A stretch of 64,000 bases of DNA, taken from positions 849,748-913,747 of the forward strand of contig CAWEKV010000002.1 in assembly GCA_963809785.1 (NCBI GenBank). The letters are read 5' to 3'. Below are positions 1-64,000 of the stretch, in pieces. The position numbers and the translations under genes were made by a program. This DNA is from an uncultured Planctomycetia bacterium (GTDB taxonomy: Bacteria; Planctomycetota; Planctomycetia; Pirellulales; S012-138). The notes beneath the pieces were generated by a model that saw only the letters and a program-made list of their open reading frames with translations, was not told where the DNA came from and ran no database searches. How positions within the stretch are numbered: the stretch's first letter is position 1; each line of letters opens with the position of its first letter.

Positions 1-990
1 AGAGCGTGGATTGGAGGGCATCGTCTCCAGACGCCATTCTCGGTACGCGGGCCGCCGGTCGGCTGATTGGCTCAAGGTTAAGTGCTTCCGAGAGGCGGCT
101 TGCCCCGTGTTCGTCCGTTGCATAGAATCCCATCGTATGCTCTCCTTCACGTGAGAGCGGCAATAACTGTACATAAGGTCCGAATAACAAAGTTCGGCGG
201 CGCGGAAGCGAGCCGATGGACGGCCCGGCTTCCACCACCCGTCCATCTACGGGAGAACGTGTGATGGCCGAAAAGTGCCCTGATTGTGTCGGTAGCGGGA
301 AGGTGGGATATGAGGAAATAATGGGTAGCTCTTACACTGGACGACGCGGTACAAAGGTGTGCGGCAGATGTAAGGGATCGGGACGGGTCGAAAAATATAT
401 GGGCACCGACGCCTTGGACCGACCATGCACTTATGAGCGACCAGGTTGTTTCCCCGCTGGCACTCGCATCGAAACACCGCGCGGTGTTGTTGATATCGCT
501 TCAGCAAAAGAAGGTGACATTGTTCTCGCATTCGACCGCAGCCGAAATATGTTGCGTAGCCGAAGGATCATCAAGGTCTGCAAATATGGGAAGAACACGA
601 TATGGGAGATAGTCTTCACGGACGGGAAAAGAATTCGGACGACTGCCAGCCACTCTTTTTGCGTTGGCCATATCTGGAGACAGGCTCGCCAAATCGTTGC
701 GACTGATTACCTCTGCTGCCTCGATGCATCTGGACGAATTGCGACGCGACAAGTGGCCATGTCGTCTTCGACAACCGAATTAGAAGAGGTGTTTAATCTC
801 ATAGTTGACGGAGATTTTTCATTCGTCGCCGACGGACTCGTGGCTCACAGCTTCTCCTACTTCAGGGCGCTTCGGATATTGGGGTGGAGCGTTTACAGTA
901 TGATTCAGGACTGGATTCGCGCCGCCCGCCACATCGCCGCAACGCATCCACCGAACTTCGGATGCCCTCATCGGCCCAAATCCCGTACGG
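1..990. mobile_element. Probable right end of a genomic island integrated in lepA
   Basis: Lower-GC accessory genes abut a decapitated lepA 3' end. No integrase is visible in the window. Confidence 0.45.
2..154 (+). pseudogene. C-terminal fragment of an ATP-dependent DNA ligase (LigC/LigD-like adenylation domain), truncated before the OB domain; runs off the window edge
   Basis: Frame 2 (not in the ORF track) reads ERGLEGIVSRRHSRYAGRRSADWLKVKC, matching ligase motifs IV (EGIV) and V (WLKVK). Stop TGA at 152-154. Confidence 0.7.
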
Positions 991-1079
991 CAGCAGGGAC
1001 TACGACTTGTTGGGCTACGTCGCCGCCGATCTGGTGCGGATGGACATCCTGGTGGCCGCCAATCGCGTGGACGCGCTGA
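264..1079 (+). CDS. DnaJ-type CxxCxGxG zinc-finger peptide fused to a Hint (intein/Hedgehog-like) domain
   Basis: RBS-like GGGAGA before ATG 264. Motifs CPDCVGSG and CGRCKGSG. Hint block A G|CFPAGT (Cys at 447), block B TASH, and blocks [23 protein letters not shown] (to 851). Visibly lower GC than the rest of the window. The 3' tail overlaps the lepA remnant out of frame. Confidence 0.85.
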
Positions 1080-1390
1080 GCGTCATCTGCCACCGCGGCG
1101 ACGCCGACCGCCGCGGCCGGGCGGTGGTCAAGAAGCTCCGCACCGAGATCGACCGCCACATGTTCGAGGTGGTCCTGCAAGCCGCCATCGGCAGCCGGGT
1201 GATCGCCCGCGAAACGATCTCGGCCATCCGCAAGAACGTCACCGCCAAGTGCTACGGCGGCGACATCACCCGCAAGCGCAAGCTGTGGGCCAAACAGCGC
1301 GAGGGGAAGAAGCGGATGAAATCGATCGGCTCGGTCGATATCCCGCAGAAGGCGTTCCTGGCGGTGCTGGATACGGGGCAGGAAAAGTAG
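986..1390 (+). pseudogene. lepA: 3' terminal fragment of elongation factor 4 (LepA)
   Basis: Reads [19 protein letters not shown]...[43 protein letters not shown], the LepA C-terminal domain. LepA similarity stops abruptly upstream of ~986 and there is no GTPase domain. Confidence 0.9.
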
Positions 1391-1604
1391 TGGCGTAGCA
1401 CACTTCGAGTGCCGAAAGGCGGGCCAGCATTCCTACCCGCCTGGTACACCCCACGAGTGGGTAAGGGAGTGGCTCCGAGCGCGTCTCGCGCGTCCCGCCG
1501 CTCCCTCGCTTGCGCGGCGGGTCAGTGTGCTCCACGGCTTGTCGAAGGCCGAGCCAAGGACCACAATTTGCCTTCCCCCCGTACCGCCGTCAGAGAGCAA
1601 CGCA

Positions 1605-2857
<1,253 letters not shown>

Positions 2858-2860
<3 letters not shown>

Positions 2861-3074
2861 CAAGGTGACAAGGTGACAAGGTGAGAGGGGGCTTTGCCCA
2901 AGAACCGCCCGTTCATTGCCCAAGAGGCCGAACATCAACACTCAACATCGAACATCCAACGTCCAACATCGAACGGATGTTACATGAACACGTTCGATGT
3001 TGGACGTTGGATGTTCGATGTTGGATGTTCTTCACCTTGTCACCCTGTCACCTTGTCACCCTGTCACCTTGTCA
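2858..3074. repeat. Nested inverted arrays of tandem short repeats: outer ACAAGGTG octamers, inner AACATCG/AACGTCC heptamers
   Basis: 2858-2886 pairs with 3032-3074, and 2930-2974 pairs with 2992-3030. Lies between convergent genes. Confidence 0.9.
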
Positions 3075-3079
3075 TGTCC

Positions 3080-3928
3080 TCATCCCCCGAACCCGCTGTA
3101 CCGCCGCAGCCCGGCGCACCACGCCACGCGGCAGACGACGATGAAGAACACTACCCAGGCGGCTTGCCATAACAATCCGGAGACGATCTCTTCGCGTGGC
3201 ACCTTGCCCAGGAACACGGCCGAGGGGAAAAAGGCCAGGTACTTCAGCGGGATGAACTCGACAATCGACCGCCACGGCTCGGGCAGCATATCGAGCGGGA
3301 ACATGTGGCCCGAGAAGAAGAAGTTGAACAGCATGTAGACGAACAGCAGCGAGCTGACCTCCAGCCACCAGAAGCCGACCATGCCGATGGCCGCCTCGAG
3401 GAAGAAGCCCGAGCAAAAAAGCCATCATCAGCGAGGCCAGGAACGCGGCCCAGGTGGCCGCATCGGGCGTGTGCACGAAATAGTCGCGGCAGAGAAAGAA
3501 CACCAGGGCGAACGGCACGGCCGCCACCAGGTAATACACCAGCTTGTGCGCCACCCGCGTGATCAAGAGAAAGCCGATCATATCGACCGGCTGGATGAGA
3601 TACTTCTTGATCTCGCCGTCGCGAATCTGCCGGGCAATGCCGCTGGAGAGGCCCGGCATGCTGGAGAATGCCCGCGCCACCATCGTCAGCAGGTAGTAGG
3701 CGACAAACTCCTCGTAGCTATAGCCGGCGAGCTGCGTTTTCCCCGTGGCCTCGAAGATGGCCCCCCACAGAAAAATCTGTGTGACGATCGGCAAAAACCG
3801 CATCAGCGTGCCCAGGGCGAAGTCGGCCCGATAGACCAGCCGCTCTTCGATGCAGATGCGGAGGATGGTCCACCAGGTCGCCGGCACGAAGCGAAGGTGG
3901 GTGTCAGGCGAACAGCGTCGGTAGACAT
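3080..3928 (-). CDS. ABC-2 family transporter permease (frameshifted)
   Basis: [50 protein letters not shown]-terminal [10 protein letters not shown]; multiple TM helices. Confidence 0.85.
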
Positions 3929-4270
3929 AGCGATGCTTCGCCCGATTACCTTGATTCGTCCCGGAATGGACCGCCGTAATCGCCCTCACCGAACGGCGCG
4001 CTCAGCGGGCGGAAGCATGTCAGTGCCGCGAAGCGTCCAGAACGGTAATTGTCGCCAGGTCCTTCCCACGATAGCGCAGATTCTAACGCAGTGCCACGTT
4101 GCCGCAGAAGATGTCTGCGAGCGGGGTTGCCGCGGAGAAGCACTCTCTGTCCGTAGGGACCTTCCGCAATTGCGTCGGCTGCGGAATTAGACCAGGCTGC
4201 CCAAGGCGCGTTACGATGGGCGCAGCTGCCCAAACCCTTTCTCGGTTTTGTTGCCCAAGAGGGTGCTGTT

Positions 4271-5127
4271 ATGCGGTCTACTTTCATGCGTGCTGCCCTA
4301 TGTTCGACGTGCGTTGCCATGCTGGGGACGGCCGGAGTTACGGCTCCCGTGCTTGCCGAGGATCGCGATGGCGGCAACTCGAATGTGATCGTGCTGCCCG
4401 TCAAGACGGACCTCCAACGGACGGTGTTCGGGATCGACAAGAACACCAAGGCTTGCGTGCTGGTCAACAGCGACGGCCTGCGGCGCGACGACGACGCGCT
4501 CCATTGGTCGTCGCTGGACTTCGAGGCCCTGGCCAAGGCGCTGGCGCCCTACAAAGAGAGCCCCAGCAAAGCGAGTCCGAGCAAAATGGGCAACGAGCCG
4601 GCGGTCGTCTTCCACGTCTATCACGAGCCGCGGCCTGACGACGACCAGCGGTTCCGCAAGCTGCTGCGGTGGACGCTGGTAGGCTTCGGCCAGGAGCAGG
4701 GCTTCCGCCGTGCCCGCTGGGTCGAGACTCCGGGCTTCCCTGGGCCGAGCGCATCGCCGCCATCGAACGCAAGACGGCGGGAAAGACCGATGCCGACGAG
4801 CCGGCGACGGGCAACGAGCTGGTCACGGTCAACCCCGTTCGCACCGTGCTCAGCCGGCATCTTCTCTTGAACGCCGACTGCGTGGTGACGATCGCCCCGC
4901 TGATGACGGAAGACTCCGGCGGCGGCTTTCCCGCCAACGTCGAAGACGCCATCCGCCGCTATGTCCCCGAGGTGAAGCTGGAGGAGAAAGGAATGCTGCT
5001 GTTCCGCATTCGCTGCAAGCTCTCGGCCCGAGAGGTCTCGGAGAAGTTTTACAAGTCGGCGGCCAGGTCGCTGGCCGAGTCCCTCGGCTTCGACGGCCAC
5101 AACGTGCAGACGAACTTCGAGCGCTGA
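4271..5127 (+). CDS. Secreted hypothetical protein (one frameshift near 4740)
   Basis: Signal-peptide-like N-terminus. ORFs 4271-4870 and 4669-5127 join into one coherent protein ending just before tmk. Confidence 0.6.
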
Positions 5128-5133
5128 TGCGAC

Positions 5134-5736
5134 ATGTTCTTTTCCTTTGACGGCATCGACGGCGTCGGCAAGTCCACGCAGGCCCGGCTGTTGGCCGCCT
5201 GGCTGCGCGAGCGGGGCCGCGAAGTGGTCGAATGCCGCGACCCGGGCAGCACGGCCGTGGGCGAGAAGGTCCGCGGCATCTTGCTCGACACGCGCTCCAC
5301 GATTTCGCTGCGGGCCGAAGCGCTGCTCTATATGGCCGCCCGCGCCGAAATGGTCGAGGAGATCATTCGCCCGGCGCTCGAGGCAGGCAAAGTCGTGGTC
5401 AGCGACCGGTTTCTGCTCTCGAACGTCGTCTATCAGGGCCACGCCGGCGGGCTGGACGTGGAGATGCTGTGGCGGCTGGGCGAGATCGCCACTGCCGGCG
5501 TGCGGCCCGACCTGACCTTCGTGCTCGACATGGAGATCGCCGGCGCCGATGCGCGGCTTAATCGGCAGCTCGACCGCATGGAGCAAAAGGGAAGCGACTA
5601 TCGCCAGCGGCTGCGGCAGGGCTTTCTGGCCGAGGCGGCCAAAGCGGACCGGCAAATCGTGGTGATTTCGGCTGAGGGCCAGATCGAGGCGGTGCAGGAG
5701 CGGATTCGACGCGCGGCTAGTCGCGTGTCATGCTGA
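5134..5736 (+). CDS. tmk: Thymidylate kinase
   Basis: FDGIDGVGKSTQ P-loop, RDPGST, VVSDRF, YQG and PDLTFVLD. Confidence 0.95.
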   Translation: MFFSFDGIDGVGKSTQARLLAAWLRERGREVVECRDPGSTAVGEKVRGILLDTRSTISLRAEALLYMAARAEMVEEIIRPALEAGKVVVSDRFLLSNVVYQGHAGGLDVEMLWRLGEIATAGVRPDLTFVLDMEIAGADARLNRQLDRMEQKGSDYRQRLRQGFLAEAAKADRQIVVISAEGQIEAVQERIRRAASRVSC

Positions 5737-5747
5737 GCGCAAGGCCA

Positions 5748-5804
5748 GTAGCAGGCACGCTCCGCGTGCCGTCACGCAGACGGCACACCGAGTGTGCCTA
5801 CTAC
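5748..5804. repeat. REP doublet, family A (GTAGCAGGCACnCTCCGyGTGCCGTC ... GACGGCACnnnGAGTGTGCCTrCTAC)
   Basis: Inverted pair between convergent tmk and hisC. Related copies at 16033, 23608, 26607 and 32845. Confidence 0.85.
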
Positions 5805-5809
5805 TTTGG

Positions 5810-6864
5810 CTACACCATCCCCTTGAGCAGCCCCAGGCAGGCGTCGATCTGCTCGTCCGTGCCCACGGAGATCCGCAGCCCGTCGGGCCAGCCGGCATAG
5901 TTCATATACCGCACCAGCACGCCGCTGCGCTTGAGCTGCTCGTAAAGCGGCTTGACCGGCACCTTGGGGTGCGGGCACCAGACAAAGTTCGACTGCGACG
6001 GCACCGGCTCGAAGCCCAGTGACCTGGCTCCTTCGGTGAGCCGCTGCCGGGAGGCGATGATCTTGGCGCGCGTCTCGAGCGAGCCAGGCCTGGTCGTCGA
6101 TGGCGGCCGTGGCGGCGGCAATCGAGAGGGCGTCGCAGTTGTACGAGTCCTTGAGCTTCTCCAACTCGCGGATAATGTGCGGCTGGGCCACCAGGAAACC
6201 GAACCGCAGCCCGGCCAACGCGTATGACTTGCTCAGCGAGCGCGAGACCATGATCTTGTCGCTGCGCCGCACCAGTTCCAGGCAGTGCCGGTCGGCGAAA
6301 TCGACGTAGGCCTCGTCGATGAGGATCGGGCAGGGCAGCCGCTCGGCGAACTGGAGGATCGCCTCCGCCGACAGCATGGTGCCGGAGGGGCTGTTGGGGT
6401 TCGGGCAGGAACACCAGCCGCAGGTCGGGGGCCGGCTCGGCGAAGCGGGCCGACATCGACCAATCGCGCTCGAAGGTCACTTCCTGGCTCTTGGCTCCCT
6501 GAATCTGAGCCAGCGTCTTGTAGAGGATATAGCTGGGATACGGCAGGCGGAGGAGCTGCCCTTGGCCGACGAAGGCCCGTGTGATGATCGTCAGCAGCTC
6601 GTCGCTGCCGTTGCCGCAGAGAATCCATTCGGGTGGAAAGCCGAAGAGCTCGCCGGCCCGCGTGCGAAAGGCCGTGGCCATCGGGTCGGGATACTTGGCC
6701 AAGCCGCCGCGCAGCGTCGCTTCGATCGCCCGGGCCACGGCCGCCGAGGCCCCGTAGGGGTTCTCGTTGGTGTTGAGCTTGATGAACTTTCCGCCCTGTG
6801 GCTGCTCGCCCGGCACGTAGCCGGACATGGCGGCGATCTCGGGGCGGACGTAGCTGCTCGTCAT
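5810..6864 (-). CDS. hisC: Histidinol-phosphate aminotransferase (frameshifted)
   Basis: YVPGEQP, KLNTNENPY, GNGSDE, IDEAYVDF, RSLSKSYALAGLRFG and LRISVGT. Confidence 0.93.
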
Positions 6865-7541
6865 GGCTTGCCGCCCTGCTTCTTGGTGCGAAGTTGCCAG
6901 CGCTCGTGGAGTGCCATGCCCAGGGCGCTCGCGTTGGTTTGCTCTTCGGGCGTCGTCCGCTCTTGCAGCTTGGCGAGCAGCCGCCACCAGGCCGGTCCCG
7001 CGGGCTTTGGCTGGCCGGCGAGGCTGGCCAGCGGCTTTCCCTTCGCCACGGGCATCGCCAGCCGCGGGGCCAATTGCGGCATCGCCAGGAACGCATCCGC
7101 CAGGCCGAGGAGATCGTCGAGAAACGCCTCTCGTTGAGACCATTGCAGCATCGCGTACTGGTCGGCCTTCCACAAAAACCAGACACGCGCGAGCTCGGTC
7201 AGGTTCTCCTGCAATTGGCGCAGTTGCTCGGGGTTCAGGTCTTGATCCGGCCGCCAATCGCGGCGTGTGCGGAAAAACTGTTCCAGCCGCATGGCCAGGG
7301 CGAGCTGATTCTCACGCGGCGCCTTGGTCAGGTCCTGTGCCACCAGCAGACGCAGCTCCTGGTCGCCGGCAGGCAGAACCGGCTCAGCCAGAGGTCCGGC
7401 CCTCGCCGATGCCCGCACCAGCTCCGCGGGGGCCAAGCGGCCGGCCCCTTGGCGCAGCACGGCCACCGCCGCCGCGAGCGACACCGTGAGGCAGACCGCG
7501 AAGGCCCCGACCGTTACAATCTGACGCAAGCGACGGGACAT
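6861..7541 (-). CDS. Hypothetical membrane-anchored protein, translationally coupled to hisC
   Basis: 226-aa ORF with an N-terminal hydrophobic helix. Its stop overlaps the hisC ATG (ATGA). Confidence 0.7.
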   Translation of the reverse strand: MSRRLRQIVTVGAFAVCLTVSLAAAVAVLRQGAGRLAPAELVRASARAGPLAEPVLPAGDQELRLLVAQDLTKAPRENQLALAMRLEQFFRTRRDWRPDQDLNPEQLRQLQENLTELARVWFLWKADQYAMLQWSQREAFLDDLLGLADAFLAMPQLAPRLAMPVAKGKPLASLAGQPKPAGPAWWRLLAKLQERTTPEEQTNASALGMALHERWQLRTKKQGGKP

Positions 7542-7545
7542 GTTG

Positions 7546-7713
7546 AGGCTTCAGGCTTCAGACTTCAGACTTCAGACTTCAGACTTCAGGCTTCAGACTT
7601 CGGGCTTCAGGCTTAGAGTTCAGGGGTGGGACGTTGCGATACGGCCTCGGAAGACCTTGGTGGCGAGGGGAGATGCTCTCCTCCCGAAGCCTGAAGCCTG
7701 AAGTCCGAAGCCT
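7546..7713. repeat. Inverted arrays of CTTCAG(A/G) heptamers
   Basis: About 9 tandem units at 7546-7614 and 4 complementary units at 7684-7713. Confidence 0.9.
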
Positions 7714-7755
7714 TTCCCTCTTGTACCCTGCCGCCGCTCACCTGGGCAACCCGGC

Positions 7756-8064
7756 ATGACTAGCCCGCACGACCCGTGGACCGCGCCGCACCGCGAGGAC
7801 CGACAGTTCTCGATTGCTGGCCTGTTGGCGCTCATGACCGTGGTTTGCGTGGCGTTGGCGCCGGCGCGATACGTTCGTCCGAGCGTCTTTGCCGGCATCA
7901 TAGGCGCGGTTGCTGTACTGACGATGGCCGTGATCTCTCGGCTGCGCCTGCCCAGCGCGATCGCTTATCTGGCCTGGTGGTGCCTGCTGGTGCTGTACGT
8001 CATCGCGGCCATCGTGGCAGCCTGGGAGATGCCGGCCGAGACAGACGAAATAGGGCGGCTGTAA
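7756..8064 (+). CDS. Small multi-TM hypothetical protein with N-terminal RQFSIAGLL motif
   Basis: Three hydrophobic segments; plausible codon usage. Confidence 0.65.
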   Translation: MTSPHDPWTAPHREDRQFSIAGLLALMTVVCVALAPARYVRPSVFAGIIGAVAVLTMAVISRLRLPSAIAYLAWWCLLVLYVIAAIVAAWEMPAETDEIGRL

Positions 8065-8234
8065 GCGATCACGACACGCTGCGTTTCCCCGAGGAGGCCA
8101 GTGCGAGAAGGCCGGCGATTGAGCCCCAGCAAGAAGCGCGAGCCGACAACGGTCCGCGTCACGGAGCGTGCGCTCGGGAGCGGTTCAGTACGAATCGGCA
8201 GCGCACGTCGCGTCTCCGGCAAACCGGGGTTTGA

Positions 8235-8264
8235 TTGACACGCCGCGGCGCGGGACCCTACTCT
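8235..8264 (+). promoter_or_regulatory. Putative sigma70 promoter
   Basis: TTGACA-N18-TACTCT, about 45 nt upstream of ATG 8310 (RBS GGAGG). Confidence 0.5.
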
Positions 8265-8309
8265 TAGTCATCCTTTCTCTCACCTCGTCGATTCGTCGGA
8301 GGCGGTCTC

Positions 8310-11300
8310 ATGCAAGGCACTCCGGTTCTGATGCGCATCACGGCGATCGCTGCCACCTTGGTCTGCGGCCTCGGCCCCAGAGACACTCCTGCGCAAGATT
8401 TGCCCACCGTCCCGCTCAAGGGGGGCCTATCCGCGGACTTCGCGTTGAACCCGCAGACGGGCGACCTGGCGGCGGTCAGGCCGGACAACAACACGGCCAC
8501 GCTTTACTCAGACGCCTACCTGCGCCGTGGCAAGGATCGCCGCCCCCCGTGAGCACGCCCGTCGGCAAAACGCCGGTGTCCGTGACGTTCAAACGCTACA
8601 AGGACAAAGCCTATTTCGCGGTCGCCTGCCTGCGCGACGCGCATTTGTACCTGCTGGATGCCGGCAAGTTCGACCTGGTGAAGAAGGTGCCCCTGGTGAG
8701 TTCCGACGTCACACTCGTCACTACAGCGACGAACGAGGCGGATCCGTTTTTGTACTACTGCTACCGGAACGGGGTCGAGGATTTCACGGGGCGGGTGAAC
8801 CTGGAAAGGATGGCCGACGAAGGTACCTTGTTCCATGACTCGACGGAGTGTGCCGTCTCGGCCAGCGGCTGGCTATTGTATCGGCGCGATGGCTATTCTC
8901 CCTCGGAGTTCGAATGCATGCGCCGCCGAGAAAGCCAGACAGGAGGCAAGCCGCGCTTCGACCGCCTCTTTTACGACCACGATAAGCATTCGACATTCGT
9001 TCCCGATCCGTTCGATCGATACACTGCGTCCGGCAAAGCCATCTATACCGCCACTCTACGCCAGAAAGTCGCCGAGCTTGACTTCACGCCGTTATGCTTT
9101 GTCCCGGATCGTCCGGTTATCGCCGGACTGAGCGGAGACGAATGGTACGGGTTGAGTATTGATCTAGGCGCACCATTCGATGAGGTGCGTCCGCGGGACC
9201 TCATCACCGCCTCCTATAACAGCTTTGAGAACACCAGCAGGACGAAGCTGCCTGCAACGCTTTTCGACAAGATCCGGCTCAGTAGACCGACCGCGGACGA
9301 CATGGAGTTGTGGCGGGTGCGTTATCACCTTCGGATGTTCGTCGATCCCAAGCGTGACCGCATCGTGATCGCCGCCAAAGATCAGGCAGTCCTGGTGCCG
9401 CTGGAAGCCTTGAAATTGAAGGACGAACCGCTCTGCAGGTTCAGGCAGACGAATCGTCATGGCTGCCAGTCGGCAAAGCGACCACGGTAAAGCTGACGAA
9501 GGTCGATCCACGAACGAAGATCGCCATCGAAGTTGCTCCCACGGGAGTCAAGGTCACGGACGAAGGCCTGCATTGGACCCCCAGCCGGGATGACGTTGGC
9601 GAAGCGAAAATCAAGCTCCGGCTTTCCCACCAGGCCGGCGATGAGAAGTACCAGAGCGTGCAAACGCTGTTGTTCCACGTTGCCCAGCCGCACTACCCGC
9701 TCCCCTTCGACCCGCAGGGGTTGGCCATTACGGATGATGCGGCCCTGGCCCTGTGCTGGTCCAGCCGGCTAACCGATGAGGCTCCCCGTCGAGTGTCGGA
9801 TGAAGCTCGCGAGCCAGACATCACGCGAATACTGCTGCTCGATTTGAGCAGTGGGAAGATCGTATCGCAGAAAGTGCTGCCCTATCGCGTGGGCAGCGCG
9901 GCCGTGGACCAGCACCATGTTTACGTCTCACCGACCAATACCGCCCGCATCGAGGCACTGTCGCATCGAGACCTGTCTCGCCAGAAGCAAGCCTTTCTGG
10001 ATAGCCCGGTAATTCACCTCAAGTCGTTGGCGGGCAAGTTCCTGTTTGCGCAAACTGCCGATCCCGCAGAGCGTCTATTCACCGACGCCTGGTTCTCGCT
10101 ACCGGACTTGAAGCGCGTCCAAACCCTTTCGGCGAAGCCGGACGACGAGCTTTCGCGGCCGCGCGTCTTCGGTGGCAAGATGTCGCCGCGGCTGCCCTAT
10201 GCCCGGCTCCACGACGGTTGGCTGCAAGACGGCATCGTCTACGACGCCGAGTTCAAGGAAGCCCGTCTGATCGCAACCCCGCAGGGCTTTCGGTCCGTGT
10301 CCAGCGAGCCATCGCCGTTGAGCGCCATTGGTCCGTGGCGAGTCGAAACGGAACCTGCCGACCCGCACCGGCGGGGCTGGGGTCCCGCCGATGACCCTAC
10401 GGCCGTGCTTGAGGACGCGCCCATCCGGCTGGTGCTGTCGGCCAGCGAGCGCAGAGAGGTGATGGGGGACGTGGAGCGGGCAATCTGGACCGTAGAGCTG
10501 AAGACACTGGACCTGCTGGGCAGCCCGCAGAGCTCGACCATTCGGCTAGCTCAGTACGAGGACTACCGCCACTGGAGGGGAGGGGAACGCAGTTATCCGC
10601 GGTTGGCCGCCGCTGGCAAAACCGCGGTGGCGGTGCATGACGACCGGCTGTTCCCGCACACGTTCGAGAAGGTAGATCGCGAGGCGTTTCCCGTGCCGCT
10701 GCGATTTAAGCTGGCGCAGTCGCTGAAGGTCGTTCCATTAGACGGCGAGTCGCAGCTCAAGCATGAATTGCTGGGCGGCCAAGGGCCGTACGAATCAGCA
10801 CTGATCACGCAGCGGGCGGAGTTCTCGCTCGACCCCAAGACGGCCACGATCACCGTAGATGGACCCGCGCTGGCGAAGGCGGCCGAAAAGGCACTGCTCG
10901 AGCAATGGCTGAAACGCCCTCTGCGACGGAGCCAAGACAAGGATGAACCGTCTGCCGCCGAGGAGTTGGCCGCCTACGTGGCCGGGACACGGGCCGCGTT
11001 TGAGAACATAGCGGGGCGCGCTCCCGCGGGCGTGCCGGTTCTGGTTCCCGTCGGTCTGCGCGGCCTGGACAGCCAGTCACAGACGGCTCAGCTTCATTAC
11101 TACGTCTTCGCAGAGCTGCCGCGCAAAGGACTGGAGGAGAAGCTCGCCGCGGGTCGCGAAAGCCGACTCGCCAAGCATAGGGAGGTGGAAGCTCAAGAGC
11201 TTGAGAAGGAAGGGCGCAAGAAGGCATCGCCCAGCACGCCGGCCGATGCGGCCGCGATCCGGGAGCTGCGCGCGCAGGTCGGCGATTTAGAAAAGCGATT

Positions 11301-11382
11301 GGAGCGCCTCGAGGGGAAGTTAGATTTGCTGACTCGGTTATTGTCGAAGAAATTGGATGAACTCGATGAAAAGAGAAAGTAG
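8310..11382 (+). CDS. Large secreted hypothetical protein (beta-propeller-like regions, putative Ig/cadherin-like segment, C-terminal coiled coil); frameshifted
   Basis: Signal peptide. ORFs 8310, 8168 and 9658 join. An Ig-like motif PTGVKVTDEGLHWTP...VGEAKIKL lies near 9540. C-terminus LEKRLERLEGKLDLL. Confidence 0.6.
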
Positions 11383-11531
11383 CCAAGCTGGTGGCCCACG
11401 GGCAGTCGGCTGAGGCGGACTGAGTTCTTGTGCTGCGCGTGTCCGTTGTGTGTTTGCCCAGGCAGACCCAACGAGGTGCGCTGTCGCCGTCGATCTTTCC
11501 CATTGTGCCGCACTGCTCTTATCATGGCGGC

Positions 11532-13476
11532 ATGAGTCTGACTTACGACTATGACGTGATCGTCATCGGCGCCGGCCACGCCGGCGTCGAGGCGGCGCTG
11601 GCCGCGGCGCGGCTGGGCGCCGCACGGCCCTGCTCACGACGAACTGCGACACCGTCGCCCAGATGAGCTGCAACCCGGCCATCGGCGGCGTCGCCAAGGG
11701 GCAGATCGTCCGCGAGATCGACGCCCTCGGCGGCGTGATGGGCCGGGCCATCGACGCCACCGGCATCCAGTTCCGCATGCTCAACCGCCGCAAGGGCCCG
11801 GCGATGCACAGCCCGCGGGCCCAGGCCGACAAGAAGGTCTATCAGTTCGCGGTCAAGCGGCTGGTCGAGGAGCAGCCGAACCTGACGCTGCGGCAGGAGG
11901 TGGTCGAGGATCTGCTGATCGAGAGGAGTCAGACGTCGGAGTCACGGAGCTGCAGAGCGATTCGCATGAGCCTCGACCTCCGCATCGCCGCATCGCCGGC
12001 GTCCGCGTCCGCGGCGACGCCGTCTACCGCGCCCGCGGCCGTCGTCCTGACCACCGGCACGTTCCTCCAGGCGCTCATGCACACCGGCGAGGCGAAGACG
12101 CCCGGCGGCCGGGCCGGCGAAGGGACGACCGACCGGCATCAGCGGCAGCCCTGCGCCGGCTGGGCTTTCGCGCTGGCGCGGTTCAAGACCGGCACGCCGC
12201 TGCCGGCTCAACGGCCGCACCATCGACTTCGACCAGTGCCGAAGCTGCAGCCCGGCGACGACGATCCGCGGCCGTTCTCGTTCCTCACCGACCGCATCGC
12301 CCAGTCGACCAGCTGCCCTGCCACATCACGCACACCAACGAGGCGCGTCCACGAGCTGATCCGCGCCAACCTGCACCGCGCGCCGATGTACAGCGGGCAG
12401 ATCCAGTCGCGCGGGCCGCGCTACTGCCCGTCGATCGAGGACAAGGTCGTCCGCTTCGCCGACAAGGACGCGGCACCAGATCTTCCTCGAGCCGGAAGGC
12501 CGCAACACGCGCGAGTACTACTGCAACGGCATCTCGCACCAGCCTGCCGCGCGACGTGCAGGACGCGATGCTGCGGCTGATCCCCGGCCTGGAGCAGCGC
12601 CGAGATCATGCGCTACGGCTACGCGGTCGAGTACGACTACTGCCCCGCCCGACCAGCTCCGGCCGACGCTGGAAACGAAGCGCGTCGCCGGCCTGTACTT
12701 CGCCGGGCAGATCAACGGCACGACCGGCTACGAAGAGGCCGCCGCCCAGGGCCTGATGGCCGGCGCCAACGCCGCGCTCAAGCTGCAGGGCCGAGCCGCC
12801 GCTGGTCCTCGACCGCGAGCAGGCGTACATCGGCGTGCTGATCGACGACCTGGTGACCCGCGGCGTCGACGAGCCGTACCGCATGTTCACCAGCCGGGCC
12901 GAGTACCGCCTGCTGCTGCGGCACGACAACGCCGACCGCCGGCTGACGCCGCTCGGCCGCGAGCTCGGCCTGGTCGACGACGACCGCTGGCAGCGGCTGG
13001 AGGCCAAGCTCACCGCAATCGACCAGGTGGCCGGGCTGCTAGGGAACACGCACCAGGAGGGGGCCAGTCTGACCAAGTGGCTGCGACGCACCGAAGTCCA
13101 GTGGCCCGATCTCGTGGCCCGGCTGCCGGCCCTGGCCGATGTGCCGGCCGAAGTCGCCGAACAGGTGACGTGCGACATCAAATACTCGGGCTATCTGGAG
13201 CGGCAGGAGGTCGAAATCAATCGGCAGCGCCGCATGGCGGGCAAGCGCATCCCGGAGAGCTTCGACTATGCCCACGTGCCGCACCTGCGGATGGAAGCCC
13301 GCGAGAAGCTGGCCCGCGTGCGGCCGCTGAGCCTGGCGCAGGCCGGTCGGATCAGCGGCATTACGCCGGCGGATTTGGCGGTGCTGATGGTGCACTTGCA
13401 GGGATCGCCGTACGCTGCCAGCTTGCCGGCGGTTGTTAACACCTCAGAGACAAAGGACAACCGCGCGGTCAAGTAA
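11532..13476 (+). CDS. mnmG: tRNA uridine-5-carboxymethylaminomethyl modification enzyme MnmG/GidA (many frameshifts)
   Basis: [72 protein letters not shown] and RISGITPAD. Confidence 0.95.
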
Positions 13477-13493
13477 TCAACCAAGGCCAAGCA

Positions 13494-14096
13494 ATGACAG
13501 CAGATCAACAGCCTCGCGATCGCCCACAATTCACGCTACGTCAGCTGATGGGCTGTGTTGCGGTCATTGCGACCGTGTTAGTCATTGGCACACCGATGGT
13601 CAGGTGGTTGGCCGCCCAGGACGACTTTGCCGTACTGCTGCCGATCATTGTCACCGTGGTGGTCGTCATCCCGGGACTAGTCATTGGGCTGGGGATACAG
13701 CCGTTGCGCTCCGACTGCACGAAGGGCGCGACGAGAGCTGAAGTCCTCTCCCATGCGATTGGATTGGCGGGCTTAGTGATCGTCGTCTACGGTGTCATCT
13801 CGCCATCTGTCCGCATTTTCCGGGAATACGAGGTGCTATTGCCGGCCCTGACCCAAAACGTGGTGGCAATCAATCATGCTGCGATGCAACACGTGGAGCT
13901 TGTCCTACCCTTGGTCGTCTCGCTGGTGTTCGTGGACATCGTCGTGTTCGCTCCGCTCCACGCCGCAACGGCTCGGCGACCTTGGGCCAGGCTCTGGTCG
14001 GCCGGAATCACGCTACTGTTGCTGACGGCCATGGTTGTCTTGTTCGTGGCGGTCTTGTCTCCACTCTTCGTGGTATCACAACGCCTGTCTTCGTAG
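13494..14096 (+). CDS. Multi-TM hypothetical protein with N-terminal PQFTLRQLM motif
   Basis: Five hydrophobic helices. The segment IFREYEVLLPALTQ resembles the T2SS-F/PilC loop. Confidence 0.7.
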   Translation: MTADQQPRDRPQFTLRQLMGCVAVIATVLVIGTPMVRWLAAQDDFAVLLPIIVTVVVVIPGLVIGLGIQPLRSDCTKGATRAEVLSHAIGLAGLVIVVYGVISPSVRIFREYEVLLPALTQNVVAINHAAMQHVELVLPLVVSLVFVDIVVFAPLHAATARRPWARLWSAGITLLLLTAMVVLFVAVLSPLFVVSQRLSS

Positions 14097-14100
14097 CCTG

Positions 14101-14129
14101 CACGCCGGCCTTACGGCTCGACGCTCGCC
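14101..14129. repeat. REP arm, family B (..CTTACG..CGCTCGCC), overlapping the 3' end of the DUF2330 gene
   Basis: cacgccggccttacggctcgacgctcgcc. Near-identical to 34017-34045 and related to 53963-54042. Confidence 0.7.
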
Positions 14130-15604
14130 CTTCGCAGCCAGGCGATGGATAGCGCCAGGCCGATGGCTACGCCGAGAGTGATGAAACCCAGGCGGAGGCC
14201 GTTCGAGCGCGATGCCGGCGCCGGCGCCGGCTCCAACGCGCCTAGCTTGATCGTTCCCTCGCGCTTGCCGGCCGGCTTCTTGTCCTTGGCGTCATAGAAC
14301 TCGGCCGCGTTCCGCCGGGCAGGCATGCGGTATTCGCCGAAGATCAGGTTCTGCGCCCCACCACCTCGCGGGGAAAGTCGCCGTCGATCACCGTCAGGGT
14401 CATCTTCTTGACGTCGGCCAGCGCGTCCTTGACGGCCTTCTCGCGCTCTTTGTCCAGCGCCGCCAGGTTCAGCTTGTCGATCTCCGGTCCGCGCAGGCCG
14501 AAGTGCTCGCCGATCCGCAGCAGCATCTTCTCGTCTTCTTCGAAGGCGTGCGACAGCCGGCCGTTCTTCACCGCCAACAGGTCCGAGGCGAACAGCTCCT
14601 TGGCAAAGCCGTTGTGCGGCACGGGATCGCGCTGCTGCGGCAAGCTCTGCCGCTGCCAGTCCTGAATGTCCGCCTCGGTGCCGCCGACGATCCGCAGCGG
14701 CAGCGGCTGTGTGACGTTCTTGAACAGGTCTTCGCCGGTGAGCTGCCGAACGACGTATTCCTCGGGGATCGAGCGAATCTTTCGCGGCCCGTCGGTCAGC
14801 AGATAGATCACGTTGTGCAGCTCGCCCTCGTTGTAAGCGGAGAGCCGCATCGGCAGCACCAGCTTGTCCGTCTTGAAGCGGAAGGCCATCGCCTGCACGT
14901 GGCCGTCGAAGGCCGAGCCGGCCGGCAGCTTGGTGTCCACGTCTTTCATCCGCGGCTTGGGATCGACGTTGGCCTTGCCGCCGACCTTGGCCTTTTCCGC
15001 CACGAAGCACCAGCCGAGCTTGATGTACTCGTCGCACACGGCGTCCATGCCGGTGGGATACTTGTAGCCGTGGTCGTCCATCCACCGTTTCAGCGCGGCG
15101 GAGCTGCCGGCCTCCAGCACGGCGGCCTCGTACATGCCCACCGCCTCTTGCCGCAGCACGCGGACTTCGTTCTCCTTCAGCTTGAGGCCGTCGTCCAGTT
15201 TCCCGTTTGCCGCGTAGGAGAAGGCCCCCCAGGCCCGTCCTTTGAAGCGGCTCCATCGCAGATCGATCAACACCTCGGGCGGGTCGATGGCCTTGGAGAT
15301 TTGCGGGAAGATGTCTTCGGAGACCTTCCGCAGGGCCGGCGGCGTCGGGAAGGAAATGAGCATGCCGAAGTCTTCGACCTTGCCCGAGAAGCCCGGCCGA
15401 ATGACGAACGTCTCGATTCCGTCCTTATAGAAGACGTAGGTGTGCTGATCGCCGACGCGGACCAGCGACGTGTTGTCGTTCAGGTAGATCGGCGGCACCA
15501 TGCCGCAGGGATCGGCGAAGGCCTCGCGAGCCCAGAGGGCTCCCAAGGCAAGAGCCAGCGAGGCTAGAAAGACTGATGTCTTGACGCAGGATGTTCTTGC
15601 GCAT
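14111..15604 (-). CDS. DUF2330-like secreted/membrane-anchored protein (frameshifts near both ends)
   Basis: Signal peptide then ADPCGMVPP, ETFVIRPGFSG..DFGMLISFPTPP, VGMYEAAVL, WMDDHGY and LPMRLS. C-terminal TM helix. Confidence 0.75.
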
Positions 15605-15754
15605 TGCTCTGTCTCCCCCGACGGATGACCGGATGGCGTTTCGAAGTTAGACGACTGGTAAGCTCGCGAGTTCCGCCAGGTGTCGTGGCTGGGACCGAGC
15701 GAAGCGAAGCCCAGCGAGGTGCTAGCAGCGAGCCATCCATCCGCCTGATCCTGA

Positions 15755-16490
15755 TCAATCCGACAGCTCGCCCAGCTCTTTCCGCAGGCGGTGCAGCACA
15801 CGCGATTTGGCGACTCGGACCGTGCCGGGCTGCATCGACAGCTCCTGGGCAACCTCCTGCGCGGTCTTGCCGTCCACGACCACTCGCCAGAAGGCCTGCC
15901 AGGTTTGCCCTTCGAAGTGGCCGGCGATCTGCTGGAGGGCCCTGCGAAACAGCTCGCGAAAAGGCAGGTCTTCGGGCAGCACGTTGTCGTGCCAGCTCGC
16001 CTCCAAGTTTTCGCTGCCGGTGATTGGTGCGCGCGCGCTTCGCGTGCCGTCCGAAAGGACGGCACGCGAAGCGCGCCTGCTGCTCTGCTCGCTGTCCTCT
16101 GCGGCGGGAAGCTCCGAGAGGCGGAGCTGCGCGGTCGTGCCGCCGGTGGCGCGCGGGCGGCGCGACTCGCGGCGGAAGTGGTCGCGGACCTTGTTCGTCG
16201 TGATGCGGCGGAGCCAGCCGCGAAACGTGTCGCCAGGGCTGTCCTTGTGAAAATCCGGCATCTTCCTGGCAACCGCCTGGAACACGTCCTGAAAGACGTT
16301 CGGCCATGTCCTGCTCCGCCAGGCCCAGCTTGCGGCACCAATAATAGACGAGCGGAGCATAGAGCGCGACCAACTGCTCCCAGGCGGCCGGTTCCCGGTC
16401 GCGCAGCGCGGCCAGCAGACTGCGCGACGTTGCCGTCTGCGAATCGGTCGGACCGTGCGGTACGGTGTTGGACGACACTGGGGAACTCAA
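15755..16490 (-). CDS. ECF RNA polymerase sigma factor (one frameshift)
   Basis: TSRSLL..LRDREPAAWEQLVALYAPLVYYWCR, DVFQDVF, TFRGWLRRITTNK; region 4 TWQAFW...AQEVAQELSMQPGTVRVAKSRVLHRLR. Confidence 0.9.
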
Positions 16491-16501
16491 CCTATTGGGT
16501 C

Positions 16502-16647
16502 AAATCCGAAATTCGAAGCACGAAATCCGAAACAAGGACCGAATACCCAAGGACCGAAACCTCGGGCGAGCGCGTGGGCTTGTTCGCGATCATTCGTGCT
16601 TTGAATTTGTTTCGGATTTCGGATTTCGAGCTTGGGATTTCGTGCTT
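16502..16647. repeat. Inverted arrays of AAATCCG/AAATTCG/AAGCACG heptamers
   Basis: Left arm 16502-16560, complementary right arm ~16592-16647. Lies between the kinase and the sigma gene. Confidence 0.9.
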
Positions 16648-16650
16648 CCG

Positions 16651-18629
16651 TTATCGTGCCCGCGCTCCCAGCCACAAGGCGAGCGAAATCCCCACCAGGA
16701 TCACGGCCACGCTTCCCATGATGACAAACGTCCCCCGCAGTGGCGATTGCCTGCGCTCGGTGTCAGGTTCCAGCGGGCGCGTCACCTCGAGCACGCCGGC
16801 CAGGTCACCGACTCTCCAATCCCGTTTGGGGCTGCGTCCTTGTCGCCGTTGTGACAGCTCAGGCAGCTCTCCTTCATGACTTGGGCTTTGGCGAACCGCA
16901 CGACCCGGCGGCCGTCTTTCTCGGCAAACTCGTGAATCGACGCGTCGGCCTCGCCAGCGGCGAGGCGGTCGCCCAGCACGTCCAGCGCCCGGCGCTGGAA
17001 ATCGTCCTTCGAGCTGCCGCCCGGCCGCCAGGAATGGTCGCTGTAGAGGCGGACTTGCATGCCTGATTCTTCGGCGATCCCGTCCGGACCGGGCTTGCCG
17101 CGGCTGATCCGCTCGCCGATGTCGATCAACAAGGTGGCGGGCAAGGGAATCGCGTTGCCTTTGCCATTTTCACTGCGCTTGTTGATGGACTCGTACTGAT
17201 CCGTCACGTTGACCTTGCGCCGGTCCAAGTGGTCCACGATCTCGTCATTGTAGTAGGCGTTGATGCGCTCCAGCATGTCGGCTTCCATGCGGGCGCTGTC
17301 CAGGGCCGTTTCCTCGACGAACTGCGTGGAGAGCCGAGACAAGTACCAGAAGCCGGCGATCGAACCCAGCGAGACCATCAGCAACAAGCTGGCGGCCAGC
17401 GGATACCGCCGGCACCACCGCCACAGCCGCTCGAGATGGCCCATCGGCCGGGCAGCGATCGGCTCGCTGGCAAGAAAACGCCGCAGGTCGGCCGCCAGGT
17501 CGGCCGCCGACTGGTAGCGGCGGGCCGGCGATTTGGCCAGCGCCTTGAGGCAGATCGTCTCCAGGTCGCGCGGCACGCCGTCGTTGAGCTGCCGCGGCGG
17601 CCGCGGCTCGTCCTCCAGCACCTGCAACAGCAGCATCCGCCGGTTGCCTTGGAACGGCCGCTCGCCCGTCAGCAGCTCGTACAGCACGACGCCCAGACTG
17701 TAGACGTCGGTCCGCGCATCCACTTCGTGCGATTCGCCGCGGGCCTGCTCGGGCGACATGTAGGCCGGCGTGCCCATCAGCCGGCCGTCAGACGTGATCG
17801 TCTCGCCGGCATCCCCCTTGGCCAGTCCGAAGTCCATCAGGTGCGGGCGGCCCTGACCGTCCAGCAGGATGTTCGACGGCTTGACGTCGCGATGGATCAC
17901 GCCTTGTTCATGGGCATATTGCAAGGCGTCAGCGATCTCGGCCACTAGCTCAGCCGCGCCGCGGTCGTCCGGCCGCTTGGACTGAAGCCGCTTCTCCAGC
18001 GTCTCGCCCGCGATGTATTCGGTGACCAGAAAGCAAACGTCGTCGTCGGTGTGTCCCGTGTCGTAGAGCGAGACGATGGAAGGGTGCTTGAGCTGGGCGA
18101 CGCTGCGGGCCTCGCGGAGAAAGCGCTCGACCTCTTCCGCGCTGGCGAAGCTGCCGGCCCGCTGGATCTTCAGGGCCACGGTCCGGTTGAGCGCCGTGTC
18201 GCGCGCCCGAAAGACGTAGCCGAACGATCCCACGCCCAGCTCGGCCTCCAGCTCGAACCGCCCCAGCCGGCACGGCCCCTCGGCCAGCTTGCGCGCCAAA
18301 CGGCGGCCGGGGTCGAGCGAGAGGCTGCTCTCCTCGGCCGAACTGGCGTCCTTGGCGCTCATGGCCACGTGAACGAGCCGGTCGGGCACACCGGGCCGCG
18401 TCGTCCCCTGTGATCCCGCCCCGTTCGACGCCACATCGAGCTGATGCAGGTCGGTGAGCAGCCCGTCGGCGTAATGATCCAGCTCCTGAAGCGAGGCATC
18501 GCAGCGTGGGCAACCAGCAACGTGCAGGGCGATCTCTTCGAGTTTTGTCCCGGCCAGATCACCCACGGCAAACGCCTTCAGGTCCTCGAGGCCTGGGCAA
18601 CGGGTGGTAGGTTCAGATGGCGTCCCCAT
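16651..18629 (-). CDS. Ser/Thr protein kinase with N-terminal HxxxCxxC anti-sigma-like finger, TM helix and extracytoplasmic c-type heme domain (DUF3365/Tll0287-like)
   Basis: HVAGCPRC; LGVGSFG, VALK, HRDVKPSN, DFGLAK, GTPAYMSPEQ; then a TM helix, PLPAT, VRLYSD, CLSCH and GVLEVTRPL (after a frameshift near 16830). Confidence 0.9.
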
Positions 18630-18736
18630 GTTTCCCCCGATCATGCGGCAAGCGCGCGGGCGGTGCGCAGATAGACATTTCATCATAACGTAGAGGCGTT
18701 ACGACTGCGCACACCGGCTTACATGAGTGCGAGGAG

Positions 18737-18849
18737 GACAACCACGAATCACACGAATAACACGAATGGTTTGTCGCGACGAATATTGGGGACCCATGAG
18801 AGTCGCGCTGTACTCTTCATTCGTGCTATTCGTGTGATTCGTGGTTGTC
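18737..18849. repeat. Inverted arrays of (A)CACGAAT 9-mer-period repeats
   Basis: 32-bp arms (18737-18768 and 18818-18849) with one mismatch. The right arm encodes the last codons of DUF790. A related arm lies at ~63019-63050. Confidence 0.9.
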
Positions 18850-20046
18850 TTCTTTCTTCAGCCGCTCCAGCACATCCTCCACTCGAAGCCGGCTCTTATA
18901 GGCGATCGCTTCGGCGGGCCAGTGGCTCGATTGCCTGCTTGCGCTGGGGCCGAGGGCCAGCAGGATGCGATGATTCGAGAACGTCTTGAGCGTCTTGACC
19001 TTGGCTTCGAGGTACTGCGGCGTCCAGAAGCCGACGATCTCCAGCAGCGCCGAGCGCCCGTCGTCGTGCCGGAAGGCAAAGTCCGGCACGAAAACTCTCT
19101 GACCGTGATGCAGCACCTCGCCTTCGCGGACGAGCGTCCAGCCGTCGCGCTTTGGGCCCCAGTCGCCGGCGAAGTCCGCCTCGACGCGCGAATCGAACTC
19201 CTCGGGTGCCGGCAGATGACTGGTCAGGCCGTCATCCGGCGAGAGGTCGAGGCCCACGTTCCAGCCGTGTCGCCGCGGCTGCACGACGGCGTGCATCCGC
19301 CAACCGCGGCAGGCGATCAGGGCCGGCAGGAACTTCGCCATCGCCACCCCGTACCGACGGGTCACGCGCAGCACCGAGGCTGGGCCGTCGAAACGGACTT
19401 CATAGCGGCCGACGCCGGCGGAGCGAATGGTGTGCATCAGCCCGGCCAGCTTGGCGTAGCGCAAGATGACCTTGAAATCCTGGTCCGCCCACACGGTCAG
19501 CGACACGGCATCCAACATCGCCGCCTGCACCTGGGCCACGTTGTAGCGGGCCAGGAGGGCGGGGCCGTCGGCGTAGCCGGCGAACGAATCGAGCCGGTGA
19601 AACTCCGTGATGTCGGCGAACAAGCTGCGATCGATGTCGTTCCAGGAGCGACCAAGCTGCGTGGCGATCGCTGCCTTGACCCGGGTCTCCTCGTGCGGAA
19701 ATTGGCGATCCGGGCAGCGCACCAGCGGGTGCATCGTCGCCGCTAGCCGAAATGTCCTTTGCCGAAGCCGGGCCGCTCTGCCGCGCTGGTCGTGCTCGTA
19801 GCGGCTGGCGTCGTCGAGCAACTTCACGAAGGCGCCGATGCGCCGCGCCGGGCAGTCCGGTTCGCTTGCCAACACTTCGTGGATGGCGCAATGCAGCTCC
19901 TGCCGCATGCGGCCGATGCCATCGCGGTAAATTCTCAACATCCGCTCCGCGTAGCGGGCGTACCGGGCGTGCTTGTGCCGCGTGAGCCGGTCCGGATAGA
20001 CGCGGCTGCGGTCGTATTCGGCGAGGGCCAGGGACCTGGGGAGCAT
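18826..20046 (-). CDS. DUF790 family protein (Bax1-like PD-(D/E)xK nuclease)
   Basis: LLARYNVAQVQAAM, DGPASVLR.TRRYGVAMAKFLPAL, FDSRVEADF, FVPDF and EIVGFWTPQYL..K. Confidence 0.9.
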   Translation of the reverse strand: MLPRSLALAEYDRSRVYPDRLTRHKHARYARYAERMLRIYRDGIGRMRQELHCAIHEVLASEPDCPARRIGAFVKLLDDASRYEHDQRGRAARLRQRTFRLAATMHPLVRCPDRQFPHEETRVKAAIATQLGRSWNDIDRSLFADITEFHRLDSFAGYADGPALLARYNVAQVQAAMLDAVSLTVWADQDFKVILRYAKLAGLMHTIRSAGVGRYEVRFDGPASVLRVTRRYGVAMAKFLPALIACRGWRMHAVVQPRRHGWNVGLDLSPDDGLTSHLPAPEEFDSRVEADFAGDWGPKRDGWTLVREGEVLHHGQRVFVPDFAFRHDDGRSALLEIVGFWTPQYLEAKVKTLKTFSNHRILLALGPSASRQSSHWPAEAIAYKSRLRVEDVLERLKKEDNHESHE

Positions 20047-20092
20047 CGGAATTCCGTCATTTAGTCCAATCCAAGACGACGGACATCGTGCG

Positions 20093-20290
20093 TTAACCCT
20101 TGAGCTTACCGGAGCGAATGAGGCGGCCTAGTCGTGAGATCTCCCGGTGAGTCTTATCGCCGGCGAAATCCCCGACGATCGCCCGGTACCAGCGCTCGGA
20201 GCGCTTCTGAACCAGCGATGCCTTCAGCTCCGCTAGTTCCTTCTCGACACGGCTTAGGCGCGCTTCGAGCTCTTTGGTGGCACTGCTCAT
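20093..20290 (-). CDS. Small coiled-coil protein, antitoxin-like
   Basis: LEARLSRVEKELAELK..RWYRAIVGDFAGD...RLGRLIR resembles short proteins usually found next to PIN toxins. No toxin is adjacent. Confidence 0.55.
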   Translation of the reverse strand: MSSATKELEARLSRVEKELAELKASLVQKRSERWYRAIVGDFAGDKTHREISRLGRLIRSGKLKG

Positions 20291-20329
20291 GGCATTCGTG
20301 GTTTGTACCCGGCTGGTTGAGTTGATCGT

Positions 20330-21722
20330 ATTCTACGTCGCCGCATCAGCTCGGGGCGGCGCGAGCGCTGCTCCTCGGTCGTGTCCGCGCAGACGATCTC
20401 GTACAGCGTGGCCCGCGCGTTGCCCGAGCGGCGCAGGATGCGGCCGAGCCGCTGTTTGGCCTGCTTCGTCGAGGCGGTGCCGCCGATGACCACGGCCACC
20501 TTCACTTCCGGCACGTCCACCCCTTCATCGAGCACCTGGTTGGCCACGAGCGCCGGATACGTGCCGTTGGCAAACCCCTCCAAGACTTCCCGCCGCTCCC
20601 GCTTCTGGCAGTGGTTGAGCAGGCAGGGGATCAGGAACCGCCGCGACACCTCGCGCGCCATGGCGTTCGAGCCGGTGAAGATCAGCACGGCGCTGCCGGC
20701 ATGCAGGCGGAAGAGGTCCTCCAGTACGCGCAGCTTTTCCTCGGCCCGGTCTTCGATGGCTTTTTTCCGCCGGCAGGCCAGCGCCGCCCGGCGTACCTGC
20801 GGGTCGCGGCCACTTTCGGCAAGCAGCCGCTGCCACGTGAAATGCGGATCGGCCCGGCGGCGCCGCATGACGTACTGCCGCACCTGGTGCGCAAGGAGTT
20901 GTAGAGCGACTGCTCGCGGTCGGACAGGCGAACCGGGATGCGGACCACGTCGTAATCGGCCAGCACGTTGCCGCGCACAGCGGCCAGCGGCAGCTCGTAG
21001 ACGCGCGGGCCGATCAGCCAATCCAGGTCGGCGTGCCGGCCGTCGGATCGCTCGGGCGTGGCCGTCAATCCGAGGCGCAGCGGCGCGGCCGACATCCGCG
21101 CCGCGTCGCGGCGCACGTCGCCCGGCAGGTGATGGCATTCGTCGAATACGACGAGCGCGAAGGTGACGCCCAGCCGCTCCATGTGAATGCAGGCGCTGTC
21201 GTAGGTCGTAACTGACAAAGGAGCGATGCGATGCACGCCATCGCCCAGGATGCCGGCGTCGTAGCCTAAGGAGTCGTGGATGCGGCGGTGCCACTGGTAC
21301 ATCAGATCGCGCACCGGGGCCACGACCAGTGTGGAGACCGCCGCTGCGCGGATGATCTCCAGGGCGACTTCCGTCTTGCCCGTTCCGGTCGGCATGACGA
21401 TCACGCCCCGCCGGGCCCGTTTCCAAGCGGCCGCCGCCTCGCACTGCTCAGGCCGCAGCGGCGGCAAAGAGATGCGCGGCCAGCGGAGCCGATGCTGCCA
21501 GCGAGCGACGCGGTCGTCGAGGCAAACGCCGGCTCGCAGTCGCTCTCGCAGCTCCGCGTAGCCAAGGGCGTCACACCGCCAGGCACTGACGCGCGGGTCC
21601 CAAGCCCAGCGGGCCGATTTCATTTTCATCCACGGCTGAGCGTGACCGCGGCCTAACCCTTCCAGCAGCAGCGTGCCGTGGGCAAAAGTCAGCCGGGGCG
21701 GCGCCGTCCTAGGCGATTGCAC
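20330..21722 (-). CDS. SF2 DEAD/DEAH-box helicase, XPB/Rad25-like (frameshifted; 3' end approximate)
   Basis: LRPEQ, MPTGTGKT, FDECHH, LGLTATPER, VLDEGVDVP and QRLGRILR. Confidence 0.9.
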
Positions 21723-21797
21723 CGCAGGCCCCTCCAGAGCAGGCCCCGGCCATCGTATCGGCCGTCGCGGGCGAAACAAGCACCTCGTTTCCTGTAC

Positions 21798-21908
21798 TTT
21801 GAACAGCAACGAAAGAAACAGAGAGTTGCCCGATACGCCACGAGGCTCTCTGTTTCCTCTGTTCCCTCCTGCTCAAACAAGAAGTTCGCGGGCAGCCACC
21901 TGGGCCGT
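21798..21908. repeat. ~110-bp palindromic MITE-like element, copy 1
   Basis: Internal AACAGAG/CTCTGTT inverted arms. It is the reverse-complement match of 62831-62942. Confidence 0.85.
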
Positions 21909-23594
21909 TACGTCGGCTTTTGCTTGAGCACGACTAGCCCGTAGGGTGGCACGAAGACTTTCTTCTCGATCTGCTGGCCGCTGGCCGTTTCGTCCTTCCA
22001 TTGGCGGCGCTTGCCGTCGCTCCAGAAGATGAGCTGGGCGGCGAAGTAGCGGGGGAACCAGCCGTCGTGGAAGACGTAGTCCTTGCCCGTGTCGGTCGGA
22101 TTGATCAGCACCAGGTAGCGCCTCCTTCTTCGCGGTGCGCTCGAAGACCATCCAGTCGTGCGTGTCGCTCAGCACCTCGGCCAGCTCGCCGTTGGCTAGC
22201 GCCGGATGCCTGGTGCGCAGGTTCGTGATGCCGCGAACCAGGTGCAGCATGCCCCCCTCCTTTCCCTGCTCCTCGCGCGATACGCCGTCATCGGGCTTGT
22301 CGAATCTCGGTTTGAACCACGTGGTTTGCTCGGCCCCGTCGCCCGACTTGCGCCAGGGAAACGGTTCGCGGAGCGTCTCGTCGAAGATGCCGGAGCCATC
22401 ACCGCTGCCGTTCCATTTGAAGCCTCGCTGCATGACTTCTTCGCCGTAGTAGATGACGGGGAACCTGCCCAGCGTCAGCGGCAGGTACATGCCGACCCGG
22501 TAAGCCTGATCGAGCTCGGCGTGCATGCCGTGCCGCTTCGACTCCTCCAGATGCGAGCCGAGCCGCGGGTTCTGATCGTGGCTGCCGATGAACAGGAAGG
22601 GGTCGTAGGGCCGGTCGGGGGAGTGCGGGGCCAGGCGGTTGACGTTGCGGGCGGCGGCGATGGCGCTTTTCAGCCGGCCCACGAAGCCCGGCTGGGGGAA
22701 GCCCGCCTGGTTGCGGGCGTCGTGCATGAAGGGCTCATCCAGCAGCGCCTCGAGGCCGTAGCTGTGGCGGCGGAGCGTCTCGCGATCGCCCAGCACCTCG
22801 CCCACCAGCACCGCACCGGGCTTCACGCCGTAGCAGTGATTGGAAAACTCCAGCCACCAGTCGTTGTTCTTCAGGATGTCCGGCTCGGCCAGCGCGCCGA
22901 ACGTGTCGCCGAAGACGTGCTTGGCGGCATCCAGTCGAAAGCCGTCGATGCCCAGATCGAGCCAGAACCTGGCGATCTTCTTGACTTCGGCTTGCACGTC
23001 GCCGTGCTTGAAGTTCAGGTCCGGCATCGAGCTGTCGAACAGGCCGAAGTACTGCATCTTCTCGCCGTTGTGCTCCGTGCGGTGCCAGCCGCTCGTCAGG
23101 GCGTGCTCGTTGGAGCGGAAGAAATAGCGCTTCCGCATGGCCTCATTCCCGGCCACCGCCTGCTTGAACCAGTCATGCTTGTTGGAGGTGTGGTTGAAGG
23201 GAATATCGAGGATGATCCGCACGCCGCGATCATGGGCTTTCTGGATCAGCTCTTTCAAGTCGGCGAGCTTCCCCAGGTCGGGGCTCACGGCCTGGTAATC
23301 CTGCACGTTGTAGCCGTGGTAGCTGTCGGCGGGAAAAACGGGCATCAGCCAGAGGATGCCGGCTTCCAGGTCGTGGTCGGTGCCCGGCTTGCCGTCGTTG
23401 AGATAGTCGTCGAGCTTCTGCGTGACTCCCTTCAAGTCGCCGATGCCGTTGCCGTCGCTGTCGGCGAACGAGCGCACGAAGAGGTGATAGACGAGGTTGT
23501 TGTCGCCTTCTGCGGCGGGCAATCCGGCCGCCGGCAAGGCGAAGGCGATCAGCCCCAGCAACCACACGAGACCACGAGGAAGAGCCTGACTCAT
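21908..23594 (-). CDS. Secreted alpha-amylase family (GH13) glycosidase (frameshift near 22120)
   Basis: FADSDGNGIGDLKG, SYHGY, DIPFNHTS, GFRLDAAKH, VGEV, GSHD and YYGEE; signal peptide. Confidence 0.92.
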
Positions 23595-23607
23595 GGGATC
23601 CTCCGAA

Positions 23608-23664
23608 GTAATAGGCACACTCCGCGTGCCGTTTTTGGTGACGGCACCGGAGGGTGCCTGCCAC
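23608..23664. repeat. REP doublet, family A
   Basis: gtaataggcacactccgcgtgccgt...acggcaccggagggtgcctgccac. Confidence 0.8.
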
Positions 23665-23911
23665 TCTTAACCGCAATCCGGCCGAGGACACCGAAGGGAA
23701 TTCGGCCCAGCCGCTTTGCGGCTCTGCTCGTTCACGGCCCGGGCAGACAGCGCCCTGCTGCGGTGCGTGATTGTAACCGCCGGCGAGCCGGGTTTCAGCA
23801 GGCCGCACGGTTGATCGTGCTTTGAGCCATGGATACCTTGCTGCTGGTCAGTTCTTGATCGATTCTGCGCGGCTTCCCCATTCTCGGGTCGAAACCCTAG
23901 GAGATCAGACC

Positions 23912-24562
23912 ATGGGCGTCTTTTGGGTGCTGCTGTTCGTGTTTTTCCTGGTGTTTGCGCTGGGGCTCGTTGCATGGTGGTTGACGATCGGAAGGTACGA
24001 CACTTTGACGGAGCGGCAAAGAGCAGCGCGCTGGGAGCTGATCGTCAAGGGGGCAGGCGGGCTGGCGGTCGTCGTGGGAGGGATCATGGCGCTGGGACAA
24101 TATCTCGACCAGCGCGAGCGGGAGCTTGAGCGGCAGGTGATCGAGCAAGCCCAAAAGACGCGCGAGTTCAACCTGCAGATTTACGGCCGCTCCACGGATG
24201 TCAACCAGGCGAGACAAGTGCTGCTGAATGAAGCCGCTGATCTCGGCGCCACCCTGGCAACGCTTGACGATCTCAGGGGCGACGACGGCCGGATCGCTCA
24301 GCAGCGCTTCGAGCGACTTTATCATGGACAGCTCATGCTGTACGAGAACGTTGCGATTTCAAATGCCATGATCGATTTTCGGGATGCGCTGCTGAAATGG
24401 CAACGGACTGGACTCAAGCCGACCAAGCTGGTCCCTGAAGAGCGGACGCATTCCACAGAGCTTCCCGAGAATCGAAAGAACTCCGACTTCATGAGGCGGT
24501 TGTCCATACGCCTCTCCCAAGCTTGTGCTAACGAGATCGCCCGCCTGGAGACGTCAAAATAG
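23912..24562 (+). CDS. Hypothetical membrane protein (2 TM helices)
   Basis: RBS AGGAG before ATG 23912; two hydrophobic helices followed by a helical domain. Confidence 0.7.
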   Translation: MGVFWVLLFVFFLVFALGLVAWWLTIGRYDTLTERQRAARWELIVKGAGGLAVVVGGIMALGQYLDQRERELERQVIEQAQKTREFNLQIYGRSTDVNQARQVLLNEAADLGATLATLDDLRGDDGRIAQQRFERLYHGQLMLYENVAISNAMIDFRDALLKWQRTGLKPTKLVPEERTHSTELPENRKNSDFMRRLSIRLSQACANEIARLETSK

Positions 24563-24642
24563 CTCGACTGTTGCGTCACGCCATGCCCGAGCCGAGAATC
24601 ATCTCTGCCAAGGCGTTTTTTTCGACGACCTCCCGTGAGACA

Positions 24643-26610
24643 ATGCCCGTGCGCCAAAGTCCCCTTTCCTCTCGAATTGTTTGGATCGCCGCGCTGCTGG
24701 GGCATCCCGCGCTACTGGCAGGGTGCCTTCTGTCCGTCGCGGCGACTGCTCCTGCCATCGCTCAGGAGGTCACCGAGCCGGAGAGCTACCTCCGGCTCAA
24801 TTACTCCAAGCGCGAGGTCAACGTCCCGGTGCGGGACGGCGTGAAGCTCTTCACGACGATCTACGCGCCTCGCGACGCGACGCGCAAGTATCCGCTGCTG
24901 ATGCTGCGCACGCCGTATGGGGTAAAGCCATATGGCGAGCGGGAGTTTCCCAAGTCGCTGGGCCCCAGCATGCACTTTGCCCGCGAGGGATATATCTTCG
25001 TCTATCAGGACGTGCGCGGGCGGCACCTGTCGGAAGGCACGTTCGTGCAGGTTACGCCGCACGTCTTGGGCAAAAAGTCCGCCGACCAAACCGATGAAAG
25101 CAGCGACACCTACGACACCATCGAGTGGCTGCTCAAGAACGAGGCCGGCCATAACGGCCGCGTGGGCCAATGGGGCATTTCGTACCCCGGCTTCTACTGT
25201 TCGGCCGGCATGATCGACGCCCACCCCGCCCTCAAGGCCGTCTCGCCGCAGGCGCCGGTCGGCGACTGGTTCTTCGACGACTTCTTCCACCACGGAGCGT
25301 TCTTCCTGGCCCACGGCTTTCGCTGGCTGTCGGCCAACGGCGTGCGGCGGGAGAAGCCGACGACCAACGAGTTCACGCCGTTCAACTATCCCACCCGCGA
25401 CGGCTATAAGTTCTTCCTCGATATCGGCCCGGTGCACAATGCCGACAAGCGCTACCTGAAGGAGAAGGTCGATTTCTGGACCGAGCTGATGCAGCACCCC
25501 AACTACGATGATTTCTGGAAGCGGCGGAACATCCTGCCCCACCTGAAGCGCGTGGCCCCGGCCGTGATGACGGTCACCGGCTGGTACGACGCGGAGGACC
25601 TCTACGGATCGTTCGAGACCTATCGCCACGTCGAACGGCAGAACCCCGGCGTGAACAATGTGCTGGTCGTCGGCCCCTGGGTGCATGGCGGCTGGGCACG
25701 CACCGGCGGCGACCACCTGGGGGCGGTCGATTTCGGCTCGAAGACGGCCGACTTCTATCAGAAGCACATCGAGCTGGCGTTCTTCAACAAGTATCTCAAG
25801 GACGCTGATCTGCCGGCCCCGCCCGAGGCCACGGCCTTCGAGACGGGCGGCAACCGCTGGCGCACCTTCGACACCTGGCCGCCGCGCGGCACGAAGGCGA
25901 TGACCTTTTACGCGCAGTCCGGTGGCAAGCTGGCGACGGCGGCGCCGCAAGGGGCCCCGGCCTCCGGCGGTGGGGACGGCGGTCTCTATGAAGAGTTCGT
26001 CAGCGACCCCAACCGGCCGGTCCCGTACATTGAGACGATGTCCCACTCGATGACCAACGAGTATATGGTCGATGACCAGCGATTCGCCGCCCGCCGGCAG
26101 GACGTGGTGGTCTATCAAACGGACGCACTGAGCGAAGACCTGACGCTGGTCGGGCCGCTGAATGCCGAGCTATGGGTCTCCACCTCACAGGCCGACGCTG
26201 ACTGGGTGGTGAAGCTGATCGACGTTTTTCCCGACGATCATCCGAGCAATCCGCACACGCCGGCCCATCAAACGATGGGCGGCTACCAGATGCTGGTCCG
26301 CAGCGAAGTGATCCGCGGCCGCTTCCGCAACAGCTACGAGAAGCCCGAGCCGTTTAGGCCCGGCGAGCCGGCCAAGGTGCCCGTCGTCCTTCAGGACGTG
26401 CTGCACCGCTTCAAGAAAGGGCATCGCCTGATGGTACAAGTCCAAAGCAGCTGGTTCCCGCTCGTGGACCGCAACCCGCAGAAATGGGTCGATAACATCT
26501 TCTTCGCCAAGCCGGCGGATTTCGTGAAGGCCACGCACCGGGTGTATCACGCGCAGGGGCAGGCGACGTGCCTGAAGTTCGGCGTGCTGCCAGACGGCGG
26601 CGCGAAGTAG
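24643..26610 (+). CDS. CocE/NonD family hydrolase (alpha-amino acid ester hydrolase/glutaryl-7-ACA acylase-like)
   Basis: VRDGVKL, RTPY, QDVRGR..SEG, nucleophile motif GISYPG, GWYDAED, GPWVHG and QSSWFPL. Confidence 0.93.
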   Translation: MPVRQSPLSSRIVWIAALLGHPALLAGCLLSVAATAPAIAQEVTEPESYLRLNYSKREVNVPVRDGVKLFTTIYAPRDATRKYPLLMLRTPYGVKPYGEREFPKSLGPSMHFAREGYIFVYQDVRGRHLSEGTFVQVTPHVLGKKSADQTDESSDTYDTIEWLLKNEAGHNGRVGQWGISYPGFYCSAGMIDAHPALKAVSPQAPVGDWFFDDFFHHGAFFLAHGFRWLSANGVRREKPTTNEFTPFNYPTRDGYKFFLDIGPVHNADKRYLKEKVDFWTELMQHPNYDDFWKRRNILPHLKRVAPAVMTVTGWYDAEDLYGSFETYRHVERQNPGVNNVLVVGPWVHGGWARTGGDHLGAVDFGSKTADFYQKHIELAFFNKYLKDADLPAPPEATAFETGGNRWRTFDTWPPRGTKAMTFYAQSGGKLATAAPQGAPASGGGDGGLYEEFVSDPNRPVPYIETMSHSMTNEYMVDDQRFAARRQDVVVYQTDALSEDLTLVGPLNAELWVSTSQADADWVVKLIDVFPDDHPSNPHTPAHQTMGGYQMLVRSEVIRGRFRNSYEKPEPFRPGEPAKVPVVLQDVLHRFKKGHRLMVQVQSSWFPLVDRNPQKWVDNIFFAKPADFVKATHRVYHAQGQATCLKFGVLPDGGAK

Positions 26611-26800
26611 CAGGCACACTCCGTGTACCTTCGAGTGTGGCCAACTCGCTCCGCGAGTTGGAGATTCCTTGCCTGCCTGCGGTCCGACGGCCGGAGTGCG
26701 GCCCAAGCTCTGCGGCCGTCAACTCGCAGAGCGAGTTGACCACAGTGCAGTTGACCACACGTAATGTCTCGCTCCGCGAACCGCAGCGAGGTAGGCTGGC
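26607..26800. repeat. Mosaic REP cluster: family A arm supplying the CocE TAG stop, plus a GTGGyCAACTCGCTCCGCGAGTTG / CAACTCGCAGAGCGAGTTGACCAC doublet
   Basis: Short palindromes visible directly at 26607, ~26637, ~26718 and ~26767. Confidence 0.75.
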
Positions 26801-26859
26801 CACGTGCCGCAAATCCGTGGCGCGTCCGGCGATACCAAGGGACCAGCAGCGAGAAACGG

Positions 26860-28542
26860 ATGACGACCATGCTTCGCGCACAACGTAGGACGGATTTCCA
26901 ATCCGTCCGTCCACTGTCTCGACGATGTCCCTCTCGGACGGATTGGAAATCCGTCCTACTCTTGCTGTTGCTCGGGCCGCAGTTGGCCGTCGCTCGCGAG
27001 CCCGAGGTCACGTTTGCCGCCGAGCGCGGGCAATTGCAGGTGCGCCTTGCCGGCGAGAACGTCGCCACGTACGTGTTCGAAGATGAGACGATCACGCGGC
27101 CGTTCTTCGCGCACGTGCGCGCGCCCGGCGGCATCCAGGTCACCCGCAACCATCCACCCAGGCCGGACGATGCCCAGGACCACGCCACGTTTCACCCCGG
27201 CATGTGGCTGGCTTTCGGCGACTTGGGCGGGCACGACTTCTGGCGGCTGAAGGCCAAGGTCATGCACGCCGGCTTCGTGGAGAAGCCCAGCGGCGGCATG
27301 GGGCGCGGCGGCTTCGCCGTGCGCAATCGCTATCTTTCGGAGGATGGAAAACAAACCGTCTGCACAGAGGTCTGCCGCGTGACATTGCACGCGCAGCCCG
27401 AGGGCTACGTGCTCGTTTGGGACAGCGCCTTCTCGTCCGACGATGCCGATTTTACTTTCGGCGATCAGGAGGAGATGGGCCTGGGCGTGCGGCTGGCCAC
27501 GCCGATCGCAGTGGCGAACAAGACAGGCGGCCGGATCCTCGATAGCGCCGGCCGCCGCGACGGCGCCGGCATCTGGGGCAAGTCGGCCGAGTGGTGCGAC
27601 TACTCCGGCACCATTTCCGGCAAGCAGGTGGGCGTGCTCGTGGTGCCCGATCCGGCGAGCTTCCGCTCCTCGTGGTGGCATGCCCGCGACTACGGCCTTT
27701 TGGTGGCCAACCCGTTCGGCCGCCAGGCGCTGACGGGCGGCGAGAAGAGCAGCGTGGTCGTCCGCCGGGGCGAGACGCTGCGGCTGCGGTTTGGGCTGCT
27801 GATCCACGCCACGGCACTGCCGAAGTCTGATGCGGAGGCCCGCTTCGATCCAGCCGCCGCCGCTCGCGACGTGCTCGCCTTATTGAAAGCGTCGGCCGAG
27901 GATAAGACGCTCAAGTACGTCCGCCCCTCGGCCAAAGGTCCGGTGGAGGAGAGCGAAATCCGATTCGAGGGCGACACGGCCGGGCAAACGATCACGAGTG
28001 TCACCACGCGCGGCACGACGACGTTGACGCTCACCTCGCGTTACGCTGGGGAAGGGCGGCTCGCGCCAAGCCAGCGTGCGATTGGAATCGAAAACCTCCA
28101 TGAAGGCGTCTCTGGCAGCGGCCACCGTGACCGTCGCCGACGGCAAGGCGATCGTCGAGCGCACGGGCGGGAACCGGCCACGTTCGACTGCCCGCCAGGG
28201 ATCATCGTCACGTCCGCCCCCGATTGGACCGACGCCGTGGAGGCGGTGCGCCGCTACATGCCGTCGGGGACCGTAGCCCAAGAGTACCCCGGCCTCTGGA
28301 TTCATCCGACGCAGGAGCCGGCGCGGCTCACGTTCAAGCTCGTTCGCCAGTCCGAGGACGAGGTCCGTCGCGCCGGCCGCGCGGCGGGGCTGCTGCGGCT
28401 GGTGCTGGAGCTGCGCGGCGGCTCGAAGTACACCGTCTGGCGGAACGACGCCGGCCAGCTCGTCCGGCTGATGCCGCAGGGGAAGCCGGAGCAGGCGATT
28501 GTGCTGGCCGGCTGGGAAGAGGCCACGGGGGAATTGAAATAG
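26860..28542 (+). CDS. PmoA-like (PF14100-type, not methane monooxygenase) secreted protein fused to an unknown C-terminal domain
   Basis: RPFFAHV, DHATFHPGMWLAFG, DFW, FGDQEEMGLGVR, WCDYSG and WWHARDYGLLVANPFG. Compensating frameshifts are likely near 28070-28170. Confidence 0.8.
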   Translation: MTTMLRAQRRTDFQSVRPLSRRCPSRTDWKSVLLLLLLGPQLAVAREPEVTFAAERGQLQVRLAGENVATYVFEDETITRPFFAHVRAPGGIQVTRNHPPRPDDAQDHATFHPGMWLAFGDLGGHDFWRLKAKVMHAGFVEKPSGGMGRGGFAVRNRYLSEDGKQTVCTEVCRVTLHAQPEGYVLVWDSAFSSDDADFTFGDQEEMGLGVRLATPIAVANKTGGRILDSAGRRDGAGIWGKSAEWCDYSGTISGKQVGVLVVPDPASFRSSWWHARDYGLLVANPFGRQALTGGEKSSVVVRRGETLRLRFGLLIHATALPKSDAEARFDPAAAARDVLALLKASAEDKTLKYVRPSAKGPVEESEIRFEGDTAGQTITSVTTRGTTTLTLTSRYAGEGRLAPSQRAIGIENLHEGVSGSGHRDRRRRQGDRRAHGREPATFDCPPGIIVTSAPDWTDAVEAVRRYMPSGTVAQEYPGLWIHPTQEPARLTFKLVRQSEDEVRRAGRAAGLLRLVLELRGGSKYTVWRNDAGQLVRLMPQGKPEQAIVLAGWEEATGELK

Positions 28543-28543
28543 C

Positions 28544-29740
28544 ATGCAGCGCCGAGATTTCCTTCGCCGCGGAGTGTGTCTTGCTGCCACGCGCCCTCGT
28601 CTGCCGGATCGGCTCCCGGCACCAGCGCCCGCCGCCGAGCAAGTGGACCCCGTCGCCGGCCTGGCGTCTCTCTTGGAACCGATCCGCGAGGCCCACAACG
28701 TCCCCGCCTTGGCTGGCGCGGTCGTGAAGGACGGCCGCACCGCGGCACTTGGGGCGGTCGGCGTGCGGAAGCACGGCGACAAGACGCCCGTCACGGCCGA
28801 CGACCAGTTCCACCTCGGCTCGTGCACCAAGTCGATGACCGCCACGCTGGCCGGAATGTTCGTCGAAGAAGGCAAGCTGGCCTGGGACAGCACGCTCGCC
28901 GAAACGCTCCCCGACCTGGCCGACAAGATGCACGAGGACGTGCGCGGCGTGACGGTGGAGCAGCTCTTGCAGCATCGCAGTGGGCTTTCCTCCCGCAGCA
29001 GCCCGGCGGGAGTGTCGCTCGGCGAGTTCGTCGGCGGCAAGAAGTTCACCGGCACGCCGCGCGAGCAGCGGCGGGCATACGCCGAGATGATCCTCGCCGA
29101 GAAGCCGGCCGACCCGCCCGGAGCAAAATATGTCTATTCCAACCGCAACCATGCCCTGGTGGGCGTGATGCTGGAGACGCTCGCCGACCGGCCCTGGGAG
29201 GGCCTGATGCGCGAGCGGCTGTTCCGCCCGCTGGGGATGACGACCGCCGGCTTCGGGGCCATGGGCACGCCGGGCAAGATCGACCAGCCCTGGCAACACC
29301 GCCTGCTCTTCTTCTTGCACGTGCCGGTCGAGCCGGGGCCGCGGGCCGATAACCCCGATGCGATTGCGCCGGCCGGCACGGCTCACTGCTCGATCGGCGA
29401 CTGGGCCAAGTACATTCGCTGCCACGTGCGCGGCGCGAAGGGAGACGGTGCGCTGCCCGGCGACGGGGCAGGCCCTCGCCATCTGCTCGCCCCGGAGACC
29501 TACCGGCGGCTGCACACGCCGGCCTTCGACGGCGACTACGCCGGCGGCTGGATTGTCACTCGTCGCCCGTGGGGTGGGCGAGTACTTACCCACAGCGGCA
29601 GCAACACGCTGAACTACGCCGTGGCCTGGCTATCGCCGGGGCGCGGCTTCGCGGTCCTGGCCATGACCAACCAAGGAGGCGGCGCCGCGGCCCAGGCGTG
29701 CGACGACGTGTGCAGCGGGCTGATTCGGGAGTTCTTGTAG
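28544..29740 (+). CDS. Serine hydrolase, beta-lactamase class C/PBP family, with Tat-like signal
   Basis: MQRRDFL; GSCTKSM (SxxK), YSN and HSGSN. The TAG stop lies within a GTAGGACGG REP arm. Confidence 0.92.
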   Translation: MQRRDFLRRGVCLAATRPRLPDRLPAPAPAAEQVDPVAGLASLLEPIREAHNVPALAGAVVKDGRTAALGAVGVRKHGDKTPVTADDQFHLGSCTKSMTATLAGMFVEEGKLAWDSTLAETLPDLADKMHEDVRGVTVEQLLQHRSGLSSRSSPAGVSLGEFVGGKKFTGTPREQRRAYAEMILAEKPADPPGAKYVYSNRNHALVGVMLETLADRPWEGLMRERLFRPLGMTTAGFGAMGTPGKIDQPWQHRLLFFLHVPVEPGPRADNPDAIAPAGTAHCSIGDWAKYIRCHVRGAKGDGALPGDGAGPRHLLAPETYRRLHTPAFDGDYAGGWIVTRRPWGGRVLTHSGSNTLNYAVAWLSPGRGFAVLAMTNQGGGAAAQACDDVCSGLIREFL

Positions 29741-29858
29741 GACGGGATTCATTCCGTTCGACGATCGAACAGATTATCTGAGGCTTGATCCCCGATGCGC
29801 CGTTTCTTCCGCTTCTCGATCCGTGACGTGCTGTGGCAGGGGCGGCACGCGTGCGGCG

Positions 29859-29887
29859 TTGACCCATCCCGCGAGCCGCCGTATATT
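29859..29887 (+). promoter_or_regulatory. sigma70 promoter of tRNA-His
   Basis: TTGACC-N17-TATATT, 16 nt upstream of the tRNA. Confidence 0.75.
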
Positions 29888-29903
29888 TCCAGCGGCATTT
29901 CAC

Positions 29904-29978
29904 GGTGGCTGTAGCTCAGTTGGTTAGAGCACCAGATTGTGGATCTGGGGGTCGAGGGTTCAAGTCCCTTCAGCCACC
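29904..29978 (+). tRNA. tRNA-His (GUG)
   Basis: G-1 plus GTGGCTG/CAGCCAC acceptor stem and C73. Anticodon arm CCAGA-TTGTGGA-TCTGG; T-loop GGTTCAAGTCC. CCA is not encoded. Confidence 0.97.
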
Positions 29979-30024
29979 CTTCCCTACGACAGGCTTCTCG
30001 CCTGACCCGGCAGATCGGCGGTCT

Positions 30025-31777
30025 CTATCCCGCCTCCGGCAGATGATGTCTGGCGTCAACGGGCCGGATCAGCAGGTTGGCCACCAGCGCGATCCCCAGC
30101 AGCGCGGCCATCAGGTACATCGTGGAGTTGTAGAGCGTGCTGGATGGATCGATGGTCCCTGGCGGGACCAGCTCCATCAGCCGGGGGATCGTGACCGTCT
30201 TGCCGGTCACCAGCAGATCGAGCTGATCCAGGGGTGCGCCGAAGGCCTCGCGAAACGCCGGGGGATCGACCTGTCGGCCAGGTCGTCGATCGCCGAGCGG
30301 ATCGATCGTTCGCGCAAGCGAGGTGATGGCCAAGGGGCCGAGCACGCCCGCCGTGCTCCAGGCGGTCAGCAGGCGGCCGTGGATGCCGCCGACGTAGCGC
30401 GTGCCGAACAGGTCGGCCAGATAGGCGGGAATCGTGGCGAACCCGCCGCCGTACATGGTGAAGATGAGCATCGTCACGGCGTAGAACAGCACCAGCCACG
30501 TGACGGCGGGCGACACGCTCACCCGATACGCCGCCAGAGGGATCGACAGGTACAGGGCGATGCCCAGCACGAAGAAGATCGTGTAGGTGGTCTTCCGGCC
30601 GAGATAGTCCGAGGCGCTGGCCCAGAAGAAGCGGCCGACCATGTTGAAGACGCCGATCATCAGCACGAACGTCGCTGCGAAGCCCGCATCGACGATCGCC
30701 CGGCAGCGTGGTGCCGAAGATGTCCGTCATCATCGTCTTGGCCACGCCCAGGACGCCGATGCCGGCCGTCACGTTGAAGCACAGCACGATCCACAGCAGA
30801 TAGAACTGCGGCGTCTTCACGGCCTGGTCGACCGCCACGTCGTGCGCGCTGATCAGACGGCGCGAGGTGGTATCGCGGCGGGCGGCGTCCAGCCGTCCGG
30901 CTTCCAGCCCGGCGCGGGGATGCGGTACGAAAAGGCCGCCATCAGCATCACGACCAAGTAGGCCGCCCCCAGGACGAAGAACGTTTCGGCAACGCCCGTG
31001 CGTCCGGTGCCGACGACGTAGACTCCTTCGGGTCCCTGGACCATCATTCGTGGCACGTCGCCTGGGCCCACGACGACGACTTCCCGCCATTGGCCGGCAT
31101 CAGATTCTGGCCCGGTCACTCCGTGACCGAAGCTCGGGTCACGGAGTGACCCGACCACATGAGCGAATCGTCGCCCGCCCTCGGTCTTGAGGACTACCTC
31201 GCTGACCGGGCCCAGGTAATCCGGTGCGACGTAGAACGACTGGATCAGAATGCTCCTTCAACGGGGCTCCGATGATCGCGCCGCCGCCGAAGCCCATGAT
31301 CGCCATGCCGGCCGCCATGCCGCGGCGGTCGGGAAACCAGCGGATGAGCGTGCTGACCGGCGAGACGTAGCCCAAGCCCAGCCCGCAGCCGCCGATCACG
31401 CCGTAGCCCAGGTACAACAGCCAGAGCTGATGGAAGACGATGCCCAAGCCGCCGATCAGGAAACCGCCGCCCCAGCAGATGGCGGCCACGGTGCCGACCA
31501 TCCGCGGCCCGACCTGTTCGAGCCACTTGCCGGCCAGCGCCGCCGACAGGCCCAGAAAGACGATGGCCACGGTAAAGATCCACATCACCTCCGATAGCGT
31601 CCAGTCGTCCGCCGCGCCGGCCACGACGCCGCGCACGCGGATCAATGCCGGGTTGAAGATGCTCCAGGCGTAGACCGAGCCGATGCAGAGGTGGATGGCG
31701 ATCGAAGCCGGCGGAACCTTCCAGCGATTGAATCCCGGCGGGGCGACGATGCGTTCTTTCGAGAGGAAATCGATCAC
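30025..31777 (-). CDS. OFA family MFS transporter (frameshifted)
   Basis: FNRWKVPPASIAIHLCIGSVYAWS, GLGLGYVSPVSTLIRWFPDRRGMAAG, YGGGFATIPAYLADLFG and IHGRLLTAWS. Confidence 0.92.
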
Positions 31778-31971
31778 GTCGCTGCCTGGGCGGAAGTCCC
31801 GAGTTGTCGCCGAGAGATTGTGGCCGCCGGCCAAAGCGGCGTCAAACTTCGGGGGGCCCCAGGTTCGTGCCGCTGGCCGCTAGGAAACGCATCCAAATCG
31901 GTTAATATGTGTCCAGAGCGGCGTGGGCGAGGAATCGATTGAGGAATCACTGACCACGGAATCACCGCGCG

Positions 31972-34900
31972 ATGGGGAAATCGTCGCACCCTCGAGACGA
32001 TCGTCGTCCTGGCGACCATCGTCAGCCTACTCACCGCAAACCGGCGATGGAGTTGTCGCCGCAGCGGGCCGATGACTATCGCGCCCAGGTCACCCCCGAC
32101 ACCTGGCGTTATGCCGCCCAAGGCCCACTGGCCGGCAAGGTGAAGCCGCACGTGCTGCGGCTCGGCCGGCGCGACGCCCGCCGCGAGCGTCACGGAGCCG
32201 GGGGGCGATTCAAGCCGCTCCTGCTGCTGGTGGTCTTCCTGACAGTCGGCGCTTCAGTTGCCTGGCACCTGCATCGAGCCGAGCTGGACGGCGTACGCGA
32301 GCATCGCTCGTCGCTCGTGCCGGGTGCTCGAGCGCCGCTCGATGCCCCCGGAGCAGTGCCGGGCGACAATGCCGACCTGCCGCCGCCGATCGTGCCGTCG
32401 GAGCTTGGCTCGTCTCCTTGGCAGGGCGAGGTCCCTGCACGGCCCGCGCCGGAAGGGGCCGCGCCGGAAGGGGCCGCGCCGGAAGGGGCCGCGCCGGAAG
32501 TACCCGAACCGTGGGCCGCCGTGTTGGCAGCCACCGGCGAGCCGCCGCCGTTCGAGGCCGTTTGCTTCGATGACTCTCCCCTCGAGCAGCGTGCATTCAA
32601 GCTCGCGGAGGCAAGACGCTGGCTCGCCGCGATCGTCGGCCAAGGGCTGCGCGAGAACTCCGATCCGCGGCAGGGCACGATGATGGAAGGGCTTTCGAAG
32701 CTGCGTGCCCCCTGGCCGGCGGGCACTGCGCTGCGGCTGAGCCTGACTCCCGCCCAGGGCTTCCGCGTCCGTATCTCCGCGGGCGAGGCGGCGGTGACGC
32801 TCGACTATACCCAGCAACCGAGGCCGGCATGGGCGGCTTACGCAGCGTCAGGCAAGCTCCGTGTGCCGTCTGACGGCACACGGAATGTGCCTGCTACTTT
32901 GGCCCTTATCGGCTCGGATAACGACCGTTATGCCCGCACTGGCGGCGGCCCGATCACGCTGCACTACCACGATGGCCAGTTGGTGATGACGCGGGGCGAC
33001 GTGCAGCTGCTTTCCGCGCCGCTGCCGGCCCAGCCGAGCGAAGTACATTTCGAAGGCTCCGCCGTGTGGCGCGGGATCGCGCTGGTGCGCTGCGGCCCGC
33101 CGCCGCTCGAGGATGAGCCGCGCCCGGTGGTGCTGCGCTCCGACAAGCCGGCCAGGCTACCTTGGCGATTCAATCCGCTCCGCGGCGCCAGGCTGCAGAA
33201 GAGCGACGACGGGCCGGTGCGGCTGGTCGCGCAGCGCACCGCCAGCGACGCCCTGGCGACGTTCCGCGTAACCGAGCCGGGCTTGCACGAAATCGTGATG
33301 CAGGTCGCCGAAGCGCAGCCGGGCACCGGGATCTTCTTGGGCGACAAAGACGGCAAGCCGATCCATCGCCTGGGCTTCCTGCGAGAGCGGCCCGGCGGAC
33401 GGCTGACGGCCGAGTATTCGCCGCCCGGTGAGCGCCGCGAGGCGGCCGATTATGCCACTCACGCCCAGCCGCCGCTGGTGCGCGGCGGTCAGTGGTTCCG
33501 CCTGGTGCTGGGGCTGGGCACGTTCAAGGCCTGGACGAGCGCTGACGGCCGGCATTGGGCACGCCTTCAATCGCCGCCGCGCGGCACGCCGCTGGGCTAC
33601 GGCACGATCGGGATCTATTGCCTGCCGGGCGAGGCCGAGCGGGCGATCTCGCTGACGCATCTGGAGATTCGCGAGCTGTCGGCGCTCACGTCGTTGGCTT
33701 CGGCCGATGCCCGCGAGCGGGCCGTCACGCTGGAGCACGTTTCAGACATGGCTTCGTGGCTGCAAGCCGTGGCTGAGCGTCAGCCGAGCGGCGGGGATGC
33801 CAAAGACGGGAAAGCCAAAGACGGGAAAGCCAAAGACATTGCGTCCGACGATTGGCGGAGGGCGTGCGCGCTGCGGACGTTGGCCGGCTCGCCGCCGCGC
33901 GAGCTGGCCGTAGCGCTTCTGGAAGGACTGGTGCGCGAAGCCATCGCCCAAGGAGACCCCGTGGCGGCGGTCCTTGCGGCCGGAGATGGCAACCACGAAG
34001 CGCGCCCGGGGCTCGACACGTCGGGCTTACGCCTCGACGCTCGCCGAGGAGCAGCCGCTGATTCGCGGCTTGCCGTCCTCGAGGAGGCCGGCCTGCTGTC
34101 TGACACTTGGGACAGCGCCGGGGCGGCGCGATTGCTGGCTTGTTACGACCGGCTCGGCGAGGCGTTCGTGCGAGAGGGCCGCCCCGGACGGTCCGCGCTG
34201 CTCGCCTCGGCGCTGGCCGGCAGTGAAATCTGGACCGCCGAGACTTCGCGGCCCGGCGATATCCTCCGCGGCCCCTGCGCCAAGAGCGAGCTGCTGGAGC
34301 GCGTGGAGGGTGGCCACTGGGCGGCGGTGCAGGAGCTGACGGCGCAGCTCGACTATTGGCGTTGGCCTGGCGATGCCACCCAACGCAGTCTCTGGCAACC
34401 GCGAGAATTGACCCCCTGGATCGAGTGGGGCGGCTATCTTGCCTCCCGGATGGGCGGCGTAAAGACCGCCCCACCGCGAGGCGAGGACGGCGCAGTGCCG
34501 CGCGGGCCGCGCATCGGCCGCCGGCCCAGGCCGATCTCGGAGGACGAAAGGCGCGAGATCGAACGCCGCAATGCGTCGCGGCATCCGCTCATCGAAGAGA
34601 TCAGTAAGGACGGCTTCAACCTGATCGCCGAGTTCGAGGCCTCCCTGGCGGGCGAAGCCTACGAAGACGCCTGCCAGACCGCCATGACCGCCGATCCGCA
34701 AGCGGCCCTGGGCTTGCTCCCCTGGGCCAAAGACTCGCAGCTCTCGCTGACCTTTCCCACGGCCGTGGCCGTGGCGATGCAGACGCATCCCGGCCTCCGG
34801 GAGACGATGCTGGAGCGGTTCGCCGCGCCGGGCGTCGTGCGTCTGCGGCAAGCCAAGCTGGCCGGCGACGTGGCGGCCGTGCGGGCCACCACGGTGCACC

Positions 34901-36993
34901 TCGTCGGCACGCAGGCGGCCGCTGAGGCACACCAATTCCTGGGTGACCAGGCACTGGCCGCCGGTGACTTCGACACCGCCTCCAGGCACTATGCCGTGGC
35001 GCTGCGCGATGCCCCTGCCGATGCTCGCCGGCTGATTGGCGCGATGCTTCGCCTGGCCGGCGCGATGGCCGGCCGCGACGTAGGCCAGAAGCCCAGCGAG
35101 CCGATCGACTTTGGCGGCACGCGGCTTTCGTCCGACGAATTCGAGCAGCTCGTCCGCGACCACTTGAGCCGGCGCGGACAGGGAGGCGGCGGCGGGGTCA
35201 TCGCCGCCTTCGAAGGGCGAGCCGCGCTGAGCATCCCACCATCAACGCGCTTCGACCTGCGCCCCTTCTTCGATTGGCAGATGCGCGGCCGCGATCCCCA
35301 TAGCCCCGCCGCCATCGACGCGACCGCCAGGCAGTTCGCCGTGGCCTTCGACGCGGCCACGATGTACGTGCAGGAGCGCGATCAGATCAGGGCCTTGAAC
35401 CTCGCGGGCGGCAAAGAGCGGTGGGCATCGCTGCGCGACGGCGGCTTTCATCCGCAGTGGTGCGGGGTGGCGTTCCGGCCGTGCCTTGCCGGCGGCCGCG
35501 TGTACCTGCGGCAGTCCGAACAGGACGGCGGCAAGGTCCTCTGCTTCAACGCCGCCGACGGCAGTCTCAAGTGGCCGGAGCGCCGGCTGGCCTCGCGAAC
35601 CGAGGACGGCCAACTGGTCTCCGATCCGCTGGTGATCGGGGAGGGCCTGTATGTCTTCACCGTGGTTGACGAGCCGGACAACACGCCGGGGGCGAATTCG
35701 CAAACGCTGGACCTGCGGCTGGTCGTGCTGGACGCGGCCACGGGCCAAACGCGGCGGCGGCACTCGGTCGCCCGTCTGCGATCGCGCGAGTCCTGGGGGC
35801 GGCCGCCGCGGCTGGTGTGCCTGGCCGTCGCCGCCCAGGACCAGATCGTGGCCACCGTCGGCGGCTGCGTGCTGTGCTGCGACACGAGCGGGCAGGCCCG
35901 CTGGGTCCGCAAACAGACGCTCTTGCCGCACACGCTGCCGGAGATCGCGGCCTCGTCCCTGGCCCAGCCGCAGGAGCCGCCGCTGGTCGTCGGCGACCGG
36001 GTGTACGTGACGCAGCGCGACGTGCGGACGGTGCAGTGCCTGGACCTTGGCACCGGTCGCCTGCACTGGCGACACGTATCGCCCGACGTGCGGCGCGTGG
36101 CCGGAGTATCCGGCGAGACGGCCGCCATCGAAACGGCCGACGGCTTCGTCGGCCTGAACGCCGCCACCGGCGACGTGCTCTGGCATCGCGACGTGGAGCA
36201 CGTGCTCGAGGCGCGGCTGTGCGGCGCGGCCGACGGCGCGGCGGGGGAACTCATCTATGCCCGGCGAGATGCGATCTTCGGCGGCCAGTCGCGGCCCAGC
36301 CTGGTGTGGCTCGACCTGCGGTCCGGGCGCGACGTGGCGGTGCTTCCCTTGCCGGAGCTGGCAGGGCGAGAAGCGGTCTTGGGGCCGCTCGTCGTCCAAG
36401 GCAACCGCACTTGGTTGTTCTCGGGCGAGCACACCCAGGATACGAAGCGGCGGATCTGGGAGCTGGTGCCGCGCGGCCCGCGTTTCGCCATGACGAACGA
36501 CGAAGAGGCGCTGCGCTTCTACCTGCCCGACTCGCCGTCGGCTGCCGACCGTGGCCTGCGCGGCGACGTCGCGACGGCCATTGGTTGGACGCTGCTGGCC
36601 TCATCCGGCGATCAGCGGACTCTCTGGCAGACGAAATGGCAGAACGAGCCGGACGTGGCCCTGACGCTGGCCATGCCGGGCCGGCCGGTGCGGCTGTTGC
36701 GGCAAGTTGCCGTGCCAGGCAAGGGGCCGGCGAAGCTGGCGATTCAGGTCGGCCACGAGCCGGGCGAACGCTGGGAGTTGGAGATCGCGGCGGCCGGCAA
36801 GTCGCTGCTCCGCTGCGAAGTCTCGCCCAAGACCGCCAGCGGAGGCTGGCTGCGGCGCGAGATCGACCTCGCGGCGCTGGCCGGACAGACCGTCTGGCTT
36901 TCGGCCACTGCCGGGGCACTCGACGGAAAGCCGGCGCATCCCGCGTGGCGCAAAATGGAGCCGCCCGGCGAGCGGGGGGCGTCAGCCCTCTGA
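31972..36993 (+). CDS. Giant membrane-anchored protein with lectin-like N-terminal region, TPR-like helices and PQQ/BamB-like beta-propeller (start may be 32048)
   Basis: Uninterrupted 1673-aa ORF with a TM helix near residue 80-100 and propeller repeats (CFNAADGSLKW, LDAATGQ, CLDLGTGRLHW, LNAATGDVLW). Internal 15-bp tandem repeats encode APEGA x3 and AKDGK x2-3. Confidence 0.85.
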   Translation: MGKSSHPRDDRRPGDHRQPTHRKPAMELSPQRADDYRAQVTPDTWRYAAQGPLAGKVKPHVLRLGRRDARRERHGAGGRFKPLLLLVVFLTVGASVAWHLHRAELDGVREHRSSLVPGARAPLDAPGAVPGDNADLPPPIVPSELGSSPWQGEVPARPAPEGAAPEGAAPEGAAPEVPEPWAAVLAATGEPPPFEAVCFDDSPLEQRAFKLAEARRWLAAIVGQGLRENSDPRQGTMMEGLSKLRAPWPAGTALRLSLTPAQGFRVRISAGEAAVTLDYTQQPRPAWAAYAASGKLRVPSDGTRNVPATLALIGSDNDRYARTGGGPITLHYHDGQLVMTRGDVQLLSAPLPAQPSEVHFEGSAVWRGIALVRCGPPPLEDEPRPVVLRSDKPARLPWRFNPLRGARLQKSDDGPVRLVAQRTASDALATFRVTEPGLHEIVMQVAEAQPGTGIFLGDKDGKPIHRLGFLRERPGGRLTAEYSPPGERREAADYATHAQPPLVRGGQWFRLVLGLGTFKAWTSADGRHWARLQSPPRGTPLGYGTIGIYCLPGEAERAISLTHLEIRELSALTSLASADARERAVTLEHVSDMASWLQAVAERQPSGGDAKDGKAKDGKAKDIASDDWRRACALRTLAGSPPRELAVALLEGLVREAIAQGDPVAAVLAAGDGNHEARPGLDTSGLRLDARRGAAADSRLAVLEEAGLLSDTWDSAGAARLLACYDRLGEAFVREGRPGRSALLASALAGSEIWTAETSRPGDILRGPCAKSELLERVEGGHWAAVQELTAQLDYWRWPGDATQRSLWQPRELTPWIEWGGYLASRMGGVKTAPPRGEDGAVPRGPRIGRRPRPISEDERREIERRNASRHPLIEEISKDGFNLIAEFEASLAGEAYEDACQTAMTADPQAALGLLPWAKDSQLSLTFPTAVAVAMQTHPGLRETMLERFAAPGVVRLRQAKLAGDVAAVRATTVHLVGTQAAAEAHQFLGDQALAAGDFDTASRHYAVALRDAPADARRLIGAMLRLAGAMAGRDVGQKPSEPIDFGGTRLSSDEFEQLVRDHLSRRGQGGGGGVIAAFEGRAALSIPPSTRFDLRPFFDWQMRGRDPHSPAAIDATARQFAVAFDAATMYVQERDQIRALNLAGGKERWASLRDGGFHPQWCGVAFRPCLAGGRVYLRQSEQDGGKVLCFNAADGSLKWPERRLASRTEDGQLVSDPLVIGEGLYVFTVVDEPDNTPGANSQTLDLRLVVLDAATGQTRRRHSVARLRSRESWGRPPRLVCLAVAAQDQIVATVGGCVLCCDTSGQARWVRKQTLLPHTLPEIAASSLAQPQEPPLVVGDRVYVTQRDVRTVQCLDLGTGRLHWRHVSPDVRRVAGVSGETAAIETADGFVGLNAATGDVLWHRDVEHVLEARLCGAADGAAGELIYARRDAIFGGQSRPSLVWLDLRSGRDVAVLPLPELAGREAVLGPLVVQGNRTWLFSGEHTQDTKRRIWELVPRGPRFAMTNDEEALRFYLPDSPSAADRGLRGDVATAIGWTLLASSGDQRTLWQTKWQNEPDVALTLAMPGRPVRLLRQVAVPGKGPAKLAIQVGHEPGERWELEIAAAGKSLLRCEVSPKTASGGWLRREIDLAALAGQTVWLSATAGALDGKPAHPAWRKMEPPGERGASAL

Positions 36994-36998
36994 TAACA

Positions 36999-37076
36999 AT
37001 TTGCATTTGCATTTTGCATTCGTCGCTCACTACGGACTCCGTGGATTGCAAAATGCAAAGTGCAAAATGCAAAATG
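36999..37076. repeat. Inverted arrays of TGCAAAA heptamers
   Basis: tttgcatttgcattttgcatt ... tgcaaaatgcaaagtgcaaaatgcaaaatg. Preceded by a family B REP arm (36967-36993) that encodes the end of the upstream gene. Confidence 0.85.
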
Positions 37077-37244
37077 AACGCATCAATGGAGGACGACGAA
37101 CATTTGCGAGCTAAGCCACTCCCACGTAACCCGCCTCTTGTAATCGACAACCTCATGCGCCAGGATGTAAGTCGTCCCACCCCACCGGCCAGTGGACTCG
37201 CACGGCTGCCCCACACTCTTCTCACCGCTTCTCGAAAGGCCGCC

Positions 37245-38381
37245 ATGCGACATCGCTTGATCTGCGGAATCGTCGTGGTGGCGCTGGTGCTCGCCGGAGC
37301 AGCGGGCGAAACGGCGCGGGCTGAGGGGGATTGGGAAATCACGCCGCAAAGCCAGCAGGCCCTGGAGCGCGGGCTCGATTGGCTCGCCCGCAATCAGGGG
37401 GCCGACGGCAATTGGGAATCCAACGACCTGGGCCTGGTGAGCATGGGGGCTCTGGCGTTCCTCTCGGCCGGCCACACGCCCGGCCGCGGCAAGTACGGCG
37501 AGGTGGTCGATAAGGCCCTCGATTACGTGCTCCGCAACGCGCGAGCCCATCGGGCTGTTGAACATCGCCGGCCAGCAGCGCGACATGTACAACCACGGGC
37601 TGGCGACGTTCGTGCTGGGCCAGGCCCACGGCATGACGGGCGACCCGCGGATCAGCCCGGTGCTCGATAAGGCGCTGAAGCTGATCGCCAACACGCAGTG
37701 CGAGGACGGCGGCTGGGACTATCAAGCCCGGCGGCAAGCCAACGGCCACGACCTGAGCCTGGCGGTGATGCAGGCCAAGGCGCTGCGCAGCGCGGTCGAT
37801 AGCGGGCTCGAAGTGCCGCCGGAGGTGATCGAGCTGGCGATCAAGAGCGTCCGCGACTATTACCGCGCCGACCGCGGCGGCAGCACCGAACGATGCAGCA
37901 GAAGCAGCAGCCCGGCCAGTTCACCTACAACGGCAGCGGCGGCACGATCGCCATGGCCGCCGGCGGGCGTCGTCTGCATGCAGGAGTTCGGCCAGTACGA
38001 CGACTGGCGGATCGCCAAGAACATGGAGGTGATCACCGAGGCCATTCGCCGCATGAAGGACCATCGCCGCAGCGCGACGGGCAGATGCCGTTCGATGCCT
38101 ACACGCTGTACTACGTCGGCCAGGCCCTGTACCAGGTCGGCGGCGACCCGTGGCGCGACACGTATCCGATCCTCCGCGACGCGGTGGTGGCCGGCCAGCT
38201 GCGCGAAGGCGGCCGCGACAGCGACGGCATGTGGCGCGACGTCGGCCACGTCGGCGGCAGGCCCGGCGAGCTGTACGGCACCGTCGTCGGCTGCTTCATC
38301 CTGGCCATGCCCAACCGTTACCTGCCGATCCTGCAAGAGGGAAAGATCGAGAGCATCCAGAAGGCAGTGGGTGGGAAATGA
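37245..38381 (+). CDS. Prenyltransferase/squalene oxidase repeat (QW-repeat) secreted protein (frameshifted)
   Basis: Signal peptide; LDWLARNQGADGNW, MYNHGLATFVL, IANTQCEDGGWDY, YYVGQALYQVGG and P.RYLPILQ. Confidence 0.88.
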
Positions 38382-38393
38382 CGGCGGTTGGCA

Positions 38394-38536
38394 AATGACG
38401 AATGTCTAAGCACGAATGACGAAGGAATGACGAATGTCGAATGACGGAATGACGAAGCACGCCTACGAGACATCGTGCACTTTCGTCATTCGTGCTTCGT
38501 GCTTCCTTCGTCATTCGAGCTTCGTCATTCGTCATT
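38394..38536. repeat. Inverted arrays of AATGACG heptamers
   Basis: Left arm 38394-38460, right arm 38482-38536. Confidence 0.9.
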
Positions 38537-38571
38537 CCCTTATCATTCAGGAATCGTGTAACTCATCCTGA

Positions 38572-41340
38572 ATGCTCCAACTCGTCGCCATCGGGTTTGC
38601 CATCGCCGGAGCGGCGGCGGCCCTAGGTCCGATCGTCATCCACCTGCTCAATCGGCGGCGCTATCGCACGCTCGATTGGGCGGCGATGGATTTTCTCCGC
38701 GAGGCACTGCAGCGGTCCCGCCGCATCCTCCAGTGGCGCGATATGCTGCTTCTGGCCCTGCGCGTGCTGTGCATGCTGCTCTTCGGCTTGGCGCTGGCGC
38801 AGCCGTATTTCGCCGGGCTGAAGCCGCGCGGCGGTCCGTTACGGCCTGGTCGGGGCAGCGATCCTGGCCGGTCTGGGCCTGGCCATCTGGGCCGTCGTCT
38901 CGCACCGTCGCTGGACACAGGGCGCTCGTGGGCGTCTGGCGCTGGCCGCCTGGGCTACGCGCGCGTGGGGCGTGTACGACATCCGCCGCTACGAGGCCGC
39001 TCTGGCCGGTGAGGCCGGCGGAGGCCGGCAGCCGGTCCACGCCGTGCTGGTGATCGACAACAGCCTGAGCATGGGCTACGACCACGCTCAACCGCACGCT
39101 GCTCGATGATGCCGAAGGCCAAGGCCGCCGCGTTCATCGACGAGCTGCCGCCGGGCAGCCGCGTCTCGATCCAGCCGGTCTGCGGGCCGCGGTCGGAGTT
39201 CAGCCTGGAGCCGTTTCGCACCAAGGAAGACGCCCGCGACGAGCTGAATTATATCCGCGTGGTCGATCGCCGCGCGGGACTGTCGGCCGCGGTTGGCCTG
39301 GCGCTTGAAGCCCTGAAGAAGGCCCCCGACGTGCCCCTGAAGCGAGTCGCCTTCATCGGCGATCAGCAGCTCGCCGATTGGCCCAAGGGCGTGCTGGATG
39401 CGGCCAAGGAATTGCCCGAGCTGCAGGTCGTGCAGGTCACGGCCGACGACATGGACAATGCCTGGGTCGAGGAGGTGAAGGTTCGCGACGGGCTGGCCGA
39501 CGTGGAGCTGCCCTCGACGATCATCGCCACGCTGCGTTTTGAAGGGCCGCAGCACCGCGGCGGCGTGCAGGTCTCACTGGAAGTCGATGGCGTGCAAGTC
39601 GCCACGAAGTCGGTCGATCTGGAGCCCAAGCAGGCACTCGAGGTGCCCTTCACGCACAAATTCGATGTCTCGGTCGAGCCGGGCGTGCCGGCTTTTTCGC
39701 GAGTCAAGGTCTCGCTGCCTCAGGACCGGCTGCCCCAGGACGACCAGCGGTATCTAATCGTGCCGGTCGTGGCGGCGCTGCCGGTGGTGTTCGTCGATCA
39801 ATACGGCCGGCAGGGCGAAGACTTCAACCGGGGCTGGTTCGGCGAAACGCTCAACCTGCGGCGGCTCTTGGCCCCCGTGCTCTCGCGTGAGGAGCGCGGC
39901 AAGCAGCTCGTGCGCATCCGTCATACGACGATCGACCGCCTCTGCCGCAGCCTGCCGCCAGGTGACGAGACGCCCGCCGATGAGCCAGGGCAGCAAGTCC
40001 CGCTGGACGACGCGCGCCTGGTCGTGATCGCCGGCGTCGAGCAGCCCGACGTGGAGGCCGTGCGACTGCTGCGCGAATATGTGCAGCAAGGCGGCCAAGT
40101 GTTGATCGCCGCCGGAAACCAGTTCGACGCCGAGGCCTGGAACCGCGCGGCCTGGCTCGATGGGGCGGGCATCCTCCCCGTGCCGCTCACCGGCCAGACG
40201 GTCGGCAGCTTGCCAGGCGACGCGACGGGCGAGCTGAAGCCGTTTGGCCTCGACTTTCAATCGCTGAAGGACGACAGCCTGTTCCACATCGAGAGCGAGG
40301 CCGCCCAGCGACTGGAGGATCTCTACCGCGACCCGGCGCTCCTCTTCTTCAAGGCGGTGGCGGCCGATGCGGCCGATGAGACGCTGGACGCGATCGTCGC
40401 CGACGAGGCCAATCGATTCTCCGCGGAGCGGGAGTTCTTGAAAGAAGAGTCGCAGCGCGCCAGCGCGAGGTGCAGGGCCTGCTTAAGGAAGATGAGCTGG
40501 CGCGGCGGGATGAAGACCTGCCGCCGCTTGGCCGAGCTGCGGCCGCAGTGGCTGCTGTGGCGTGGGGAGGAAGACGATGCCGGCGCGGGTCCCACTGGCT
40601 CCGCCAGTGCTGCCGACGCGGCTCGATCCACCCGGCCGCACGTGCACGCCCGCTACAGCAATCAACTGCCGTTCCTGGTCACCCGGCGGATCGGCCAGGG
40701 CCGCGTGGCGCTGGTGACGACGGGCGTCTTCTTCGGCGCCGACGGCAACGGCTGGAACACGATGACCAAGACCGACGCCCTGGTGGTCTACACCCGGCTG
40801 CTGCGGTCGCTGATCGAGAACACGCTGCCGCCGCGGAACCTGGCGACCGAGAAGGACGAGTTCGCCCTGCCGGTGGCCGCCGCCTACCGCCGGGCGCGGA
40901 TCGGCCTCGACGCGGCCCGATGGCAAGGAGGAGGCCCTGGCGGTCGAGGCCCTCGGCAGCGAGCGCTACGGCGTCACGGTCCGCAATGCCGTGGAGCGCG
41001 GCACCTATCAGATCACTGCCCGGCGCGGCGAAGAGGCCGAAGGTCCGGCCGTGCCGGATGCCAAGCTGTGGGAAGTGCCGCTGGCCGTGAACGGGCCGGC
41101 CGAGGAGTCAGACCTTGCTCCTTTGTCGCTCGTCGAGTTCCAGAAGCGCCTGGCCGAGACCGACGCGGTGATCGCCGCCAAGGTCCGCTGGATCGGCGGC
41201 AGCGAGCCGATCCAGTTAGAAGGCGCCGCTCGTAGCGGGCAAGACCTTTGGTGGCGGGCGTTCGTGGTTGCGGTGCTCGGTTGCCTCGTTTTGGAACTGC
41301 TGATCCTGGCGTGGCCCGCGCTCCGCAGAGGCACCACCGC
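38572..41340 (+). CDS. BatA N-terminal domain + vWA + GATase-like membrane protein (frameshifted; no stop seen, may be fused to the next gene)
   Basis: PIVIHLLNRRRYRTLDWAAMDFL...LLLALR...ALAQP (BatA), MIDAS VIDNSLSM, LREYVQQGG and AVN..AEESDL, then a TM helix. Confidence 0.85.
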
Positions 41341-41443
41341 TCCGGCCCCAACGTCCAACGTCCAACGTCCAACGTCCAACGTTGAACGAAAAGACGGTTC
41401 GACGTTGGACGTTCAACCACATCCCGCACGCTTTCTTGGCACG

Positions 41444-43986
41444 TTGATCTCGAGCGCCCTGTACCTGGCCGTCATCGCCGGCCTGGGCCTTGTGCTCTCC
41501 TGGCTCACGGGCCTCGACAAGTGGCTCTCGCTCGATTGGCTCAGCCACGTGCGCCTGTCGGCCGATTGGGTCGGCGGAAAGTCGGGCCAGATTTGGCTCG
41601 TGGGCGGCTGCGCGGCGATTGTCGTCGGCACCTGGCTCTTCTATGCCCGCGCTCAGCGCGCGGCTCGGCGCGGATGCGCGGCATGCTGGCCTTGTCACGG
41701 GCCGCGGTGCTGTGCCTGCTCGTGCTGCTGTTGGCCGAGCCGCTCTTGGTGCGGCGCTTCACCCAGCAGAAGCGGCCGCAGCTCTGGCTCCTGGTCGATG
41801 GCACCGACAGCATGGGCATCCGCGACGAGTGGAGCGACGCCGAGCGGAATCGCCTGGTACAGGCGGTCGGCTCGACCGACGCCCTGGCTCAGGCCGTGGC
41901 GGGTGCCTCCAGCTCGGCCAACGACACACCACGCGCTACGACGGTCGGCAAGTCGTCTGCAGCGCCGCACTATCCGCGGTCGGCCTACGTCCAGGCCCTG
42001 CTCGCCAAGGCCGACCAGAACCTGCTCACGTCGCTGTCGGAGAAGTTCCGCCTCAAGCTGTTCGTGTTCGATGAGAGCGTGCGCGAGCTGACCGAGTTCG
42101 ACCAGTGGGTCGGCAACACCGCCCGCGCGGCGCAAGACCTGACGACCGCCGGCCAATACACGGCCCTGGGCACGGCGATGACCGATCTGGGCCGCCGGCA
42201 GGCAACCAGCAGCCTCGCCGGTCTGGTGGTCATCAGTGACTTTGGCCAGAACGCCGGTTCGTCGGCTGACCTGGCGGCCGCCCGGTTGGGTGTGCCGGTC
42301 TACGCCGTGGGCGTGGGCCGCCCGGCCGCCAAGGACCTGCGAGTGCGGCTCGATACGCCCATGTGGATGACCAAGAACGAGCGCGACGAAGTGCTCGTGA
42401 CCGTCGAGCAGGAGGGAGTCGAGGAGAAGAGCGTCCATGTCAGGGTGACGGCCCGCCGCGTCGATAACACCGCCGATCCGGCTACCGCCGAAGCGAAGCT
42501 GGTCGGCCAGAAGACGGTCGATCTGACCGGCTCGGTCGTCACGGTGCCCTTCCCCTATACGCCGGAAGAGACCGGGCATTTTGTTTTCTCGGCCGAGGTC
42601 GATCCGCTGCCGGGCGAGATCGTCGATCAGAACAACAAGGCCGACCGCGAGGTCTCGGTCCGCGACGACTTCATGCGGCTGATGTACGTCGAGTACGAGC
42701 CGACCTGGGAATGGCGGTTCATCAAGGAGGTTTTCCACCGCGACAAGCTGGTCGGCATGCGCGGCTTCCGCACGTTCCTCCGCTCGTCCGATCCCAAGGT
42801 GCGGCAGCAGAACGAGCTGTTCCTGCCGACGCTGACTCCCAAGCGGAGCGACTTTTTCGCCAACGACGTGATCTTTCTGGGCGATATGCCCGGCTCGACG
42901 CTCAGCCCGCGGTTCTGCGAGCTGACGAAGGAATTCGTCGGCCGCTTCGGCGGCGGGCTGGTGGTGATCTCCGGCCCGCGCTTCGGCCCCGGGCAGCTGG
43001 CCGGCACGCCGCTGGCGGACATGCTGCCGGTGGTGGTCGATCCCGACCTGCGGCCGCGCGATCAGAGAGAGTTCACGCCCCGCTTCAGCTCCGAGGCCAG
43101 CGGCTATCCCTTCATGCGGCTGGGGGCCGGCGCGGAAGAGAACGACAAGGCCTGGAAGAACCTCCAGCGGCTCCCCTGGTATCAGCCCGTGGTCCGCGCC
43201 AGCGACCGGGCCACGGTGCTGGCCGTGCATCCCGAAGACCGCTGCGCCAACGGCCAGCCGCAGCCGCTCATCGCCGTGCGGCAATACGGCGACGGCCTGG
43301 TCGTGTACCTGGGCTTCAATGAGACCTGGCGTCTGCGTCGCATGTACGGCGAGAAGTATTACCGCCAGTTCTGGGGCCAGATGATCCACCAGTTGGCTTC
43401 GCGGCGCGCCCTGGGGACGCAGAAGCGGTTCGTCGCCCGCACCGACCGCCAAGAGTATCGCGTCGATGAAAAAGTCGTGCTCAGCGTCGAAGCCTATGAC
43501 GCCGAATACAACCCGCTGCCTGACGACAAGCTCGACAACGGCAAACTGGCAGCGGAAGTGATGCTGCCCGAGCGGACCGCCACCGGCGAGTCGCGGCTGC
43601 TGCCGGTCCAGCTCACGCGCCGGCGCGAGGCGCAGTTCGAGACCAAGCTCTCGGCCGACGCGCCGGGCGAGTACCGCGTGCGGATCAAAGACCCGGTGAC
43701 GGGCCGCTATGCCGAGACGAAGTTCGTCGTCCGCGACGTTTCGGCCGAGCGCCGTGTGGCGGTGCGTAACGTCGCGCTGCAAAAGGCCGTGGCCGCGGCC
43801 GTGCCCGGCGGCAAGACCTACGAGTTGGACGAAGCGGTGCGCCTGCTGGACGACGTGCAACTGCCACAGCAGATGGAGACGCAGATCGAAGTCCGGCCGC
43901 TGTGGAGCACGTGGTTGTGCTTTGCGCTGGTGGTGATGCTGCTGTTGGGCGAGTGGTTGATGCGGAAGATAGTGACCCTGCCGTGA
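41444..43986 (+). CDS. vWA + Ig-like + glutamine amidotransferase-like membrane protein (start uncertain)
   Basis: LLVDGTDSM (MIDAS-like), VVISDFGQN, PTWEWRF, DVIFLGD, GGGLVVISGP, ETWRLR...YYRQFWGQ; C-terminal EWLMRK. Confidence 0.85.
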
Positions 43987-44065
43987 GAGGACAAACCCCT
44001 TGTTGCCGCGCTCTGCATGGACACAAGCCTTGCCGCTCCGTGGCACGTGACACAAGCCAATGATT

Positions 44066-44299
44066 GTCGGCTTCAGCCGACACCCCGTCTGCCACCAGCT
44101 TCAGCTGGTGGACCGGGCAGCAAGAAAATGGGAGGTCAGCCGGCTTCCAGCCGGCTTGAAGCTGCTTTAGCAATAGCATCACTTTGCAAGGTCTGAAGAC
44201 ATGACGAGAAGCCGGCTTGAAGCCGGCTGGAATAATCATGACAGCCTTCGACACCACCCGCTGAAGCGGGTGGCAGACGGGGAGTCGGCTAAAGCCGAC
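44066..44299. repeat. 234-bp symmetric element with three hairpins per arm (REPIN/MITE-like)
   Basis: gtcggc-ttca-gccgac, ccaccagc-ttca-gctggtgg and agccggct..agccggct are mirrored on the right arm. Confidence 0.9.
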
Positions 44300-44341
44300 T
44301 GAGACACACGGGTTTATCTGGTCCACGGTGGTTCGCGTTTG

Positions 44342-46710
44342 ATGACCAAACTTAGACTCCTACGCTCGCGCCTCTCCGCCCTCAGCCGCCGGCGCTGGTC
44401 GGTGCGGGTGCTGACCGGCTTCTCCGGCCTGTCCCTGGCGGTGGTTTGGGTGCTCCTGGCGGCGTTCCTCGTCGATTGGCTACTGGAGCTGCCTCGCCCT
44501 TACCGCATGGGTTCGCTGGTGGCTATTACGGTAGTTGTCCTCTGGGCGTTCCGTCGCTTCGTACGCCCTTCGCTCGGCCAGCGCGAGTCGCTGATCGACA
44601 TGGCGCTCTTCGTCGAAGGTCAGCACAAGATCGACACCGACCTGGTGGCCGCTCTGGAGTTTGAAGCGCCGGAGGCCGATGCCTGGGGCTCGCGCAAGCT
44701 GGAAGACGCCGTGATCGACCGCGTGTCGGACATGTCGCGCGGTGTCAACGTCTTCCGCGGCATGGACTACGCCACGACGTTGCGCCGCGGGACCAGCCTC
44801 GCCGCGCTCGTCGTCCTGATCGCCGCCGCGGCCGGCCTCTTTCCTGGCCATCTGGCGGCGTTTCTCGACCGGCTGCTGCTGGGCCATGCACACTATCCCA
44901 CCCGCACGCAGATCGTGCAGGTGGTCATCAACGGGCAGATTGTCGATCTCGCGCCCGGCAAAGAGGCCACCGTGGCCTGCCCGTACGGCCAGGCACTGGA
45001 GTTCCGCGTGCACGGCGCCGGCGAGCTGCCCCAGGCCGGCACGGCGAAACTCTGGGACCTGGAGAGCCGCGTGGAGTCGGACCTGGAACTCTCGCCGCTG
45101 ACGACCGCATCGACAGCGGCACTGGCGAGCGGGGGGCCTCAGCCCCCCGGTAAGACGGCGGATGGTACTCAGATCGACCGGGCGGTTGACGCCCCCCGCT
45201 CGCCTAGGGCCGCTCGCGAAGAGCTCATCCGCCGCGCCACAATGGACCTGACCGGTCTCCCGCCGACCGCCGAGGAAATCGCCGCCTTCCTCGCAAACGA
45301 GTCGCCCGATGCTTACGAGAAGCTCATCGATCGACTGTTGGCATCGCCGGAGTACGGCGAGAAGTTCGCCAAGCATTGGCTCGATCTGGCCCGCCAGGCC
45401 GGCGTCTCGGAAGGCAAGCACGAATACCGCGACTACGTAATCCGCTCGCTGAATGAAGATGCTCCGTGGGCTCACGCCCCCATCGACGGTTTCGTCGCGG
45501 AACACTTGCGCGCGGAGATGCGGCTGCCGACGCTGCGAGGCGTGCCGACAGCGGCCGCGTCTATACGGGCCGCGTGCCCAAGCTGACGACGTCCGTCGGC
45601 TTCCAGATTCACCTGGGCGACGCCTGGACCGATCCGGCCAGCGTGCGCGTGGTGCCGCTGCCGCGGGTGGACGTGGCCCTGCGGGTCACGCCGCCGGCTT
45701 ATACTGCCGCCGGGGACGAGTCGCTGGAGACGCCCAAGGGGCAGCGGCAGATCGCTGTCATCGAGAACTCGCGCGTGGACGTGCTGGTGAGTGCCAACAA
45801 GCCGCTGGCATCCGCCAGGCTAGTGGTCAAGAACCAGCAGTATCCGCTCATGCGCGAGGAATCGAGTTCGAGCGCACGGCGCGAGATATGGACCCTCGCG
45901 GGCGACTCGCCGCTCGCCCGTATCACCGAGCCGCTGCACTATGTGATTCACGTCGAGGACGAGGATGGCCTGACGCTGGATAAGCCGATCGAAGGCTACA
46001 TCCGCCTGCGGGCCGACAATCCGCCCAAGGCCTTCGCCGACGTGCGCACCAAGCACGTGCTCAAGACGGCCGTGGCCAACGTGTTCTACGGCGCTTCCGA
46101 CGACTACGGCCTGGCCGAGCTGAAACTCAGGGTGCGGGTACTCCGCACCGGCCAGAACGATTCGCCGGCCAAGGAGTTCAAGCTGCCGCTGGCCGAAGTC
46201 GCGGCCGCTAATAACGGCGCCGGCGCGCGGCCGCGCCGCGTCTCCTCGATGCTCTTCCAACTCGAGCACTCGTTCGAGCAGAAGCTGCCCCAGACTTCGC
46301 CGGCGGCCCCGTCGTCCGAGCTGGTGGGTGAATTCGCCCAGCGGCACGTTACCTTGTCGCGCGAGGCGACAATTCCCTTCGCCCGGCCCGGCGGCGGGCG
46401 GTGGATGATCGCCGATCCCACGCACGGCCTGGACTTCGAAATCCGCCACGAGGCCCCGAAGTTCAACGTCTATCGAATTTACCCATTGCGGCTCAACGAA
46501 TTTGACCTTCAGGTGGGGGATCAGGTACGAATAGAGCTCGCGGCGACCGACTACCGGGGCGAGAGTCCCGGAAAAACGGCCGCCAGTGAGGCCCTGATCC
46601 TCACCGTCACGGATGAGAGCGGCTTTTTGGCCGCTAGCGCAGAAACGGACCAGCGTTCGGCTGAGCAGTTGGACGCCATCATTCGCCTTGGCCTGGGAGA
46701 CTCACCATGA
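44342..46710 (+). CDS. DUF4175-like membrane protein with Ig-like domains, containing an inserted REP doublet and a DUF1549-like segment (frameshift near 45540)
   Basis: N-terminal TM helices, ALFVE...DLVAALEF, VTPPAYT, DNPP, ASDDYGL and LQVGD.V.IELAATDY. The insert reads LIRRATMDLTGLPPT...RLLASPEYGEKFAKHWLDLAR...YRDYVIRSLNED. Confidence 0.8.
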
Positions 46711-49700
46711 AGCGTCAGGCACGTACGTGCGGCATGAGAGCGCTGAGCATCGTAGCGCTGAGTATTGCGGCCTTGGTCGTTTCATCCGTCCCGGCGCGGG
46801 CGGTCGATACCGACGCCCTGCGGCGCAAGGAACAAATGCAGGTGCGTGCCCGGGCCATGGCCCGCGAGCTGGTCTCGGGCATCCTCGACCTTCAGCTTCA
46901 GCAGATGGAGGAGAACGGTCTGACCAAAAGCGCCATCTACGGCGAAGTGCTGTCGATGCGGAAAAACATCGATGCCCTGGTCGAGGCCGAGATGCTGGAA
47001 GTCGTCGATCTCCTGGTCAAGGCGCAGGGCGAGCAAGGCAAGCCCCGCGACGCGACGTTCGTGCTGGCCCGCCAGAAGATCCGCGAAGTGGTCGTGCGGC
47101 TGGCTGCCGAGCGGCAGAACCTCCTCCGCCGGCTGAAGACGGCCGAGATCGCCGCGCAGGTCAAACGGCTGATCGAAATGCAAACCAAGGTGCTCAGAGT
47201 CACCAAGGGGCTTCAAGAACAATCGACCAGGCAAGAGGCCATCGCTCTGCGCAATGCCCAGGACCAGCGCGACGTGAAGGCGCTCTTTCTGCACTTGGTC
47301 GAGACGCTGGCCGACGTGAGCAAGTGGGCCGGTCCGGTCGGCGCGGGGGCTGGCGACGGGCTGCGAATCCTCAAGACGGCCGGCGTGGGGCAAGAACTGG
47401 ACGCCGCCGGGCAGCACCTGGATGCCGTCATCTACGACAAGGCCGCCGTCAGCCAGAAGACCGTCATTCGTGGCCTGCGGCTGCTTCTGGAACGGATCGA
47501 GCAGACGCAGGGCATCATTGGCGCCGACCGCGAGGCGCTCTTGGAAATGGTCCGCGAGCTGACCAAGAAACAAGAGGCCGTGCAGGCCAAGACCAAGGCC
47601 AACGAGCTGACCGAAAAGACGGCCGAGAAGCTCGTCGAAGAGCAGGCCGACGTTCATCGCCAGCTCGGCAAGCTTTCCGACGCGCTCCAAAGCCTGCCGC
47701 AGACGCAGCCGCTTGTCGAGGCCGCCAAGCAGGCGGCGCTCGATGCCCGCACGAACCTGTTTGAGGCCAAGAAGCAGCCGGCCATCGCCCAGCAAGACAA
47801 AGTGCTGGGCGCGCTGGCCGAGATCGAAGAGCAATTGAAGAAGGCGGCCGACGCCGAATCGAGTGACAAGACGGCCGAGCAGTACGAGAAGATCGTGAAG
47901 GACCTGGAAAAGACCAAGGCCAACGTCGAAGCGGCCAAAGCGGAGCAGGCCAAGGCCAACGCCGCGGCGAAGACCGATCCGGCCGCCGCCAAAGCGCCCG
48001 AGAAGGCCGTCGCCGACAAGCTGGCCAAAGCCCAGGAGGGTCGCGAGCTGCCACAGGCCGTGAAGTCGCGGCTCGAGGAGGCCAAGTCCGCGGCCACCGA
48101 GGCTGCGGAGAAGGCCGCCGATGCGTCCAAGTCCGCCGAGGCCAAGAAGGAGGCCGTGGCCTCCGCCGACGAAGCGCTCGAGCGGGCCGCGTCGGAAGTC
48201 AACGCCGCGCTGGCTGATGCCGAGCGCAAGGCGCTGGGGTGAAGATCGGCGAGCTGGCTCGCGCAGGCCGAATCGCTGGAGCGGGCTGCCGCCGCGGAGC
48301 GCCGCATCTCCGAAGCCGCCAAGGAAGCCGCCGCCAAGAAGGGGCTGACGAAGAAGGCGGCCAACGAGCTGGGAGCGGAACAGGCCGACGTGGGCGCCGT
48401 CGCCAAGAAGGTCGCCGAGGGCGTCAAGAACACGGCCCCCGAGGCCGCCGCCAAGCTGACCGAGGCGATGAAGAACACCGACGCGGCCGCCGAGGGCCTG
48501 AAGCAGGCCGAGGCCAAGCCGGGCGAGGCCTCCAAGCCGGCCGCCGAGAAGACCGGTGCCGAAGCCGAGAAGGCCGCCGAGAAACTGACGGATGCCGCAA
48601 GCAAGCTCCGCGAGGAGGTTGCCAAGACGGCCGCCAAGCTGTCGGAGACTGCCGGCAAGCAGTTGGCCCAGGTCTCCAAGGCCCGCGAGGCGGCCGACGA
48701 TGCGGTCGCCAAGCAGCCCTCGACTGCCGAGCGGCTGGCCCAGCTTGACAAGGCCGCCGCGAGAGTCGAAGAGGCCAAGTCCGATCAGCAAAAAGCGGCC
48801 GGCCGACCCGAGGCGGCCAAGGCCGCCGACCTGGCCAGCGAGATCGCCAAGGCCGCACAGATGCAGGCCGAGGCCGACAAGGCCGCAGCCGATTTCGCGG
48901 CCGGCAAGGAGAACACTCCGCTGAAGGCCGCCACGAAGGAGCAAGAAGTCGCCGACAAAGCCGGCGACCTGAGCAAGGCCGCCGCAGCGCGTCCACAGGC
49001 CGCGGAGGCCGCCAAGCAAGGCAAGCCCGACCAGGTGGCTCAAGCACTTCAGAAAGCCAAGGATGCCGCTTCGGAAGCCGCCAAGGCGCAGCTCGACGGC
49101 AACACCAAGAAATCCGACGCCGCCCGGGAGGCGGCGCGAAGGCGCTGGCCGAAGCACAAAAGAGTGCAGCCGCCGAGGCCCAGAAGGCCGCCGAAGCGCC
49201 GGCAGGCAAGCCGGACGCTGCCGCGCAGCAGGGCGTCACCGAGAAGGCCGCCGAGGCCGCCAAGCTAGCGAAGGCCGATGCTCCGGAGGCCTCCGGCACG
49301 CTCGGCAAGGCGCAGCAGTCGTCCGATGAAGCTCAGAAGAAGACCGCCGCCGGCCAGCCGCAAGAAGCCGCTCCGGCTCAGGAAGCCACGGCCAAGGCGC
49401 TGGGCAAGGCCGCCGACGAGATCGCCAAAGCCAAGGCCGATCTGGCCCAAGAGGAGGCGGCCCGCCTCGCTGAGGCGGCCAAAGAGGCCAACGCGCTCGC
49501 CAAGAAAGCGGTGGTCGATCCTGCCGCCCTGGCAGCCGCCCGCAGCGCCAGAAGGCGGCCGAAAAAGGGGCCGGCGAAAAGCCATCCGAGCCCAAGGGCT
49601 CGCCCCAGCAAGGTGCGCCCGAGCGCACCGCGAAGGCTGCCCAACAAGTGAAGAGCGACCTGGAGCGCGCGGCCGCGAACCTGGCGGCCCGCGAGCAGCA

Positions 49701-51039
49701 GATCCAGCGCGACCAGGCCGTCGGCGAAGCCATTGCCCGGCTCGCCGAACAGCAGCAGAAGGCCGCCGAAGACATCGCCGATGCCCGCGGCGACTTGGAG
49801 CAACTGGCCCAGGCCAGTCCCAAGGGTCAGCCCGCCGAAGGACAGTCCAAGCCGCAAGCCAACCCCAGCGGCCAAAGCCAGCCCAAGAGCCAGGGCAAGC
49901 AGCCCGGTGAAGGCCAGGCGAAGTCGCAGGGCCAATCTAAGTCGCAGGGTCAGCCCAGCGGCGAAGGTCAGTCCAAGGGGTCCCCTTCGCCATCGCCCAA
50001 GGCGCAGGAGGCCGCCGCCAAGCTGGCTCAAGCTCTCGATCAATTCTCCGAAGCCCAGCGCGCCACTGGCCAGGGGGCTGAGAAGGTCTCGGGCCAGCGC
50101 GAGGTGGCCAACCAGCCGATTCGCGAAGCCCTGGAGATCGCCTCGAACCTGACGCCGGCAGAGAAGCCACAGGCCGGCCAGCCGATGGCACAAGGCCAGC
50201 CGATGGCACAAGGCCAGCCGATGGCACAAGGCCAGCCGATGGGACAAGGCCAGCCGATGGGAGAGGGCCAGCCCTCCGGGGAGGGACAACCTAAGAGCGG
50301 CTCGCAAGGTGAGGGTCAGCCCAAGGGCCAGGGCCAAGGGCAACCCATGGGCAAAGGCCAAGGCCAACCGAAGGGTCAAGGACAATCGAAGGGTCAAGGG
50401 CAATCGAAGGGTCAAGGGCAAGGGCAACCCAAAGGTCAAGGTCAGGGCCAGCCAAAGGGCCAAGGACAGGGACAACCCAAGGGCCAAGGGCAAGGGCAGC
50501 CTTCCGGCCAAGGTCAACCCTCGGGGCAAGGCCAACCCCAACTCGCGAGAATGGGCTCGCAATTCGTCCCCAGTTCGCCAAAGGTCACGGCCGAGATGAT
50601 GGCCGGCCAGCAGGCCCTGGCGCAGCTCGCGCAAGCGGCCCAGGCCCAGGCTCAATCGCAAGGGCAAGGCGAAGGGCAGGGCCAAGGTCAATCGCAATCG
50701 CAGGGCCAGTCACAGTCGCAATCGCAAGGCCAGCCCGGTCAGCAGTCCACGGCCAGCCGTGGCACGGAAGGGGGCGGCAGCTCGAAGACCGGCCCTAGTG
50801 CCGATAATCCCGACCGCCAGGACGGTCCGCTGCAATTGAGCGGCCCCAGGGAAGGAGGCGACACGCGCGCGCCGACGACGGTCGCCGATTCGGCCAACAA
50901 GATGCGGGCATTCGAGTCGGCCCCCTGGTTCGCCAAGCTGCCCAAGGAGCTGCGCGACGCCATCCGGGCCAAGAGCCGCCGCGAGCCGCCCAAGGGTTAC
51001 GAAGAGACCCTGCGAAGGTACTATGAGAGTATTGAATAA
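46707..51039 (+). CDS. Giant exported Ala/Lys/Glu-rich coiled-coil protein with Gln/Gly-rich low-complexity tail (~1440 aa after frameshift repair)
   Basis: Signal peptide. ORFs 46707, 48390 and 49648 join. C-terminus WFAKLPKELR...PPKGYEETLRRYYESIE is typical of such clusters. Confidence 0.8.
50175..50540 (+). repeat. Coding tandem repeats: 18-bp GQPM(A/G)(Q/E) x5, then GQGQPK/GQGQSK units
   Basis: ggccagccgatggcacaa is repeated directly. Confidence 0.9.
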
Positions 51040-51090
51040 TACGTAGCAAAGTCGGCTGTGGGTCGAGCGCCAGCGAGACCCACGGTTCTC

Positions 51091-51250
51091 CCAATGACGA
51101 ATGACGAAGCTCGAATGACGAATGACGAAGGAATGCGCAAGGACCAAGGTCGAATGATCAGATCATTCGTCGGCATGGGCGTTTCGACATTCGGGCCTCG
51201 TCATTGATTCGTCATTGATTCGTCATTCGAGCTTCGTCATTCGTCATTGG
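51091..51250. repeat. Inverted arrays of AATGACG heptamers with perfect 33-bp terminal arms
   Basis: ccaatgacgaatgacgaagctcgaatgacgaat and its exact reverse complement ending at 51250. Confidence 0.92.
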
Positions 51251-51287
51251 CACCATCCTTTTTGTTTCCCTCCGCGCGGAGTGTTTC

Positions 51288-52324
<1,037 letters not shown>

Positions 52325-52359
52325 GCGAATCGCCGATACAGCAAGCGTCGAGAGTTGTT

Positions 52360-53032
52360 TCGTTTAGCCGCGAGCCAACGGCGAGCACGACCATGGTCCA
52401 CGCTTACCATGTGATCTTTGGCGCTTACGGTTTTTGGCTTCCTAACGACCCACGCGGCTCTTGGTCAACATTCGTGAAATCCTGGGAATTGCTTCGGTTC
52501 GGGCCGGCCACGAAAACGACCGAACGCCGCTCGCTGGCCAAGCGGCCCCACGACCACTCGCTGCGCCAAGCCGCCAAGCAAGCGCTGAAGTATCCACCCG
52601 TCCGTTTCTCCGGCATTCAAGCTCGGTCCGTCGGCACAGGGTTCGCCAACTGCGTGGCCAAGAGCGGACTGATGATCTGGGCCTGTTCCATTTTGCCGGA
52701 GCATGTGCATCTGGTCATCGCTCGGCACTCGTACGATGTTGAGCAGATCGTCAATCTGCTCAAGGGAGATGCGACTCGGCAACTCAAAGCCGACAACATC
52801 CATCCACTGCACGATTACCGGCGGCCTGACGGCCGCATTCCCAAAGCGTGGGCCGACGGTCAGTGGAAAGTATTTCTCGATGACGTGCGTGATATCCGTC
52901 GCGCCATCCGGTACGTTGTGAATAATCCGCTCAAAGAGCGCAAGCCGCGGCAGCGATGGACGTTCGTGACGGAGTTCACTGCGTCGTCGCTGCGTACGGT
53001 GCGCTGCTCGCCGATGGCTCGCGGCTAAACGA
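52360..53032 (+). mobile_element. RAYT-like element bounded by 28-bp inverted repeats
   Basis: 52360-52387 (tcgtttagccgcgagccaacggcgagca) matches the reverse complement of 53005-53032 with one mismatch. Confidence 0.8.
52393..53028 (+). CDS. Y1 HUH transposase, REP-associated tyrosine transposase (RAYT)-like
   Basis: AYHVIFGAYGFWLPNDPRG, ILPEHVHLV (HUH), LKG and AIRYVVNNP (catalytic Tyr). Confidence 0.88.
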   Translation: MVHAYHVIFGAYGFWLPNDPRGSWSTFVKSWELLRFGPATKTTERRSLAKRPHDHSLRQAAKQALKYPPVRFSGIQARSVGTGFANCVAKSGLMIWACSILPEHVHLVIARHSYDVEQIVNLLKGDATRQLKADNIHPLHDYRRPDGRIPKAWADGQWKVFLDDVRDIRRAIRYVVNNPLKERKPRQRWTFVTEFTASSLRTVRCSPMARG

Positions 53033-53053
53033 CAAAAATCACCGACAAACGAT

Positions 53054-53961
53054 ATGTCCCAATCCGTTTTGTCCCGCTATCTCGATCCCGAAACCCTCGG
53101 CCGCATCGTGCAGCACCTGATCGAGCCGCGCGGGCTGGTGCTGGGGAACCTGGCCGGCTCGCACAAGTCCCCGCTCTCGGGCTTCGCGGTCGAGTTCGCC
53201 GGGCACCGCGAGTACGTCTGGGGGGACGACCCCAAGCACATCGACTGGCGGCTCTACTTCACGCGCGACAAGTACTTCATCAAGCAGTACGAGATGGAGA
53301 CGAACTTCATCTGCCACATGCTGCTGGATGTGAGCGCCTCGATGCGCTACGGCGAAGGCGCGAGCAGAAGCTGCTCTACGCGGCCCAGATGGCCGTGATG
53401 CTCGGCTACTCGGTCATCCGCCAGAGCGACAAAGTCTCGCTGGCCACGTTCGATGAGCACGTGCTGGCCTTCGTGCCGCCATCGAACTCGATGGCCCAGG
53501 TCGTGAAGATGACCTCGCACCTGGAGGAGATCGAGCCGGTGCAGAAGACGCGAATGCCCGAGTGCCTCACGGACCTGGCCGGGCGGCTCGGTCGGCGAGA
53601 GATCGTGATGATCTTCAGCGACTTCTTCACGAACCTGGATGACCTGGAGCCGGCCCTTCAGCGGCTGCGGTTCAACCGGCACGAGGTGGTGCTGTTCCAG
53701 GTGCTGCACCACGACGAGCTGGATTTCCAGTTCGACGGCATGGTCAAGTTCCTCGGCCTGGAAGTCTCCGAAGAGCACCTCACGCAGCCGGACGACATCC
53801 GCCAGGCGTATCTAGCGGCCGTGGAGCGGTTCAACGGCCGCCTGGCCGATATCTGCCACCGCAACCGCGTGGAGCGGGTGCTGGTGGACACGAGCCGCAA
53901 CATGGGCGAGGTGCTGGTCGATTATCTCAATCAGCGGGCCGTGATGAGCCGCGGACGCTAG
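53054..53961 (+). CDS. DUF58 (vWA-like MoxR partner) protein (frameshift near 53365)
   Basis: GSHKSPLSGFAVEFAGHREYVWGDDPKHIDWR, KQYEMETN, LLDVSASM and IFSDF. Confidence 0.93.
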
Positions 53962-53962
53962 C

Positions 53963-54042
53963 GGCGAGCGGGGGCGTAAGCCCCCTGATAGTTCGGCCGG
54001 ACCAGCTTCCACGGATCAGGGGGCTTACGCCCCCCGCTCGCC
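53963..54042. repeat. REP doublet, family B (GGCGAGCGGGGGCGTAAGCCCCCTGA ... TCAGGGGGCTTACGCCCCCCGCTCGCC)
   Basis: Near-perfect inverted pair directly after the DUF58 stop. Confidence 0.9.
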
Positions 54043-54290
54043 TTTCGCGTGGTCGCCGTGCGGGCGGTCAATCTCTTTGCGAACCGGCGCCGCAGACGCT
54101 ATCGTGTTAAATAGCAAAATCCCGCCGCCGGCCGGAGAAGAGGCATCCCCACGCTGGCGGCGGTCCCACGGCCGCCAGTGACGGAAGGTGCAACATGCGC
54201 GCGGTCTTGTCCCTCAGTCACCTTGCGTCCGCCACCCCCCGGACCAGCACTGTCCGCCGCAGCCCTCATCGGAACGGAGAGGAGCGCTCC

Positions 54291-57200
54291 ATGCAGCCGA
54301 TCTCTGAGCAAAGCGGCCCGCGTGAGGCCATTGGGCGGGCCCGGTCGCGGGCGACCGTGCAATGGTTCATCGCTCTGGCCGCGCTGTGCGCGGCTTTCTG
54401 GTGTGGCGGCACCGCTCGTGGCAAAGAGATCCCAAGTGCGGAGTACTACTCCTCGTATCAACCCTACTATCAGGGCCGCTTCGCCGACGCCGCCGAGGCG
54501 TTTCGCGACGCGTTCGCGCTGAAGGGCGTCAACGGCCGCTGGGTGGACGCCATCCCCCAGTACGCCATGATGGGCGAGTGCCATTATCAATTAGGCAACT
54601 ATCCCGAGGCGCTGGATGCCTACGCGGCGGCCATGCAGTTGTACCTGCGGTTCCCCGATTTCCTGCTGCGCGTGGATTGGGTCACGAGCCCGAAGGCAGC
54701 CCGGACGCCCGTCCGCATCCCCTGGGGCCCCTCGGACCCCATCGAGCGCGGCGCGACCGTCGGCGACTACACGACGTCCGAACGGCTGGTGACCGGGCAC
54801 GTGATGAACGCCGGCAAGGTCGTCATCGATACGCGCACGATCAAGTTCGTCAACGTCCAGGAGATCATCCGCACGTTGGCCATCGCCATCCGCCGCTACG
54901 GTGAGATCAAAGGCCCGACGGCGAAGCACGACCGGCTGCTGGGCGACGTGATCACGCGCCTGGCGGGCCCCGCGACGAAGGCGGGCCATTGGTCGCAGTG
55001 CCTGGTGGACGTGCTGCAAGGCGTCGCCGCCCGCGCTGCCGGCCGGGGGGGCGCCGAGGGGTTTTTGCGGCGCGGCCGCCTGGCGGCCGGCGAGTACGAG
55101 CATCCGCTGACGGCGATGGTGCTGCTGGAATTGGGCCACCTCGCCCTGGCGGAGGGCCAATACGACGTGGCGGGGGCCGAGTTCGAGAAGGCCACCTATG
55201 CGGCCATGCACTTTTCCGACCGCAACTCGCCCTGCCGCCAGGGCACGCCCGACCTGCTCGAAGAGGCCTTCCGCTGCTGCTGCATCGCCCGCCGCCTGGC
55301 TGGCGACGACAAGCCATTCATGCTGGCCCGGCCGGCCGCCGATTGGGCGCGTCAGAAGGGCTGCCCCGCGTTGCAGGTTTCGCTGCTCTTGAACCTGGCG
55401 GAAAGCGATGCGGGTCTGCGCAATACGGCGTCAGCCGACGGCCACCTCAAGATCGCCCGACAATTGATCTTCGGCAAGCTCCGCTCCGACGCGGGCAAGT
55501 CGCGCCTCGGGGCCCGGCTGCACCAGCTCGAAGCGCTGGTCCGCTACCAGCAAGGACCCAACCGCGTCGCCGAGGGGGACGCGGCCCTGGCGAATGCGAT
55601 GGACTTCCAGCGTCGCGGCTCGCTATGGCTCTATCACATCAAGCTGGCTGACGAACTGGCCGTCAAGCCGCCGACGGGGCTCACCAACCAGGACCGGCTC
55701 GACCTGTACGCAAGAGTCTTGCGCAATCCCGAGCCTACCGATTGGAAACTGCAGCCGCTGGAAGCCCTCAGCGTGCTGATGAGCGCGGGTCTGCGCGGCT
55801 TGCCGATGGAGCGCTGGTTCGAGGCCGTCTTGCAGTCGAACCGGGCGGCCGGCGCATCGGCGGTGGAGATCGCCGACCTGGTGCGGCGCCACCGCCTGGG
55901 CAGCGCGTTGGATCTGGGCGGGCGCGTCCTCTCGCTGCGGTGGCTGCTGGAGTCGCCTGCCGAGGTGCTGGACCAGGCCGCGGCCAAGGAGCGTGCCGAC
56001 CTGCTCAGAGACTATCCCGACTACGACAAGATGGCCAAGCAGGTGCTCGAGCTCAAGGCCGAGCTGCGGCGGGTGCCCCTGGTAGTGGATCCCAAGGCAA
56101 ACCGGGCCGCCGCGGACGAACAGAGCCGGAAGCTGGGCGAGATTGCCCGGCTGAGCGCAGTGCAAGAATCCCTGCTGCGGCAGATCGGCGTGGACCGCGT
56201 CTACGCGCCGGTGATGTTTCCGCCCAAGCGGTCCACCAAGGAGGTCAGGGCATCGCTCGCCAAGGGGCAAGCGATGCTCGTCTTCTTCGCCACCACGGCG
56301 ACGGCCGAAAGCCCCAGCCGGTTCTTTGTGTTCCTGCTGACCAGCGATAAGGACAAGGAGGAGGACAAAGGCAAGTATCCCTCTTGGATGGTTGCGCAGG
56401 GCGTAACCGCCTTTAGCGAGGCAACCCAGAAGCTGCTGCGCGACATGGGGCACTTCGCCCGCGATGGCGAGCTGCGCCAGGCCCAATTGCAAAGCACGGC
56501 CTGGCAGACGAAGGCGGCCGACATCTACAAGCATATCTTCACCGCCGCCGCCTCCAGCGGGGCCTCCTCGGCGATCCCGCCCGAGATCGAGGAGCTGGTG
56601 ATCGTGCCCGACTCGGTGTTGTGGTACCTGCCCTTCGAGGCGCTGCAGGTTTCGGCGAGCGGGCAGAAGATGCAATCGCTGATCAGCAAGTATCGCATCC
56701 GCTACGCCCCGACCATGTCGCTGGCCGTGCCCTCCACGGTGGGCCGCCGAATCGGCGGCAACCTGGCCGTATCAGTCGGCCAGCTAATGCCGCGCAAGGG
56801 GGAAGACGAGCGCGCCAAGGCGGCGTTCGACGAGCTGCAGCGCGTGGTTCCCTCCGCGGTGGCGCTGCCCTCCCCGCTGCCCGAGCGGTCGGCGGTGTAC
56901 GGCACGCTGTTCGACCGGCTGCTGGTGCTGGACGATATCGACACGTCGGCCGGTCCGCTGGGCTGGCGGCCGATCAGGCCCCGGCTCAAGCCCGAGGGCA
57001 CCGCCTCGCCGCTGGGTAGTTGGCTCGAATTGCCCTGGGGCGGACCCGATCAGGTGATCCTGCCGGGCTTTCACACGGCCGCCGAGCACGGCCTGAGCGA
57101 CAAGGAGAAGAACCCTGCCGGTATGGACGTGTTTCTTTCGACTTGCGGCCTGATGGCTGCCGGATCTCGGACAGTGCTGCTCAGCCGTTGGCGAACCGGC

Positions 57201-57482
57201 GGGAAGACGAGCTTCGATCTGGTGCGGGAGTTTGCCCAGGAGCTGCCGCAAACCACGGCTGCCCACGCCTGGCAGCGGAGCGTATTGTTGTGCAAAGAGG
57301 CCCCCTTGGCGCCAGACCAGGAGCCGCGCGTGTCGCTGGGGACCGGGGCGGGGGCGATGAATGGCAGCCACCCGTTCTTCTGGTCGGGCTACTTGCTGGT
57401 GGACACGGGCCTCGCGCCCCCCAGCGACGGGGCCGCTCCGGTGCCCAAGCCGGCTGCCGTTCGCGCAGCGAATTTTCGCTAG
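54291..57482 (+). CDS. Secreted TPR + CHAT-domain protein 1 (catalytic residues apparently absent)
   Basis: Signal peptide and TPR-like helices; LVIVPDSVLWYLPFEAL, IRYAPT, MAAGSRTVLLSRW and HPFFWSGYLLV. Confidence 0.85.
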   Translation: MQPISEQSGPREAIGRARSRATVQWFIALAALCAAFWCGGTARGKEIPSAEYYSSYQPYYQGRFADAAEAFRDAFALKGVNGRWVDAIPQYAMMGECHYQLGNYPEALDAYAAAMQLYLRFPDFLLRVDWVTSPKAARTPVRIPWGPSDPIERGATVGDYTTSERLVTGHVMNAGKVVIDTRTIKFVNVQEIIRTLAIAIRRYGEIKGPTAKHDRLLGDVITRLAGPATKAGHWSQCLVDVLQGVAARAAGRGGAEGFLRRGRLAAGEYEHPLTAMVLLELGHLALAEGQYDVAGAEFEKATYAAMHFSDRNSPCRQGTPDLLEEAFRCCCIARRLAGDDKPFMLARPAADWARQKGCPALQVSLLLNLAESDAGLRNTASADGHLKIARQLIFGKLRSDAGKSRLGARLHQLEALVRYQQGPNRVAEGDAALANAMDFQRRGSLWLYHIKLADELAVKPPTGLTNQDRLDLYARVLRNPEPTDWKLQPLEALSVLMSAGLRGLPMERWFEAVLQSNRAAGASAVEIADLVRRHRLGSALDLGGRVLSLRWLLESPAEVLDQAAAKERADLLRDYPDYDKMAKQVLELKAELRRVPLVVDPKANRAAADEQSRKLGEIARLSAVQESLLRQIGVDRVYAPVMFPPKRSTKEVRASLAKGQAMLVFFATTATAESPSRFFVFLLTSDKDKEEDKGKYPSWMVAQGVTAFSEATQKLLRDMGHFARDGELRQAQLQSTAWQTKAADIYKHIFTAAASSGASSAIPPEIEELVIVPDSVLWYLPFEALQVSASGQKMQSLISKYRIRYAPTMSLAVPSTVGRRIGGNLAVSVGQLMPRKGEDERAKAAFDELQRVVPSAVALPSPLPERSAVYGTLFDRLLVLDDIDTSAGPLGWRPIRPRLKPEGTASPLGSWLELPWGGPDQVILPGFHTAAEHGLSDKEKNPAGMDVFLSTCGLMAAGSRTVLLSRWRTGGKTSFDLVREFAQELPQTTAAHAWQRSVLLCKEAPLAPDQEPRVSLGTGAGAMNGSHPFFWSGYLLVDTGLAPPSDGAAPVPKPAAVRAANFR

Positions 57483-57496
57483 TGCCGGATGCATAA

Positions 57497-57533
57497 CTCC
57501 CTCTCCCCCGTGGGGAGAGGATTGGGATGAGGC
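57497..57533. repeat. CCCTCTCCC..GGGAGAGG-type palindromic repeat
   Basis: ctccctctcccccgtggggagaggattgggatgagg, between the CHAT paralogs. Confidence 0.7.
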
Positions 57534-57578
57534 GAGCGATTAAGCCACAGTACGTCCTTTGGAACGGAGAGGATCGTC

Positions 57579-60500
57579 ATGTGCTGGCAACTTCTTTTGA
57601 GGGCCATGTCATGTCGGGCGAGTCTGGACCCAGTGGCATGCGCTAAATGGTGGGCCGTGCCCACCCTACTTGTGGCGGCGCTGGCCGTGGAGGCGGGCGC
57701 GCAGATCAAGTCGCCGGCGGGCAAGGCGCCCACGACGGGCAAGGCGCCGACAACGGGCAAGGCGCCAGCAACCGGCAAAACGCCCACCGGCAAAATGCCC
57801 CCCGGCATAGGCATTCCGCTCCCCGTGGGCGGACGCGACAGTTTGCCCGGCGACGACTACTACGTGGCCTATCTTCCCTATCTGGAAGGCCGGTTCGTCG
57901 AGGCCCGCAAGGCCTTCGAGAAGTCGCTGAGTTCGGCGCTGCGCGGGAGCAACGGCCGCTGGGTCGATTCGATCCCGGCCTACGCGATGATCGGCGAATG
58001 CTCCTACCAGTTAGGCAATCACGGCGATGCGATCAAGGCCTATCGAGAGGCCTTCCGCTGGTATTTGGCCTATGACGCCTTCCTGACACGGATGACTTGG
58101 AACGCCGGTGCGCTGCGGGCGCCAGCCACCGTGCCGCGCGTGCCGGGCTTTCCCGAGAAGCGAGTCGGCAAGCTGGCCGAGTTCCCCAAGAGCGAGCCGT
58201 TCGTCCAGGGCTCCTACTACAACATCGGGCGGACCACCGTCGATACGCGGCACATCAAGCTGCTGGACGTGCACGAGGTCGTGAGGACGCTGGCCATCGC
58301 CCTGCGACGCTACGGCGAGCTGCTGGGCCCGCTGGCCGCGGAAGATCCGCTGCTCAAGGACGTCGGCCGACGCCTGGCGAGCAACCCCGGCCAGGCCGAT
58401 CACTGGTCGCGGTCGCTGACGGATATGCTGGCGGGCGTGGCCCAGCGCAGCGGCCGGACGCGACGGCCAGGCCGAGGCCTCGCTGAAAAGCGGCCTGTTG
58501 GCCTATCGCGAATTCGAGCATCCGCTGACCGCGATGGCCCTGCTGGAGTTGGGCCACGTGGCATTGCGGAAGGACAAGCCGGAGGACTTGAAGCAGGCTG
58601 GCGAGTATTTCGAGCTGGCAGCCCATGCCGCGATCCCGTTCTTCGAAGAGAACGCCCCCGGTTGGCTGGGCGTGCCGGACCTGATCGAAGAGGCCTTCCG
58701 TTACGGCGGCATCGCCTACCGGCTGGGCAGTCCCAAGGAGCCCTTCAGCCTGGCCGAGCCGATGGCCGAGTGGGCGGCGCAGCGCCGCCCCAAGCTGACT
58801 CACTTGCACGCTTCACTGCTGCTGGACGCGGCCGAGGGCTACGCCGGCCTGCGACACCCAGCCGGCGAGGCGCGGCAGACGACGCAAGCTGACGGGCTGC
58901 TCAAGCAGGCCCGGCAGGTCCTCTCCGCGGGCCGCGGCGAGCTAGGCGCTGCCCGCATCGGGGCCCGCTTTCATCAGCTCGAAGCGCTCGTCCGTTATCA
59001 GCAGGGCAACGTCGGCGCGGGCGACGCGGCAATCGGCCGGGCGTTGGACTTCCAGATCAAGCGCGGCGGTTCAACGCGGCTGGGGCACGTCGGACTGCTC
59101 GAGCCGGGCCCCACCAGCCTGGTCCCGTGGTTTGCCGCGCTGGCCCCGGTCGATTTGCTCAAGGTCTACGAGGCCGTGTTTCGCGAGCCGACGCCGCGCG
59201 ACTGGCAAGTGGAGCCGCTGGAGTCGTTGTCGGTGCTGACGGCGCCCCACGGTCCGGCGATGGAACGCTGGTTCCGCCAGGCGCTGCGAAGCAATCGCGG
59301 CGGCGGCGTGGCGGGGCTGGAGGTCTCCGAACACATCCGGCGGCACCGCTTCTGCACGGCCCTGGAGCTCGGTGGCCGGCTGCTCTCGCTGCGATGGCTG
59401 CTGGAGACGCCTCGTGATCAGCTCGACGGCGATGCAGCGAAGCAACGGGGCGAGCTGCTCGCGCAATACAAGGATTACGGCGCCCTGGCCCAGCAGGTGG
59501 ACCAGCTCCAGACGCAATTGCAGGCGATGCCGCTGGTGATCGATGCCAAGGACCGCGCAGCCGCCGAGGTCCAGCGGACGAAGCTCACGGAGATCGCCCG
59601 GCTCAGCGGCCAGCAGGAAGTCCTGCTGCGGCAGATGGCCGTAGACCGCGTGTACGCGCCGCTTTTGTTCCCGCCAAAGCGCTCGGTCAAGCAGGTTCAA
59701 GGATCGCTGGCCAAAGGGTGTTCGCTGCTCGTCTTCTTTGCTACGTCGCCCGCCGGAAAAACTCCCGCCGAGCTCTATGCCTTTCTGTTGACCGGCGCTG
59801 GAGCCGACTATCCCTTCTGGACGCTGGCCCAGCCGCCTGGCGGTTTCAACCAGGCCACGCGCAAGCTGCTCCGCGAGCTGGGGCAGTTCGGCCGCGACCG
59901 CCAAGTGCCGCTTGCCGAATTGCAAAAGACCGACTGGCAGGCGCCGGCCGCCGAGATCTTCGAGCAACTGTTCACGGCGAGCCCGAGCGGCACCGCCGGC
60001 ACGCTCGCCGCCGGCATCGAAGAGCTGGTCATCGTCCCCGACTCGGTCTTGTGGTATCTGCCGTTCGAGGCGCTCCAGGTTGCCGACGCCGCGGGCAAGC
60101 GCCAGCCGCTGATCAACAAATATCGCATCCGGTACGCGCGAACCATGTCGCTGGCCGTGCCCGGCAGGCAGGGCCACCAGACGGGCGGCAACCTGGCCGT
60201 TTCGGTCGGGCAACTCATGCCCGGGATCAAGGAAGCGGCACGTGCCCAGGCCGGCTTCGACGACCTGCGCCGCGTAGTGCCCACCGCGGTGCCGCTGCCG
60301 GGAGTTCCCCCGGCACCCTGGTCCGTATATTCGACGCTCTTCGATCGGCTGCTGGTGCTGGATGACATCGATACGTCGGTCGGGCCTCTGACGTTGCGGC
60401 CGATCAAGAGCAAGACGACCGGGTCGGCCGCTCTCTCGTCGCCGTTGGGCGAACGGCTGGGGCCGGCCGGCTCGGACGGCTGGATGAGTCTGCCGTGGGG

Positions 60501-60948
60501 CAGACCATCGCAGGTCATCCTGCCCGGCTTCCACACGGCGGCCGAGCACGCCCTGAGCGAAAAGGAAAAGCACCCCGCCGGCATGGACGTGTTTCTTTCC
60601 ACCTGCGGGCTGATGGCCGGGGGCTCGCGGACGATCCTTCTCAGCCGCTGGCGGACCGGCGGCAAGACGAGCTTCGACCTGGTGCGGGAGTTCGCCCAGG
60701 AGTTGCCGCAATCCAGCGCCGCCCAGGCCTGGCAGCGGAGCGTACTCTTGTGCAAAGAGGCCCCCCTGGCGCCGGACCAGGAGCCGCGCGTTGCCCTGGG
60801 CGAGGGGGGCGGCGCGATGAACGGCAGCCATCCGTTCTTCTGGTCGGGCTACCTGCTGGTGGACACCGGCGTCACGCCGACAGGCGAGGCGCCCGCCGCC
60901 GCGCCCAAAGCGGCTGCTCGCGCGGCGCCCGGGAAAGCGGCGCCCTGA
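57579..60948 (+). CDS. Secreted TPR + CHAT-domain protein 2, paralog of the upstream gene (frameshift near 58460)
   Basis: Colinear with CHAT1 (NGRWVDSIP.YAMIGEC.YQLG ... HPFFWSGYLLVDTG). GKAPTT-type 18-bp repeats follow the signal peptide. Shares the upstream sequence GGAACGGAGAGGA with CHAT1. Confidence 0.85.
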
Positions 60949-60950
60949 CT

Positions 60951-61196
60951 TTACGCCGCGTCTGCCCAGGAGGCCTCGTCGTCGGCGGCCGCCAGCTTGC
61001 CGATGTCCTCGCACACGGCGTGCAGATAGACCTTGATCGAGTGATTCTCGACCGCGCGGATCAGATCGTCCAGCACGGCGACCACGCGTTCGACCTCCCG
61101 CGGATCGATGTCCGCCAGGTGGTCGCTGACGTCGTCCAGGTCGAAGAAGAGTTCGTCGAACACGGCGGGGCTCCTGGAGCTCAAGGCAAAGACCAT
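60951..61196 (-). CDS. Small acidic helical hypothetical protein
   Basis: RBS GGAGGG before the ATG; 81 aa with typical codon usage. Confidence 0.6.
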   Translation of the reverse strand: MVFALSSRSPAVFDELFFDLDDVSDHLADIDPREVERVVAVLDDLIRAVENHSIKVYLHAVCEDIGKLAAADDEASWADAA

Positions 61197-61311
61197 CCCT
61201 CCAGGTATCGGCTGCCGGAGGCGGCACACTCAATCCGAGTGGTTCGATGGCGTCCGACCGAGCGAGCCGTCACGCTGCCACTGGCAGCATCAACCGCGAC
61301 GGCTGCAAACG

Positions 61312-62529
61312 TCACTTCCCTTCGCCCAGCCACGATTGTCCGTAATCCACGTCCTCCAGCCCCAGCACGCCGCGGGCTACTTGCAGCGGGCGGAACGTGT
61401 CGAGCATCACCGCCAGCTCTTTGGTCTCTTTCTTGCCGATCGAGGCCTCGGCCCGCCCCGGGTGCGGACCGTGTGGCAGGCCGCCGGGGTGTACGGTCAG
61501 CGAGCCGTAGCCGATGCCCTTGCGGCTCATGAACTCGTCGTTGGCGTAGTAGATCACCTCGTCGGACATGACGTTGGAGTGGTTATAGGGGGCCGGCACC
61601 GCCTGCGGGTGATAGTCGAATAGCCGCGGCACGAACGAGCACAGCACGTAGCCTTCGGCCTGGAACGTCTGGTGCACCGGCGGCGGCTGGTGCAGCCGGC
61701 CGGTGATCGGCTCGAAGTCGTGGATCGACAGCGCCCAGGGATAGTAGTAGCCGTCCCAGCCGACCACATCCAGCGGATGGTGATCGAGCGTCACCTCCGT
61801 CAGCACGTCGCGCTGTTTGACCACCAGCCGAAACTCTCCCTGGGCGTCGTAGGTCGCTAGCTTCTCGGGCCCGCGGATATCGCGCTCGCAATACGGGCTG
61901 TGCTCGAGGAACTGCCCGCGATCGCTCAAATAGCGGCGAGGCGGCGCGACCTGGCCTCGGCTTTCGACCACCAGCAGCCGCAGCGGAAACTCGCTCACGC
62001 GATAGCGGTGCATGATGCCGCGAGGGATGACCACGTAGTCGCCCCGGCGAAAGGTCAGCTCGCCGAACTCGCTCTCCAGCGCACCGCCGCCGTCGCTGAC
62101 GTAGACGATCTCGTCGGCCTGGCCGTTGCGGTAAAAGTGCTCGTCCGGCCGTTCCCCCTCGCCCTCGTGAAGAGGGCCGCCTTGAGCGGCCTTTGTTGCC
62201 GCCGCTTCAACGTGGACCATCCACAGCACCACGTCGCCGTTGAACAGCGCCGCAGCGCGGTCCAACGTGGGACTCTTGGCCGCCGGCAGCTCGGCCAGGT
62301 GAAAGTGTCGCATCCGCAGCCGCGGATCGGGATCGGCCTCGAGCCGCACCTGCGTCAGCACGCGCGTTTGCACCACGCCGGTGGGCTTGTGGATGTGATA
62401 GAGCAGCGAGGCGGGCCCGGAGAATCCCAAGCTGCCCATCAGGTGCTCGCTGTAGAGCTCGCCGCTGGGCTGGCGAAACACGGTATGCCGCTTTCGCGGC
62501 ACCTCGCCGAGACGATGATAGATCGGCAT
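61312..62529 (-). CDS. hmgA: Homogentisate 1,2-dioxygenase
   Basis: MPIYHRLG.VPRKRH, GFSG.ASLLYH, HPLDVVGWDG, HQPPPVHQTF, PYNHSNV.SDE and HPGGLPHGPHPG (Fe ligands). Confidence 0.95.
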   Translation of the reverse strand: MPIYHRLGEVPRKRHTVFRQPSGELYSEHLMGSLGFSGPASLLYHIHKPTGVVQTRVLTQVRLEADPDPRLRMRHFHLAELPAAKSPTLDRAAALFNGDVVLWMVHVEAAATKAAQGGPLHEGEGERPDEHFYRNGQADEIVYVSDGGGALESEFGELTFRRGDYVVIPRGIMHRYRVSEFPLRLLVVESRGQVAPPRRYLSDRGQFLEHSPYCERDIRGPEKLATYDAQGEFRLVVKQRDVLTEVTLDHHPLDVVGWDGYYYPWALSIHDFEPITGRLHQPPPVHQTFQAEGYVLCSFVPRLFDYHPQAVPAPYNHSNVMSDEVIYYANDEFMSRKGIGYGSLTVHPGGLPHGPHPGRAEASIGKKETKELAVMLDTFRPLQVARGVLGLEDVDYGQSWLGEGK

Positions 62530-62731
62530 GTCGCGATTCCCCCGCAAGTGGTCCGGCCTGGCCACTACAATTCTAGCGGCCAAGGCGAGCGGGGGAATGT
62601 CGCCTGTGCCCCTCCCCGCCGCCAGTCTCGGCAGCGGTCTGGCCCGCGAAGCACTCGTCCCAAACATTTCGGGAGGGGCATGAGAAAGAACCATGAATAG
62701 CACAGCGCGGCGTAGCCGCAACGAAGCAATG

Positions 62732-62806
62732 AAACAGAAGGCAACGAAGCAAACGCAGAATGCGTGGCCAGTCTCTTCCTTCGTTGCCTTCGTTTCCTTC
62801 TGTTCA
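62732..62806. repeat. Inverted AACAGAAGG/AACGAAG 9-mer-period arms
   Basis: aacagaaggcaacgaagcaaacg ... cttcgttgccttcgtttccttctgtt. Confidence 0.75.
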
Positions 62807-62830
62807 ACTGCCTTTTTGAAGCTCAATTCG

Positions 62831-62942
62831 ACGGTCCAGGTCGTTGCCCGCGAACTTCTTGTTTGAACAGGAGGGAACGGAGGAAACAGAGAGCCTCGTG
62901 GCGCATCGGACGACTCTCTGTTGCCTCCGTTCTCTGTTCAAA
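62831..62942. repeat. ~110-bp palindromic MITE-like element, copy 2
   Basis: Reverse-complement match of 21798-21908. Confidence 0.85.
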
Positions 62943-63051
62943 GGTCTTCGCGCGGCGCGACGAATTCGAGTTTGTAGTACGAAGAGCACAGATGAAGAAG
63001 GCAGCACTCGCGTTTTCTATTCGTGTTATTCGTACTATTCGTGGTTGTCCT

Positions 63052-64000
63052 CTATTTCAGTACTTGCAGCACCGCGGCAAAGTCGTCGGTCCAAACCAGC
63101 GGCGGCGGGTCGCCCTCGGTCCAGTCGCTTGCTTCCCCGGCCACGGCGGCTAGAAACTCCTCGTTGTCGGTGATGAGGACCCACACCCCGCCCCGTGCTC
63201 CGTGCGCCGGGTCGTCGCCGCCCAAGACGCGAATCGCCCTGCGCCCCAGGTGCTGCGCGATCCCCCGGGCGACGGGCGTCAGATCCAGCACGTTGTTCGA
63301 AAGGTGCAGCGCGAGCAGCCCCTCGGGCTTGAGGTGGCGAAAATACAGTTCGGCACACTCCGCAGTGAGCAGATGGATGGGGATGGCATCGTTGCGAAAC
63401 GCGTCCACCGCCAGCACGTCGAATCGCCGTGAGCCCTTCTCTTGCAGCTCTTGCTTCAGGCTAAGCCGCGCGTCGCCCAGCACGATCTGGACCTTCGCCC
63501 CGACGCTCTCGGCGTCTTCGAGGAAGGTGAAGTGCCGCCGGCACAAGTCCACGACGGCGGGATTGATTTCATAATAGCGGATGACGTCGCCCCTCTGGGC
63601 GTGGGCGGCGATCGTGCCCGTGCCCAGGCCGATGACGGCGACATGAAGCGCGTGGTTGTCGCTCCGAGTGTCGTTCTCACTCTGAGCGGAGCCAACGGCC
63701 TTGGGTGACACCGCGCGAGATTCTTCGCTGCGCTCAGGATGACGGCCGGTGCGGCGCGGTGGAGGCGCATCGCCAGGTCGATGCCGCTGCCGCGGCCGAA
63801 GTAGAGCGTGGGCCAGCGGCGCTGCTCGTCGCCGAGGTATTGCCGGCCGTGGTCGATGCGGCCGTGTACCATGCGGCGGTAAGGGCCGACGGCGTCGCTC
63901 CCTTCGACGATCCGTAGCACGCCGTAGAAGTTGCGCACCGCGTGCGTGGCGTTGAGCTGGCCGTAGTACATCTCGCCCGCCAGGACGACGACGAGCGTCA
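63052..64000 (-). CDS. Fused MFS/spermidine synthase-like SAM-dependent protein, C-terminal part (partial; frameshift near 63660-63710)
   Basis: RNFYGVL, HGRIDHGRQ, VIGLGTGTIA, YEINPAV, LGDARLSL, DVLAVDAF..DAIPIHLLT and WTDDF. Confidence 0.9.
   Translation of the reverse strand, partial: DARRRPGGRDVLRPAQRHARGAQLLRRATDRRRERRRRPLPPHGTRPHRPRPAIPRRRAAPLAHALLRPRQRHRPGDAPPPRRTGRHPERSEESRAVSPKAVGSAQSENDTRSDNHALHVAVIGLGTGTIAAHAQRGDVIRYYEINPAVVDLCRRHFTFLEDAESVGAKVQIVLGDARLSLKQELQEKGSRRFDVLAVDAFRNDAIPIHLLTAECAELYFRHLKPEGLLALHLSNNVLDLTPVARGIAQHLGRRAIRVLGGDDPAHGARGGVWVLITDNEEFLAAVAGEASDWTEGDPPPLVWTDDFAAVLQVLK

Follow-up and report, generated by a model that had tools for sequence, protein, structure and literature searches.

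Autoprocessing of Hedgehog (Hh) requires C143, which forms a branched thioester (PMC12054796). The D46A mutant of Hh still forms the thioester but loses cholesterol transfer (PMC13738340), the D46H mutant is active (PMC12054796), and both SRR helices are required (PMC7242414). Alignments of Hog domains read DG-x-x-x-S-[CS]-[YF], some with Ser (PMC2362128, supplement S15), and the same article states the origin of Hog domains as unknown (PMC2362128). Hint-activated transfer of a peptide to a small molecule is reported only for Hedgehog (PMC7242414).

Cyclisation of a terminal Asn is driven by the block-F His and the penultimate His (PMC7765530). In A-type BIL domains, the thioester is open to attack by the newly formed amino end; B-type BIL domains, which are without His-Asn, cleave without splicing (PMC4031507). 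Ciliate BIL2 joins the ubiquitin-like domain that precedes it to lysine residues of other proteins (PMC8616854).

Here, a window of 64,000 nucleotides from an uncultured Planctomycetia bacterium (GCA_963809785.1, contig CAWEKV010000002.1) was analysed around a gene that the initial annotation had described as a possible Hedgehog-like autoprocessing protein. As judged from sequence, the protein belongs to a genuine and new variant family within the Hint superfamily, which resembles Hedgehog in its layout and in the motif at the Hint end.

The gene and its surroundings

The open reading frame (P0001; features in Table 1) has GGAGA directly 5' of its ATG. The elements noted earlier, namely two CxxCxGxG motifs, the G|CFPAG junction, TxxH, the AHS end and the residues following it, are all present in the translation, and the 26 residues after Ser196 read exactly as first given. 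The CxxCxGxG motifs of the N-extein are CPDCVGSG at residues 5-12 and CGRCKGSG at residues 33-40, and a one-zinc finger of the DnaJ/anti-TRAP motif type is predicted for this peptide. Its Pfam match to DnaJ_CXXCXGXG (PF00684; E 0.0027) is under the cut-off, as are the matches of the protein to models of the Hint clan. Block F reads V176-F-N-L, with Asn178 as the block-F Asn.

Table 1. Features of the Hint gene and its flanks (positions in the window)
Feature	Position	Strand	Evidence or remark
End of ATP-dependent DNA ligase (LigD-like) fragment	1..154	+	PF01068 E 0.14, weak; translation
Whole ORF, 271 aa	264..1079	+	GC 53%, GC3 55% over 264-950 versus ~65% for the genome
N-extein, 61 aa, ends with Gly61	264..446	+	two CxxCxGxG motifs (276-299, 360-383)
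Hint domain, residues 62-196 (135 aa)	447..851	+	sequence, fold model, structural alignment
Cys1 of Hint = Cys62	447-449	+	junction Gly61|Cys62-Phe-Pro-Ala-Gly
Lys107 at the Hedgehog D46 position	582-584	+	sequence comparison
TxxH = T127-A-S-H130	642-653	+	intact
Phe185 at the block-F His position	816-818	+	alignment
Hint end A194-His195-Ser196	codons CAC AGC at 846-851	+	sequence
Post-Hint motif F-S-Y-F-R-x-L-R-x3-W	852..908	+	conserved; start of helix
Predicted helix, residues 201-227	864-944	+	basic, amphipathic, non-transmembrane
lepA 3' 405 bp	986..1390	+	PF06421; 88% identical to 3' end of the full upstream lepA

An AlphaFold2 model of residues 1-229 (150-row alignment; mean pLDDT 87.5) consists of a Hint fold and the confident tail helix; pLDDT is >90 from about residue 61 to the end, and 50-70 in the zinc-finger part. 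Foldseek agrees with the Hint fold. The model aligns structurally with the Npu DnaB intein (Z 22.6), Drosophila Hedgehog (1at0; Z 21.4), the C. thermocellum BIL (Z 20.6) and ciliate BIL2 (Z 20.2); in alignments to several inteins residue 196 falls on their last residue, as read from range ends only.

A full lepA lies directly upstream of the window, and the 3' end of lepA recurs at the end of the Hint gene. With 94% identity to a lepA from the same genus, against 86% for the upstream copy, this second piece is most likely the native lepA end in a displaced position, marking the right edge of an integrated islet. The 1.4 kb between the lepA copies, with a GC content of 53% versus 65%, is most likely the remnant of an integrated element (islet), which starts ~410 bases before the window and holds the ligD-like fragment and the Hint gene. 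The native C-terminus had been suspected to be clipped at the lepA junction; codon 241 is the first within the repeat and lies 25 codons beyond the conserved part of the protein, which rules out a clipped functional C-terminus. As the junction follows the conserved helix, off-frame read-through is confined to the last 30 residues, which are not conserved.

Second partial lepA matches are also present in two other genomes of the order (G438:C5:8900-8965 and G425:C47:13537-14320), which points to lepA as a site of repeated integration within the group. Both glyA (window 1600-2860) and the upstream lepA (L001:12582-14587) contain several frameshifts, typical of an unpolished long-read assembly, so that single-base features of the source genome need outside support. 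After glyA, in the intergenic stretch at 2860-3075 of the window, short and imperfect repeats of the gacaaggt/accttgtc and tcgaacatcc/ggatgttcga types occur as nested palindromes, and similar stretches are found elsewhere in the genome. Another Hint protein, encoded on the minus strand ~13 kb upstream of the window (L001:844-2433; G000:C2, ~835.6-837.2 kb), has NPS|CFAAGT and TRGH; a helical-repeat region precedes the Hint part, and the end of the protein seems to carry a frameshift.

A family with a constant Hint-helix unit and variable front peptides

Relatives were collected as 15 proteins, then 78 by profile, then the best 150 of 2,509 phmmer hits, giving 194 distinct relatives. After exclusion of 13 longer than 460 aa, mostly tandem Hints, 181 single-Hint relatives of up to 460 aa remained. 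Among the matches listed, the post-Hint motif F-[TS]-[YHR]-[FL]-R-x-x-R-x3-W is present in 169 of the 181; as two positions of the tail served for sorting and the tail was part of the query, the counts describe this family and not Hints generally. The 12 without the motif comprise eight Hints with an R[SG]K-PP end, two tandem Hints that end in HN, and two fragments.

The median pairwise identity in the family is 34%. Of the 169 members, 134 have Ser as the last Hint residue, 31 have Asn, 3 have Cys and 1 has Gly, with SSF (4) and HCF (3) among the end variants. Cys1 is kept in 167 of the 169, the other two being without the N-terminus; TxxH is found in 167, the block-F Asn in 163 and the penultimate His (His195) in 159. 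Conservation continues beyond the Hint domain, with Phe at +1 in 167, Ser or Thr at +2 in 165, Arg at +5 in 149 and at +8 in 146, and Trp at +12 in 117. HS-F and the helix after it are conserved features of the family.

Homologs ending in HN had been named as a sign of an isolated mutation or a sequencing error in this one genome. Such homologs do occur, as the 31 Asn-ending members, but the prevalence of Ser rules both out. For a decayed or non-catalytic Hint, or an error in one genome, one could point to the assembly in which glyA and lepA are broken and to the single base that separates AAC from AGC; the near-invariance of Cys1 and TxxH, the frequency of Ser and the HSF found at all 10 loci examined make this reading highly implausible.

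Positions 197-208 carry 2.3 bits per column, compared with 1.95 for the Hint domain, and the value is 0.75 by positions 216-225. The tail helix has a hydrophobic moment of 0.42 (0.28 when shuffled) and a net charge of +3, and is nearly free of Asp and Glu; the tail is transmembrane-like in 3 of 168 members. From this make-up, a basic amphipathic helix that binds the anionic membrane is slightly favoured; alternatively, the helix could merely pack on the Hint domain. For docking of the tail on the Hint face that the SRR uses, Ile103-Trp208 is a top co-variation pair, with no support in independent pairs. As the 31 HN-ending members carry the same helix, the helix did not arise with Ser.

The N-exteins are, by contrast with this constant back, short (median 49 aa), polar and mutually unrelated in the 169 members. 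No CxxC is present in 105 of them; 34 have CxxCxGxG, 21 have two other CxxC pairs and 9 have one. CxxCxGxG needs 26 changes on the tree. A zinc finger as the defining cargo is thus ruled out, and the zinc-finger peptide is one of many interchangeable N-terminal peptides. Because the N-exteins are unrelated, the zinc finger is exchangeable cargo, and at the sequence level Hint plus helix is the constant unit of the family. Larger N-exteins with an L7/L12-like motif or Sel1 repeat occur in P0166, P0193 and P0158, which supports cargo exchange; TIGR00855 (L7/L12-like) matched one member, and the assignment to these ids was made by eye. By hydropathy window, a hydrophobic stretch occurs in 5 of the 169 N-exteins, that of the protein studied here not among them.

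No model names the family in NCBIfam scans of 150 members or Pfam scans of 34 proteins, and the freely accessible literature searched holds no description of it. This bacterial family is rare, sporadic and apparently undescribed. Among 5,563 candidates of 560-2000 aa, no long fused form was found, the set yielding only 2 intein-bearing proteins, which is weak evidence. For one pair, dN/dS was obscured by saturated synonymous sites; ESM Atlas Hint clusters were below 0.9 and serve as leads at most, and shares in sequencing runs were 0.12 or less.

Two other kinds of Hint protein were encountered. P0091, P0095, P0101, P0105, P0114, P0131, P0149 and L014 (G046:C30) contain 3-5 Hint domains in tandem, connected through HNK-G(1-4)-C linkers; a signal peptide ending ARGGG stands before most of these arrays, and in the two scanned a Tim44-like domain comes after them; removal of all Hints by splicing would leave a short Gly/Lys-rich N-terminus. 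In a second odd family (P0015, P0075-P0082), the domain begins with an 11-residue start sequence, T-Q-P replaces the His of TxxH, and the R[SG]K-PP end is followed by a Pro-rich tail, so that both His residues and the Asn are absent. One copy lies in the same genome (L026, G000:C1:3000860-3001273, minus strand).

Ten distinct related loci belong to Gammaproteobacteria, Phycisphaerae, Acidobacteriota and metagenomes; going by database names, Gemmatimonas and Ca. Thiodiazotropha are hosts as well. The family is therefore not specific to planctomycetes. In genome surveys, in which at most seven candidates per genome were scored, the gene was found in 1 of 401 genomes of the same phylum and in 1 of 400 of a second class, each being the seed genome. 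Matches in seven other genomes of the phylum are, where the ends were read, HN-ending Hints without the tail. None of 401 Acidobacteriota genomes matched at 1e-30, a limit below which the partial seed gene of that sample itself falls.

This rarity and scatter, the variable front with a conserved back, the position of the gene in an integrated islet and, at 6 of 8 related loci, a GC content of the gene below that of the flanks would fit a one-gene sensor-effector protein for conflict, in which the peptide serves as sensor or inhibitor and its cleavage unmasks the cationic helix, which damages the membrane; the helix would be freed in Asn-type members and Hint-bound in Ser-type members. This is improbable, as no PADLOC defence model was matched besides the intein-associated endonuclease (15 of 150), no defence neighbourhood was recognised, and no member was found in viral contigs, phage records or plasmids, plasmids giving only a 27% Hint match. 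Common gene neighbours were absent from the ten distinct loci, so that no partner or substrate is indicated.

Chemistry expected at the two ends of the Hint domain

In the alignment, the strongest co-variation is that of the last Hint residue with positions 181 and 185. His185 is present in 26 of the 31 Asn-ending members and 2 of the 136 others; Thr181 is present in all 31 and in 1 of the 136. As Asn and the block-F His are lost together, both parts for C-terminal cleavage are gone in Ser-type members while the N-terminal set is kept, and C-terminal cleavage looks switched off in them. These patterns agree with the initial annotation, which held that a Hint domain without its terminal Asn would not cleave C-terminally but could still form the N-terminal thioester.

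A fast tree gives 14 Asn/Ser changes with the two types mixed, but its branches are without support, and repeated switching was rejected as a conclusion; on supported branches, the Asn/His/Thr co-variation has 1 independent pair only, and the switch may represent one or a few events. The Ser codons are AGY in 10 of 10 examined, one transition from Asn (AAY). This fits descent from Asn followed by strong constraint and is no proof of Ser as a nucleophile; Ser may have been reached as the simplest replacement for Asn and not selected for as a nucleophile.

Among described Hint domains, A-type BIL or PT-HINT domains (2lwy; PF07591) share Cys1, TxxH, the block-F V[YF]N[LF] and the penultimate His with the family, as well as the absence of an endonuclease and of a +1 nucleophile (the +1 residue being Phe), the hypervariable flanks and the non-conserved host protein; the C. 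thermocellum domain is matched by profile at E 1.4e-19. The 31 HN members fit the A-type. In contrast, the protein studied here ends in His-Ser, and it and 137 other members are without the terminal Asn, nearly all without the block-F His as well. The C-flank also differs, being a conserved helix, and a secretion signal and toxin domain are absent.

The absence of His-Asn in Ser-type members is shared with B-type BILs (PF13403, Hint_2). B-type BILs have Ser, Cys or Thr near the C-terminal end. Unlike them, the family keeps the intein-like block G His in nearly all members and has the conserved tail helix, and PF13403 reaches only 21.6 bits on this protein (cut-off 28.4; model positions 2-37 only), its matches in the family being weak and mostly confined to the first 30-45 model positions. 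Vint (PF14623; 8r2c) likewise combines a Hint domain with a C-terminal extension, and the structural match extends to residue 219 (Z 12.0, rmsd 4.1), but identity is 8% and no VWA or Vwaint domain is present here. The terminal Asn, the +1 nucleophile and the insertion in a conserved host protein that mark class 1 inteins are all absent. A likeness to CFI-box-CTERM (NF041770) was discarded, as this model gave no match on the Hint genes of 5 host genomes.

The best explanation, which we hold to be probable, is an N-terminal-only autoprocessor that releases its peptide while the Hint domain stays joined to the helix. By established Hint chemistry, Cys62 would attack the Gly61 carbonyl with the help of Thr127 and His130 to produce a thioester; judging by the residues observed, this N-to-S acyl shift very likely works. 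C-terminal cleavage would not follow, the needed residues being absent, and its loss is considered very likely. The helix would remain on the Hint domain, for which it is predicted to act either as a tether to the inner membrane face or as a gate of the active site. By analogy with Hedgehog Cys143, the acyl group may then move to Ser196 as a branched ester, a step we regard as conceivable but more doubtful than the others. Water is the acceptor that seems somewhat preferable for the final discharge, by which the 61-aa zinc-finger peptide would be released, probably at the membrane. For Asn-type members, cleavage at both ends is expected, as in A-type BILs, and these proteins could join the peptide directly to the helix by splicing.

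Likeness to Hedgehog and alternative acceptors

The Hedgehog-like layout first proposed stands, and the likeness at the end of the Hint domain is closer than was then seen. In the structural alignment with 1at0, residues 62-198 lie on 258-402 (134 aligned, Z 21.4, rmsd 1.5, 15% identity), and by the range ends Ser196 aligns with the terminal Asn of inteins and with Drosophila Hh Cys400 (C143). D190-G-L-V-A-H-S-F197 is in register with the Hog motif given above. The nucleophile at the C143 position and the following aromatic residue (motif J) are thus Ser196-Phe197, and Ser or Cys occupies the position in 137 of 169 members. The order of peptide-Gly, Cys, Hint and amphipathic helix, the TxxH, the small nucleophile with an aromatic residue (HS-F versus SC-Y) and the expected lack of C-terminal cleavage are shared with Hedgehog and Hog domains (PF01079).

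Other features differ. The penultimate His replaces Ser, block F is of the intein type, and the protein appears cytoplasmic: no export signal was found by hydropathy window, whereas the N-terminal domain of Hedgehog is secreted. The Asp of D46, whose absence had been rightly noted, is Lys107 here, and among 167 members it is Asp in 9 and His in 3; this register is from sequence comparison and may be off by one residue from the conserved His/Tyr108, this neighbour being His, Tyr or Phe in 154 of 169. In comparison with the Hog sterol-recognition region, a Hint fold followed by a helix is indeed predicted, but there is one helix and not a helix-loop-helix with HWY: an HWY-like motif occurs in 0 of 169 tails, and Pro two residues before the Arg in 1 of 167.

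True Hedgehog-type chemistry, with a sterol or hopanoid esterified to the peptide, would be favoured by the same order of parts, by Ser or Cys at the C143 position together with the SSF and HCF variants, by PF01079 matches that, in 3 of 31 scanned proteins, extend beyond the Hint domain, and by the F-x-x-x-R spacing, which is like that of hSHH F377/R381. Most evidence argues against it. The D46 position is poorly conserved, although D46A Hh is inactive with cholesterol; two SRR helices are required, against one conserved helix here; and PDB sequence matches favour the mini-intein and A-type BIL (E 1e-19 to 1e-20) over Hedgehog (2e-5). No sterol pathway was found in the five host genomes tested (incomplete MAGs; source MAG 67%): squalene cyclase exceeded the cut-off in none, TIGR01787 reached its cut-off in none, and PF13243 gave short, weak matches in the source genome and none in the 4 others. 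The suggested sterol or hopanoid ligation is accordingly not supported: this chemistry is very improbable, and a sterol or hopanoid as the final acceptor scarcely less so. We read the likeness to Hedgehog as convergence from an A-type BIL and not as Hog membership.

Ligation to other acceptors is less remote. In a self-ligase, the helix might deliver the activated peptide to the membrane; there, a phospholipid head group or a membrane protein would attack the (thio)ester through an amine or hydroxyl, and the peptide would become covalently anchored. Amine acceptors would need no D46-type base, and the aromatic or His neighbour of the D46 position recalls the active D46H Hh. Ciliate BIL2 (BUBL; 6y75, 6tmm), a ligating Hint domain, is among the top fold matches (fold E 2e-11), but it has a terminal Asn and ubiquitin-like flanks, whereas here the terminal residue is Ser and no ubiquitin-like domain is present; the N-exteins of this family share no fold, unlike such cargoes. 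Gly precedes Cys1 in 100 of 169 members, as would suit a ligated peptide, yet Gly at -1 is common before Hint domains generally. That the helix is so strongly conserved hints at a specific partner, but no acceptor gene lies near the related loci. A self-ligase is thus unlikely, as is the fuller proposal of single-gene self-lipidation or self-ligation, with an exchangeable peptide, a Ser196 branched-ester relay and a helix that hands the peptide to a lipid or protein of the membrane; taken by itself, final transfer to an amine or hydroxyl, whether of a protein or of a phospholipid, is a less doubtful but still minor possibility. Release by water, following N-terminal processing alone, remains our preferred reading.

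If hydrolysis is the only outcome, the family is still a Hint subfamily unnamed by the Pfam and NCBIfam models scanned. If self-lipidation or self-ligation is true, this would be the first small-molecule-ligating Hint domain outside Hedgehog, in a family that holds both splicing-type (His-Asn) and Hedgehog-type (Ser/Cys-aromatic) states and shows their interconversion. As the Asn- and Ser-ending forms share the tail, they offer a small (~24 kDa) bacterial pair in which the change from a two-ended BIL to a one-ended Hedgehog-like processor is testable. The family also allows a test of whether a branched ester forms on a Ser at the C143 position, and it could supply natural N-cleavage-only or ligating tags.

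Follow-up and report, generated by a model that had tools for sequence, protein, structure and literature searches.

Short palindromic repeats in frame within conserved genes of a planctomycete and its congener

It is an old question whether selfish palindromes add to protein sequence by design or because they are tolerated, and the repeats described here offer a measurable system for it. The window (the whole 64,000-nt stretch of DNA analysed) comes from an uncultured planctomycete whose 8.5-Mb assembly is 67% complete (the source genome). It contains short palindromic repeats (REPs) inside protein genes. The first-pass annotation had placed them in at least seven ORFs, mostly with the frame preserved, and attributed them to a mutagenesis system aimed at linkers, loops and signal peptides. 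The source genome was compared with a congener (1.76 of the congener's 5.8 Mb).

Repeats within and at the ends of window genes

The palindromes lie where the annotation had located them, and they are multi-copy (Table 1). Genome matches at up to two mismatches number 180 for the repeat at 34017, 96 at 26885, 94 at 32872, 75 at 45124, 23 at 31108, 17 at 63717 and 7 each at 57648 and 16033, over both strands, so that palindromes are possibly counted twice. Reversed controls (up to three mismatches) gave 0 for every site but the diverged repeat at 16033 (7 against 19).

Table 1. Repeats and related features of the window
Feature	Position	Strand	Context
REP doublet, diverged family B	16033..16076	-	In frame; ECF sigma factor, sigma2-sigma4 linker
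GTAG-tagged REP doublet, family A	26885..26959	+	75 nt, stop-free; DUF6807/PmoA-like gene, start 26860
REP doublet, family F	31108..31159	-	Loop of OFA-family MFS transporter; adds 19 aa
REP doublet, family B	32845..32897	+	1673-aa PQQ-repeat protein; net +6 aa
Single REP, family C	34017..34045	+	Within 32-aa loop insertion, 1673-aa protein
REP doublet, family D	45124..45204	+	DUF4175-like gene; net +66 nt
Single GTAG-type REP, tag on minus strand	57648..57670	+	In frame; predicted signal peptide, second TPR-CHAT gene (CHAT2)
REP doublet, family G	63676..63743	-	Loop of fused MFS/spermidine-synthase-like gene
18-aa insertion in hmgA	~62152..62205	-	Coordinates approximate; diverged form in two close relatives
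REP, family C	14101..14129	-	Last residues and stop of DUF2330 gene
REP, family B	26607..26626	+	GTAG tag overlaps TAG stop of S15 peptidase
REP, family Q	29737..29760	+	GTAG tag overlaps TAG stop of beta-lactamase-family gene
REP, family D	36967..36994	+	C-terminus and stop of 1673-aa protein; common to congener
Y1/HuH RAYT-like transposase gene	52393-53028 (element 52352..53040)	+	PF01797 match
36-nt terminal inverted repeats of RAYT-like element	52352-52387, 53005-53040

Six of the eight sites named within genes are multi-copy REPs in frame, and five of these six (ECF sigma factor, MFS transporter, the 1673-aa protein twice, DUF4175-like protein) are length gains relative to orthologues or homologues. 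The ECF sigma factor (ORF 15755-16360; dN/dS 0.22; a +1 indel near 16305 relative to the congener) is ~18-30 aa longer than 11 of the 12 other aligned homologues; the twelfth, the congener orthologue, has a repeat of this family as well and, in addition, a second doublet. The MFS loop has gained its residues over the 63 aa found in 90 of the 92 homologues measured, and the gene carries two frameshifts elsewhere. In the 1673-aa protein, the segment at 32845 is 34 aa long against a median of 28 in 59 homologues, and its REP is common to the congener. The loop at 34017 spans 54 aa against a median of 22; the congener loop is 6 aa shorter and has no match to the REP library. The DUF4175-like doublet is missing from the congener, whose gene has a doublet of another family elsewhere. 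At the sixth site, the doublet falls in the predicted signal-peptide n-region of the DUF6807 protein and lies in the rarer, Arg-rich frame. The distance from start to domain is 61 aa against a median of 37 in 61 homologues, and this N-terminus fits a gain of 25 codons, with the doublet presumably translated.

The other two sites show no in-frame gain. The CHAT2 repeat, in a gene for which no orthologue was found, brings no length gain relative to the paralogue CHAT1, and the element at 63676 is off frame as assembled. The two congener paralogues of the latter gene each have one base more in a run of C immediately 5' to the element; the missing base is most likely an assembly error, given a background of 1.95 frameshifts/kb in the source genome. 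Both congener paralogues have a different REP family in the matching loop. Searches for congener orthologues of the DUF6807, MFS and CHAT2 genes found none. The hmgA segment, listed as a weaker palindrome case, is a real insertion (42 aa against a median of 24 in 120 homologues), but a REP origin could not be supported, as it matches nothing in the repeat library.

The annotation was right that repeats supply stops or C-termini: the tag holds the TAG codon in two genes, and the repeat encodes the last residues and stop in two others. The congener gene for the S15 peptidase has this stop too but lacks the REP, and the DUF2330 paralogues have basic C-terminal tails of similar length.

The transposase gene reported as RAYT-like is indeed a Y1 gene, with an HVH motif read from its sequence. 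However, its HuH domain lies between long terminal inverted repeats, as in TIRYTs, and it is not cognate to the window repeats. The terminal repeats are low-copy (5 genome matches at up to two mismatches), library REPs are absent within 700 nt, and the element is missing at the orthologous congener site; on these grounds it was rejected as the mover of the window repeats.

Distribution, reading frame and host genes

The audited library identifies 2,584 REP elements in the source genome; a reversed-genome control with the pre-audit library gave 22. Three entries (R18, R90, R9) were discarded at audit as coding motifs or a coding array; they had inflated the pre-audit counts (2,685 elements, 130 internal, 103 hosts, and frame counts of 20/25 and 55/55). 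The repeats are high-copy short palindromic units of 20-30 bp, as in REPs and REPINs, and form doublets of 44-100 bp at the window sites; 787 of the 2,685 pre-audit elements are two-unit inverted doublets. Families A, B, I and Q end in a GTAG tag and families F and H in GTGG. A GTAG-like tag is not common to every family, since families C, D and G end differently.

A count of intragenic and intergenic copies, as proposed with the annotation, showed that coding copies are real but that the repeats are mainly extragenic, with the exception of family A: in the congener sample, 470 of 697 REPs are intergenic and 114 are internal to genes. The intragenic share is 13-16%, about one copy in seven, and 11 of the 18 grouped families take part in coding insertion. 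REP density is 0.108/kb in genes versus 1.10/kb in spacers, an approximately 10-fold coding depletion. About 5-9% of conserved genes in the two genomes, housekeeping genes among them, host in-frame repeats, and such repeats are estimated at several hundred per genome.

Frame preservation was assessed over 873 congener genes, leaving out 310 of 1,183 that lacked a usable source-genome alignment. REP sites found only in the source genome are in frame and open in 18 of 22 cases (p=4e-6 versus 1/3; the null including the stop-free fraction is ~0.24, or 1/3 x 0.72). Where the source genome has a REP and the length differs, 32 of 38 are in frame. In the reciprocal test on the cleaner congener assembly, the frame is kept and open at all 50 sites with a continuous source-genome counterpart, and 25 of these sites are empty in the source genome; the 21 broken congener cases for which a source-genome pair exists prove to be spacers that follow stops in either genome. 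At congener-only REPs, 14 of 62 source-genome alleles are off frame versus ~5 expected from background. The annotation had held that multiple REP families enter protein genes with the frame kept, at loops and linkers; this is supported, with frame preservation above chance.

The annotation had allowed that the hosts might be pseudogenes. They are not, because their dN/dS is normal (0.163, n=89, maximum 0.31, versus 0.165 in 784 non-hosts; p=0.85). The 89 hosts include ArgRS, IleRS, DnaA, KdtA, HemL, PurL, TrpD, MutS, two UvrA and HrpA. Three inserts in congener ArgRS are gains relative to the medians of 53 outgroups (45 vs 24, 32 vs 17 and 60 vs 36 aa) and are modelled as coils of pLDDT<50 within a fold of pLDDT 88, low values that partly reflect absent alignment depth. 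Compared with what stop-free frames allow, and without a significance test, inserts contain less Trp (0.5 vs 1.8%), Cys (1.4 vs 2.5%) and hydrophobic residues overall (17 vs 22%). Such insertion sites show where conserved enzymes have permissive loops; when planctomycete proteins are annotated or clustered, the inserts will be misleading.

Turnover of intragenic copies and rival explanations

The same family occupies the orthologous site for 34 of 102 intragenic copies (33%) but only 24 of 163 intergenic copies (15%; p=7e-4), indicating that intragenic copies likely persist longer than spacer copies. Divergence from the consensus, tried as an age measure, does not differ between intragenic copies and the rest (p=0.11 and 0.97). 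In 6 of 39 comparisons, covering 5 independent source-genome sites, one loop is occupied by different families. The source genome has 13 Y1-transposase loci, of which 9 have REPs of their own family on either side; among the 13, in a genome 67% complete, none is flanked by the families at the window's intragenic sites.

The repeat families, the polarity of insertion, the frame bias, the coding depletion, the normal host dN/dS, the higher intragenic sharing and the reuse of loops are all observed directly. They are best explained, with a probability of roughly three in four, by RAYT-mediated spread without gene preference. RAYT transposases would disperse many REP families regardless of genes; purifying selection would leave the stop-free, frame-keeping copies in predicted permissive loops; the inserts would be translated and near-neutral; and copies would become trapped, as only an in-frame deletion could remove them from a gene. 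Coding depletion and longer intragenic persistence fit this order of insertion, filter and trapping rather than targeting. Intragenic REPs are thus likely tolerated surplus loops, filtered by selection and then retained by genes. With 53 presence/absence polymorphisms between the two congeners, the filter on frame, stops and loops can be counted, as can the slower loss within genes, and both favour tolerance.

The proposed mutagenesis system, adaptive and diversifying proteins by peptide insertion, could account for the many hosts, the reuse of the same loops by different families and the many RAYT loci. Yet coding sequence is depleted in REPs rather than enriched, the hosts have unrelated housekeeping functions, the inserts show little synonymous-site bias, the window transposase is unlinked to these repeats, and the one Rickettsia palindromic element (RPE) tested had either a neutral or a slightly harmful effect (PMC2229807). 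Survival after selection itself predicts the pattern of loops and frame, and we consider such a system very improbable. A role of the hairpin in DNA or RNA (mRNA stability, pausing, nucleoid binding), with the peptide incidental, seems hardly credible. Substitutions in same-length intragenic REPs are nearly flat across codon positions (0.15/0.17/0.20, against 0.12/0.08/0.30 in genes), which hints at a DNA/RNA-level constraint or at detection bias; the third-position value is below that of genes. However, only repeats close to the consensus are detected, so that divergence is lowered, and the presence/absence polymorphisms make a fixed need unlikely. An artefact of spurious ORFs, assembly errors or pseudogenes could be suspected from the source-genome frameshift rate, the off-frame element at 63676 and the three discarded library entries. 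The same pattern in the independent congener assembly, and hosts that have normal dN/dS and include aminoacyl-tRNA synthetases, have largely refuted this, and only the slightest chance is left.

Families differ sharply in intragenic share (congener sample: A 25/31, I 0/53, L 0/41; chi-square p=3e-24), a spread that may go beyond what age alone accounts for: family A is abundant in just 3 of the 61 genomes searched, and 9 of its 23 intragenic sites are not shared. In the source genome, the corrected share of family A is ~61-68%, whereas it is close to 0 for families M, O, P and Q. These values, and the 44:4 use of two stop-free frames by family A, would suit gene tropism of some families, family A above all, with a target preference or a benign peptide making coding loops the main niche, so that spread would occur mostly inside genes. 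Of the 3,588 occurrences of CTAC in coding sequence, 3,367 share a single codon phase, and a CTAC/GTAG target would accordingly yield the family A frame without selection. However, GTAG or CTAC is present in only 2 of 5 empty family-A alleles (1 of 11 for other GTAG families and 5 of 37 for the others). Characterised RAYTs cleave at CT or CA dinucleotides (PMC8266576), which are too frequent to direct insertion to genes. The other genome shares 14 of 23 family A sites (p=0.002 versus other families), as an older family left stranded within genes would be expected to show. Gene tropism therefore appears improbable. A more specific proposal is also unlikely, though conceivable: that family A (GTAG-tagged, mostly encoding a GRIxNPS-type peptide) is a selfish lineage with its main niche inside protein genes, targeting a coding-phase tetranucleotide or selected for a harmless linker peptide, and still inserting into housekeeping proteins. 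If so, constraint at the protein level would shape the evolution of a mobile element, and the proteome would have undergone a natural scan by loop insertion across the genus.

Relation to known palindromic repeats

The premise that in-frame coding insertion is best known from Rickettsia was incomplete, as intragenic GTAG/CGTC-tagged REPs were described by Di Nocera, De Gregorio and Rocco (2013, PMC3733652). In that study, GTAG REPs in ORFs are most numerous in the PVC bacterium O. terrae (at least 70 rows and at least 62 ORFs in S3, our count). As here, GTAG singlets and dimers lie inside ORFs and tags give TAG stops, and the two sets have HrpA, both UvrA, PurL and an E2 acetyltransferase as common hosts. 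In contrast, the planctomycete R. baltica has at least 8 rows, all hypothetical proteins, and the orthologue-based frame, dN/dS and turnover tests made here have no counterpart in the parts of PMC3733652 examined.

RPEs are likewise in-frame palindromes within conserved genes (PMC1166351, PMC2229807), and an RPE-bearing Gmk is translated and active (PMC2229807). In R. felis, 85 of 728 RPEs lie in ORFs (12%; PMC1166351), close to the share found here. The present repeats resemble RPEs in being inserted in frame relative to orthologues and in their conserved hosts under selection. However, RPEs are 105-146 bp long and reside in reduced intracellular genomes, whereas the many families here have much shorter units and thus, judged on length rather than sequence homology, fall outside the RPE size range.

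Inverted doublets, GTAG/GTGG tags and, at 9 of 13 loci, Y1 HuH genes flanked by their own REPs are shared with REP/REPIN-RAYT systems, and the window transposase resembles TIRYTs in its long terminal repeats (PMC3116915, PMC6006769, PMC8266576). The Pseudomonas REPIN analysis deals with extragenic space; here about one-seventh of the copies, and most of one family, are coding. The open-access literature searched yielded no study of coding REPs across planctomycete genomes, and no paper contained any of five REP-encoded peptides. The phenomenon itself is already described, in Opitutus terrae and Rickettsia; the frame test, the turnover test and a family with 25 of 31 copies intragenic are added here.

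Reading frames of REPs across two genomes

The colonisation of protein genes by palindromes reported in the first-pass annotation is real and pervasive, and local inverted repeats are present at the sites that it named in the window (G000:C2:849748-913747). A library search using families of over-represented 19-mers detected 2,685 REP-like elements in G000, the genome holding the window, vs. 22 in the reversed genome. An audit dropped three library entries as being coding motifs or a coding array. The totals after it are 2,584 elements in G000 and 697 in the congener G001, of which 1.76 Mb was sampled; counts are post-audit unless marked otherwise. The G000 assembly (8.47 Mb, 6 contigs, 67% complete) is rich in indels, with 1.95 frameshifts per kb in the alignment to G001, and the SHMT, GidA, MFS, CHAT2 and ECF genes of the window are split. 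Whether a frame is open in G000 thus says little either way, and frames were therefore tested against orthologues. The named relatives of the G001 ArgRS come chiefly from Pirellulales and other Planctomycetota, which points to a planctomycete origin.

Gene calling on the G001 sample with a self-trained hexamer model gave 1,183 genes, 873 of which were aligned to G000. REPs found only in G000 are in frame and stop-free at 18 of 22 sites (p=4e-6 against 1/3; null about 0.24), as are 32 of the 38 present in G000 with a length difference. In the reciprocal comparison, all 50 G001 elements with coding flanks and a continuous G000 site keep an open reading frame. Where the frame is broken and a G000 pair exists (21 cases), the site is a spacer lying behind a stop in each genome; the other classes are 11 in-frame cases with a discontinuous G000 site and 18 without a pair. 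However, the G000 allele is off-frame at 14 of 62 G001-only sites, compared with roughly 5 expected.

Spread, filtering and persistence

The REP families had been read as a peptide-insertion mutagenesis system aimed at linkers, loops and signal peptides. Such targeting was not borne out, as REP density per kb is about ten times lower in genes than in spacers. Frame and stop constraint accounts for about fourfold of this depletion, and the remainder likely reflects a scarcity of loops that tolerate inserts. Different families occupy the same loop in 6 of 39 comparisons. Copies common to both genomes are more frequent within genes (34/102) than between them (24/163, p=7e-4), copies diverged past detection being scored absent in both classes alike, suggesting that genes act as a trap.

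The families differ strongly in their intragenic share. Family A, abundant in 3 of the 61 genomes searched, is intragenic in 25 of 31 copies in G001 and in about 65% in G000, and four families are near 0. Its two stop-free frames are used 44:4. A CTAC target would also produce this bias, because CTAC occupies the matching codon phase in 94% of its coding occurrences; GTAG or CTAC is present in 2 of 5 empty family A alleles. Fourteen of 23 intragenic family A sites are common to both genomes, and the family fits an older one stranded in genes; that it is gene-tropic appears improbable.

Of the 13 Y1-transposase loci, nine lie between copies of their own REP family, which supports mobilisation by REP-associated transposases in general; none of the REP-flanked loci among these 13 matches the families at the window sites. 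The window's own transposase is a poor candidate for the source of the inserts, being a cassette flanked by terminal inverted repeats, absent in G001 and not linked to the window REPs. The G001 counterpart site between moxR and DUF58 (locus L021:400-1150, contig C399) holds unrelated DNA of similar length; the moxR/DUF58 interval is a swap site for mobile cassettes.

Host genes and known systems

REPs are hosted by 89 of the 873 aligned genes (45 in G000, 77 in G001), and 85 of the 1,183 G001 genes carry an internal REP. Calibration on 60 known sites gave an estimate of 327-368 intragenic copies in G000. Hosts have the same dN/dS as the remaining genes (0.163 vs. 0.165). NCBIfam naming, covering 100 of 103 pre-audit hosts, includes ArgRS, IleRS, DnaA, KdtA, HemL, PurL, TrpD, MutS, UvrA twice and HrpA. 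Three ArgRS inserts are gains relative to 53 outgroups and appear in the predicted structure as low-confidence coils within a confident fold; inserts at site 3 also occur in two other lineages.

The in-frame intragenic REPs belong to an already known phenomenon, to which quantification is added here. The available parts of Di Nocera et al. 2013 (PMC3733652) describe GTAG REPs inside genes, with the highest number in O. terrae (by our count of S3 part 1, 70 rows and 62 ORFs), stops supplied by the GTAG tag and hosts including HrpA, both UvrA, PurL and E2. The UvrA (locus L148), HrpA (L064), PurL (L148) and E2 (L056) families also host REPs here; by coordinates only, the UvrA insert at about residue 228 of 940 (L148) lies near that of Oter_3168 (224 of 999) in the same source. 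In the portions available, PMC1166351 places 85 of 728 Rickettsia palindromic elements of R. felis within ORFs, and PMC2229807 describes an element-carrying Gmk as active. A literature search found no genome-scale orthologue test of coding REPs for planctomycetes.

Window sites and a second repeat class

Homologue alignment supports in-frame gains at most named sites; the exceptions are the spermidine-synthase-like gene, off-frame as assembled, and CHAT2, which has its REP in frame but no length gain relative to its paralogue. Repeats had also been placed at gene 3' ends, and these cases are real: REPs contain 57 of 418 TAG and 15 of 460 TGA stops in the G001 sample.

Intragenic REP sites and other features of the window
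Position	Feature	Observation
16033	ECF	REP in frame; protein longer than other homologues; G001 orthologue has same REP family plus second doublet
26885	DUF6807	Stop-free doublet, 75 nt; N-terminus 61 aa vs. median 37 (61 homologues)
31113	MFS	+19 aa relative to 63 aa in 90/92 homologues
32845	1673-aa protein	34 vs. 28 aa (59 homologues)
34017	1673-aa protein	54 vs. 22 aa (59 homologues)
45124	DUF4175-like	+66 nt in G000; REP absent from G001 copy, which has a doublet of another family (69 nt) elsewhere in the gene
57648	CHAT2	Single REP within signal peptide
63676	Spermidine-synthase-like	One base short in C-run 5' of element; loop 31-32 aa in close relatives; different REP in both G001 paralogues
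	hmgA	18-aa insertion; no match to the repeat library
216-1079	ORF	Weak intein/Hint match; directly upstream of SHMT pieces
14111-15700	DUF2330	18 G000 matches; beyond the window copy, 16 of 17 share 85-97% nucleotide identity
45200-45500	DUF1549 (PSCyt2) segment (locus L022)	~110 aa, within DUF4175-like gene, adjoining its REP; common to G000 and G001
49648-51039	Long coding tandem repeat	Gln/Gly/Pro-rich; 18- and 24-nt spacings; upstream of moxR
2858-3074, 7547-7713, 16506-16642, 18737-18849, 37000-37076, 38398-38537, 41348-41417, 51093-51248, 62704-62893	Short-tandem-unit inverted arrays	

The DUF1549 segment looks like an inserted domain fragment, and the ORF upstream of SHMT is possibly an intein-bearing gene. 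The DUF2330 family is unusually expanded and homogeneous, with four copies grouped on the window's contig, C2. G001 holds two close copies of a fused MFS/spermidine-synthase-like gene with the same loop REP (loci L023 and L024; contigs C232 and C212); they could be paralogues, or else contamination of the G001 bin, which is 5% contaminated.

Separate from the REPs, G000 has a second repeat class with 1,282 members: inverted arrays, mostly intergenic, built from short tandem units that are mostly 6-10 nt long. Some sit in frame inside genes (13 of 17 sites), and at orthologous spacers one of the two genomes often has an array where the other has a REP.
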